Origin: Orbicella franksi
Lineage: Eukaryota
Direction of reading: 5' to 3'
DNA length: 64,000 nucleotides
Assembly: GCA_964199315.1 (NCBI GenBank)
Contig: OZ116705.1
Span: 11,408,001 to 11,472,000, forward strand
This document shows positions 1 through 64,000 of the stretch, piece by piece. The stretch's first letter is position 1, and each line of letters begins with the position of its first letter. The position numbers and the translations under genes were made by a program. The notes below the pieces were generated by a model. The model saw only the letters and a program-made list of their open reading frames with translations. It searched no databases and was not told the origin of the DNA.

Positions 1-1388
1 TAATAAACCATTCATTTAAAACCTGTTTGATGTGATATCAGTGACTTTATTTGTTATTTTAATGCTGGGCATTTATCATCAAACTTTTGTCTGGCCTACA
101 AATGATACAAAATTCCCAGTTTTTCTCAGATTTTCCCAAAAATTCCAACCTATTTTCAAAAAATCCTACAAATTCCAAGTTATTCTCAGAAATTCCTAGG
201 AATTTTTGGGAATTTTAAGGAATTTTCAAGGTGAGTATATTTCAGTTGGAATTCCTAGGAATTCCGAGTCCGAATTACCGTGAAAATTCACACCTTACAT
301 TCCTAGGAATTCTTAAAGTTATCTCACAAGGGTTCTTCCTTGTGCAGGTAGCAAAAATAATGAGATTTATAACCACTCTAACCCTCCAGATAAGGTGGAG
401 TATTTTTAGGATTTCTCATGGGTATCATTTAAGTCACGTTTGTTTTATTTCACTTCTCCCTAAAAAGTTGAAAGGTGAAATTTCTCGAGTTTTTTCAGCT
501 TTTTGCTGTTTCCATAGGAAAATGTCAGATGCGCTGGTTAAGACTGGTAATTTTTTAAGTATAGTCAGTAAACCCTCTGTGATGCCATTTTGCAAAGTCC
601 ATTAGCAAAGAAAATAGACAAAGCATAATAGGATACTTACAGTAGTAAACACAAGCAATCATGATTTTGGCCCAATGTTTGCATAGGTTGAAGTCCAAAC
701 AAAACAGACATTTTACAACTTTTGGTATGGTGTGATGTGTGCTTTTAATTAACATTATTTTACGTCAAATGTATATTTAATAGCATATTTCTAATTGTAT
801 ATGGACCAAAAACTTAATGATCAGTAAGCCCACAGAAACATGCACTCCATCTTTATCCACTACATTGCAGTCCCATTAACACCTACAGACAGCCTGTCAC
901 TCGAGAAATAATTCATTTATCCCTTGCATATCTACATTGTATGTGTTTGCATCTTCTCTCTCGCTAAATCAGTGTTGTTTTATCTTAACATGTCCATTAG
1001 GTCCCTTTATCATAATATTCTCCTCTTTGGTATCATTCTCCATTTATTTAAAGCAAGCTTTCTTCTGTGGCTTTGTTTTGAAGAAAAAACTCATTATCTT
1101 TTAAAAAGCTGCTTTAATAGCTTTTGCTATCACTTGCCTACCAATAGTAGTTTCCATGTTGATATCATCATGTCCTGTAATGAAAATCTAGGCTCCAGAC
1201 GAGTGAGTTTCAGTTTGATGTGTTTCATTCTGTGGGAACAAACAATGTACATGCATGAGGTGACCATTAACTGCATTACATACATTCATTTGACATTTCT
1301 AATTTAAGTCTAAGTGACTACACAAACTTTCATACTCTTCATATCACCTGTTTTGTATATTGTACTCTGTGATATAGGAATTATTGTA

Positions 1389-1840
1389 CAGTCAAACCTT
1401 GATTATCTGTACCTCAATTATCCGAATTTCTCGATTATCTAGACTTTTTTTCTAGTCCCAATTTTGTCATGAATATTTATTAGTCACGATCAAGATCTGT
1501 AGCAATAATTATTCTGACTTTTGAAAACTATAGCATAGAAAAATGCAGTCAAAAGCGAGTTTGTTTTGCTTTTAAAGAGCAAAAGCAGCACTTACATGCG
1601 TCGTAACTAATAAAGAATACTCGAATGAGTTCTGATTGGCTAGGTGTTGAGTGGTTCAAGATGGACAGTAGACCATATTGTTTCCCAAATGATTTGTAAA
1701 GTGTTTTTTCACGATTAAATGTTGCTTTATTTAAAAAGTTTTGTTCTTCATTAATATCCATATTTTTGATTATCCATAGCCTCGATTATTCAGACTATTT
1801 CGTCTAGTCCCAAGGAGTCTGGATAATCGAGTTTCGACTG
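1389..1840. mobile_element. TA-flanked MITE (Tc1/mariner-pogo type, non-autonomous)
   Basis: Terminal inverted repeats CAGTCAAACCTTGATTATC ... GATAATCGAGTTTCGACTG, TA on both sides (1387-1388, 1841-1842), no ORF. Confidence 0.75.
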
Positions 1841-2935
1841 TAGCTATATCTATAATTCATCATTCATTGTGCAGTCACTTGAGTGTCCAACTGTATATCC
1901 TGTCACAACTAAATTTTGTAATTGGATAATGGATTCACACACCACTTACTTGTGCCTTACTGGCTTTATTCTCAGTGTTTCCTACAGTGTTAAAAATCTA
2001 TCAAAAACACTACCGAGTGTTTTTGTTTAAAAGAAATTTGTACTAAAGACTTTGTTACTGATGGGGTTATTAGTAATCAACCTTGTTCTACATGCTTGTC
2101 CGACTTGAAATTACACTCATGCGACAACACCCTGAATTGTGCTCCACTCAGTCGAATTACATATGGCTTATTGACCAAGCATGAGGTCAAGATGACTTGA
2201 TATTGGTCAAGCTCTATGTTTGCATGTTCACGGACCAAACCAGTCAAGGTCTGTTAACAAACAAAAAAGAACAAGGCCAATATTCAGCAATATTCACAGA
2301 ACATGTTAAGTCAGTATATGAGTTATTATATGTGATAAAGAACAATTTTATCTTATGGGACACAGCGCATAACCCCCACTGGCAAGATAGTGCCATTTTG
2401 CCTAATGGGGTAGCCAATCATAATGCAGGATTATCAGATTCAGGGAATTGTAATAATTTGATTAGAAGAATAACATCAACAATTTACAGGGAGTTTTATT
2501 AAGGGCCAAGCACTGGGCAAATTAACCGGCTACATGTGAGGATGATTTTGCCTGCCTGGTTTAACCATCTAGAGGGAAGTTTTACTTTAATATAAAGAAG
2601 TTTTGCCTACCTGTGGAAACCAGTTGCTCTATCTCCTGTTGAAAACTTTAATGAAAGCCCTACAATTTAGCTTTCAACTGGATTCAAAAATATGCACAGC
2701 TATTTGCTCTTGGGCGATATTTGTAATGAAAACCACCTTGTTATTGAAGCCCCAATGAAATGTTAAATTACATTGCCATGTGCTCAAATTCACCTTCTCA
2801 AAACGCTTCCGTCGTCTTACATTATTCTGGAAGTTCCTTTTCAATTTGAAGGACTAAATCTTACTTATGATACCGCAATATAAGACCAAGCCACAGAAGG
2901 GCAGATAAAAACAGAAAAACACCAAAATGTCTTAC

Positions 2936-2959
2936 CTTGCAAGACACTACACCCGCCAT
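2936..2959 (-). CDS. Possible first coding exon (MAGVVSCK) of an unidentified gene divergent from the cluster
   Basis: Minus-strand ATG at 2959 then 8 codons and a consensus donor AAG|GTAAGA, just downstream of a GC-richer promoter-like patch (~2960-3110). Downstream exons not resolved. Confidence 0.3.
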
Positions 2960-4918
2960 AATTGCGAAGATAGCGTGCCTCTGGACACGTGATCTTTGAT
3001 TGTGCTTTCTGTGTATGATGGGATACTCAACCGGCGGCCTGTTAAGGGACGGGAATCGGGATATCTTCCGGGTGTCTCTCGAAAGTGTCACGTGATTAGC
3101 TGTTTTCACACGTGCTGTTAATTATAACAGACCGTGTGCACGAATCGTTTTTATAAATTTAGAGCTTTTTCAAGCCATCGTCTTCTTTTGGTTAAGATAT
3201 CGAGCTGTATAAAGGACGTGGTACTGCTGTGGCTGTATCAAGCCACACTCAAGCATTATAAATAAGTCGTGTCGTTAAAATCATAGTCTGTCCAAAGACT
3301 TTAATCTTTTTGCTACGAGTTACTTTTTCTAGAGCGTGCGAGCAATGCGAGCGCGAGAATGTTTTTCCCTAGGGCCATCCCCTTGAAGCTTCTTGAGTTC
3401 GCGCTTTTCTCAAATCCCCTGTGGTTAACACTTTACTCAAGCCAAAATAGAGCGTCTGTGGACACACTATAATAAACACGTCTATTCTCAAACTTTCTTC
3501 AGAACCATTTCCTTGTGCTTAGTAAGATTATAAAAAAAAGCCTTTGTCTTTGATAGAAGGAATCAAACTCTACCTCCTTTCTTTTGAGCCCTTGGGATTT
3601 TTTTTATTTTAACGCGCAGTTGGCCAACTCGGACTGGCTGCGCACGAGGAGTGACAGTTTTTTAAACCACATGTTCCCGTCTAATGAAATTCATCTTTCC
3701 AGTCTTAACTTGACGCCTGAAAACTGAAGCATAATTAAAATTCAGTTCTTTGACTTTTAACTTTTAAACATCTTATGTGTGTCTACAGAATATAATCTTC
3801 AGTATCCTTCCTTTCATCAAAACTTCCTCTTCTTATTTAAATTTGAAGATAAGGTAAGCTCGAAGTTGCAATGACGTCTTGACATACTGATATTTATTCA
3901 ATATTTAGGCTAACTCAGTCAGAAGCCACCTTGAGCAAAAAAAAAAAAAAAACACTTTCACGGGAAAACAACGAAAGTTTGTGTTTAAATTTTCAACTAT
4001 ACCAAAACAAACGTAGAAAACACGGAGAATACCATGGAAACAGTAGGTTTGTAAAACACTTTCAAAAAAAACATGATTGGTTTTCATTTTTGAAACACAA
4101 AATAAAACGTCTTCGGAAAAATAAAGATAGTCGTATTTGTCTTGTTACGGTCACTTGACGACTGATAATATATATTTTTCTGGAGTATGGCAAAATTAGA
4201 CCCGGACAATCTGTTTACCACAGGGATCAATTTAAATTCAGTTGCTGGAGTGGCGTTTAATTAACTAACTTTTAATTTATAACAATCGCATGCTGAGCTG
4301 TAGAATGTAACGTGCGCGTTCAACATCCTATCCTTTGTCCAGACTTTAACAAAACCGAAGAATGTATAAATGGTTTTGTATTTCAATTTAAGCTTCATCA
4401 CAAACCAACTTGAACAAAAAAAACACATAACTCTAGAGAGAAACAACTACACAATGTTCAATACTCAATAAAAACAAAACAAAGATGAGGAACACTGAAA
4501 ATGTCCTGGAAATTCTATTTTTTTTTTAACCATGTGATTGTTAAAATATGAGTTTGGAACGTTTATTTCATTTGAGAACATATTCACCTATAAAGAGGCG
4601 CGCAAGATGGAAGCGTATTTGACAAAACCGCTGATCGAAATATTTAGCTTGTATTATACGTGCGTAATTTGAACGGGAAGTCTTAGTAACAGTAGGAGGA
4701 GTCAAACTGGCTTTCGCAGAAATAGCTCTGAATGGTTCATCTCTCACAGCTGGCACGTTTGCCACCCACAGAGACACAACACACCATCCTTCATTACACA
4801 GCGTTGACTCCTAAGGAGGCGTTATTTCGGCTACATATCTCCAGCTGGTGCTGTCTCAATATTATCTTGATATTTTCCACAGGCTTTGGGAACTGAAGAC
4901 ATCCGTTGTGCTTTAAAA

Positions 4919-7900
4919 ATGAATGTTTTTGGTCTCGTTGTTTTTCTGTCATGGATTTCAATAATGCTTCGTCCGACGCACTCGCAGGGTGAGTTCAAAA
5001 CTGTCCTTACATTTTAATTTATACTCTCTAATTGCCGCTTTATACACCCTGAAATTGTGTATCCTAACACCCACCAATTTCCCGGGTTCTTATCACGAAC
5101 TCTGCCTCATAAGAGGGTTGAGTTTGTTGTTGGTTCTTTCTCTTCCTCTCGTTGGCCTTTTTCCGGGGTACTCCAATTTTCCCCTCTTTATGAAAGCCGA
5201 CATTTTTAAATTTCGAATTTGATCAGGAATCCAAGCGCAACGGGTTTGTCGGTCGCAAGTTTGTTACATGCTGCCCTCCGCCGAGCATTTCACGTTAATA
5301 TTTTCTCGAATAAAACTTACGCGATATTTCATTAATCACTCACAAAAACGGAGAAAAATAACTGAGTATTTTGTGTAACATTTTTATCTCCTGTCTGCCT
5401 CGTTTGCGAGAGTAATTTTGGTCCTTAATTTACGATGCGCGAAGAGTGCAAAAGATAAGACCCATGGGAAAATATAAATGTTCTTATTTGGTTCAATTTT
5501 TTCGATGATGAATTTGGAAAGCTAATCTTCTCTTTCGATCCAAAACTTGCAGTTCAGTCATTTTTGGTTCCTTGTCTTTCGTGGAAGCTTTCTTTATTTA
5601 GCAATCTTCGGTATTTCATTAAGGATAGTTCTTGCCTGTGAAAATACTAAGACAGGTTTTAAGATAAAAGATTTGAAGTTCTCGATGCGTTAATTTTTTA
5701 AAAAAATAACATTTTAATAACTTTACCGGAATTTATTTGTAATTTACCTTCCAATTGTGTTGAGCATCTAAGAGGCAATTTGCACTAGATGGGAAGAGGG
5801 ATCTGTAAATGGCGTGTCTAAGTCGTATTATATCGCCTAATAAAGGATGATGCTGCATTTTAGGTCAAAAAATAGTCAAGGTAGTTGACTTATTGCTTTG
5901 TGTTTTGTGTGGACTTTGTGAACAAAAATCTTGGAAGTGCAGGAAACGTGCGAGGAGTTCAAACGGCAAATAATCGAGATGCAGGCTTTCTTGTTATAGT
6001 CGTAACAATCGTCTACTACAAGTGATGTTCTTAATTATGAACATAAATATGAACTTTTGCTGATTAGTTGTGCCCAAGCTTTTCGGTTTAATCGTCTGCT
6101 ATGAAGGTAATTATCCTTTGCGTCCTGTAGATCATTATCATCAAAAGAAAAAAAAAAGAGAAAGAAACAACGTCTTCCTCGCATAAAATCATGAATATCA
6201 ATGACAAAGCACTCGACTATTATTAAAGGAAGGTTTTGCTAATGACAGGTGGATTTGAAATATTGCGTTTTCTCCACGGTATAAAGACCCCTTCTGTCCA
6301 AATTAATGGCCCTAAAACTCCTCAATCAGGTCACGTTATGGAGAAAACATCTTTGTTACTTGTGTTGCAGTCTTTATGCTATGCTGTGATGCGTTTGTCT
6401 CTTCAGCCAGCGAACTCGTTTGTTTTGTTTCTCCTTTTTCCCGTTGTTTTCGTCTCTTTTTTCATATATTTTTCTTTTTTTACTTTGTAGTATTCTTTAA
6501 TGTGTTCGGACTGTAAATAGCAACGGTGAACGAATTAACCAGCCCTTGTCCAGCAAAAAAACCTGCGTTACAGGTTATTTAAGCGCATATTTTTTGTCGT
6601 AAATTTTCGACGCCGTCTCTAAAAAAGAGTGCTTGGAGGTTGAAGCAGAACATAAACACCAAACTAGTACGCGATCGATAGTAAAATAATTCACTAATTC
6701 AATGAGTGTTTAACATAAAGACAACTTACAAACAACTAGGGAAAAGGCAAAAGTTGACCCTCCCTCATTTCCTCCACGATTTATTAGAATGAAAACTGTT
6801 TCTCCGCGTCATTTTACATCGCTATGGCAACCGCATTTTGACATAAGAGTCAAGCCAAATTTTATCGCTTTCACAGAATTTGAGATGCATTGCAGAATTA
6901 GTATTTTTAACATTTCATTATCATTGTAGATTAAATTCCATCAATTTCCAATATTGTCGAATTCTGACTTGCTGAGATCATCAAGGGGACAGGGAAGGGG
7001 GGAAGGGGGGAGGGGTGGGGTGTGTTTCCAAAACAGTGTGAGGAAAATTTGAAACGTCATCATAGCTACCCCCTCAACGTATCCGTTACGAACCCTGCAT
7101 GCCATATTACTCAGTTGGTGTCATAGCTTTGAGCAATTTCGTTTGTTCAGTCAAATACTGAAACGTTCATGTATGCGTCGACTGAGTTTTTCACTTTCTT
7201 CCCCGGTGGATTCAAGCCGGTAATCAAAAGAATGCATTGTTTGTGTTGTTGTAAAATTCAATAATTCCGTCACCAGCCTCTCCCTAGTTACAGAGCTGGG
7301 CTGAGGTTATCTAATCGACGCAGCAATTGCTTTCAGTTTGATATAGTTCTACATTACTTTACTGTTTATCTTTGATTCTCTCCTTGTTTGCTTATCTTTT
7401 TGTTCATAGGCAGATAATTCGAGAAACACTTTTCAAGTGAAGACTATTAACCTTTTCACTGTTTTTATTTTATTGGTTTTCCTTGATTACAAGATTGACA
7501 GTTTGACACTTATTGTTTACGGCGCCAAATGAAACCCTCCAAGACTTAGCCTAGCTATGAGAGGTCGAGGCTTCTTAGGTTTGGCCACTGTTTGCTTCCA
7601 TCTAACAGTTATTTTTTTTTTAATTACGGTGCAAGATTAACATTTTATACAAGCCTCGATCTTTTTCTCTCTATATAAATGTCATAGCTTCAGAACCTAG
7701 CCAGAGGCTTTCTTACTCTGTAAGTATGAGTCTGGTCTTCACGCTGCTTGTGATGTGTCAGATGTCTTGTGAACTGAACGCTCAGCAGTGCAGAAGCGAA
7801 TATTCCATCCGTGGCATGATGTTAAAAGCGCATATCTTCGTGGCCAAGAAAACTGCAAACTGGTTGAAGTGTGTAGACAAGTGTAACCATGACATCAGAT

Positions 7901-10900
7901 GTCAAAGCTTTAACTACGTCATCAGCCAAGGCATATGTGAATTGAACAACCGCACCAAAGAAGCCAGACCTGAAGATTTTGTTCCGGACAGCGATCGGTT
8001 CTATATTAAACGATTAAAAGGAAGAGGTATTGTTCTTCGTTGAGTGTCTCTATCATTTTGAAGAAGACGCATTCGTATCCTATACAAGTAGACAGAATCT
8101 CTTTGAATTTCGAGGGCTGCTAACAAAGCCCGCAGCTTTCGTCAACAGAGCTTAACGATGGTGATGTTTAGTTATGACAGAAAAGGCTAAAAGAACAATG
8201 TTTTTGACTTTTCTATTTTTAGTTCCTCTTGGATCCGTTCCCGAGTTCCCAGCTGAGTCGTGCGCCGAGATCAGAGCCAGTGATAGGGAAGATGCAGTCA
8301 GCGGTAATTACTGGTTCGATTCAATTAAACCTGGCGAGGTGGTCCTGGCTCGTTGTGACATGTCTAAACTAGGTAACTTTACCTTGATTGAGTTCTTCCG
8401 CCTCTTCTAATAAACCACTGCTATAAAATACGTCAAACTCCAGGCTGTTTCTATGATTAGAGGCCCTTATAGTACACAAAATAAGCCATAATATCTACGA
8501 TAAGTGTAGCCTTTTAAGCTTAACTAAATTCTTACGATCTTTTACCTGTAATCAGGAGCCATAATCGGGGACGGAGACCGCAAGCGCGCGCTATTTCTAG
8601 TATTGGGGTTGTCCCCATGATATGGGACAATAATTCTATTTTTAGAACAAATTGCGCCATCGCCTGTGGCACACGCGCGTACATGCTGCGAGGATTTTTG
8701 CGGATGTCGCGCGGGGGAAATGGCGTCCGAAATTCCGAAATTTTTCATGTTTTTGGCCCAGAACTCAACGCGTTTACGTCTGTTGGAATTTTTCTTTACT
8801 ATTTTCGTCGTAAGCTGCTCCAGTTTGAGTGAAGTAAGACAGTGTCGAATTTAGGTATGTTCCGCTTCAAGCTTATATATATCGCTGACCAAGTTGTGTT
8901 CCGACGGATGCTTCTTTTACATGAACTGTACATTACTCCACTTTAAATTTCACATATGTTGAAGATTAACAGCTTTTCCATGACACAGCAAAAAACTAGC
9001 TGGATATATTTAGATATAGCAGAGCTTTAGGACTTCATAGTTTCCTAGCTCCTCTTGCCACACGCTTGCGAGCAATTTGCCAGTCTATCGCGACTGAAAA
9101 GTAAAACAAAATAATTGCTAGTTTGGTCAGTTTGAGTTTCGCCTGAATTGTAAGCAACGCTTGCTGTTTCATCAAGGCCCAATAACTTTACGTCCGTAGA
9201 TACTGCTCAGTTTTATTCGTGTAAAAATCCACCAAATTCTCTGTTGTCGATGAATGAGAGCGCCCGCCGATGCTTGTTTTGTACAGTCAGTAAACATGAC
9301 AAATTGTACTTGCGCCGCACTTTCGTGTGAAAACGTACATCGAACTCAAACAATAATTCTATGGTTTTTTAATATGTTTAAGATTGATAAATGTTTGAGA
9401 ACATATTAAAAGCTAAGCTGAAAATATGTGAATAAAGCAGAAATAATCAGCAAAGTTACGTTGACGCTTTCTTTAATCAACTTCGAACAACGATTTCGAT
9501 TTTGTTGATCGAGTTATCAAAACTTCTTGTTTATTTTCATTTTCGCAGTGTAAAACTTCACTATGCTTATGTTGAAGAAACCCACATGATGTTAGTAGCA
9601 TTTTTTGCGTTCGTGAAATTTGTTGCAGCATCTCAGCACAAAAGATAACGAAAGAAATCTTTGTCAAGATTTGTTGACAATTAAAAACACCGACTCGGAC
9701 TTGAAAGTGCACGAGCTGCACTATGCAAATGAGCTAATTGTACGCGTCAGACTTTCCTTTCAAAAACTTTTGCAAGCTCACCAAACAAGCAGAAACAATA
9801 AGAAACCATCAAAACAGGTTTTGGTTATGATTAACCATTGTCTGAGAAACTCACAAATTAACTCGATACCAGAGTAGAGAGTTTTCTTGCTATATTCTTA
9901 AGCATACGCGTGAGCTTACAACTAGCGTGAGCAGATCTTATTATTCATTCCCAGCGCGAGATTGAAGTCTTGTTTTCGACCCTGAAAAACCCACCTTTTC
10001 CGTTGGCTCAGAGCATAAAACTACATATAGGCGCCCTGGTTCGTATTCCCTGCCTTATTCCCTGCCATCGCTGTGAAAAATACGCAAGATAATCCCTCAA
10101 GGCCTCTCAACTCTCACCATTTGATCACGCAACGTGACAACATCCACGCGAGAGCCCCCGACATGTGCGTGGATCCGCGCGGATATATGACGTCAGGATG
10201 GCGCAATTTGTTCTAAAAATAGAAAAATTGTCCCATATCATAGGTGCGCGCGGATCCCAAGACTTACGGTCTCCGTCCCCGATTATGGCTCCTGCTGTAA
10301 TTTATGATAAGTGCCCATTAATGCAATAACGTGGTGTGTGCGGTAAAAAACTCTTCCAATAAGCGTCCTCCTTAGGAAAGTAACATTCAAGTCATGGACA
10401 TAGACTGTTTAATTTACGAGATGCTCTTCAAAAGAAACGCCAAGCCTGGCCTTAATACGCAATCGGACTTCATCCACGCAAAACTATTTGTTTAGAGTTA
10501 TAAGTGGTATCAGAGAGACAAAAATCCCTCTATAACTGACAACATCAATAACAACAGGATTTATATAGGTCATGAAGCTGAGAGCTACAAAGATGGGTTT
10601 CAGGTCTGCTATCTTCTCTCAACTAATAATTAACGGTCAAAGAGGCTCTATCTTCCCCTTGCAACTGACGGCGGGCGGCCAGAACCAGAAGATTCCCACC
10701 AAGCAAGAAATTGTCTGTAAAAAAGATAATTTAAGGAGCAGATCCGTTGCCATTCCCTGACTGGATTATGATAATGATGGATATCTGATAAAGATGTTTT
10801 GTTTTTCTTTATAACAAGCGAAAAACTCTGAAAGTTATATGAGTTAGTTACTGATCTCTTTTGCCTATTTGTTCCGGACCGGGCTCCGTCAAATATAACA

Positions 10901-13900
10901 ACATAAGCTATTACATTTTAATCCTTTCAATCTCATCTTCTAAAACAGATATCGATGACTGTGCAAGTCATCCCTGTAAGAACAACGGGACCTGTACAGA
11001 CCGAGTGAACGGATTCAACTGCAGCTGTGCACCAGGCTTTAATGGAACAGAGTGTGAAATAGGTAACCGTAGCCAAATTAATGTATTTTCCTTCATATTT
11101 CAGGGTTTTTGGATCTTTTGTACATTGCTCCCTAATATTAAGATTTCATGCCAATAATGAGGCTGTAATGCTGAAAATCGATGGACATCATCCATTCAAA
11201 TGGTTTGTTTGGTAATTTTCATGCACTTGATTATGATAATGATGTACATCTGATAAAGACGTTTCCATGGTCTCCAATTTCTGCATAGAAGCATGAAACT
11301 TATAATATTTTGAAGTACTTTCAGTCGCAAGTGGTAGCGAACTCCTTTGCATGCTGTGTAAATCGTTTTGACAAAGAATGACTGTCGTTACTCCAAGTTA
11401 TCTTAGCTATCGAATATGACCGTTACTAACTTTCTTTCTCGTCCCCTAAACAGATATCAATGACTGTGCAAGTCATCCCTGTAAGAACAGCGGGACCTGC
11501 ACAGACCGAGTGAACGGATTCAACTGCAGCTGTGCACCAGGCTTTAATGGAACAGAGTGTGAAATAGGTAACCGTAGCCAAATTAATGTATTTTCCTTCA
11601 TATTTCAGGGTTTTTGGATCTTTTGTACATTGCTCCCTAATATTAAGATTTCATGCCAATAATGAGGCTGTAATGCTGAAAATCGATGGACATCATCCAT
11701 TCAAATGGTTTGTTTGGTAATTTTCATGCACTTGATTATGATAATGATGTACATCTGATAAAGACGTTTCCATGGTCTCCAATTTCTGCATAGAAGCATG
11801 AAACTTATAATATTTTGAAGTACTTTCAGTCGCAAGTGGTAGCGAACTCCTTTGCATGCTGTGTAAATCGTTTTGACAAAGAATGACTGTCGTTACTCCA
11901 AGTTATCTTAGCTATCGAATATGACCGTTACTAACTTTCTTTCTCGTCCCCTAAACAGATATCAATGACTGTGCAAGTCATCCCTGTAAGAACAGCGGGA
12001 CCTGCACAGACCGAGTGAACGGATTCAACTGCAGCTGTGCACCAGGCTTTAATGGAACAGAGTGTGAAATAGGTAACCGTAGCCAAATTAATGTATTTTC
12101 CTTCATATTTCAGGGTTTTTGGATCTTTTGTACATTGCTCCCTAATATTAAGATTTCATGCCAATAATGAGGCTGTAATGCTGAAAATCGATGGACATCA
12201 TCCATTCAAATGGTTTGTTTGGTAATTTTCATGCACTTGATTATGATAATGATGTACATCTGATAAAGACGTTTCCATGGTCTCCAATTTCTGCATAGAA
12301 GCATGAAACTTATAATATTTTGAAGTACTTTCAGTCGCAAGTGGTAGCGAACTCCTTTGCATGCTGTGTAAATCGTTTTGACAAAGACTGACTGTCGTTA
12401 CTCCAAGTTATCTTAGCTATCGAATATGACCGTTATTAACTTTCTTTCTCGTCCCCTAAACAGATATCAATGACTGTGCAAGTCATCCCTGTAAGAACAG
12501 CGGGACCTGCACAGACCGAGTTAATGGATTCAAATGCAGCTGTGCACCAGGATTTAATGGTCCACAATGTGAAACAGGTAACTTTGGTACAGATACGCAT
12601 CAGCTTTGCCGTTGTAGCACTGATCTACAGGCCCACCTTTGCACCTTGCTCCTCTGATGTATCGATCCATACTCTTTATTTTGATCCTTTGATAGATTCC
12701 GAGATATGACAATGTTGTTCTAAGAGTTAATTCCGTGTTCCGATAGATATTTTCCGTAATACAGAGATAGATCAATGTCCACGCTAGACTCCTTTCCGTT
12801 CTCTCCGATTCCCTTTCTGCACACGTTTTTCAAGTGTCAATCACGAGACTCGACTCAGACCTCGCAGGTCAAACCAGCTCCAGTCCCTAACGTATTTACA
12901 ACACACTCCCCCCTGATTGACTGAGTCAATCATAAGGTGAGACAAAATTTTGACTACAACTCGTAATGTCAGTTCAGTGTTCAAATCGGTTCAGACAGTT
13001 TATGCAACAGTAACTATTGGGATGTCTTCATTCCTGACCATCTGAATGTTCCATCCGCTGTTCGGCTTTACAGCTTCCGCATTAGCTATGACTTTATCAA
13101 GTTCATTGATTTCAAGAGGGTAGAGCTTCTGAATAGGACGTTTCAGAAGAGTTTTGTTGAGAGACTTGTCCACTGTCACCACTTCTGCTGTGCGCGCGAC
13201 GTTGTCTCGTCCCCACAATAGTTTCTCTACTTTCCCCAATCTCCACTGCTGTCTAGGTTTCTTGTCTGTATAGATGTGTACAATGTCTCCTTCTTGAATG
13301 ACTCTTCTTGGCGCTCCTCCTTTAAGTTTCTGGTACTCACGGATCCCAGTCAGATATTCTTCCTTCCATCGATTTCTGAAGTGGGCGAGGAGATTGTTCA
13401 AATATCTTTCTCGCCTGACCAGCGTGTTCATAGGTGCAGTGATAACAGGGGACTGGTCTAACAGTCGACGCCCAATCACAAGATGAGAAGGAGTGAGAGG
13501 ACCTTCTGATAACTCATCGTAGACGTAGGTTAAGGGCCTGGAATTTAAAACTCCTTCAGTTTCAATCAAGACTGTTTCCAGTTCTTCATAACTCAGCTTT
13601 GCGTTTCCAAGCACTTTCTTGAGACACCGCTTTACTAGTTTGACGCAGATTTCAAAGAAACCTCCCCACCAACTGGCTGTGGGAACATTGAATTTCCAGT
13701 CAATGTTCAGATTAAGAACAAATTTCTTCACTTTTCCATCCTTGAAGGTTTTCCCATTGCCTGAAATGAACAAGTTTGGCAATCCTCTTCTACCGAAGAA
13801 TCGCTTTAGCACTCTTATGAACGAGGATGCGGTAAGGTCTGGGACAAGTTCAACGTGAATAGCTCTTGTGCTGGCACACGTGAAAAGAGCAATGTAACAT

Positions 13901-16900
13901 TTGAACATCTCTCCTTTGGACTCGTAGATATTCTTCACATACAGGGGACCAGCAAAGTCCACTCCAACTTTGGAAAATGCTAGATCATCTGAAACTCGAA
14001 ATGAAGGCAGAGGTGGAGCGGGTCGAGTACTGTAGGCTCTTCCTAGGATCTTCTTGCATGTGACACACTTCGAGAGTACATCCTTGACCCCCTGACGACC
14101 TTTGATAATCCAGAATTGGGCTCGGATTTCAGTAAGAGTTTCTCTAACGCCATTGTGTTTCACGTTTCCATGAGCTTGCACTATCACCAACTTTGTGAAG
14201 TGCTGTTTCCTTGGTAACAGGATAGGAAATTTCGCTGAATACGGTAATGAGGAATTCTGGATCCTTCCCTTGCACCGTAGAACTCCTTGTTAATCCTTGA
14301 AGACTGCTAATTGTTCCCATGTAGAACTAGATTTCTCTCTTTCTTCAAGTTTAGTTTGGACTTCTTTGTACCAGAGATGCTTAGCTTCATTCATGTCCTC
14401 CATGCTGATATCATGTGTTTCTGTCTTCTTTCTGAGCCTTTGGAGGAATTTCAGCACAAGAGCGGTCACTCTAAGAAGTTTGCTGGTTGGACGACTTCTG
14501 AGATGCTCTGAGAACTTTGCACTGATACTGTCATAACTCTTGAGATTTCAGATGAACTTTCCTTCTTTAATTCCCTTAAAGCTTCTTCTGGGACTGCGGT
14601 TCCACCTGCTTGACAGTTGGGCCAGTCAAATTCTTCCTTCTTTAGAAATGGTGCTCCCTTCCACCAAAGTTCGTTGGATGCAATGACGGAACTCTTAGCT
14701 CCTCGTGAAGCTATGTCAGCTGGATTAAGCTCAGATGGGCAATATCTCCAATGTTCCTTCTTCCAAAGACTTCGGATCTTCTGAACACGATTTTGCACAA
14801 ACTGCTTAAACTGCTTAGACTCTCCATTGATCCACCACCACACAATTTGAGAGTCTGTCCAATTAAACACCCCATCTACCTTCACAGTGTGGACCAGAGC
14901 CTCGTACACAACTGTCATCAGATTTGCTAACGTTAAGGCATCGATCAACTCCAGTCGAGGAATTGTTTCTCCACTTAAGGGGGCAACTCGGGTCTTCGAG
15001 GCTAGCAGATGTGAAGAGCAGGCATTAGAGGTCATCACCTTAATGTAAACATTTGCTCCAAACACATATTTGCTGGCATCTGCAAATCCATGGAGTTGAA
15101 TAGATATAATGTCTCCCACTTCTATCTCAATACTACTGCAATAGTACTACTGCAATATTCGAGACTCTCTCCATGTCTTCAAATAATTCCTTCCAACATG
15201 ATGCGAGATCTTCTGACAGGGCTTCGTCCCAATCAATTTTTAACCGGCAAATCTCTTCAAACATGAACTTCAGTGGCAAGATAACTGGTGACAACAGGCC
15301 TAGTGGGTCGTAGAATTGAGCAGTAGTGCTCAACAGTTTCCGTTTTGTTAGAGTTCCTTCCAAGGCTTGTCCAGCAAAGGTAGTTAGATCAAACTTGAGG
15401 TTGTCTTCTATCCGATCCCACGGAACACCCATCACCTTGATCAGGGTTTCTTCATTCACAGCATTGTTTGAAGAGCCATCTTCAACCACATGAGACTTTG
15501 ATGCAAGAGTTACTTCAGGAAATGGTTTAGGCGTTGCTAATATTGCTGCTTCCTCTTTCTTGATCAGCTCAGTTAACTCTTGACTCTTTGATGCCCACTT
15601 CCTCATGTTAAAGCCTCCTTCTCCGAAGCGCAACTTCAATTTCCGGTAAAGTTCAAAGCCGTCCTTTACCGTGTCCTTCCCGGGTACAAAATCGTCAACA
15701 TACAAGGCTCTGACAACGGTGTCTACAAGACGTGGATCAGTGTTCTCATACTTTGATAAGTGATTCCTTAGTGTCACATTCAGAATGAATGGAGAGCATA
15801 CAAGGCCAAACACAAGCCGTGTGAATCTCAGTGTGATTACTCCCGGGTTTGTAGAGTTGATGTCATCTATCCACAAGAACCTCAACAAATTTCTCTCCTC
15901 AGGATTAATTTCAATGTTCAGGAAAGCCTTCTCCAAATCTCCAATCAGAGCTACTTTGTGAAAACGGACTCTCAACAAGATATCAAAAATCAATGGAGTT
16001 AAGGCAGGGCCTGGCAGGAGACAGTCATTCAAACTAGGTTCGGTTCGAGACTTCGCACTAGCATCATAGACTACGCGCAGTTTGGTAGTGGTTCTATCTT
16101 CTTTCACCACCTCTTTGTGAGGAATGTAATGAACAGTTCCAGGAAGGCATTGTTCCTCATGTCCCTTGTCAATCATTTCAACTATACCTGAGTTCAATTG
16201 TTCCCTGATTACAGTGTCATACTGCTGTAAAATGTCTGGCTTAGCTTTCAAACTCTTTAAGGAACATGCGAGACGGTTTTGTGCCAACAAGTGGTTATCT
16301 GGAATATCAGGGTGTTCTTCCTTAAATGGGAGAGACACTTCATAACGGACCCCATTGAACTTCACCTTGGTCAGATAATCTTCAAGAAATTCATCTTCTC
16401 TTTCTTTAACTCCAAGAGTGTCATAGTCCCAGAACTTGCTCAGTTCATTTTTGAGAGAATCATTCTTTGAGACAGAATCTTCCTCGACCACCCTACACTC
16501 CGTCTTCATTACATGCGACATGTTAACGCTTGAAGGACTTTGACCTGAATTTGCCACATTTACAGACCCACTCAACACATACCCCAATCTTGTACGAACT
16601 GCTACAGGGTCATGAAGCTCCCCCCGTACCACATGGTTTTGAACGACTGACCAGTAATAATCTGCTCCAATCAATATGTCCACTTCTAGCTCCTCATCCC
16701 CTTGTGAGTAATCAGCTAGAGGTAAACCTTGGAGATGTGGGTAACACTGCTGTGCAACTTCAATTGTTTGGTTTGCATTAGGGCCACAAATCAAATCAAC
16801 TTCATAGACATTAATGAACACTGTCAAATTGTCTTGGCATTCCAATGCGAACTGAACAACGTCACATTTCTTCAATGATGCCTCACTGTTTCCAAACGTT

Positions 16901-17510
16901 TTAATCAGAACTGTTTCAGTTGCAATCGGTGACAGGCCTAATTCGTTCCTTAATCGCGTGTTTATGTAAGACTTCTGAGAACAAGAATCAAGCATGATTC
17001 TCACATTACAGGAACTCTCTCCATTAGGATTTCTGACAATTGCTCTAGCCGTTTGCAACAAAACAGAGTTGTTCTTAACATCTTGAGTGAAATACAAATT
17101 AGTACTCACAGTTTGTTCCTGATTGTTGCCTCTCGCTTGTCCGGCTGGAGATGGGTGACCTGGATATTCTTGGGCGCTGCACAATGCTAAATGATGTTTT
17201 CCGCCACAACGGTGACATCGAGCCTGACAATCACGACTCAAATGACCACTCCTCAGACAACCAAAACATTCAAGTGGTAGCGAACTCCTTTGCATGCTGT
17301 GTAAATCGTTTTGACAAAGAATGACTGTCGTTACTTCAAGTTATCTTAGCTATCGAATATGACCGTTATTAACTTTCTTTCTCGTCCCCTAAACAGATAT
17401 CAATGACTGTGCAAGTCATCCCTGTAAGAACAGCGGGACCTGCACAGACCGAGTTAATGGATTCAAATGCAGCTGTGCACCAGGATTTAATGGTCCACAA
17501 TGTGAAACAG
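4919..17510 (+). CDS. Cluster copy A: secreted PAN-like / FReD-N-like / 5x cbEGF protein, 3' end missing or disrupted
   Basis: GT-AG, all phase-1 exons: 4919-4988 ([24 protein letters not shown]), 7688-8026 (PAN-like ...[27 protein letters not shown]), 8223-8372 ([11 protein letters not shown]...GNYWFDS...RCDM), EGF 10949-11062, 11454-11567, 11959-12072, 12464-12577, 17397-17510. Open frame throughout; no EGF_CA/D8C exons found after EGF5. Confidence 0.8.
7688..8026 (+). CDS. Copy A exon 2: second hydrophobic segment + PAN/apple-like domain
   Basis: ORF 7726-8043; Cys pattern C-x3-C-x5-CQSFNY-x6-CELN typical of cnidarian PAN-like domains; donor AG|GTATTG at 8026; paralogs at 46731-47051 and 60883-61203. 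Confidence 0.8.
8553..10294. mobile_element. Non-autonomous DNA transposon, P-superfamily-like (1742 bp) in copy A intron 3
   Basis: TIR CAGGAGCCATAATCGGGGACGGAGACCG extending imperfectly ~100 bp; 7-bp direct repeat CTGTAAT at 8546-8552 and 10295-10301; no transposase ORF; absent from the equivalent intron of copies C and D. Confidence 0.75.
10949..12577 (+). repeat. 505-bp near-perfect tandem repeat, each unit one EGF exon plus intron
   Basis: Exon starts 10949, 11454, 11959, 12464 (period exactly 505); units differ by only a few substitutions. Confidence 0.95.
12655..12903 (-). repeat. BEL LTR copy 1 (3' LTR, 249 bp)
   Basis: Minus strand TGTTGT...ACATCA with internal AATAAA; preceded by PPT; flanked by TCCTC (12650-12654). 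Confidence 0.88.
13000..17270 (-). pseudogene. BEL/Pao gag-pol polyprotein, disrupted
   Basis: ORFs 15133-17295, 14466-15119 and 13000-14190 in order PR-RT-RH-IN; frameshifts near 15140 and 14480, in-frame stop near 14290; gag N-terminus replaced by host intron at 17271. Confidence 0.9.
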
Positions 17511-17587
17511 GTAACTTTGGTACAGATACGCATCAGCTTTGCCGTTGTAGCACTGATCTACAGGCCCACCTTTGCACCTTGCTCCTC

Positions 17588-17836
17588 TGATGTATCGATC
17601 CATACTCTTTATTTTGATCCTTTGATAGATTCCGAGATATGACAATGTTGTTCTAAGAGTTAATTCCGTGTTCCGATAGATATTTTCCGTAATACAGAGA
17701 TAGATCAATGTCCACGCTAGACTCCTTTCCGTTCTCTCCGATTCCCTTTCTGCACACGTTTTTCAAGTGTCAATCACGAGACTCGACTCAGACCTCGCAG
17801 GTCAAACCAGCTCCAGTCCCTAACTTAATTACAACA
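17588..17836 (-). repeat. BEL LTR copy 2 with solo-LTR signature (249 bp)
   Basis: Matches 12655-12903 except 2 nt near one end; 5-bp TSD TCCTC on both sides (17583-17587, 17837-17841). Confidence 0.9.
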
Positions 17837-19560
17837 TCCTCCAACGCCTGTGTCGTATACTAAATATCCTGCACTCTGTGCGACAGTAGGACCAGATCAG
17901 CAGAGAAGTCACGGTCTTCTAAAGAAGTCGTGAGAAGACCACTGGATACCACGCCTCCAGTCAAAAGCTGTCCTGGTCACCTAATCAAGGGCGACCAGAA
18001 ACAATAAGGAAGATAGTACGCAGCCTTGACTGACAGCAGTCCTCATGCTCAATGGTTCGGTCATCTGACCATCATGTACCACCTGCACAGAAAAACTTTC
18101 ATAAAAACTTTCATAAAAACTCTGATGATGGTAACCATGTCTTGACGGGCATTCAGTAGTGGCGCAGCAACCTCCACAACACCTTTCTGCTGATGCTATC
18201 GAAAGCCTTCTCGAAATCTATAAAGTTGATTTACAACGAGGAGTGTAACCTAATACTTCGTTCCACAGTGATCCTCAGTGTCGCTAGTTGGTCCTCACAG
18301 CTTGAACCACCTCAAAATCCCGCTTGTTCTACTTGCAGTTTTCCATCCAGTGCCATCTTTATACGCTCCAAGATCACATTGCAGAACATTTTATTTGCCA
18401 TGTCCAAAAGCATGATGCCTCGCCATTTTCTGAAGGGACTCCGATCGCTTTTCTTTGGTAGGTTGCAGCTTGATTAGCAAACCAATCTTCCACTCCTCTG
18501 GTACCTGCTGTCTACTCCATATCTGATTGCAGAGGCCCAAAATAATCTCCTCTGACGCTTTACCCCCAGCGTTAATTGCCTCTGGTGGTATATTGTCACA
18601 TCCTGCTGCCTCCCCTTTCTTTAACTTCTTCATAGCGTCTCGTACAAAGCGACATCGTACAAAGTCCTCACAGCACCCCTGTTTCAAGCTTTCTTAGCCC
18701 TCTCTGCCTCTGAAGCCGTTTACATCCTCTTGTCTCTCCTGCAGCTTCTCTTCGTCTCCCTATTCAGCTCCTGGTACCTTTTACTCGTATCCATCCTCTG
18801 CTTTCTCTCCCAGCCATGTTCATAGCATTTTTTGCGTCCTTTGATTGCTCAATTATCTCCCATTATCCACCGGCAGTTCCTTCTTCTCAATCAACTGCTG
18901 CAGAGCCTCAAATCTGTTGTGCAGAGTGCGCTCGAAAATGTCCCTTATATCTGGATCTCTCAGCTTACTGACCTCAAAACGCACTTTGTCAGTTTCCCCC
19001 AATCTTTAGCCTGACGTCTGTCAACAGCAGGTGTTGGTCTGACCCAGCATCTGTCCCACGCATGACACAAACATCCTGCATGCATACAGCGAGCTCTTCT
19101 TCTCTTGCGATATGGTCGATATGATTCTCGGTGCCACCAGCAGAAGACATTCGTGTGCGCTTATGACACATCTTCTGAGGGAAAAGCGTTCCACCAATCG
19201 CTAACTCGTTTACTTGATAGTAACCAGTCAACCTCTCACCATTATCAGCGTTTCACCAATCGCTAACTCGTTTACTTGACAGTAATCAGTCCACCTCTCA
19301 CCATTATCATTCATCTCAAATCTCACTCTATGTATACCCATCACCTTCACTCTACCCGTGTTGTTCGTCCCTACCTTAGCGTCATGTCTCCCAGATCTTC
19401 ACATGTCTACTTGGCACCTGCTCCACAATTATCTATAGCGCGCTGTTCATAGAAGTCATCCTTTGCTTTGTCCGTTGCTTCATTTGTTGAAGCATAGCAT
19501 TGTAAGACGGCGACCTGCTGCCACCTCGAGTCGAACCTGACCCTGACATTGCTCTGAGAT

Positions 19561-20450
19561 ACATATATGTTATATGCCGGCTGGGAGGTCCGTGTGGTGA
19601 AAAACTGTGACCGAGGTCTTGAAAATGCTGCCGAGGTCACAGTTTTTCACAATACGGACCGACCGTAGGCCGCAAAAAACATGTTGATTATTTTTTCTGC
19701 ATTTAATGGTTTTACAGATTACAAATGGGTTTATTTACGCAACTCTTGTCATTGAATCGGCTTGCGCGCCGTCTACTGACGATTTGTAAAAAATCTCGGC
19801 AACGAGCTGGTAACTCAGATAGTAGACAAAGAAAGATGTATTAAAAACAGACTTTTTTCGAACTACTTTGTGTTAGTTGCATTTATTTCAGCAGTTAAGT
19901 TCTCCAAAATTGTTTTTGCGTTGTGAAATTTCGTGCGAAGTTTGAAGTTTTACTACAAAAACCATTTCAATCACTTCGTGACTTTTCTAACGTAAATTTA
20001 ATAGCAGAAAGCGAGGAAATTCGTTAAGTGTATTCCACAGAAATTCTTCTAACTACAGCAACGATCAGAGAGGTAAACTCGACTGAAATTGACTCAAATT
20101 TTGCGGCGAGAGAAACACAGGATTACGCGCTATTACAGGGCCAAGCTACAAACAATTAAGCAAACTCTCACAACTTCAAAACAGTCGATTGAATTCACTT
20201 ACAGTGACTTTCCTTGCCATTTTAAAGTGAACAGAGATAAACTTGCGTTGACTAATCGTCGATGGATGTGTAAACAAGGCAAAAGATTGACGACTACCGG
20301 TAACTTTTAGGAGCGAAATTCAGGCAGCGGGGAAAAAATCCGGCCCGTGAGTCGTATCGTAAAAAGCTGGACCGGTCACGTGCGTATGATTAGCCAATCA
20401 AATTCGAAGATTTAGGATTCCGGCCCGCTCAGATGCTGGAGAAAAAAATA
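19561..20450. mobile_element. Non-coding interspersed element inserted in the RTE endonuclease region
   Basis: RTE reading frame (..EP|ISE..) resumes on either side; 5' part has hairpin GTGAAAAACTGTGACC...GGTCACAGTTTTTCAC. Family not assigned; ends approximate. Confidence 0.55.
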
Positions 20451-22123
20451 ATGGTTCCTATTCTAGCAGACCTTGTGCAGCATCTCTGGATAGAATTAAA
20501 CCAAACCATCACTCCTGGTTTTCACTTTCATCCATTCCTGAGTGTAGCACAATTTCATCAACTTCGCACAGGAGTTACATCTCATTTCACTCACCCCCTG
20601 AGTGCTGCTGCTTCCGCATCTCCTTGGTCACCTGGGCTCACTTACCTGTCTCAAAAATCGTCCTTATATTCCGTTGCCCGATTCTTACAAGCACTTTTGG
20701 CGCAAGCAATTTCATCGGCGGTTTAAGCGTCATTCGTAGGTTTGCACGCTGCTCCAACCGGGCGTTGACATTCTGTATCTCTGCTTCCCCACAGAAGGGC
20801 GCAGTGGCAATTCTAGTTTCGGTTTTTGTAATAAGCATGTTTTCCGGGAGCGGGTTCTTGGCCCACTGCCCAGCCCCCAACCTGGAGGACCAGGGGCTGT
20901 TCTTTGTCAGGCCTCTATCTTTCGACCAATCCGGCATGGTTAGACCGATACGGGACAGAATTTCCAGCTGGGCCAGCTCCTTGGGTCCTTGAGATAGTAA
21001 CCATTTACCATCACCGCAACGCGTCAGTCCACGGCGAAATTGATTCGATTAGGTTTAGATATTTTACTTGTAGTCTGTTTGCTGTATAGGCTCCTTTCAA
21101 GTGGAACGGGCAAGGTTTCGAACATAGTAATTTTTACCCATTGAGAACAGTATTGAAACACATCGCTTCTTCTCTCTCCATAAGGCTTTGCCTACTGAGA
21201 TCGCCGAACCCAAATAGATTGAATATAAAGCAGTCAAATGATCGATATCCTCAGTTTCTAGACCAGTAAATTCGAACCTCATGTCTGCATAATTTTTTAG
21301 TGAGCTTCAGTTGTGCGCCGAAAAAATTGCCAATGTAAAATCTATGATGCTAATATAATGCGCTTTCTTTTATTCTTTTAGCCTCGACGTGCAAGTTACT
21401 TTCTGACAAGAACTTGTAAGTGCAACTTGCTGAACTTTTGGTAGATTTGCAACTTTCAGTCTTTGTAAGAAACACAAATGCACTCAATGCTTTGGAATCG
21501 TTGGTGATGTCGAGTTTTGTTTTGCTTTTACACAATAAGGAAACCGTTCTGCAGCCTACCAAGGATTTTCCTTATGTTTAGGCGAGGGCGAATTGCGAAA
21601 GAAAAAAGTGCAGATATTTTTCGCTGCGTAGAATATTGCCATTGAAGACGAAAAGCTCTAACCTAAAAACTTAACTAACAGCGGTAACTGTGTTATGTTC
21701 GTAATAACCAGACTAAACTAGAATCCGACCACCATAATTTTTAATCTGCCATTTATTTCCTAATTATAATTAAGTCCAATTCGATCACGCTTGCACAGGC
21801 TCACAGGTTTGTCAGTTGTATGTCTATTATGAGCCTCTGAACAAAGTAGATTTTTAATGAAAATATTCTAAACTTCCTCTCCTTTGCCATAGTACAATTG
21901 AGCATCCATACGAAAAATAAAAAAGCCTACGGAAAGTATTGAACTCCTATGGGTCTGGTTAAGGACACACAAAAATCGATCATACATTTCTCAGACTAGA
22001 GCCTCGAAGACTGCTTTTAGATTGGTCAAATGGCAGTGGGAAGAGTTTCAAACTTGAACGTAAGGCGAGGTAAGAGTGATCAAACTGCAGCAGCACTGAT
22101 AAGATTTTATAATGCTTTATCAG

Positions 22124-24649
22124 AGGCAAAGAAAACAAAGCCTACTTACTGCAAGTAGGGCCTGTGAAGATTCCTGTGTATTGCCATATGACCGGTGTAG
22201 GTCTTGGAGCTTGTGGAGGAGGCGGATGGACCTTGGTCATGAAGATCGATGGCAAAAAGGTATGATATATACCGCGATAGTTTATTTATGCCCCCACCAA
22301 CCCCCACCCATCCCACCAATAAGTCTAAGTTCACTTTTTATGAACAGGTGGCTTATTAGACAGGGTGCCTTAATTAACGTGTTACGGTATCGCTTGACCG
22401 ACAGAAAGATATACTACGAAACTCTCCTATGAACCCAACTTGTTTATTTAACAATACGTAATGTAATCTTAGCTACAAAGGAGCGATTTCTGAACAATAC
22501 AATCTACTACCAAACTAAGTTAAGCCTACTGCTAAACTTTAGTCACCACTGACACGAACTCACAATAAATCTTGATGTCTCCAAAGAAATCTCCTTACAG
22601 TCCACTTGACCTTGAACAAAGTTCGTCAATAGCTTTTACAATAACAATAGCACTCTATAGCTTTTCCACTCAGTCTCTGCCGAGAACAACAACGGGGAAT
22701 CTATACTATCTAGCTGATTCTTTATATACATTTCACTAATATTCTAGAACATTCTTGGAGCTTCTATTTATGTAACATTACATCATAATTGCATCATTCA
22801 GTAGAATGTTCTAAACTGTTCCATAGTGTGACAGTACAAAGTTCTGGCACAAACATTGCGTGACTTGACATTTTAGAAGTTTCCAGAGACTTAAATACTC
22901 ACGTCTGCTCTTCATAACAAACAGGGAAGGCTCAGATCGTAAACTGCTTGAATCTTGACGTAAAGTTTGCATAGAACTATAAATTCTTTTAATTTAGCAA
23001 CTGAAAATTAAAACGCATCAGATTCTTTTGTTGTTTTCCAAAAATGGAGGTAAATTGCAAACAGGATAGAATCCAGCCAAAAATATAGACTTTGGATCGG
23101 CCAACTTTATGTACAGTTTTTTTTAGCCTTTACAAAAAAATAAAAACTAGGGACAAAGAGCGTGGCTAAGTAAACAACAGAAGGGTCCAATTACACAATA
23201 CAGGAGGATGGCAAGGAACTTCTCAAACTCATTATAATTCATCAAGTTAAAACAAAGAAAATCCCAACCGTGAAGGAGGTTTGGATACTCGGTCTTAATT
23301 AGCATAGATTTTGACGATTTTACTTCTCCATTTACTTCTTAGTTTTTGTTTCCATTGAGAAGATATATAAAACATTCGAGACAGTGTTTTCATCGGCTAT
23401 CCAATCACCTCGAATTTCGTCAAAAATACTCCTCTGCGCGTCGTATTTTCAACTCTCTTCTCGGTGTTTGGATATCCCGATGAAACGCTGTCTCTCGTGT
23501 TTGATATATTACTTATTAGACAGGGAAGTCTATTATAAAATTCCACTTTCAAAGGGTGGAGCTTATTACAGAGGGGGAGATTTATAGGACTTTTACGGTA
23601 TTAACAAAGTCGTTCATTTAAAACAAGGTGTGTGGTTTGCTTTTGCTATTGTTTCATCGCCCACCTTAAAAAGTCTGGTTTTCGGAGCCAGCCTTTCAAT
23701 TAAAATCGATCGAGGCAGGCTATCGAAAGACTATCCAAAGGGTAAAGAGAAGAAATAATGATAGAGTGATGAACGTCAAATCTCTCCCTAAACGTTTTAA
23801 TGACAATGAAGTGCACGGGGTGGAAGAACACTTCAAGTGACGAGCCTCGAGGTGTTTGCAATTGTGGTCAACATTGTCTTGAGTGTTTGATATATCTTGT
23901 GTTTCAAAACCTATGAAAATCTCTCAGTTGAATCTTAAGATAAACCAAATCTTAAGTTATATACGCTAAAGGACGACGTATTGAGACTGATTGCTGTCCA
24001 AAATATGAAAAAAATAACAAAAAAAAAGACAATTAAATTAGCTGGGAAATTCCAGAATGACATTGATGTGTGTTTTCTAAGTTCTATGCATGACGGCAAA
24101 ATTATTCATGGGGTGTTTTTCATTGATATCCAGAATACATTTCGCTTCGACTCCAAACTCTGGAGCAACAAGAAAGAGTTCAATCTCCCAGGAGGGAAGA
24201 CTGGGCTTGATTCACAGGAGACCAAGCTGCCAACCTACTGGCACACACCCTTCTCCAAGGTCTGTCTGGCTATGAAGCGCGGCCAGCAGATCAAGTTCAC
24301 TGTCATCAACGTGCACGCCAACTCTCTGTACTCACTGATCGCTGATGGGAAATACCGCAGCACCTCACTGGGTCGTAAGGCGTGGAAGAGGTTGATTGGT
24401 TCCCAGGACTCCTTGCAGCTCAACTGTAACAAAGAAGGTTTCAATGCTGTTTGCAACTCTCGCGCTTCCAGAGCAAGAATTGGTTTCGTTGCGAACAACG
24501 AGAAAGATTGCACCAGCTGTGACTCTAGAATCGGTTTTGGTACAGCAGGGGGTCCGCATGGTACCAACACGTGTGGGAACGTAGCAAAGCTCCGAGCAGA
24601 TAACAGAGAAAAGTCTATCAAAACCATGGGCGGCATTTTTGTTCAGTAA
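22124..24649 (+). CDS. Two terminal exons of a coral USOMP5-like (fibrinogen/intelectin-related) secreted protein; upstream exons not found
   Basis: Exon 22124-22259 ([45 protein letters not shown], donor AAG|GT, phase 0) joins in frame to exon 24134-24649 ([13 protein letters not shown]...QETKLPTYW...CNKEGFN...CDSRIGFG...TCGN...[10 protein letters not shown]), the recognisable C-terminal domain of 'uncharacterized skeletal organic matrix protein 5-like' proteins. Confidence 0.8.
22428..22919 (-). mobile_element. Probable solo LTR in the intron of the USOMP5-like module
   Basis: Minus strand begins TGTTATGAA and ends AATAAACAAGTTGGGTTCATA (short terminal inverted repeat, polyA signal near 3' end); last bases and TSD not confirmed. 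Confidence 0.5.
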
Positions 24650-25040
24650 CAGCTATAACCTAACTATAGCACCACCAGTAATTGCACTGCTACATGTAAG
24701 GTAAATTAGGAACAGTTGTTCATTAGTGATAAAAATCGTGACAAAATGAGGGTCAGAGATTTGCTGAACTGAGATGAAAATCAAAATACTTGGGCAAGAT
24801 TTGCAAGGGTGATTATTAATCATGGGCGAAAACTTACTTTGTCATGTCGATGGATAAAAAATCAGCGACCTTATGTAGAATTGTTGAGCATAACTGGACA
24901 CAAGAAATGATTAAGTGTTTCATTGTTCGCCTTGGTGAAAAAGAAAGAGATCTCTGAAATTGACATTGCCAGGTGAAAAAATTCTAGAAAATGTACTGCT
25001 TAATTTAAACTCGTCCAACAAACCAAGTCAAGCAGCTTAC

Positions 25041-25990
25041 AAAATCCTCATCACCAAAAGATGTACTCGCCCAGAAAAAAAGCCAAAAAAAATGGATTAG
25101 ACTGTGAACTCATTGATGTGGACAATATGGACTGAGAGTCAATTTATCTACTACCTAGGATATGTAAATTAAGCATGAAATTAAGAACTTCCAGTTCAAA
25201 TTTCTCAATAGGAGAATAGCTGCAAATTCTTTTCTATTTAAAATGAAATTTTCGGAAGCAAATCTTTGTTGTTTTTGTCAAACAGCACATGAAACGTTGC
25301 TTCATCTTTTCTGGGAATGCCTGATCACAGAAGCCTTTTGGAATAACGTTCAACAATGTTTCGTCTAATACCAGCCTCACAAGTTTTAACTTGTTGCCAG
25401 TGTTTAGGTCTCAAAGGAGAGAAAAGCACTTTGCTATTCAGTCATTGTTTACTACTTGATAGATTTTACATTTACTCTTGTAAGTACAAAAATGTTCGAC
25501 CATCCTTAATAGAATACGTTAATCAGGTTAGATGTAATTTAAAAATAGGAAAACATGTTTCAATTATAATGGAACACAAAACGCATTCCAACAGAAGTGG
25601 CACAAAATACTCCAGTCATTATGACTCGCTGATCTCTCCTTTAAACTTTTGTTTAAACAGGCAATTTAATTGAATAACAATTAGGTTCTTCTTTTCATTT
25701 GAACAGCTTTAACTTAGTGTTTCATGGCCCTGTGTTTTTTCCGCTTATATTTACTTTCGTCAGTTGTTAGAATAGTGTATTAGTAGCAGTAGAAGTATTG
25801 CATCTGTTAGTTGTATTATTATTATTTTTGTGTCCCTATTAGTAATATCGTTGTTATTTAGAATTAACTCCTGTTAAAAAGATTGTTATATTGTTAGTGT
25901 TGTAAGCAATGTTGATTGGTATTGTAATTTGTAATTCGTAAGTAGTAATAGTGATATAGGTAACTTTAGTTTCTGTAAAATTGTACACAA
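25041..25990 (+). mobile_element. 3' fragment of an L1/Tx1-clade LINE
   Basis: Frameshifted translation FQFKFLNRRIAANSFLFKM...LCCFCQTAHETLLHLFWEC (zf-RVT CCHC motif), followed by a TAG/TTG-rich 3' tail. Confidence 0.65.
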
Positions 25991-27627
25991 AGTATCCCCT
26001 CCCCTTGTCAAGGCTCGCGATCAATACCTATTCCTGCTCAGCGGCTTTCGCTAACAAGCATCCGCAAATTACAACTCTCGAGGAGAAAAATATCACATTG
26101 CTGTAAGTTTCCCGTGTGCATTCAGCTGGCGAGTGCCTATTTTTAGGAGCATTTTATTTTTTTTCCATTCTCATCCTCCAAAGATCTTTTCACCGAATCG
26201 TAAACACTCTGTGCTCTGTTTCGTCATTTAGTGATTTTCGAAGTTGTTGCTGCTATTTTCAGCCTGTCCCTCCCTAGCTAAGGGACTTTCGTAATCTTAG
26301 CACAAAGTTAATTGCAGAATAAAACGAGCAGTTTTCTGAAGAAACTTTCTCACGTTCCTGTCGACATTTTGGTATACTTCATCTCGAAGCCTACTAACCC
26401 CTGCTCTTTTCGCGTCATCGGATGGTGTTCGTTGAGTGGGGTCGAAAAGCTGGCTACCCCTTTTTGTTAGATCACAAAGAGATTTCACCTCGCAATACGG
26501 TGAATGCGCCCGCGGTGCGAGCGGCAGCCCAACCCGAGCTGTGCTACCAAAACAACACGATAAGCTAACAAAATAAAGACAAGGTCTGGGTTGCTTTAGA
26601 CTCTTGTAATACTTATCTCGATAATTCGCTGTTTAATTTGAGGAGGACCAAAGTGTTTTGTTGAAAGGGGAGGGGGGAAACCATTTTTGCGCAATGGTTG
26701 GTTGGAGACGCAAAAAATATTGAATGTTTCATGGAATGATATCATGGCTTTTGGAATTATAACAACCTTTTGGTAAATATTTACTGAAAAAAGGTTCCCG
26801 ACTTCAATGCCTTCTCGCTGCCATACATTTGACCATGGGACCAGGGCGGAGAAAGGCCAGGCGATGAAACGGGGGTTCTGCTCTTTTCGCAAGGAGTTGT
26901 GCGGAGTAGGACTGGCACGAGCACTATTCCACGCTTCCGCTGCGTTTAATAGCTGCCAAAAATCTCCTTTCGACAACCAGATTCATTATTTCTTCATTTT
27001 TAAGCCACCAGCGGCGTATTTTTAAAAGTTGTTTTGTCACCTCTGGCCCACGAATCAGTGGTTTTTTTTTTCAGTAGCAACTTTGCTTAGCTTTCTTTTT
27101 GTAAAAATCCAATAAATTGTTATTGAATATAAGATCGGCGCAATCCGTCGATGCGTGTTTTGTAGCTAAATCACAGTCATGATCACCCAGGCGTAATACA
27201 ATAGTTTGTAGGGGGGATAGTAGCTGAAATATAAAAGTTTGTAAGGAGGTTAGCAGATGAAATTAAAATCGATCAAAGTATGGGTGATTCACCGAATAAA
27301 GAATCTTTAATAGTCAGTACTGTAATTTCTTCTCATCCTGGGGTGTTTAAACAAGATTTGAGCGAATTTTACATTTTTGCAGTATTTTACTAACGACTGA
27401 AGTTGCATGTAAACAGTCTATATACAGAGATTTGGATGGAAAAAAACTAGTTAACCGGGTGTTACTTGAGGGCGGACAAACAGATGATTCGGTTGATTAA
27501 CTGTGAACTCGATGGTCCAGATAGTTCATTGTTCAATCCAGACACGGGCGACATAATTCTGTAGATATATGTTAATTAAAAGCTCTTGTACACGTTTCAG
27601 AATGTTAAAAAAAATAAAATTCTTTTA

Positions 27628-28124
27628 CACCCGCTTTCCGCTTTCGACATGCCATCTTTCGACATGCTATGTAACTTGGCCTACGTCAAAATGTAAGCAC
27701 AAGTGGCTTCTTTACGGTCGACCTCGACTTTTAGTCATGAAAGATGGATTTATTTGACATCAAACTAAGGCCAGGAGCACCAAGAAAACATTCCGTGAGT
27801 GATGAATCGACTGCTTTGAATGTTTACATCTTTCGAATATTAACTGAGCAGTAGCGGCCCAATTCTACCGGAAGTCACTATTGGGAGCCGATCGAGTACA
27901 CTAAAATCGTTTCAATTATCCCGTAAATCGGGAGTCCACAGTCTTCTTCATTCATTTGAGGTCAGTAATTATCATATACTTGTCATTTGTTCCGCTGATA
28001 ACCGGAAAAATTGCTAGTTTCACAGGTAAACCGTATTTCAGCCGTTTACATGGCATGTCGAAAGATGGAATGTCGAGAGATGGTCGAAAGATATCGCCTG
28101 TACACGCAACACTGAAAGCGGGTG
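27628..28124. mobile_element. TA-flanked MITE
   Basis: TIR CACCCGCTTTC...GAAAGCGGGTG with inner inverted CTTTCGACATGCCAT/ATGGCATGTCGAAAG; TA both sides; absent at the paralogous site near 56740. Confidence 0.65.
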
Positions 28125-28986
28125 TAAAGTAGTCGTTTGCGAAGCTTGGAGTACATGTATGTTTTTTTTTCCCGTGGAATTTCAGTTTTATTTGGAGAGA
28201 CTTTTTCGCTGTCAGGTTGTAAGTGCTGCACACATTGAACCAATCAAAATAAACGTTTTCACATCGCGCAGAATTCGATTGTCTTTCGCGACATATACTT
28301 GCAGTGCTCAGTTTTTCAATGCGCGGAATAATAATTACAAATATTAGCTGTCGGAATTCCGACTGCTCTCGTCAATGAATCGGCGGCTGTCAATTAAACG
28401 GTCTGATGTGTGAAGTAAATCCCAAGGTGTAATAAGCTAACAAAAGCGCTCTAATTTAAAGGCGGCCTGCGCTCTTCACAAAGACCTTTGTCAACAAAGT
28501 CGTGTGCAGCGACATTCTCACTTTTTTTGTTGACATGTCACACTCGAAATGGTTAGAGCGCGGGAGCCAAAAGCTCTCCCACAAAAAAACTCTTCTTCCA
28601 AAGCGTTGCCAAATGGAAAGAACGGTGCGCATAAAACTTTCTTCTACTTTATCGTTGTCCTCTTTTACTCGACCGGTCAAAGCAGTTCACCAGACGTAGT
28701 CTTTTACTCGATCGGTTTACGTAGTCTGTCGTTGATCGAGGACTTAAAAGGCAACACAGGTCTTTATCTATTCGAAAGATGAAGAGGAAAATAAATGACA
28801 TTTCTGTTTGAAATCCAGAGCCGAACAAAAAAGCAAAGGCACGCAGCGCGTCTTACGCCTGAGTGAGCATTGTTGTCCACTGCCTGTGTGAGATAATTAT
28901 TCAAAATTGGAACCGTTTTAATTGATCAAAACATTTAAAAGCCCCAGGTTCGAGTATTCAGTTATTAGAATCCTCTTTGGAGTAAC

Positions 28987-29226
28987 ATGTCAAAGCGTAC
29001 GAGACAGCAGCTCGGCTTTTACGCATCACTATTTGATGACGCTTATGATCGTCGCCTCAGTTATAAGTACCGACTCAAGCAAAAGCCCGTTGTTATGGGT
29101 ATTTATGAAGTTGAGCGCATAGTCTCTCGACGAAATCAAGGGGGCAAGGCAGAGTATTTTATTCAGTGGAAGAATTATCCTTTAACTGAAAACACATGGG
29201 AGCCGTCCGAACACTTCTTATGTTGA
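28987..29226 (+). CDS. Small ORF with a chromodomain (probably TE-derived)
   Basis: IYEVERIVSRRNQGGKAEYFIQWKNYPLTENTWEPSEH matches the chromodomain consensus (YEVE.I...R......EY.VKW.GY....NTWEP..HL); aromatic-cage Y/W/Y present; ORF stops right after the domain. Confidence 0.7.
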   Translation: MSKRTRQQLGFYASLFDDAYDRRLSYKYRLKQKPVVMGIYEVERIVSRRNQGGKAEYFIQWKNYPLTENTWEPSEHFLC

Positions 29227-30384
29227 TGAAATTACATGTAAAGTGATGTTAAAACGACGTTCCGAACACTCTGAGATCTTTTTTTCAACGAAAATCAAAA
29301 ATGATCTCTTTGAGACCGGCTAAGGATGAAGTACTCTGCTTCGCTTCCTTTAACTCTTTTATCTCTCTGAGATCATTTTTGCCTGACATGTGCAAGAAAG
29401 CGGGGTTGACCGGGGATTCAATGAGCTCTAAAAAGAGCTCCCGATCAACGCGCTGCATTTCTTGCACAGATGACATGCTGAAAATTCGTTTATTACAACT
29501 AGTGCAAAGCGTTACTTTAAATACGATGGTTAAGTGATACATTTTATCACCTCTCAATTTCAATGCCTTATAGCGTCAGCGTGTGTCCTATTGTTTGTGG
29601 AGGCGGAGCTTGGCATATATTAATATTCTGCCGGGAAATTCAAAAGAGTTTCGCTCTATTGTTCTTCTAGTCTCCGAGGCGAACGAAGGCTGAAAGATCG
29701 TTACGAGTGTTCGAAAGTTGGCAGAACGACCACTTCGAAACATTATTTTCCGTTAAAACTTGGCATAAAGCTTCCTTTAACAACATACATTCAAAGCCGT
29801 ATGATAACCGTTAAGAAGGGCACTTTGAAGGAGTAAAATTCTTCCTCCAAATATTTCCTCATATAATATTTTCCCTCAAATGGACCAAATTCAGGAAAAG
29901 AAAACGACTAAATCCACTTTTCGTAAGATTTCAAAAAAAATGTCTCCTTTATTCCATCAATGTCTCATCTACAAAAGCCATATGATAACCACTACGAAAC
30001 ACAAGTATGAAGCACGTAAACTCTAAACAAGTATGCGTAGTCGGCCATTTTCTGGTCATTTTCTTTATTGTTTAACCATCGGCAGCCTAATTAATAATTA
30101 AATTTCGCGCGCACTCTACATTTAAGTCCCGGGTATGTCGCGGCATTCTGCGCGATGTGCTCAATACGCCGTTGCTAGCGGCTACAACGAACCAAAAACC
30201 AATTCATTAAGAGTTCCTTAGGCCATTTTCCACTCAGTCCAGCGCAGATTTTGTTAGTACAATACTTGGATACTTCAAAAAACAAAGTTTGCTTCGAATT
30301 TGTTCAATTTTTCGACACACAGAGATATACAAGTGATGCAATGTTTTCGACTGGTCTCCTGTGAAATAACCCAGGACAGACTTA

Positions 30385-32020
30385 GTGACCATTCATTATT
30401 TCTGCCTGGGGGTGGGGCTGGCAAGATTCATTACAAACAACAACAAAACGTTTTGACCCCCCTCCTCACAAAACAGAAGTCTTATGAGCAGGAGGCCTAT
30501 AGCAGACCATGCTAAATATACATGCCCTCCCACCATTCTCCCCGTTCCCCACTCACACTTTTTATTTAGTACCACAGGTTTACTTTTAATCACATGAAAT
30601 ATATTCAATCAGCTATTATAAAATAACTTATTTAATAAGACAAACACAAATTTCTTTCTGTTCATTGTTCATCTGTTCCATTGCATTCTTCATTATCCTC
30701 CACCACTTCTTTTCTTTCTTCGCAACCATCTTTTTCAGAATTATCCCCTTCTTTTTCACTATGTCCTTCCTCTTCATGCGGGCAGTTTACCTCTAATTCT
30801 TAATCGGTGAGCTTTGCAAGTACACACTTCCTTGCTTCTGGATGCCAATTTCCCTTGTTGATGAGGCTTGCTAATCCAGCTTTGTGCCTGTCTGCTCTCA
30901 ATTTTTCTAGACTCATATTTAACGAAAGCATTTGTTTTGTAATACACTTGTAAGCTTCTTCAGAATCACGTTTGATGATTTTACGCCTTGTTTCTTCTTG
31001 GATTTTGTTTAGGAGCTCTCTCTTTCTCTTTTCAGATTTTCTTTTCCTTTTTTTTTTTGTCTTCCGTTTTTCATTCCTGTCTTATTTGGTAAACTTTTGA
31101 AGGCTCGGTCAAGACTTTGCTTTATGCTTAACAACTTCTCTAATTTGTCACTGACATTTCTTTTCATTTGAGCAAGTTCCTCTTGCATTGCTTTAGCACA
31201 CTGATAATGTTCACTGGTCCCATGGCTTTAGTTTATTTCTGTTAAAAAGTATTCCCAAATTAGATGGGATGTTATTTTCCTCTTTTTCCATTTGGGACAC
31301 AATCTCTTGGGATTTTTTCACACCTTTGGACACAATGCCTATATGATTAGGCCTTAGTTGTGTCATAGGCATTCTCATAAATTTAAAACAGGAGGCTTAA
31401 TTTTTTCAGAAAAAAGTAAACTCATGTCATGCTTGAGCTTTACAAAATATTTTTTGGTTTGAAGTCTCCTTTCCCTTTCCTTGTAAAGGTACTTTGGCAA
31501 GTTATCCAGGAAATAGGGTTGTGCAAGTTTGTACATGTCTGGGAGTATTTTGGTGAAATACTTGGTCCTTTTATGGTTTAGGTCTTTATACAAGTACTTG
31601 AAATAGCTGTTACTCTTTGTTCCAGTTGACAATTTTGGTGATGAATTCCAAGGTAGTGCTTGGAAAAAATAAAATATAAAGAAATATAGATATAGATAAT
31701 GAAAGAAATATATAATTAGAACAGGCCTCACATTTTAATTCAATTTCTGCCATGCAAATTGTTCAGTCCAAAAACACTGTTTGAATGAAATAGCAGAGAA
31801 TTGTATTATTAAAGGCGTCTACAGAAAATAATACTAAAAAAACCCGCAAGACAGGATGCAAACTTAAACAGATACATGATGTTACAAATGCAAGCAAAAA
31901 CAACAGGAATGCTTCGAAGACTATGATTGGAACACTCTTTGTCGCAGTGGTAAAGTTGAGCAATTAAGCATCCGGAAGCTTGACAAGTATCCGTCAGTCA
32001 TTTCAATCTTCAATTAAAGG

Positions 32021-32053
<33 letters not shown>

Positions 32054-32570
32054 ATAAGGTGCGACGGTTCACTGCACATGCCTTGATTAGAATGGGTGAG
32101 GTACTTGATACCCGTGTCTCTCTTCAGCGGCACGAGCGCAGCGGCAGCGACAAGATGATACCAATGACAATGATATGGACAGCAGTTCTGATGCGGAAAG
32201 TGACAGCGAAGATGATATCGTTATTTCGCATCTTTGTAGCTCTGATTCATCGGAAAGCGAGAGTGATTCTAAAGGAAACCAACAGTGGCAGAGTACCTGT
32301 TGTAACACAGGTCTCTGGCCAAACCCGATCTGAACGCAATATTGTGAGGTCGTTATCTCACTGTCGTGACTTTTTTTGTATTAGTTGACCCATGTAAGTG
32401 GACTGTTTGGAAGTGTTCACCGGTATGCTCTATATGGCCGAAAGAAATACATAGCCCCCCACTCCTATGCCTATTTATTATAGTGACCCCCTCTTCATTT
32501 CTTAATTTTTTGATGATCCCCCCTCTTTTGTGCCATCTCCTTCCCCCAGGCATAAATATTGAATGGTCCC
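30385..32570. mobile_element. PIF/Harbinger-like non-autonomous element with degenerate coding relics
   Basis: TIR G(T/G)GACCATTCA(T/A)TATTT(C/A)TGCCTGGGGG, TTA direct repeat at 30382-30384 and 32571-32573; minus-strand broken charged/coiled-coil-like frame (~30650-31650) and plus-strand acidic stretch (~32120-32330). Confidence 0.65.
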
Positions 32571-32698
32571 TTATTGTTCAGTATACAGACGAGCCTTCTC
32601 GAGGACACAGACCTTTAGCAAGGACGACCGTGACAGATTGCAACGGCTACCGGAAACAACAAATGACTTCCGTCAATGTTCTGCGCATGTCGGAGTAG

Positions 32699-33227
32699 GA
32701 AGTAGCAAGGAATGACAGGCCTGCACGACTTCTAACAATGGAAACTTTTGAACCATGTGCGCAATCTTTGACCCTTTTATAATTTCGCTCTTACGAGTAT
32801 GTCTTTAAGGGATTTCCCTCTTTTAAAAGATATGAGTGGTGGCTCTTTGAAAATTTGCCGTAGAGAAGGCTGGTTTTGTATCAAGTGCCATTTTTGCATT
32901 AAAACATGTTTGAGATTAGGCACTGACAGTTGATATTGTGTTACAAAAGGCAAGATATCTTTTCGGCTTTCGTATTTTTGTTGTAGCGCTGATACCCTTT
33001 CTGTGAATTTGATATCTGATAGGAGTGTCTCAATCAGATTTTTTGGATAACCTCTAGCAAGGAGACGTGATTTGAATTTAATAATGTTCTCTTCAAATAT
33101 TGTTCTTGAAGAGTTAGTGCGTAAAAGTCTAAGAACTTCTCCCAAGCCAAGGGGTCAAAGATTACGCACATGGTTCAAAAGTTTCCATTGTTAGAAGTCG
33201 TGCAGGCCCGTCATTCCTTGCTACTTC
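32699..33227 (-). mobile_element. 5'-truncated Penelope-like element with inverted copy of its own 3' end
   Basis: ORF 32777-33145 GEVLRLLRTNSS...LLARGYP...ILPFVTQY...LKDILVRAKL* (C-terminus of cnidarian Penelope-like RT proteins), bracketed by ~78-bp inverted repeats GAAGTAGCAAGGAATGAC...; absent from the duplicated segment (~38980). Confidence 0.8.
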
Positions 33228-33382
33228 TAACCGTCGTCCACTCCGCACCGACCAGAAATGAAATTACCATTCAGTGCGTGGTTACCAAGGGTTAACTTTT
33301 TAACTCGCAAATGTTACGTGTGGTCGTCTGTTGTTGGTTTGCCTGTAGGCCAAGAGTGCATGACATAATAACATGTAGTGTA

Positions 33383-33851
33383 CAGTCGAACCTCCGATTG
33401 CGACAACCTCTCATAAGCGACCGTCTCTCCTCAGCGACCAGTTTTCCAGAATACCAAAAGTCAGATCACTATATTTTGAACCTCTTGTAATCGACCACCT
33501 CTCGTAAACGACCGCGACCACTTTAGAGCTAAAAGCTTGAAAGTTTCTGTTGCTTTAAACCTCCAGTGAACGTCCACTTGACAAATGATAGGGCAAAAAT
33601 TGGATAATAAAACACATCGTAAGATGTTGTAACATCATCGCATTCCTAGGTAGTACAAGAGATGGAAATTTTCTCAACGGAAAGTATCGGTTTTTTTTCT
33701 CGAAATTGACTTTTCACATGAATACGACATTTAAAACGCGGGTAATTCTCTGCAGTTACCATATGCTAATGACGCAAAATTTTGACCGACAAAATGGTCT
33801 GAGCTCTCGTAAGCGACCACTTTCCGTAAGTGCTTACCGGATGTTTGACTG
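33383..33851. mobile_element. TA-flanked MITE (CAGTCGAACCTC family)
   Basis: TIR CAGTCGAAC...GTTTGACTG, TA flanks, internal TAAGCGACC repeats; paralogous copy at 39132-39650. Confidence 0.7.
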
Positions 33852-34683
33852 TAGTATTTTTATTTTTACGAAAAAAACTTGTGTTTTTTTGCTCGAAAAA
33901 CAAAGTGAAACGCCTTCGAAAAAATAAAGTTTGTCATATTTACATTGCAAGCGTAACTTGACGCCTGATAATATTTTTTTACGAGTATGGCAAAATTAGA
34001 AACGGACAATATGTTTGTCAAAGGGAAAAGAATAAATTTAAATTCAGTCGTTCGAATGGCGTTTAATTAATTAATTAAGTAAATTTTAACGTATAAGAAT
34101 CGCACGCACGTAGGCCTGTAAAATATGATGTTCAACATCCTACATTTTGTCAAAACGTTACCAAAACCGAGGAATATATTGAGCTAACAGTCGAAGTCGC
34201 AATGACGTCCTGATATAGATATGTATTCAACATTCAGGCCAAGTTTATCACGAACCAACTTCAAAAAAAAGAAAAAAAAAACATTAAGAGGAAAACAACG
34301 AAATCAATGTTTAGTTCGCAACAAAGTACCAAAACAAAATTAGAGAACACGGAAAATGCCGTCAAATTTCCAGGATTTTAACAGAACGATTGTTAAAACA
34401 TGAGTTTCAAACGTTCCTTTCATTAGAATATAACTTTAACCCAGGCATGCAAGAAGAAATTTGTTCCTGTAAGGGTAGTTGACAAACCAGATAGAAATAT
34501 TTTATTCACATAACAAGTGCGTAATAATTTAAACAGGAAGTCTTTATGGTAGGAGCAGGAGGAGTCAAACTGCTACGAGCAGAAATAGCTCTGAATGACA
34601 GAGACAAAACAAGCCATCTCTTATTACACAGTGTTGGCTTGTAATGGGCTGCTATTTGGACTTCACTTCTCCATCTGGTGTTA

Positions 34684-35289
34684 AGCGGCCTTCACACGGC
34701 AAATTAAAGGTGGCAAACTCGTAGTTGGCAAACTCAAGTTGGTGTGTGTGAACGGCCCAAATACAGTACGCAAACACGTTGGCAAACTGTTGGCGACAAA
34801 TAGAACTTGCCTCTACTCTCGTCAACTTTTTCACCAACTTTTTCGTGTTGGTAAACTCGTTTCTGACGTGTGAACGACTGGCAAACAAGTGTTACTAACT
34901 GTCAACCAATCAAAACACGCGCTCTGTTCACTTAATTTATTTGCGTAACACTTCACAAAGTGGCGGACGCAATTCAAGATGAACATGAGGCCTCTTTTAA
35001 ATTTATCGAAGAGGTTCACAATTGTCTGGCTGTGTGAAACGATTCATCTGTAGTCTACAAAGATACTCAAAACACACAAAAGAAAATGGAGGAGCCAGCG
35101 GACAAACTGGGTTTCGTCCAAACCTTTCTGTCTCTTCTCTTCTCTTCTCTTGTCCTGTTTCACTGTTCGACGTGAGTCCCACTGCACTAAGTCGGCCATG
35201 TTGCAAATTACCGTGTGTTGCGATTTGACGCGAGTTCAACGTGTGAAGGTACGAGTTTGCCAACTTAAGTTTGCCGTGTGAAGGCCGCT
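34684..35289. mobile_element. Harbinger-type MITE (606 bp)
   Basis: TIR AGCGGCCTTCACACGGCAAA...TTTGCCGTGTGAAGGCCGCT, TTA TSD; empty site GGTGCTAGCTCAAT seen in the paralogous upstream region near 58090. Confidence 0.8.
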
Positions 35290-36051
35290 TTAGCTCAATA
35301 TACTATCTTACCATTTCCCACGAGACATAAAATGTAAAAAAGCTGATGAAGCATGATGTAAATTCAATTTCGTGAATGGCATTTAACTAACTTGTAGCCA
35401 TCTTATGTGCATGGAGGCCTGCAGAATATAATGTTCAACATTCTTCCTATTTATTAAAAAGTCATATTATTATTACTACTTTTTAAATTGAATTAATTAT
35501 AAGCTTAGCTCGAAGCTGCAATAACGTCCTAACATAGATGATTTATTCAATATTCAGTTTGACTAATCACGAGCCACCTTGAACTAGAAAACAATATATT
35601 AGCAGAAAAACAGCGAGATTAATGTTTAAATTTTCAATAAAGTACAAAAATAAAGGTAGGGAACGAGGTGAGTGCCAAGGAAATTCATTGTTAAAAACAT
35701 GAGTTTGGAACGTATATTTCTTTGGAATAAAACAGTCACTCATAAACAAGCCGAAGAAAAATAAATTATTAAAATAAAGGAGCCCAAGAAGGAATTTCTT
35801 CCTGTAAGCTTAGTTGAAAAACCGGCAGATAGAAATATTTTGTTCACATAATAAGTGGGTAATTTAAACGGGAACTCTTAGTAAAAGTAGGAGGAGTCAA
35901 ACTGACATGAGCAGAAATAGCTCTGAATGACAGAGATAAAACACGCCATCTCTTATTTCAGTGTTGACTTGTAATGAGCTGTTATTTCGACTTCACAACG
36001 CCAGACTTTCCATAAGACTTGAGAACTGAAGACGTTCGTTGCGGTTTAAAA

Positions 36052-36121
36052 ATGAATGTTTCTGCCCTCCTCGTTTTTGTGTCATCGATTTCAATAATGC
36101 TTCGTCCAACGCAAGCGGAGG
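36052..36121 (+). CDS. Cluster copy B: orphan signal-peptide exon 1 (possible alternative first exon of copy C, or pseudogene fragment)
   Basis: [24 protein letters not shown] with donor G|GTGAGT; intron 1 homologue runs to ~38524 and stops, with no exon 2 of its own. Confidence 0.7.
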
Positions 36122-39100
36122 GTGAGTTCCAAAATGTCTTACATTTTCATTGATAGCCTTTAAATCGCGTTTTATACTCTCCTACTTAGTGTATCCTAAC
36201 ATCAGCTTGTCTGGGCTGGCATCCCAAACTCTGCCTCATAAGCGGGTTGAGTTTATTGTTGGTTCTTCTCTTCAACCTCTTCTTCTCGGTCATGTTTTCT
36301 TCCGGGTACTCCTATTTTGCTATCTTTATGAAGACCGACAATTTAAAATTCCAATTCGACCAAGAATTTGAGTTTGTCCGGATTTGTCTGAACACCGTCA
36401 ATATTTTCATTCAGTTAGAATTCGCAAAGATCACGTAAAATTGTCATGATAAAATTTTCTCAGGTAAAACTGACACGATATTTCATTAATCACTCGCAAA
36501 AACGGAGAAAAATACGTTTTTTGGTAACATTTTTATCTCCTGTCTGTCTCTTTGCGAAAGCAATTTCGAATTCGGTCCTTAATTGACGATGCGCGAAAAG
36601 TTTAAAAGATAAGACTCATGCAAAAATATAAGTGTACTTATTTAGTTCAATAGTTTTCTCGATAAAGATGGTAACGATGGTGATAATTAAGAGACTATGA
36701 TCTAGATCACAGCCTTTTGTGATAAATTGGGAAACTAAACTTCTAAAAGTTGCAGCTCAGTCATTTTTGTCTTCTTTGTCTTTCGTGGAAGCTTTGTTTA
36801 TTTAGCACTCTTTGGTATTTTAAAGCCGATAGTTGTAATGTCAAAATACTGTAAGATAAAGAAAACCATTTTCATGTAGATTTCAAGTTCTTGAAGCATC
36901 ATCGCTAAGTTTTCCAGAAATAACGTTTGAATAAATCTAGCGGAATTTATTTGTAATTTGTCTCACAATTTTGTTGCGCATCTACGACGCAATTTGCAAA
37001 TTGCAAATTGAACAAGGCGTTGTCTAGTGCAACACTCCCTGAATTGGACATGTCTCGCACGTTTTCGTTACAGCAATGCGAGGCATGTTTATAACCCAGT
37101 GTAACAGCGCCTTTTAACACGATTGCCGACGCATAATTCTTTACAACAGTTCGTACGAGAAATTGCTACTCGCTTTTATCTTATAGCATCAAACATGGTT
37201 CTTAAAAATAATTCTCTGTCAGCACATAAATAAAGACGAAGAGGAAGCTAGAATATCAACACCAGCTATTTTCTCACTAGATGGGAAAAGGGATCTGTAA
37301 AATGCGTGTCTAGTTTGTATTCTATCGCCAAAAAAAAAAAAAAAAAAAAGATGATGCTGCATTTTTTGTTAATAAAATCGGCAAGGTAATTAATCTGACA
37401 CCCATTGCTTAGCATTTTGTGTAATCTTTGAGGACAGATCTTTCAAAAACCTTTGAAAGGCACGGAAATTTGGAGTTTAAACGGCAAATAATCGAAATGC
37501 GGGCTTTCTTGTTATAGTCATAACAAACATATCCTACTATACGTAATGCTGTTGTTAAGAAGTATATTATCTGAATTTAATCATAAACAAAAATAGGAAC
37601 TTTATGCCCATGAGTTGTGTCACAGTTTTGTCGGTCAGTCTTTTGTTATAAAGGTAATTATCTTTTGGTTTCTGTAGTCACAAAATAAAAACGACTTCTT
37701 ACGTGCTCGAAAGCACTCGACAATTAAAAAAGGAAGCTATTACCAGTAACAGGTGGACTTGAAATACCCCACTTTCTTCACCGTGTAAAATTACCGTATG
37801 TCATCATTAAAACTCCTCAATTAAGTTAAATTATGCAGAAATCATCTTTGTTGTTTACGTATCTTGCGGTCTGTAGGCCAGTATACGGTTTTTTCTTGAG
37901 CGAGCGAACTCAAGCGTTTCATTTGTTTTCTTTCGTTTTGTGTATTTGTTGAACTTTTTTGTCTTCTTTTTGTCTAAGTGAGCGATATCTTGGATTCAGT
38001 GAGATGAAGAAAGCAAACAAAAAGTTAGTGTTATGCATGAATAAATTTAACAAGCTCTTTTCCGGAAAAAAACCGTCTGCGTTACTGGTTACTAATACAA
38101 CAGACCATATCTGAAAACGTAGTAAATGTTTTCCATCCACGCTACGCTGGAAAAGTTTGGAAAATGCAACAATCACCGGTCATTTTGGACGTGCGTTTCA
38201 GGAAAACTCTGGCAGGGAAATCACAAGATTATCTCGATGTCATAGTTTTCGAAAAGCTCTGTTTTTTCAAAATGTTTCCCGTCCACACTAAGAAGCAAGC
38301 CGGCGTTTTCAAATTCCTGATCCTCAAGTTTGAAGTTAAGAGCGTTTTCGTGATGGTTTAGAGGAGATGTTAGGCCTAACCGTAGAAAGATAGCCGTGTT
38401 TTCAAATTCCTCCTGTTTGAAGAGCGTTTTCATGACGAGTTAGAGGAGACGGTAGGCCTAACCGTAGAAAGATAGCCGTGTTTTCCAATTTCTCCATGGT
38501 AGTGTGGACGCAGCCTAAGTTTTAAAAGGAAACCAACAGTGACAGAGTGACTGTTGTAGCACAGGTCTCTGGCCAAACCCGATCTGGGCGCAATATTGTG
38601 AGGTCGTTCTCTCACTGTCGTGACTTTTTTTGTATTAGTTGACCCATGTAAGTGGACTGTTTGGAAGTGTTCACCGGTATGCTCTATATGGCTAAAAGAA
38701 ATACATAGTCCCCCCCCCCCCCAACTCCTATGCCTATTTAGTTTAGTGACCCCCGCTTCATTTCTTAATTTTTTGATCACCCCCCCCCCCATCTTATTTT
38801 CCAGCCCCCCTCCCCCTTCCCTCAAGGCATAAGTATTGAATGGTGCCTTATTGTTCAGTATACATACGAGCCTTGTCGAGGAGACAGACCTTTAGCAAGG
38901 ACGACCGTGACAGATTGCATTGGCTACCGGAAACAACAAATGACTTCCGTCAATATTCTGCACATGTCAGTGATACTCGCTAACCGTCGTCCACTCCGCA
39001 CCGACCGGAAATGAAATTATCATTCAGTGCGTGGTTACCAAGGGTTACACTTTTAACTCGCAAATTATATATGTGGTCGCCTGTTGTTGGTTTGCCTGTA

Positions 39101-39131
39101 GATCAAGAGTGACATAACAACATGTAGTATA

Positions 39132-39650
39132 CAGTCGAACCTCCGGTTGCGACCACCTCTCGTAAGCGACCACCTCTCCTCAGCGACCAGTTTTCCAAAA
39201 TACCAAAAGTCAGATCACTAAATTTGGAACCTCCTGTAAGCGACCACCTCTCGTTAGCGACCGCGACTTCTCTTACAGCTAAAAGTTTGAAATTTTCTTT
39301 TGTTTTTGACCTCCAGTGAGTGACCACTAAGCAGGTTATAGAGCGAAAATTGGACAATAAGATGTTGTAACATCATCGTATTGCTGCGTAGTATAAGAGA
39401 TGAAAATTTTCTCAACAGAAAGTACCGGTTTTTTTTTCTTCTCGAAATTGACTTTTCACATGACGTTTGAACCATGGGTAAGTCTCTGCAGTTACCATAT
39501 GCTAATGAGGCAAATTTTGACCGGAAAAATGGTGTGAGCTCTCGTAAGCGACCAGCTCCCGTAAGCGACCAGCTCCCGTAAGCGACCAGCTCCCGTAAGC
39601 GACCGCCTAGGGTTGACATTTTGGGTGGTCGCTCACGGGAGGTTCGAGTG
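39132..39650. mobile_element. TA-flanked MITE, paralog of 33383-33851, with internal 17-bp tandem repeat
   Basis: CAGTCGAACCTCCG...GGGAGGTTCGAGTG; CGTAAGCGACCAGCTCC x3 at ~39543-39593. Confidence 0.7.
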
Positions 39651-40347
39651 TAGCATTTTTTTTGTTTTTCTCGAAACTAAAACGTCTGCGAAAAAATAAA
39701 GTTTGTCATATTTACATTGCAAGCGTAACTTGACGCCTGATAATATTGTTTCACGAGTATGGCAGAATTAGAAACGGGCAATATATTTGCCAAAGGGAAA
39801 GCATAAATTTAAATTCAGTCGTTTGAATGGCCTTTAATTAATTAATTAATTATAACAATCGCACACACGAACGTCTGTAAACAAAACCGTCGAATTTATT
39901 AAGCTAACAGTCGAAGTCGCAATAACGTCCTGATATAAATATGTATTCAACATTCAGGCTAACTTTATCAAGAACCAACTTGAACAAAAAACTTATTACG
40001 CGGAAAACAAAAAAAAAATTAATGTTTCATTCGCAATAAAGTACCAAAACAAAGATAGAGAACATGGAAAATATCGTCGAATATCCAGGATTTCAACTGA
40101 GTGATTGTTAAAAACATGAGTTTGGAGCGTTTCTTTCATTGGAATATAACATTCACCCAGGCATGCAAGAAGAAATTCTTTCCTGTAAGCCTAGCTGACA
40201 AACCAGATAGCAATATTTTGTTCACATAGCAATTGCGTAATAATTTTAACAGGAAGTCTTTATAGGAAGAACAGGACGGGTCAGACTGCCATGAGCAGTA
40301 ATTGCTCTGAATGACAGACCCAAAACACGCCATCTCTTATTACGGTA

Positions 40348-40509
40348 CAAGCAAATATATGAAAGTTCATATATTTGAACTGGGGAGAATGATATGAAGA
40401 TATGATTGTTTATCGCAGTTACGCACTTAACTTAAGCAGTAGTGAGATTAAAGCCTGAAAAAACTTCAGGCCTGAACGGGATTCGAACCCATGACGATAC
40501 CGGTGCAGT
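40348..40509 (-). mobile_element. tRNA-derived SINE fragment
   Basis: Minus strand CTGCACCGGTATC..CATGGGTTCGAATCCCGTTCAGGCCTG (B box GGTTCGAATCC) and AT-rich body; 5' tRNA part incomplete; not present in other paralogous upstream copies. Confidence 0.7.
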
Positions 40510-40991
40510 ACAACGAAATTAATGTTAAAATTTTCAATAAAGTACAAAAATAAAGGTAGGGAACATGGAAAATGCCATGGAAATTCAAGAAATTGAAGGT
40601 TTTTTACTGAGTGATTGTTAAAAACATGAATTTGGAACGTATATTTCATCCGAATAAAACATTCACTCGTAAACAAGCGCAAGAAAAAATAAATAAATAA
40701 ATAAATAAAATAAACAAGCCTAAGAGGGAATTCCTTCCTGTAAGCTTAGTTGAGAAACCCGCAGATAGAAATATTTTGTTCACGTGATAAGTGCGTAATT
40801 GAAACAGGAAGTCTTAGTAAGAGTAGGAGGAGTCAAACTGACATGAGCAGAAATAGCTCTGAATGACAGAGACAAAACACGCCGGTGTTGACTTGTGATT
40901 AGCTGTCATTTCGACGTCACATTGCTGGCTGGTGCTAGCTGAATACTTTGTATAAGACTTGAGAACTGAAGACGTTCGTTCCGGTGTAAAA

Positions 40992-43900
40992 ATGAATGTT
41001 TCTGCCCTCCTCATTTTTGTGTCATCGATTTCAATAATGCTTCATCCAACGCAAGCGGAGGGTGAGTTCGAAAATGTCCTTACATTTTCATTGATAGCCT
41101 TGAAATCGCGTTTTATACTCTCCTACTTTGTGTATCCTAAAATCCACTTGCCTGGGCTGGGATCTCAAACTCTGCCTCATAATCAGGTTGAGTTGTTGTT
41201 GGTTCTTCTCTTCAACCTCTTCTTCTCGTTCATCAGTTTCCTTCGGGTATTCCTATTTTCCTATCTTCATGAAAACCGACATTTTAAAATTCCAATTTGA
41301 CCAAGAATCCGAGTTTGTCTGGGTTCGTCTGTATACACCCCTAATACTTTCAGTTCGAATCCGCAAAAATCACGCAAAATTTGTCATGATAAAATTTTCA
41401 CAAATAAAATTGACACGATATTTCATTTATCACTCACAAAAACGGAGAAAAATACGTTTTTGTGGTAACATTTTTATCTACTGTCTCTCTCTTTTGCGAA
41501 AGTAATTTCGGTCCTTAATTGACGATGCGCGAAAAGTTTAAAAGATAAGACCCACGCAAATATATAAATGTACTTATTTGGTTAATAGTTTTTCTTTGAT
41601 AATGATGATAGGTAAAGTCTGCATGCGAGCCAAGTGGCCCATCAGGCTGGAGCTTATCCCGGTTTCTGTAGCATGAAGCGACTAGGAGTATTTCTACTCC
41701 CCCCTGGATGGGATGCTAGTCCATCGCAGGGTTACCCCCAGCATTAAGTTCGCCGGTACTCATTTATACACCTGGGTGGAGAGAGGCATTGTGAGAGTAA
41801 AGTGTCTTGCCCAAGAACACAACACAATGTCCCCGGCCAGGGCTCAAACCCGGACCGCTCGATCCGGAGACGAGCGCACTAACCATGAGGCCACCGCGCC
41901 TCCCCTTATAATGATGATAACGAAGGTGATAATCAAGAGACTATCATCCGGATCACAGTCTTTTGTGATAATTTGGGAAGCTAATCTTCTAAAAGTTGCA
42001 GGTCAGTCATTTTTGTCTTCTTTGTCTTTCGTAGGAGCTTTGTTTATTTAGCACTCTTTGGTATTTTAAAGGATAGTTGTAATGTCAAAATACTGTAAGA
42101 TAAAGAAAATTATTTTCATGGAGATTTCAAGTTCTTGATGCATGCCTAAGTTTTGCGGAAATAACATTTGAATAAATTTACCGAAATTGATTTGTAATTT
42201 GTCTCACAATTTTGTTGCGCATCGACGAGGCAATTTGCACGAGGCGTTGTCTAGTGTAACACTCCCTGAATTGGACATGTCTCGCACGTTTTCGTTACGG
42301 CAATGCGAGGCATGTTTATAACCCAGTGTAACAGCGCCTTTTGACACGATTGCCGACGCATAATTCTCTACAAAAGCTGGTACGAGAAATTGCTACATGC
42401 ATTTATCTCATAGCATCACTACGTTCTTAAAAATGACTCAGTGAACGCATAAATAGAGACGAAGATGAAGGAATCTCAAAAACAGCTATCTTCTCATTAG
42501 ATGGGAAAAGGGATCCGAAAAATGTGTGTCTAGCCTGTATTTTATCGCCTAAAAAGGGATGGTGCTGCATTTTCTGTTGATATAATCGGCAAGGTAGTTA
42601 ATCTGACACCCATTGCTTTGTATTTTGTGTGATCTTTGAGGACAGATCTTTCAAAAATCTTCGAAGGGCAGGAAAAGTTGGAGTTCAAACGGCAAATGAT
42701 CGAAATGCGGGCTTTCTTGTTATGGTCGTAACAAACATTTCCTACTATATTTAATTAATGCTCTTGTTAAAAAACATATTATCTGAATTTAATCATAAAC
42801 ATAAATATGAACTTATGTCCATGGGTTGTGTCACAGCTGTTTCGGTTCAGTCTTCTGTTGTAAAGGTCATTATCCTTTGAATTCTGTAGTCAAAAAATAA
42901 AAACGACTTCCGTGCGTGCTCCAAACGACTCGACAAATAATAAAGGAAGTTATTGCCAGTAGCAGGTGGATTTTGAAATAGCCCATTTTCTCCACCGTAT
43001 GAAATTAGCCTATGTCATAATTGCCTTAAAACCCCTCAGTTAAGTCAAATTATGCGGAAAACATCTTTGCTGTTTACGTATGTTGCGGTGTAAAGGCCAA
43101 TATGCAGTTTTCTCTTCAGCGAGCGAACTCGAGTGTTTTCGTCTTTTCTTTCTTTTTGTGTATTTGTTGAACTTTTTTTGTTTTCTTTTTGTCTAAGTGA
43201 GCGATATCTTGGATTCAGTGAGTTGAAGAAAGCAAACAAAAAGTTAAGGGGATGCGTAAATAAATTTAACCAGCTCTTTTCCAGCAAAAACATCAGCGTT
43301 ACAGGTTATTAATACAACAAAGCATACCTAAAAACGTAGTAAATGTTTTCCTTGCACGCTACGCTGGAAAAATTTGGAAAACGCAGCCGGTCATTTTGGA
43401 TGGATTAAACCTTAGAAAGATAGCCGTGTTTTGAAATTCCTCCTGTTTGAAGAGCGTTTCATGATGGGTTGGAGGAGGCGGTAGTCTTAACCATAGAAAG
43501 ATAGCCGTGTTTTCAAATTTCTCCATTGTAGTGTGCACGCAGCCTGAGTTTTTCATCTCTTTTTCTCACAACATGAAGTAAATTTCAATGATTCCCCCAC
43601 TAACCGCTCCCTAGATAGAGAGCGTTAGTGAGAGTAGGGAATTTAAGAAAATCACGACGGCAACGGCAACGGGAATGTCACTGAACAAAAGGTTTAATGA
43701 GCAAAACAATAGCCGTGCGACTGCGTTATAATTCTTGGTACATTTCCTTGCCGTCCTCTGCAAAACAACGACGTGAAATGACCAATTTTTGCGTTGTCTG
43801 GAGAACATGAACCACAATGACTAATTTTTTTGAAAAGAAATGCACCGTTGAAAGGGCTGGGATACAAAAAGGACAAAGGAGGTCTAGAGGGCATCAGATT

Positions 43901-46900
43901 TCAGGTACGCGCTGTGAGTTTACATACATATTCACCCCTGTTGCTTTCTGCTAAACTATATAGACTATAATATGGGCGCTTGCCATAAAACCAAAAGTTC
44001 CAAAACTTTCGAAACAGACGCGAATGGAACGGAAATTTCCTTGGAAAGGTTTCACAAAGTCAGGACATTTTTGGCCGCAAATTTTTTGGTCGAATGGAGA
44101 GCGCCCATATATATACCTCGTTAGCCGGGAAATAGTTAGCAGAAAAATTGGCCACTCAGAAAAGCTAAAATTTCCTTTGTTTTACCTTGAGAATTCGCAG
44201 TTATTGACATAGCAAACTTCTACATCCATAATTAGGCGGTATAAAATAGTCCCACCGGGACAAAACATGTGTCTGTTGTAGACTAGGAGTCCGCTGTGGA
44301 GATGTGGCCGTTAGTGGAGGTTTGACTGTGTAGTCTATATAGCTTTCAAAAAGTAAGTAGCAGGAGTGAATATGTACGTAAATTATCAACACGTAACCAT
44401 TAAAGACTAGTGTCTCGTAGGCCTTCTTTTTCCATCCCAGCCATTTCCCCGGTGCGTTTCTATGCCAAAAGCACGAACAATATCCCTGTTTTTTAAAGTT
44501 GAATAGGAAGGATATAGTGTTTTATTAACGGTAATACAGTCGAACCTTTCTAGACGGCCGTTATGGAGAGGTATCAGTAGGGGTGAAATATGACATCCAT
44601 ATTTTCTTGGTATTCAACCTTTTTATCTTAAAAAAAAAATGATCAGTGTGACATGTAAATACGTAACAAAATCAAAATATATCAATAAGACAGAGACCAA
44701 ACAGATATAGAGACCAACGACGCGCAGTTTAAGAGGAATAAAAATAAGAATTATTACCTGCTTTCACAGGAAGCGGTACTTTCTTGATAATTGTCTCGGT
44801 CTCTCGGACGAGGATAACTCTGTCTCTCGGACCGATAACTTCGTGAATGTTTTCAAAAGTGTTACATCTCCTCGTGTATTCTCTCACCGTTACGTTTTGC
44901 ACTATAATTTCGTAACAATGCCAGTGAGCTTTAACTTAACCTTAAGTTAACCTACGGATTAAACCTCAAGTCAGTGGCATCAATATTGTCACCGTTTACA
45001 GACGATCCATTTTCCAAGCTGAGAGGCTTTGATTGAAGTAGAGTGTACCTGTCTACGTGAAACGGTTGTGCTGCCTACGCCAAACGTGATGGATGCAACT
45101 GTAATCGATTGTTTACTCAAGCTCCACGTTTAAAAATGTCTTTTTTTTTCTCTTGAAGTCAGGTTCGGCTGTGGGTCTTCCACAAAAATTAAAACAGCCG
45201 ATATTGAGCGAATAATGTGTGCTACAGTTGTCACCTTCAAAAAAAAAAAAAAACATAGGCGGAAGTCACATAGGTTTCGGGCGATATGCGCGTGTCGGTG
45301 ATCGAAATAATGTTGCATAACATTGCAATGCACCAAAAGCAAGATCTACTTTCATTTAACTGCAAATGTTTGCAAAAGCTAATCATGTGGTCAATCTAAA
45401 AGGAAAAAAAAAATTACAAGCATCCGTATGCGTTATTGATGAAAAAAGGTTTCCAAATTCGTTTAGTTTTGCTCTTGATGAAAGTAGCTGGCCAAGTTCC
45501 ATGTTGATTTCACGAATGACGAATTTAACAAAATGTACCACACGTTTATGTCTCTTGAGGGGTACTTTTTCAGTTTCGACTTCAAATTCTGTGCACCAGT
45601 GGGCTTTTGATGGTATTGAAATTAGCTAAAATTAGCCGTTTCGCTCACGAGCTTCGATGAAGGTAATTGTATCGGCCTAAAATATTATAACATTTGGAGC
45701 TTTTGCTAATCAAATGAATGCTTTAGAAACAGCAAAATATGCATTCTGAGCTAGCCAAAATATATTGATAGACATGTTCGCGTTGATCTGTACGAGCGAA
45801 AAGAAAATGCACAATTTTCGGCCATTTTCGGCGGCGGCTGGCAGATATAATGGCGATTTTTGAACTTTCCTGGATTTCGAAAAAAACTAAAGCGCTTCAG
45901 GGCCTTTGAAGGGTATTTTCGAAAACAATTCATTATAGAGGTGATTTGGACAAAATATGAAGAAATCCGAAATTTCGCGACTGGAAACAACGCTGGAAAT
46001 ACTTTGGAAACGCAACAATTACCGGTCATTTTGGATTTGTGTTTGAGGAAAACTCTGACAGGGAAATCGCTTGATTATCGTGATGTCATCCTTCTTGAAA
46101 AGCCCTGTTTTCAAAATGTTTTCCGTCCACACTAAAACACAAGCCGGCGTTTTCAAATTTCTCCAGTTTGAAGAGCATTTTGGAAAAGGATTAGAGGAGA
46201 CCGTAAGACTAACCGTAGAAACATAGTCCGTGTTTTCAAATTTCTCAATTTTATTATGGACGCAACGTTATTTTGTCACTTTTTTCTCACAAATTGAAGT
46301 TAAATTCAATGATTCCGTCACAAGCCGCTACTTAGATAAAGAGCGGCACTGAGATTGTGTAACGGATCGAGGCAGCACCTCTGTTTGAGATATTCTTGTC
46401 TCCTTTTGTGTTTCTATTTCATTTTCTCGTTGTCTGTATAGGGCTAGAATTCGACGAATACGTTTCAAGTAAAGACTATTACCTGCCTCAAGATGATTAT
46501 TTTATAGTCTTTTTTACATTTATTTCAAGATTACTTACAGGATTGCTTACAACCAACACCGTATAATAAGAGATGGCGTGTTGTGTCGCTGCCATTCAGA
46601 GCTATTTCTGCTCATTGATACTCAGCTATAATAGACCGAGATGCTCGCTTGCATCTAAATGTTAATTTTTTTATATAAAGTACAAGAAACATATTACGTA
46701 AGACTCGATATTTTTCTTTCCATATTACAGTTTCAGAAGCTGACATAAGTATGACCATCGCGGTGCTTCTGATGTCTCAGATGTTTTATAAACTGGACGC
46801 TCAGCAGTGTATAATTCGAGGCGAATATTCCATCCGCGGCATGATGTTAAAAGGCCATACCTTTATCGAGGAGAAGACCGGAATCTGGCTTAATTGTTTA

Positions 46901-49900
46901 GACAAGTGTGATGATGACGTCAGATGTCAAAGCTTTAACTACGTCATCAGCCAAGGCATATGTGAGTTGAACAACCGCACCAAAGAAGCCAGACCTGAAG
47001 ATTTTGTTCCGGACAGCCATCGCTTCTATATTAAACGATTCAGGAAAAGAGGTATTGTTCTTCTTTGAACAGTTCTTCTCTATCTTTTTTTGAGGATAGT
47101 AATTGTGTCGTATACAGGCGTGCCCAGAATCTCATTACATCCCGAGGACTACGAACAAAGCCCGCAGGTTTTCGTCGAGAGAGCTCAACAATAGTGGTGT
47201 TTAGTAATGACAGAAAAGCGCCGAGAAAAAAACAATGTTTTTGACTTTTCTGTTTTTAGTTCCCCTTGGATCCGTTGCCGAGTTGCCAGCTGAGTCGTGC
47301 GCCGAGATCCGGGCGAGTGAAGGAGAAGATGCAGTCAGCGGTAATTACTGGTTCGATTCAATTAAACCTGGCGAGGTAGTCCTGGCTCGTTGTGACATGT
47401 CTAAACTAGGTAACTAGACGTTCGGGGTTTTACTTCGATTTATTATTTACAAACCTCTTGTAATAAGCCTCATCTACGCGCTATAAAATGCCTCAACTTC
47501 CAGGCTGTTTATATGATTAGAGACTCTGTATTCTGCAAAATAAAGCATATTTGCGATGCGTACAACCTTGGCGGTAAATCAATTTTTTTACGAACTTTTA
47601 CATTTAAGCTATTTCACCTTTCTATTAATGTAATCTAACCAGCACTGTCAGTTTTAATAAACCCTTCTCGCAATAAACGCCCCCATAGCGAAAATAACGT
47701 TCAAGACATGGACATAGACTGTTTAATCTATGAGATGCTCTTCATAAAGAAAAAGCTTAGCTTTAAAACCCAATCAGGCTCCATTCGCGCAAAACTATTT
47801 GTTTAGAGTTAAAACAGCAATAGCATTTATGAAGGTCATGAAGCCGAGAGCTACAAAGATGGGTTTCAGGTCTGCTATCTTCTCTCGACTAACAATTAAC
47901 AGTCAAACAGGCTCTATCTTCCCCGTGCAACTGACAGCGGGTGCTCAGAACCAGAAGATTCCCACCCAGCAAGAAGTTGTTTGTGGAACAGATATATTTC
48001 AAGGAGCAGATCCGTTGCCATTCCCAGACTGGATTATGATAATGATGGATATCTGATAAAGATGTTTTGTTTTTCTTTATAAAAAGTAAAAATTTTAAAA
48101 GTTACTTAGTTAGTGATCTCTTTTGCCTATTTGCTCCTGACCGGGCTCCGTCAAATATATCAACAGAAGCTATTGCAGTTTAATCCTTTCAATCTTTTCT
48201 TCTAAAACAGATATCGATGACTGCGCAAGTCATCCCTGTAAGAACAACGGGACCTGCACAGACGGAGTGAACGGATTCAACTGCAGCTGTGCACCAGGAT
48301 TTAATGGCGCACAATGTGAAACAGGTAACTGTAGCCAAAATTTATTTTCCTTCAGATGTTAGGAGTTTTTAATCTCTTTCTATGTCGCTTGCAGTGCTTT
48401 TATTGTTTGAAGTACTTGAAAAGGGCAGAGACATATATTTTTGCTGCTGCAAAGTTCTATTGTATATGACCGATATGTGATAATAGATTTTTGGCCTGGG
48501 AAAGCACTTCTGTAAAAACTTGTGTAAACTTTCTGGTTGCGAGGATCAGGACCGGAATCTGTTACAGGGAAATATCTTCAGAGCCGCCAACAGCACTCAA
48601 CAATTAGGTCCAACGATATCATTTTAATCCAAGAACGTAACAAAAGAATATTTTACAAGGCACGGCTATTTAAGCCGAAAACACAATTCTAAAGGTTTAC
48701 GAAAAGTTTTTAAAAAATCTCAACTAAACATTATCTCATACATTTCAGGAAGCTCGATTATCTGTAACGGAATTTGTAGTTTTCAACATTAATAACTTTC
48801 AAAACAATAAAGGGAGATAACAGTTCAACAAAAAGACTAACACAGGTAGTAATTACAGCTCAGCGCTTATTACAGGTATGATCTACAACAAAAACAGGTG
48901 TTTGTTACGGTTAATGAACTGGAATAGTAAACTGCAACTTAGAAATGCAAAATGAACTAAAACAAATATATCTAAACCGAATACGTAAAATATACTAACT
49001 AATCTGATTTTCTCTCCTCACGGTTATTATCTTTCTACCTTTTCCCCTTACAACAGATATCGATGACTGTACAAGTCATCCCTGTAAGAACAACGCGACC
49101 TGTATAGACCGAGTGAACGGATTCAACTGCAGCTGTGCACCAGGATTTAATGGCACACAATGTGAAACAGGTAACAAAAGCCAAAACTAGTTAATTTTCA
49201 TTGATATTCTACGGTTTTGAATCTCTTTCTAAGCTTTTTGCAGTGTTGTATCTTTTAACTTCAAGCATAGTTTTGTTATTGAGTTTTGTTGTTGGTTGTT
49301 GCAGGTTCTATCGAATGTGACCGTTATTAACTTTCTGCCTTATCACCTTGAAACAGATATAGATGATTGTGCAAGTCATCCCTGTAAGAGCAACGGAACC
49401 TGTACAGACCGAGTGAACGGATTCAACTGCAGCTGCGCACCAGGATTTAATGGGACACAATGTGAAACAGGTAATCGTAACAGATAACATCACCAACCTT
49501 ATAATTCGTGTAAATAACAAAACAGCGATGTTCACAGATATTTTTGCTTATGCATTTTTGATTAAAGAAAGCACATTTTTTCCAAAACTTTCTTTTTTCT
49601 CCATAATTCTATCCAGTTGACCTATCCAAGTCTCTAAGGAGCGAAATCTGGGCCGATAAACGATCTTATGCATTTTTGGTTATTTTGCAGATATTGTTGC
49701 TGTGGGATTTGTCGTATACCGTAAAATGCCGCTTTAAGCCCCGGGCTCGTATAACTTCATAAGTGGTTTTGTGTGGGCTTAAAGACGGGCAGGAGAGGCT
49801 CATTTCCGGGCGGCATATAAGCGAATAGAAATATTGTTTCGGAACGAGGAGTTATAACCTATCTGGGCAACGAATTAAAGCTAATATACCATTACATTTG

Positions 49901-52368
49901 TAATACATTTATTGTGTAAACGGAGAATATGTTTCAAAAACATCTCTAAAACACTGGTGTGACTGGAGCAACTGGAAAGGACCAGAACGTTATGTGATTT
50001 ACACATTAGATGGGCTCGTATCGGCGGGGGATGGCGGGGGGGGGGGGGGGCGGCTTATATCGGGAATAATATCTTTGTTAGCAAATAGAAGGGTTTATAT
50101 AGGGGGAGGCTTTAACGTGGTATTTTATGGTATGACCGTTTTTAAATTTCTACCTTATCCCTTTAAAACAGATATCGATGACTGCGTAAGTCATCCCTGC
50201 AAGAACAGCGGGAACTGCACAGACCGAGTGAACGGATTCAACTGCAGCTGTGCACCAGGATTTAATGGCACACGATGTGAAACAGGTAGTAGTTCGTGTA
50301 AATAATAAAACAGCAATGTTAACAAACGATTAGGAGCCAATAAAAAGGTGTGTTTCCTAGAAATTGACAGCCACTGGAAAAGGGAAAACAAAAAGAAAGT
50401 TGTCTTTGACTATTATTGCCACGAGGAAACCAAAAGATAAACCTTTTTCACGAGTTGCTGTGAAACTTCCATCGCTTTTACTTTTCCAACAGAAATGTTT
50501 TAATTCCTTCTTTGCAGTATATTTCCTTGTAAAAGTTTGCCTGTGAGCGGACACACGACCCAACGTTAAACATGCCAAACACAGTAGGGCGTGTAGTTCC
50601 ATGGTCATAACCTCCAATCTGGTGAAGGGGGGACAGATGGGGAATTGACCGCATGGGTATGGCTTCGATTCAGGGCCGATTTTACACCTTCTGTGGGCAG
50701 GTGGAGGCGAAATGATGCGAAGAGTTAGTTACTTAGACGAGTCAACGAATTCAACTGCAGCTGTGCACTAGACTTTACTGGAACACTGTGATTGAGATAA
50801 TCACTGTAGATAACAGCGGGTAATACCACATGCAAGTAATAGGGCTGAAACGCCTACAATCGATCGGCAGATGGCAGTATTGTGTGGTTGATATCACTGA
50901 AAGTTTCCGTTAGCCAGCCACACGATTACTGTAATAAAATGTGTCTTTCTATATGCCGTGTAATCACTTTAGAAATGTAAAAACTTTGGAGTGGATTTAA
51001 GGCGCCAATTCTACTTATTTTCCTTCGTAACAAGGTTCACTTGAGATTTTTCTCATATTTTTTTCGCCTTTTTCACGTGTAAAGTAGTTTAGTTCCACCA
51101 GAATTCCCTTTTATGATCGTAATGGGACACTTAACCATCCATTGTGACATTGAAATACTAACACTTACATCCCTTTGTTTTTAGACATTGACGAGTGCGC
51201 TGCACAGGTCGACCCATGTGGTGCTGTAGCCAACTCTGAGTGCAAGAACACGGATGGATCGTACTATTGCCAGTGCAAAGATGGATTTGTAAAGAACGGT
51301 GCTATTTGTGAAGGTGCAACACAGTTTTATCATTAGTAGGGATATCTTCTATTCTGTTTTAATTAGCTACAGTTAAAAACTTTATTTGTCGTTATGTAAG
51401 GACGGTTTGCCACATTTAAGAACCTTATTTAACAAGTAGGCATGTATCAGGAAAAAAATAATAAATAACCCACATGAAGTTAGAATCCACTACATAGTTG
51501 GTTAAAGTATCCCACATGGTATTCCTCCAGCGGTTTATCCAATGGCAGAGAGTAAAAATACCTAAGTGGAGAAACACTGGCGCTGATTGCGATGTTCTCG
51601 CACTTAGAGCCGATAAATATCATCGCATGAAGGACAAATTTATTCACCAATGGCTTGCCTACAGGTTACCCAACGACATTTGAACTGGAAATTTCAAATG
51701 TAAATATGAAGATTTTCTCGTATAAACAGACAAAAAGATGGTAATTAATACCTATTGTAGAAGCTATATTTCGGTGGCGAGATCTTTTTACAACCTTGTT
51801 CCCAGGAAAAATGGAAACAAAGACAAATCATATAGAAATGTTTGTGCATGACCGGATGTAATAAAGTGATGTAAAATTGAACAAAATATATGAAGTGACT
51901 GTATTCAAACTACAAGTAACATGCACGCAACAACCCAGCACGACAGAGATATTTACGGATCAGGGGAGAGTTATTTACGTATTACTTTGTTTGTTTGTTT
52001 TAGTTGACATATGTAAGAACTACCAAAATCTGACAGATGCTAAAAGAAAATATGACTACGCCACACAAGACGAGGCCAAATGTGACACTACACTCAATGG
52101 CTGGTATCGCTTCCAAGGAGCTGCAGGCACAAAAATGGTGACCACATGTCCACTGGAGTTCCGTTGTGATACAGCCTATCCTATCTGGTTGAGTGGTGGT
52201 CATCCTACAGTGACTGAGGGTAAAGTCTCAAGAATCGTCTGCATTCATAGGTCTGAGGACTGTTGTTACGTATCATTCCCCATTCAATTAAAGAACTGCA
52301 GTTCCTATTATATCTACAAGTTATATTCCTTTAGTTATTGTCCTGCCCGATATTGCAGTACTGACTAA
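40992..52368 (+). CDS. Cluster copy C: complete secreted PAN-like / FReD-N-like / 4x cbEGF / EGF_CA / D8C (uromodulin-GP2-like) protein, 496 aa
   Basis: Exons 40992-41061, 46731-47051, 47260-47409, 48211-48324, 49057-49170, 49357-49470, 50172-50285, 51185-51313, 52004-52368; all GT-AG, phase 1, total 1491 nt = 496 aa + stop; AATAAA near 52715. Confidence 0.88.
41611..41907 (-). mobile_element. Full-length tRNA-derived SINE with CORE/MIR-like central segment
   Basis: Minus strand GGGAGGCGCGGTGGCCTCATGG (A box) ... GGTTTGAGCCC (B box) ... GGGCAAGACACTTTACTCTCAC; 12-bp TSD ATAATGATGATA (41599-41610, 41908-41919); absent in paralogous introns. Confidence 0.85.
49719..50130. mobile_element. TA-flanked MITE in an EGF intron; paralogous copy at 62677-63116
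   Basis: CCGTAAAAT...ATTTTA(T/C)GG termini with TA flanks, GGGG-CTTATA subterminal motifs; same flanking intron sequence in copies C and D. Confidence 0.65.
50735..50795 (+). pseudogene. Decayed EGF exon remnant
   Basis: GACGAGTCAACGAATTCAACTGCAGCTGTGCACTAGACTTTACTGGAACAC matches the 3' half of the EGF exon with indels; no acceptor or donor. Confidence 0.7.
51185..51313 (+). CDS. Copy C EGF_CA exon
   Basis: [43 protein letters not shown]; TTTTAG acceptor, AAG|GT donor; not in the ORF track. Confidence 0.85.
52004..52368 (+). CDS. Copy C terminal exon: UMOD/GP2/OIT3-like D8C domain
   Basis: DICKNY...[40 protein letters not shown]...VCIH...CC...[14 protein letters not shown]...CPARYCSTD* aligns motif-for-motif with the uromodulin D8C region (CD..L.GWYRF, C.T..P.WL.G.HP, CC, YYVY.L, YC). 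Confidence 0.9.
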
Positions 52369-54501
52369 TCCGGTCATAGCATGTGTATGTTTCAGTTAGC
52401 TTCAGTTGAATAGTATTGGCAAGAGACTTACATCATTGTCTCCTTTAGTGCCAAGCGGGATATTACTTCCCGACATGATAACCTACAGTAAAACTTAACT
52501 ATGGCCTGGTTGTTCAAAGCATGACCAAGCTAGTCCAAAATTAGTGTTACTCAATTATAAACTTAAGCCATTTTTTTCTCTCAACTTTTGACGACGGCTG
52601 ACAAGCTCTAAGTCCTCTAAAAATTAGTATAGAAAATACTTTACCCATGAAAGAAAACTTTAAACCTCCATCAACTCTTAAACCTGGATTACGAACAACC
52701 TGACTGCTATAAACAAATAAAATGCACATCGAGTTTCAGGCGTTTCTCGGGAGAAGACTTGACGGCGTGACATAAGAGGTCAGTTTTTTTAGGCAGGACA
52801 CTGTAACGCTGTACAGTGAGCTAGAAGATGAATAGAAATAATATCAATTCGAATAGCATTAGCAAAGTAACTCGCATTCTCTTAACAACAGTAAAGGCTT
52901 TAAAGAAATTAGTTGCTCAAGTTGATTTGCTATAACTTTGCACATTTTGTCTTCTAAGAGAGCTTCTGAGAAATTTGTTTGGCCCTGCAGTAAAGACATA
53001 GAATCAACGCAGGTCTATTCTTGTCGGTGATTTGAGTAATCCATTTGCTCTCGTTTATAGAGAAGGAAATAGAGTGTGATAAGAAAAACTTAAAATCTGA
53101 CAATGTTTTCAATATTCAGTCGTTTATATAATTTGTGAAAAGTGAGGGTTATTTAAAACTTTCACAACTTCCATTCCTCAAGACAAGAGACTCGAAAAAT
53201 AAATTTGATATGAAAGCCTGAGTAACAATTTTTCTTGATTGCACGGAACAACCATTACTTTGTCTTATCTTGAAAACTGCTCTTCCTACCGGTTTAGCGT
53301 AATTTGTTTAAAAGTTATTCAACACTTCTTTAACCAGTTTTGATTGAAATTATAAGCAGTATACAACAGGGATAACTCGTTTTTAGCTGGTGTAGGTAAA
53401 CTTTTGTTTTGTATGGTTGTTTATCTGTGTGTTTTTGTTTGATTTAGTTTTTCAAAAAATATATCTAGTGTAATCGCCTGTAGGAAATGCCAAAAGTTCT
53501 TTAGTAAACATGGTTGGCTATTGCCCAGACGACACTCAAAATTAAAAATTTGCTGACATCCCAGGCATTATACAATCAATTTGTATAAAATAGTAACTTC
53601 TCGTAAATGTAACTTAGTAGCATAGCCTAGTTTCTGTAGTATAAGCAGACCGAGAAGTTTGACATTTTTTTTTTTTTTAATTACAACTTTTTGTTTCTTT
53701 TTACATTTGGTTTAAATTTTTTTAAGTTTAAAATTAAACACTAAACTATTAGTAGACCTCTTCAGGAATATTTAAAAACATACACTAAACGCCTGTATTT
53801 AAGCCACACTAGCGGCTCTTTCGAAGACACGAACCTCTAAGGTTTTGTCGGATTTACGAAAGGACACAGGCGACGTTGTGAAATATTTACACAAGGCGTG
53901 ACAAAGTTTTTGGCTCACGGTTTTAGCCGCCGTAGTACCAATGAATGCGATAGCGTCAGGCGCCTGTAGAGGACGGGTAGAGAGGAGAGAATTATGAATT
54001 CCTTGCACGGCTGAAAATGCCGGCTGATATCATAGTTAGTTATGCTGATATGGAGTGACGGTGGTAGAACTCTCCAGTAACAATATGGCGGATTTTACAA
54101 AAGAAATTATCTCAACTCTGAAAGTTCCAAGGCTGCTGATTTCTGTTGCAGCATGTTGAGCTGGTAAATTATGTGCACATAATGTACATATTAAGACGCT
54201 AACAAAAGAAATCTCTTCCAGACATTTTGCCTGTTTCCTCACTCTATCAAAAAAACTCTTCCTTCGGTAACCTAACCAAGAAACAATTCAGTTTGTCTCC
54301 TCTCTCTTTTAGCCCGACATCTGTCTCAAAATTATCTTTAGTGTTTCAACTTTTCTAATCAGATTGATTTGAGAATTCCACTTTTTATCACGTCGATTTA
54401 CATTAAACTTTGTTTAATTCTTTAATGATATTCTTCAGGGATTTTGCGTTTAGTCATTAAGACATTATTTCGTGATCTTAGTCTTCATATTCCTTAGTAA
54501 A

Positions 54502-55068
54502 AGTGCCCATAGTGTCAAAACTTTTTTTTTTCGCTCATCCAATTCTACATTTCACCTAATGAGCTTCTGCGAAAGAATTTTTCGATTTGGATAAAACGTA
54601 ATATTTTTACGAATCTTTACAAAGTTGAAAATTCTATTTTCTTGCAGTCGACCCCTGCCACTGATCACAAGAATAACGAGGTCAAAATGGCCACGAGAGT
54701 GATGCCTGTGACGTAGGTTCAGGAACCGACGATAAAGACTGATGTTGTTTTCTGGATCATTAACGTTGTTACAAAGAGCGGCAACGCACCTTTCCGGAAT
54801 TTTCAACTAAATGTACTCAACTCTAAAGCGAAATTTCCACTTGTTTTCAAGTCAGATAAATCATGACCCAAATCACGTGTTCCTGAACCTACGTCACGAC
54901 TCACTTCAAAACGAGGAAGACTAGTGCGAATGGTGGACTAAAATGGCGGCAAATTTGAACGTCTTTAAAACCTTATAAAAAAAATTGCATTTTATCGAAA
55001 CGAAAAATTTTTTCACAGAAGTTCATTAGGTGAAATGTAAAATTAGATGAGCGAAAATTATGGGCACT
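54502..55068 (-). mobile_element. Kolobok-like non-autonomous DNA transposon with THAP-domain relic
   Basis: ~100-bp imperfect TIR AGTGCCCATA...TATGGGCACT, flanks TAAA / TTAA; minus-strand PERCVAALCNNVNDPENNISLY resembles a THAP N-terminus, then breaks. Confidence 0.65.
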
Positions 55069-58000
55069 TTAACTCCACAGTGATAGAATCCAGGCAACGA
55101 AGTTATTTCCACAGACAAGCTTCTTTTAGGAAATGGTCAAATTCCTTACTTTAATTTGTAAATATATTTAAGTTGTAGTGCTAACATGGTATAAGATATA
55201 TAAACAAACAATAGTCAATTATAGATATACGTCCAGTACCTTTGTTATTTGATTCTGCATATGTTAATCAATAAGTAATGAATATCAATAACCCTTTTCA
55301 ACTTTTCTCATTTGCATGCGAGACAGTTTCGTGCCGAAACTACAAAATGTCCAAAATTGCCTTGCTTACAAGTTGGATTATACTTAAAAATTGTTATTAT
55401 TGGGACAGTCTATAAGTACCTTGTAAGTTTTAACGTCTATTTAAAACTATGAATAAGGACCCCTTATTATTATAACAGCAATTATTTTTCACTTTGTTAC
55501 TCAAAATAATGTAATGTTCGATGGGATTAGTACAACTAAGTTATACATATACATGTATGTTCAGTTATATTTACCGCAGCGCTAGAGTTATTCAAAGAGC
55601 CAGTACCATGAAAGTGCTTCTGTCAACTTTTCCGTGCGACAACAGGCACCAGGAGTCAAAAGAAAAGCGCTGGAATTATTGTTGATTAATTTGTTCATGA
55701 TGCAAAAATAGATTTCAAATAGCAACAAATTAACTTAAACGAAATTCAAGTTGAGGATGAAACTAACTCTTATCCCACCAAAATTTCTTTCCTGATTAAA
55801 TTCGCATCCCACGAAGTTATTAGTTTTCTGACAGATTCCACCGGAAACCAATTAATTTTCAATCTAAATACAATTTTCAAACCGTACAATGACTTGCGCA
55901 CTATCACGCTACACTGGGGCCCAATGTCACCTTAGTGCAGTACTAATTTAATTACATTACGTACAATACAACGTTTAGCAATGACTTATCCAACATATTT
56001 TAATATTCAGCCCATAGAGAGGTTTTTAACTGACTGTGGTAAAACGAGAACCAAGGCAATCGCTCTGACCAATCAAAAAGGACACAGACATTCGACTGAA
56101 GCAATATTGAACTCGAATACGAACTTGAGAAAGGATGTGCGAGCGAGGCTTAGCTAGGATTGCTTGAGAATGTGACGCTAGGCTTTTAAACCAATCACTA
56201 AGCGTAGCGAGGCAAAGTCAAAGCAAATTAATGTGAATTATCTTGGGAATTTAGGATATAAACCTCTGGGTTAGTAAATTAAAGCATTCTTTCTGAATGC
56301 ATGATATAGTTATAACCTGTCGGCGTAAATATTGTTTTATTGTTTAAATGTGCCACAAGTCCGGATGGAACGTAATGATGTCATCTCTAAAGGTGTTTCT
56401 GTTGGGAAATCAAAACATGCCACTTAACCATGGTTCGTTTTAAACGTTAACTTGCCGTTAGTGTTAAACGTATAAGAAATAAGGCGAAGAATAACTTCTC
56501 TTCTTATAAATTTTTTCAGGCTGTTAATTACGACTGAAGAGCCTACTTGTAGAGATTTGGATGGAAATGAGGGTGGATAAACTCAGGATTGAATTGACTA
56601 AATTAGAGGTACAATCTCCAAACTCGATAGTTGAGACATTTGTTCCATCCAGACATGAATGCAATAAATCTGTAAATATATGTTTGTTTTAGAAAAACTC
56701 ATGTACACGTTTCAGAATGTTAAACTAAATAAAATTCCTTTAAATGTCATGGCTGTTAATCTTTTCAGATAGCTTTTATACTGTGAAAAGATGAAGGTAA
56801 ACGGCCGACCTCGATCTTTTGGTACTGCCCGGTTCTCTCTGACAATGACACTTAATTTCTTTCATTGAATTCTTTATTATCCTCCACCACTTCTTTCTTT
56901 CTTTGCAATCATCTTTTTCACTTTTCACTTCTTCTTCACTATGTCCTTCCTCTTCATGGCAGTTTGCCTCTAATTCTTAATCGGTGAGCTTTGCATAAGC
57001 GCAAGTGCACATATCCTTGCTTCTGGATGCCAATTTCCCTTGAGCTATTTTTAATTTGAATATAGGCTTAGCTCGAAGCTGCAATAACGCCCTAACATAT
57101 ATTTATTCAATATTCAGGTTAATTAATCTTGAGCCACCTTGAGCTAAAAACAATATATTTTTAACAGAAAAACAACGAAATTTATGTTTATATTTTCAGT
57201 AAAGAACAAAAACAAAGGTGGAGAACACGATAAATACCATAGGAATTTGAGATTTTTAACTGAGCGAAAGTAAAGACATGAGTTGTTGCTTTATCGAAAT
57301 ACAAAATAAAAGGTCTTCGGAATAAAATAGCTTGCCATATTTACATCGCAAGCGTAACTTGGCACCTGAAAATATGTGTTTTTTTTTTCCAATTTAGGAG
57401 TGTTGCAAAATGAGAAGCAGGCAATATGTCAATCTGTTTGCAAAGGGAAAAGAATAAATTTAAATTCATTTGTTTGAATGGCGTTTAATTAATTAGCTAA
57501 CTTTTAACTTAAGACAATCACATGCTTGCAGGGCTGTAAAATAAATTGTTTAACATCCTACCTTTTGCCAAAACGTCAACAAAACCGAGGAATATAGTTA
57601 AGCTAACAGTCGAAGTCGCAATTACGTCCTGTTATAGATATGCATTCAACATTTAGGCCAACTCTATCTCGAACAAATCTGAAGAAAAAAAAATTAATAA
57701 GATGAAAACAACGAAATCAATGTTTAATTCATAATAAAGAACCAAAACAAACATAGGGAACACGGAAAATGCCGTCGAAATTGCAGGTTTTTAACTGAGT
57801 GATTGTTAAAAACATGAGTTTGGAACGCATCTTTCATTGAAATAAACGCTCATAAACAAGCGCAAGAAGGAATTCCTTCTTATAAGTTTAGTTGAGAAAC
57901 CCGCAGATAGAAATATTTTGTTCACATAATAAGTGCGTAATTTAAACGGAAAGTTCTAGTAAGAGCAGGAGGAGCCAAACTGACATGAGCAGAAATAGCT

Positions 58001-58148
58001 CTGAATGACAGAGACAAAACACGCCATCTCTTATTACAGTGTTGACTTGTAAAGAGCTGGTTATATGTCGACTTCACATCGCCAGCTGGTGCTAGCTCAA
58101 TTCTTTCCATAGGACTTGAGAACTGAAGACGTTCGCTGCGGTGTAAAA

Positions 58149-61100
58149 ATGAATGTTTCTGCGTTCCTCATTTTTGTGTCATCGATTTCAATAATGCTTC
58201 GTCCAACGCAAGCTCATGGTGAGTTCGAAAATGTCCTTACATTTTCATTGATAGCCTTTCAGTCGCGTTTTACACTATCCTACTTTGTGTATCCTAACAT
58301 CCACTTGTCTGTGCTGGCATCCCAAACTCTGCCTTATAAGCGGGTTGAGTTTGTTGTGGGTTCTTCTCTTCAACCTCTTCTTCTCGGTCATATTTTCTCC
58401 CGGGTACTCCTATTTTGCTATCTTTATGAATACCGACATTTTAAAACTCCAATTTGACCAAGAATGCGAGTTTGTCTGAGTTTGTCTGAACACCGTCAAT
58501 ATTTTCATTCAGCTGGAACTCGCCAAGATCACGCAAAATTGTCATGATAAAATTTTCTCAGGTAAAACTGACATGATATTTCATTAATCACTCAGAAAAA
58601 CGGAGAAAAATGCGTTTTTTTGGTAACATTTTTATCTCCTGTCTGTCTCTTTTGGGAAAGCAGTTTCGTTCCTTAATTGACGATTCGCGAAAAGTTTAAA
58701 AGATAAGACCCATGCAAAAATATAAATGAACTTATTTGGTTCAATAGTTTTCTCGATAATGATGATAACGAAGGTGATAATCAAGAGACTATCATCCAGA
58801 TCACAGTCTTTTGTGGTCGTTTGGGAAACTAATCTTCTAAAAGTTGCAGTTCAGTCATTTTTGTCTTTTTTGTCCTTCGTGGAAGCTTTGTTTATTTAGC
58901 ACTCTTTGGTATTTTAAAGCCGATAGTTGTAATGTCAAAATACTGTATGATAAAGAAAACTATTTTCAAGGAGATTTCAAGTTCTTGATGTATCATCGCT
59001 AAGTTTTCCACAAGTGACATTTGAATAAATTTACCGGAATTTATTAGTAATTTGTCTCACAATTTTATTGCGCATCTACGAGGCAATTTGCACGAAGCGT
59101 CGTCTAGTGTAAATCTCCCTGAATTGGACATGTCTCGCACGTTTTCGTGACAGCAATGCAAGGCATGTTAATAGCCAAGTGCAACAGCGCCTTTTGACAC
59201 GATTGCCGACGCATAATCCTTTACAAGAGTTGGTACGAGAAATTGCTACTTGCATTTATCTTATAGCATCACTACATTCTTAAAAATAATTCTCAGTCAG
59301 TCAGCACATAAATAAAGACGAAGAGGAAGCTAGAATATCAAAACCAGCTATTTTCTTACTAGATGGGAAATAAGAGGTCTGTAAAATGCATGTCTAGTTT
59401 GTATTATATCGCCTAAAAAAGAATGTTGCTGCATTTTTCGTTAATAAAATCGGCAAGGTGATCTTTGAGGAGAGATCTTTCAAAAATCTTCGAAGGGCAC
59501 GGAAATTTGGAGTTCAAACGGCAAATATGCGAAATGCGGGCTTTCTTGTTACAGTCTAACAAACATATCCTACTATACGTAATGCTGTTCTTAAAAAATA
59601 AATTATCTGAATTTAATCATAAACAAAAATAGGAACTTTATGCCCATGGGTTGTGTCACAGTTTTCTTCGGTCAGTCTTCTGTAATTAAGATAATTATCC
59701 TTTGAATTCTGTAGCCTAAAACTAAAAACGACTTCTTTCGTGCTCCAAAGCACTCGAGAATCAATAAAGGAAGTTATTACCAGTAACAGGTGGATTTAAA
59801 ATACCCCATTTTCCTCACAGTATGAAATTACCGTATGTCATCATTGAAACCCCTCAATTAGTCAAATTATGCGGAAAACATCTTTCTTGTTTAAGTATGT
59901 TGCGGTTTGAAGGCCAGTATGCGGTTTTCTCTTGAGCGAGCGAACTCGAGCGTTTCATTTGTTTTCTTTCGTTTTGTGTATTTGTTGAACTTTTTTGTCT
60001 TCTTTTGGTCTAAGCGAGCGTTATCTTGGATTCAGTAAGTTGAAGAAAGCAAACAAAAAGTTAGGTTGATGCGTAAATAAATTTAACAAGCTCTTTTCCA
60101 GAAAAAACGCCAGCGTTACAGGTTATTACATAATACAACAGACCACATATAAAAACGTAGTAAATGTTTTTCTTGCACGCTACAAGGAAAAAATTTTGAA
60201 AATGCTACAATCACCGGTTATTTTGGCTTTTGTTTGAGGAAAACTCTGGCAGGTAAATCGCTTAATTATCGCGATGTCATCGTTTTCGAAAAGCTCTGTT
60301 TTCAAAATGTTTCCCGTCCACGCACACTAAAACGCAAGCCGCCGTTTTCAAATTCCTCCTGTTTGAAGAGCGTTTTCATAACGGGTTAGAGGAGACGGTA
60401 GGTCTACGCATAGAAAGATAGCCGTGTTTTCAAATTCCTCCTGTTGGAAGAGCGTTTTCATGACGAGTTAGAGGAGACGGTAGGCCTAACCATAGAAAGA
60501 AAGCCGTGTTTTCAAATTCCTTCTGTTCGAAGAGCGTTTTCGTGACGGATTAGAGGAGACGGCAGGCCTAACCGTAGAAAGATAGCCGTGTTTTCAAATT
60601 TCTCCACTGTAGTGTGGACGCAGCCTGAGTTTTTCACCTCTCTTTTTCACTTAATGAAGTAAATTTCAATGATTCCCTCACCAGCCGTTCCCTAAATTTA
60701 TTTCAAGATTGGTTACAAACAACACTGTGTAATAACAGGTGGCTGTTGTGTCGCTGCCATTCATAGGATTTTGGCAAATTGACACTCAGCTATAAGAGAG
60801 CGAGATGCTCGCTTGCATCTAACAGTTAATTAATTAAGAAACATATTATGGAAGACTCCATATTTTTCTCTCCGTACGACAGTTTCAGAAGCTGGCATAA
60901 GTATGGCCATCACGGTGCTTCTGATGTCTCAGATGTTTTATAAACTGGACGCTCAGCAGTGTATAATTCAAGGCAAATATTCCATCCGTGGCATGATGTT
61001 GAAAGGACATACCTTCATCGAGGAGAGGACCGGAATTGGGCTTAATTGTTTAGACAAGTGTGATGATGACGTCAGATGTCAAAGCTTTAACTACGTCATC

Positions 61101-63875
61101 AGCCAAGGCATATGTGAGTTGAACAACCGCACCAAAGAAGCCAGACCTGAAGATTTTGTTCCGGACTGCGATCGGTTCTATATTAAACGATTCAGGGAAA
61201 GAGGTATTGTTCTTCTTTGAATGTTCATCTCCATCTTTTTTTTAAGGATAGTACTCGTATCTTATACGAGCGTGCCCAGAATCTCATTGCATCCCGAGGA
61301 CAATAAACAAAGCCCGCAGTTTTTCGTGAAGAGTGCTTAAAAAAAAGTGGTGTTTAGTAATGACAAGAAAGCGCTAAAAAAACAATATTTTTGACTTTTC
61401 TATTTTTAGTTCCCCTCGGATCCATTCCCGAGTTGCCAGCTGAGTCGTGCGCCGAGATCAGGGCGAGTGAAGGAGAAGATGCAGTCAGCGGTAATTACTG
61501 GTTCGATTCAACTAAACCTGGCGAGGCAGTCCTGGCTCGTTGTGACATGTCTAAACTAGGTAACTATACGTTCGGGGTTTTACCTTGATTTATTATTTAC
61601 AAACTTCTTGCAATAAGCCTCATCTACGCGCTATAAAATGCCTAAACTTCCAGGCTGTTTCTGTGAGTCTGTGATTAGAGACTCTGTATTTTACAAAACA
61701 AGGCATATTTGCGAAAAGTGCAACTTTGGCGCTAAATCAAATTTTTACGAACTTTTATATTTAGGTTATGTTACCTTTCTATTAATGTAATAACCAGGAG
61801 TGTGTTTTAATAAACCCTTCCAATAAGCGTCTCCATATCGAAAAGAACGTTCAAGACATGGACATAGGCTGTTTAATTTATGAGATACTCTTCATAAAGA
61901 AGAGCCCAGCTTTAAAACCCAATCAGGGTCCATCCGACCAAAACTATTTGTTCGGATTAAAACAGGTTTCAGATCTGCTATCTTCTCTAGACTAATAATT
62001 AACAGGCAAACAGGCTCCATCTTCCCCGTGCAACTGACAGCGGGTGGTCAGAACCAGAAGATTCTCACCCAGCAAGAAGTTGTTTGTGGAACAGATATAT
62101 TTCAAGGAGCAGATCCGTTGCCATTCCCAGACTGGATTATGATAGTGATGGATATCTGATAAAGATATTGTGTTTTTCTTTATAAAAAGCAAAAAACTCT
62201 CTGAAAGTTAGTTAGTTAATGATCTCTTTTGCCTATTTGCTCCGAGTCGGGTTCCGTCAAGTGTAACAACATAAGCAATTGCATTTTAATCCTTTCAATC
62301 TTATCTTCTAAAACAGATATCGATGACTGTGCAAGTCATCCCTGTAAGAACAACGGGACCTGTACAGACCGAGTTAACGGATTCAACTGCAGCTGTGCAC
62401 CAGGATTTAATGGCACAAAATGTGAAACAGGTAACTATATCCAAAATTCATTTTCCTTCGATTTTTATACTGGTTGAAGAGAGGAGAAACATATATTTTT
62501 GCTTATGCATATTTGGTTAAAGAAAAGCACACTTTTTTCCCACAACTTTCTTTTGTCTCCATAATTCTGTCCAATTGACCTATCCAAGTCTCTAAGGAGC
62601 GAAATTTGGGGCGTTAAACGATCTTATGCATTTTTGGTTATTTTGCAGATATTGTTGTTGTGGGTTCTATCGTATACGGTACAATCCCAAGTTAAAGCCC
62701 TGGGATCATATAACGTCATAAGGGGTTTTGTGTGGGCTTAAAGACGGGGGGTGGGGTGCTTATATCCGGGGGCGGGAATATAAGTGGAATAAAAATAATG
62801 TTTCGGAACGACGATATAAAACGTAACTGAGCAACTAATTAAAGCTAACATACCAATACATTTAGAACTATTAGATTTTTAATACATTTATTGTGCGTAA
62901 CAATAAACGGAGAATATGTTTTAAAAACATCTATAAAACACTAGTGTGACTGGAACAACTGGAAAGGAACAGAACGTTATCTGATTTATACATTAGATGG
63001 GCTCGTATCCGGTTTTGGGGGAGAGGGGGGGGGGGAGCGCTAATATCTGGAATAATATCTCTGTTAGCAAATAGAAGGGTTTATATCCGGGGAGGCTTTA
63101 ACATGGTATTTTACGGTATGACCGTTATTAACTTTCTACCTTATCCCTTTAAAACAGATATCGATGACTGTACAAGTCAACTCTGTAAGAACAACGGGAA
63201 GTGCACAGACCGAGTGAACGGATTCAACTGCAGCTGTGCACCAGGATTTAATGGCACACAATGTGAAACAGGTAACTATAGCTAAAACTAGTTAATTTTC
63301 TTTCAAATTCTACGGGTTTTAATCTCTTTCTAAGTTGTTTGCAGTGTTGTATCTTTTAACTTCAAGTATAGTTTTGTTATTGAGTTTTGTTGTTGGTTGT
63401 TGCAGGTTCTACCGAATGTGACCGTTATTAACTTTCTGCCTTATCACCTTGAAACAGATATCGATGATTGCGCAAGTCATCCCTGTAAGAACAACGGGAC
63501 CTGTACAGACCGAGTCAACGGATTCAACTGCAGCTGTGCACCAGGATTTAATGGCACACAATGTGAAACAGGTAACTATGACCAAAATTAGTTAATTTTC
63601 ATTCAAATTCTACGGGTTTTAATCTCTCTCTAAGTTCTTTGCGCGCAGTGTTGTATTTTTTAACTTCAAGCATAGTTTTGTTATTGAGTTTTGTTGTTAG
63701 TTGTTGCAGGTTCTATCGAATGTGACCGTTATTAACTTTCTGCCTTATCACCTTGAAACAGATATCGATGATTGCGCAAGTCATCCCTGTAAGAACAACG
63801 GGACCTGTACAGACCGAGTGAACGGATTCAACTGCAGCTGCGCACCAGGATTTAATGGAATGAAATGTGAAACAG
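58149..63875 (+). CDS. Cluster copy D: secreted PAN-like / FReD-N-like / >=4x cbEGF protein, continues beyond window
   Basis: Exons 58149-58218, 60883-61203, 61410-61559, 62317-62430, 63158-63271, 63458-63571, 63762-63875; open frame, phase 1; last intron matches the intron preceding EGF_CA in copy C. Confidence 0.87.
60345..60600 (+). repeat. 82-bp tandem repeat (3 units) inside a MITE-like element in intron 1 of copy D
   Basis: TTTTCAAATTCC... starts at 60345, 60427, 60509, 60591; 2 units at ~38305-38490 and 1 near 43430 in paralogs. Confidence 0.8.
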
Positions 63876-64000
63876 GTAATCGAAACAGATAACCTCACCA
63901 ACCTTATCGTTCGTGTAAATGATAAAACAGCAAAGTTAACAAAGATTGGGAGCCAATCAAAAGGTGTATTTCCTAGAAATATACAGCCACTGGAAAAGGG

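Follow-up and report, generated by a model that had tools for sequence, protein, structure and literature searches.

A coral gene array joining a conserved PAN/apple base to diverse D10C heads of the uromodulin type

What do the repeated genes in this part of the Orbicella franksi genome encode, and what keeps their products different from one another? The window analysed here, a stretch of 64,000 nucleotides (contig OZ116705.1, positions 11,408,001 to 11,472,000), was described in an earlier note, made from the letters alone, as holding three multi-exon paralogs and one 5' fragment that share signal, PAN, short and EGF exons. A regex scan and tblastn located all of these elements on the + strand (Table 1): four signal exons, three pairs of a PAN and a short exon (at 7.7/8.2, 46.7/47.3 and 60.9/61.4 kb), 13 near-identical 114-bp EGF exons, one calcium-binding EGF (cbEGF) exon and one D8C exon. 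All exons of the window copies have AG/GT borders and phase 1-1.

Table 1. Positions of family exons and associated features in the window
Feature	Position	Strand	Remarks
Copy A exon 1, signal peptide (23 residues)	4919..4988	+	tblastn; ATG at 4919; GT donor
Copy A PAN/apple exon	7688..8026	+	second PAN subtype, ~70% identity with copy C
Copy A COLFI/FReD-N-like exon	8223..8372	+	150 bp
Copy A four 114-bp EGF exons	10949..12577	+	10949-11062, 11454-11567, 11959-12072, 12464-12577
BEL/Pao retrotransposon inside copy A	12904..17270	-	Peptidase_A17, RVT_1, rve
Copy A duplicated fifth EGF exon	17397..17510	+	tblastn
Copy B first (signal) exon, alone	36052..36121	+	tblastn
Copy C exon 1, signal peptide	40992..41061	+	
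Copy C PAN/apple exon	46731..47051	+	Pfam; acceptor at 46731 in 10 RNA reads with a signal-exon end
Copy C COLFI/FReD-N-like exon	47260..47409	+	50 aa, 2 Cys; Pfam, RNA reads
Copy C four 114-bp Notch-type calcium-binding EGF exons	48211..50285	+	48211-48324, 49057-49170, 49357-49470, 50172-50285
Degenerate EGF exon remnant in copy C intron	50741..50782	+	tblastn
Copy C cbEGF (EGF_CA) exon	51185..51313	+	Pfam
Copy C D8C/D10C exon	52004..52368	+	Pfam; includes stop codon; hypervariable part 52246-52365
Copy D exon 1, signal peptide	58149..58218	+	tblastn
Copy D PAN and COLFI/FReD-N-like exons	60883..61559	+	60883-61203 (6-Cys subtype), 61410-61559
Copy D four EGF exons	62317..63875	+	62317-62430, 63158-63271, 63458-63571, 63762-63875 (final base of fourth exon)

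Copy C is an intact gene of nine exons (40992-52368) whose splicing gives exactly 496 aa, in the order signal, PAN/apple, 50-aa COLFI/FReD-N-like module, four EGF modules, cbEGF, D8C (as a full 10-cysteine D10C) and stop. It ends in EGF_CA and D8C with no transmembrane segment, as had been proposed, and the stop directly follows D8C. Copy D extends past the window: its cbEGF exon lies about 0.8 kb, and its D10C exon about 1.6 kb, outside it (L031). The first four EGF exons of copy A form 505-bp exon-plus-intron tandem units with 97-98% mutual identity, and the BEL/Pao element within this copy lies between two direct repeats of 566 bp (12338-12903 and 17271-17836, 99.3% identical) that each contain one EGF exon. 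No cbEGF or D8C exon of copy A was detected anywhere in the window by regex scan and tblastn, and because none lies downstream of its fifth EGF exon this copy is 3'-truncated. The single exon of copy B belongs to a stretch of 5 kb in which the 5' region is partly duplicated, with 35.5-38.5 kb resembling 40.6-43.4 kb.

Spliced transcripts exist, so the first of the refuting conditions named in the earlier note does not hold. PolyA RNA reads connect a signal exon to the PAN exon at 46731 and form GT..AG joints at the predicted copy C borders 47051|47260, 47409|48211, 48324|49057, 49170|49357 and 49470|50172. The reads were few, no joint leading to copy C's cbEGF exon or D10C exon was seen among them, and the family consists of near-identical paralogs; the splice junctions are therefore confirmed at the level of the family.

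We used Pfam, phmmer and structural comparison to examine the identity of each module. PAN_1 (28.5 bits, cut-off 21.4), EGF (35.0 bits, cut-off 21.5), EGF_CA for the last EGF module (39.5, cut-off 27) and D8C_UMOD (68.0 bits, cut-off 27, E 8e-19) were all recognised by Pfam. The D10C exon matches UMOD and GP2 across its whole length (phmmer, E about 6e-24, 35-41% identity), and its AF2 model (pLDDT 94.7) fits GP2 (7P6R) and UMOD (7PFP) with TM 0.92-0.93 and an rmsd of 1.3 Å. The last exon encodes a complete 10-cysteine D10C domain, with the predicted fold of the GP2/UMOD decoy module.

The PAN fold was tested on a 72%-identical Oculina homologue (P0158), which matched the plasminogen PAN module (Z 12.2), the HGF N domain (Z 11.7) and the apple lectin TgMIC4 (Z 11). 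Across known PAN/apple modules (plasminogen/HGF N domain, FXI apple, Toxoplasma MIC4, Sarcocystis SML-2) the fold is shared with Z 10.7-12.2, as is the core cysteine pattern, but sequence identity to the coral PAN is only 12-20%. Copy C carries a subtype with five cysteines, one of them unpaired, and copy D a subtype with six.

The short exon gave a Pfam match to COLFI only, at 14.5 bits and thus under the 26.2 cut-off. Its predicted product resembles residues 28-78 of the procollagen I C-propeptide (Z 5.7, 33% identity) more closely than residues 204-247 of fibrinogen beta (Z 3.3), and the nearest language-model clusters carry Fibrinogen_C or COLFI. A complete COLFI/FReD globular domain of about 230 aa was rejected, since a single 50-aa exon is present; the module is the N-terminal sub-domain only of the COLFI/FReD type. 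The exon that had been called FReD-N-like is thus present, but lies nearer to the N-terminal part of the fibrillar-collagen C-propeptide.

Each EGF exon starts with DIDDC or DIDEC and contains cbEGF consensus motifs, and by sequence reading these exons also carry consensus motifs for O-glucose (C-x-S-x-P-C) and O-fucose (C-x4-T-C). Of the 15 sequons in copy C, 11 fall within its four EGF modules, and the proteins are probably heavily glycosylated. An NLT sequon at the start of the D10C domain is kept in 25 of 25 heads. The position aligned with UMOD N275, the high-mannose N-glycan site that binds FimH and acts as an adhesin decoy, is K105 in copy C, and an NLT sequon occurs there in one of 25 copies.

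Neither a ZP module nor a transmembrane segment, GPI signal or hydrophobic tail was found in copy C, in which an in-frame stop follows ...RYCSTD; the other intact copies have the same stop. A uromodulin or GP2 proper, that is, a former of ZP-module filaments, was rejected for want of a C-terminal ZP module or anchor. The signal exon, the end of the reading frame immediately after D8C and the lack of a hydrophobic tail make the products look secreted, in agreement with the earlier proposal of two-headed secreted proteins (PAN plus D8C). The products of the array thus consist of a conserved PAN/apple and COLFI-N-like base, a stalk of one to five EGF modules and one cbEGF, and a C-terminal D10C head.

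Three paralogs greatly understate the family: the window is a small slice of an array comprising at least 43 genes (C8, 9.65-11.48 Mb), and the wider region from 7.6 to 11.9 Mb contains about 70 D10C exons. Stop codons interrupt four of 43 D10C exons, leaving about 39 open; they also occur in some PAN and short-module exons. Transposons occupy intergenic gaps. The number of 114-bp EGF exons ranges from one to five among 21 genes, and fresh tandem duplications of 505-bp and 304-bp exon-plus-intron units are present. Near-identical units are thus duplicated and lost, which bears out the earlier suggestion that spacer length is tuned by EGF exon number.

All of the 25 D10C heads compared are distinct. 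Their scaffold is nearly invariant (10 cysteines in 23 copies, 12 in one and nine in one) and carries four hypervariable loop patches with 22-24 variants each. Pooled dN/dS was 0.74 for D10C, 0.36 for PAN, 0.42 for the short module, 0.19 for EGF and 0.39 for cbEGF, so that the description of the family as fast-evolving applies to the D8C end but not to the other domains. Within D10C, contiguous loop segments have dN/dS of 1.4-2.9, in contrast to 0.03-0.12 for those scaffold segments with measurable synonymous change. Per-site tests for excess non-synonymous change in D10C found no individual site significant, tree-based tests being unreliable under recombination. Synonymous divergence is raised as well in two of the four patches, so that part of the signal is due to mosaic segments of old origin that gene conversion has shuffled. 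Divergence is 0.04 in the intron upstream of the D10C exon, 0.13 in the exon and 0.10 in the 3' flank, and nucleotide diversity peaks at 0.17-0.24 in the final 120 coding bases, compared with 0.03-0.10 on either side. The end of the exon is therefore two to five times as diverse as the flanking non-coding DNA.

Pairwise distances in the PAN region correlate with those in neighbouring introns (0.66-0.71) but are uncorrelated with those in the D10C exon (rho -0.09), and the 5' half and the 3' head of these genes have independent histories. Inside the D10C exon the PHI statistic was 0.604, against 0.713 +/- 0.018 under permutation, with none of 2000 permutations as low, indicating short-tract exchange within the exon.

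The coral protein shares the complete 10-cysteine D10C with the decoy module (beta-hairpin plus D10C; 7P6R, 7PFP, 7Q3N) of both UMOD and GP2, and like UMOD it bears D10C at the tip of an arm of EGF and cbEGF. Unlike either, it lacks the ZP polymerisation module, the GPI or transmembrane anchor and the consensus cleavage site region, ending three residues past the last cysteine, and it has a PAN/apple and COLFI-N-like base that both of them lack. The N275-type glycan site of UMOD is missing in 24 of 25 coral copies, and the coral genes are massively multicopy with hypervariable loops.

In the explanation we favour, unequal crossing-over and gene conversion in the repetitive EGF stalk would re-pair constant bases with different heads and at the same time reset stalk length, and selection would maintain the differences among the D10C loop patches. 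The constant PAN end might attach to a host partner or glycan that is itself conserved, and the D10C end, being variable, might recognise a range of ligands from outside, of which microbial surfaces in the mucus or epithelium are the most likely. The outcome would be a set of soluble molecules, akin to adaptors or opsonins and encoded as a germline library, whose loop patches are kept different by selection, a reading to which we give an even chance. One constant end, a stalk of varying length and four diversified loops are what a germline recognition repertoire would be expected to show; that PAN-EGF-D10C proteins may function as one is something we infer from sequence. Biomphalaria FREPs and sea-urchin Sp185/333 are diversified secreted recognition families of invertebrates. 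The array resembles them as a tandem secreted multigene family with conserved and hypervariable parts diversified by recombination or gene conversion, but its domains are unrelated to theirs, making the likeness an analogy of mode and not membership. More tentatively, and in our view rather doubtfully, the array might be a combinatorial germline library of soluble receptors in stony corals (about 70 different D10C heads, a constant PAN anchor, and stalks and base-head pairings that unequal crossing-over in the EGF repeat reshuffles) that determines which microbes or algal symbionts bind at the surface. Immunity or partner choice in cnidarians would then have a branch, hitherto unrecognised, that makes use of the decoy fold of uromodulin.

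The true decoy-module fold of the head raises the alternative that the N-glycans of D10C and the EGF stalk are bound by microbial lectin adhesins, as in uromodulin/GP2, so that microbes are trapped in mucus, and that the loops vary only as a by-product or to escape microbial proteases. The invariant NLT sequon, the many sequons of copy C, most of them in EGF modules, and the start of patch 4 at the position aligned with UMOD N275 fit such a glycan decoy. However, the N275-equivalent sequon is confined to a single head, a glycan decoy has no need for 25 different protein surfaces, and without a ZP module there would be no polymeric filaments, the source of UMOD multivalency; we therefore consider it unlikely. 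A structural or regulatory role in the extracellular or skeletal organic matrix, with calcium-binding EGF stalks and cysteine-rich ends serving adhesion or calcification and the array supplying dosage, would account for the cbEGF consensus in every EGF exon. Differential expression of coral genes automatically named 'uromodulin' has been reported for branch tips versus bases and for aboral tissue (PMC4320547, PMC13581030), and Pocillopora shows tandem amplification of EGF_CA families (PMC10236652). The genes published as 'uromodulin', however, are said to encode ZP-domain proteins and so may be different genes, and dosage predicts homogenised copies where distinct heads with loop-focused change are seen, which makes this role quite unlikely.

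Largely neutral birth-and-death turnover, in which constraint on D10C is relaxed and a recombination-prone, transposon-rich repeat region yields the array as a by-product, would accommodate the truncated copy A, the lone first exon of copy B, the stop codons in PAN, short-module and D10C exons, the transposons between genes and an overall D10C dN/dS below 1. It is nevertheless improbable given the strong purifying selection on the scaffold with its retained cysteines, the predominance of open D10C exons, the concentration of change in loops and an exon more diverse than its neutral flanks. Least probable, we think, is self/non-self or gamete recognition, in which the variable heads would label individuals or species when colonies fuse or reject one another or when sperm and egg bind. 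The array would suit such a role in being large and polymorphic-looking, in encoding extracellular proteins, and in its hypervariable loops and segmental exchange, and in favour of this reading we know of no coral allorecognition locus, but these proteins lack a membrane anchor and the variation was measured among paralogs, not alleles.

The molecules by which corals discriminate among microbes and symbionts are poorly known, and the array offers a concrete, testable candidate family. It presents the D10C fold with which vertebrate uromodulin and GP2 handle bacteria, here separated from the ZP filament, attached to a conserved PAN anchor and varied in four loops. It is also a clear natural case of how unequal crossing-over, given exons of symmetrical phase and introns that are nearly identical, can adjust spacer length and combine protein ends anew. 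Should the heads differ in their ligands, colonies could vary in copy number and head repertoire, which could affect their resistance to disease; otherwise the array is another uncharacterised 'uromodulin-like' expansion.

The architecture itself, unfamiliar to the earlier note, is already in databases; what is new is the extent of the array, the range of stalks, the mosaic history and the loop-patch diversity. NCBI lists the same domain order (signal, PAN, COLFI-N-like, EGF/cbEGF, D8C, stop) as 'uromodulin-like' or 'GP2-like' in Acropora millepora, A. digitifera, A. palmata, Montipora, Pocillopora and Oculina patagonica (KAL9961269.1), and as 'uncharacterized protein' in Nematostella vectensis (LOC5510992), with no function assigned; the literature searched yielded no functional study of these proteins. 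Many members in A. millepora and O. patagonica appear to lie on a single chromosome in each species, since they map to contigs of identical length (19.7 Mb and 32.2 Mb, respectively). With only 40-77% identity per domain to the window proteins, these homologues are not orthologues of individual copies. Most of those found have cbEGF only and measure 250-330 aa, whereas the array described here adds one to five extra 114-bp EGF exons. Acropora, Montipora, Pocillopora, Porites, Oculina and Nematostella all have a conserved PAN-COLFI-N cassette, and in A. digitifera the 50-aa short module is exactly what distinguishes isoform X3 from X4.

A pattern scan and tblastn searches with the exons of copy C as queries identified four gene units of the PAN-EGF-D10C family in the window (copies A to D), all on the plus strand and with AG/GT borders and phase 1-1 in every exon. 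Spliced copy C encodes 496 aa and stops three residues beyond the last D8C cysteine; its product lacks a ZP module, a transmembrane segment and a hydrophobic tail. The cbEGF and D8C exons of copy D lie 0.8 and 1.6 kb past the window end. Neither exon was found by tblastn for copy A in the window, where a BEL/Pao retrotransposon and then transposon debris occur instead, and copy A is therefore 3'-truncated. The tandem cluster of multi-exon paralogs plus a 5' fragment described in the earlier note, including a complete copy ending in EGF_CA and D8C without a transmembrane segment, was thus recovered by pattern scan, tblastn and Pfam, and the structural reading of that note was largely right.

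Features located in the window
Feature	Position	Strand	Evidence
Copy A, signal exon	4919	+	tblastn
Copy A, PAN exon	7688-8026	+	tblastn
Copy A, 150-bp short exon	8223-8372	+	tblastn
Copy A, four EGF exons	10949-12577	+	pattern scan, tblastn
BEL/Pao retrotransposon, inside copy A	13.0-17.3 kb	-	Peptidase_A17, RVT_1, rve
Copy A, duplicated EGF exon	17397-17510	+	tblastn
LINE-type reverse transcriptase fragments	17984-19646	-	
62-bp tandem repeat	19185-19309		
236-aa open frame	23939-24646	+	
Open frame with chromodomain	28969-29223	+	Pfam Chromo, E 2.5e-13
Copy B, signal exon only	36052	+	tblastn
82-bp tandem repeat, unit B (1.9 copies)	38338-38495		
Copy C, complete gene	40992-52368	+	tblastn, splicing
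Copy D, signal exon to end of fourth EGF exon, continuing beyond the window	58149-63875	+	
82-bp tandem repeat, unit D (3.2 copies)	60344-60605		

The BEL/Pao element is bracketed by 566-bp direct repeats (12338-17836 overall) that are 99.3% identical and contain one EGF exon each. These repeats consist of host EGF exon and intron sequence and are not LTRs. They far exceed a normal target-site duplication, which suggests that the insertion was linked to a segmental duplication or recombination event. The LINE fragments lie directly 3' of the last EGF exon of copy A, with the 62-bp repeat among them. The 236-aa open frame in the transposon-rich gap 3' of truncated copy A has a cysteine-rich C-terminal part and no Pfam match at E ≤ 0.001, and the chromodomain frame is probably a chromovirus-type integrase tail or a chromobox gene fragment. 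The 82-bp repeat (~90% identity) occupies the equivalent first-intron position in units B and D and belongs to the duplicated 5' region.

To examine splicing we used raw polyA RNA-seq reads, most of them from run X24 and a few from X22; the runs carry coral or coral metagenome labels. GT..AG joints were present at the predicted copy C borders 47051|47260 (11 reads), 47409|48211 (6 plus 3 reads), 48324|49057, 49170|49357 (11 reads) and 49470|50172 (5 reads), and the end of a signal exon was joined to the PAN exon at 46731 in ten reads; no joint into the cbEGF or D8C exon of copy C was reported among the reads. Spliced transcripts therefore exist, so their absence, which the earlier note would have taken as a refutation, does not apply; the RNA evidence counts only for the family and not for individual copies. 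Within the window, a loose RNA end at 46730 matches copy B exactly, as if its first exon served gene C, but the array holds nine occurrences of this 36-mer signal-exon end, so the reads are not assignable. 'Goes-back' joints between EGF exons were also present; circular RNA was considered for them, but cross-mapped paralog transcripts with another EGF order are the simplest source. Exon-skipping joints (PAN to EGF2, 9 reads; short exon to EGF2 or EGF4) come either from alternative splicing, all exons being symmetrical, or from cross-mapping of paralogs. An Acropora digitifera homologue has two NCBI isoforms, X3 and X4, whose sole difference is the 50-aa short module, so cassette skipping of this module is plausible.

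PAN_1, EGF, EGF_CA and D8C_UMOD exceeded Pfam cut-offs, and the short exon gave a sub-threshold COLFI match only. The D8C exon aligns over its full length to uromodulin (UMOD) 173-288 and glycoprotein 2 (GP2) 33-150 (E ~6e-24), and its AlphaFold model (pLDDT 94.7) fits both the GP2 decoy module and UMOD with TM 0.92-0.93 at 1.3 Å; the exon thus encodes a complete D10C with ten cysteines. The PAN domain and short module were modelled on an Oculina homologue (72% identical) rather than on the window copy itself. In this model the PAN fold matches the PAN domains of plasminogen and HGF and apicomplexan apple lectins (Z 10.8-12.2), and the short module is closer to procollagen-I C-propeptide residues 28-78 (Z 5.7, 33% identity) than to fibrinogen beta (Z 3.3). 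Language-model neighbours of the short module carry Fibrinogen_C or COLFI, but its affinity was settled by the fold search alone; phmmer (49 aa, PDB sequences) gave chance matches only, to ribosomal protein L16. On the modelled fold, the short module corresponds to the N-terminal sub-domain that COLFI and FReD share, not to a complete domain of either.

The EGF exons open with the calcium-binding motif DIDDC, bear consensus sites for O-glucose and O-fucose, and encode two or three N-glycan sequons apiece; copy C totals 15 sequons. The PAN domain has five cysteines in copy C (46731-47051) and six in the copy D subtype (60883-61203; …PDCDRFY…). The first PAN cysteine of copy C has no partner, which could permit disulphide-linked dimers. 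A second signal-peptide-like stretch (46733-46807) opens the PAN exon 3' of the true signal exon, and translation of Oculina homologues begins at this stretch. With a dN/dS of 1.57, the stretch resembles a relic start that became redundant once the first exon was added.

The same domain order is found in public protein sets of Acropora (five species), Montipora, Pocillopora, Porites and Oculina, under the names 'uromodulin-like', 'GP2-like' or 'hypothetical protein'; the Nematostella protein is annotated as uncharacterised. The PAN and short-module cassette is strongly conserved across these homologues. The architecture is thus old within Hexacorallia and catalogued only under automatic names. 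The earlier note had not recognised it as a characterised family; we found no study of the PAN-EGF-D10C architecture in the literature searched, but databases do list it. Coral and Acropora 'uromodulin' papers use automatic names for mostly ZP-containing genes. Expression hints under this name (wound ectoderm in Nematostella; coral aboral versus oral tissue and tips versus bases) concern ZP-type genes or leave domain content unstated, and a general remark on EGF_CA families describes them as tandemly amplified in corals (PMC10236652). In both A. millepora and O. patagonica, many members lie on contigs that are identical in size within the species, pointing to one chromosome per species.

Whole-genome searches (497 Mb) with the D8C, PAN and short exons as queries gave 327, 355 and 221 candidates, with >150 scored matches for each query. 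Among the matches listed, at least 43 D8C and at least 43 PAN exons lie at 9.65-11.48 Mb of contig C8, which holds the window (11408001-11472000), all on the plus strand and in most cases with PAN and D8C 3.2-5.6 kb apart. At least ~24 more D8C exons are at 7.6-8.5 Mb and at least four are on the minus strand at 11.81-11.91 Mb.

We compared 19 extra genes, from PAN to D8C, with the window copies. Among 21 genes (copies C and D and the 19 fetched, truncated copy A excluded), the number of EGF exons was one in three genes, two in three, three in four, four in ten and five in one, and fresh exon-plus-intron tandem units are present in copy A (505 bp) and copy D (304 bp). PAN distances track the adjoining introns (rho 0.66-0.71) and D10C distances follow the 3' flank (rho 0.60), but PAN-region and D10C distances are uncorrelated (rho -0.09). 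Within the D10C exon, PHI was 0.604 versus 0.713 ± 0.018, and all 2000 permutations gave higher values. The genes thus have a mosaic make-up. Recombination among the stalk repeats would re-pair bases (PAN plus short module) with D10C heads and alter stalk length, and short-tract exchange shuffles segments inside the head. Scaffold and neighbouring intron are homogenised, with loop patches remaining different.

Pooled pairwise dN/dS was lowest for EGF (0.19), intermediate for PAN (0.36), cbEGF (0.39) and the short module (0.42), and highest for D10C (0.74). Divergence between genes was 0.04 in the intron upstream of D10C, 0.13 in the D10C exon and 0.10 in the 3' flank, and nucleotide diversity in a 25-locus alignment reached peaks of 0.235 and 0.166 within the final 120 bases of coding sequence, compared with 0.03-0.10 to either side. 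In contiguous segments delimited on the structural model, dN/dS was 1.39 (residues 13-30), 2.88 (49-57) and 1.69 (105-114) in loops and 0.03-0.12 in scaffold segments; in the hairpin 82-92 both dN (0.46) and dS (0.61) were very high, and synonymous divergence was also raised in some patches. A dN/dS of 2.0 for entropy-picked columns was not relied on, because such a selection of columns is circular. Per-site binomial tests on parsimony counts gave nominal p < 0.05 at only one of the sites listed (0.027 before any correction for multiple testing), and no single D10C site is significant for excess non-synonymous change. Recombination inside the exon makes tree-based selection tests invalid. The signal is best described as diversity held and reshuffled in loops, with local dN > dS, and not as proven positive selection. 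Aromatic residues (FWY) are not enriched in the variable D10C columns of the array (0.11 versus 0.15 in conserved columns).

We give an even chance to the reading that these genes form a recognition repertoire of secreted bivalent adaptors with variable D10C heads. The constant, deeply conserved PAN/COLFI-N base would bind a host partner or glycan, the calcium-stiffened, glycosylated EGF stalk would give adjustable length, and the variable head would bind diverse external ligands. All 25 heads are distinct, with 22-24 variants in each of the four hypervariable patches; recognition of a different kind, in allorecognition or between gametes, has only a very faint probability. The array family shares the D10C decoy-module fold with UMOD/GP2 proper but lacks both ZP module and anchor, and only 1 of 25 copies has the site corresponding to the UMOD decoy glycan (N275). 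By these sequence features the family falls outside the UMOD/GP2 group proper, and a UMOD-like glycan decoy is unlikely.

A role as a matrix or skeletal component appears quite unlikely, and neutral birth-and-death turnover has a slim chance. As to turnover, 4 of the 43 D8C exons of the array contain a stop codon; ten cysteines are present in 23 of 25 heads (the other two have 12 and 9), and all 25 retain an NLT sequon. The novelty lies in array scale, base-head reassortment and loop hypervariability; the architecture itself is not new.

Dozens of further PAN and short-module exon pairs (45-62% identity) are clustered on contigs C15 (9.1-9.9 and 16.0-16.4 Mb), C3, C13 and C7, with no D8C match there among the best 150 listed. 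Public homologues pair the cassette or D8C with F5/8-C, SRCR, C-type lectin or Ig domains, and the PAN, short and D8C modules appear to have been shuffled widely.
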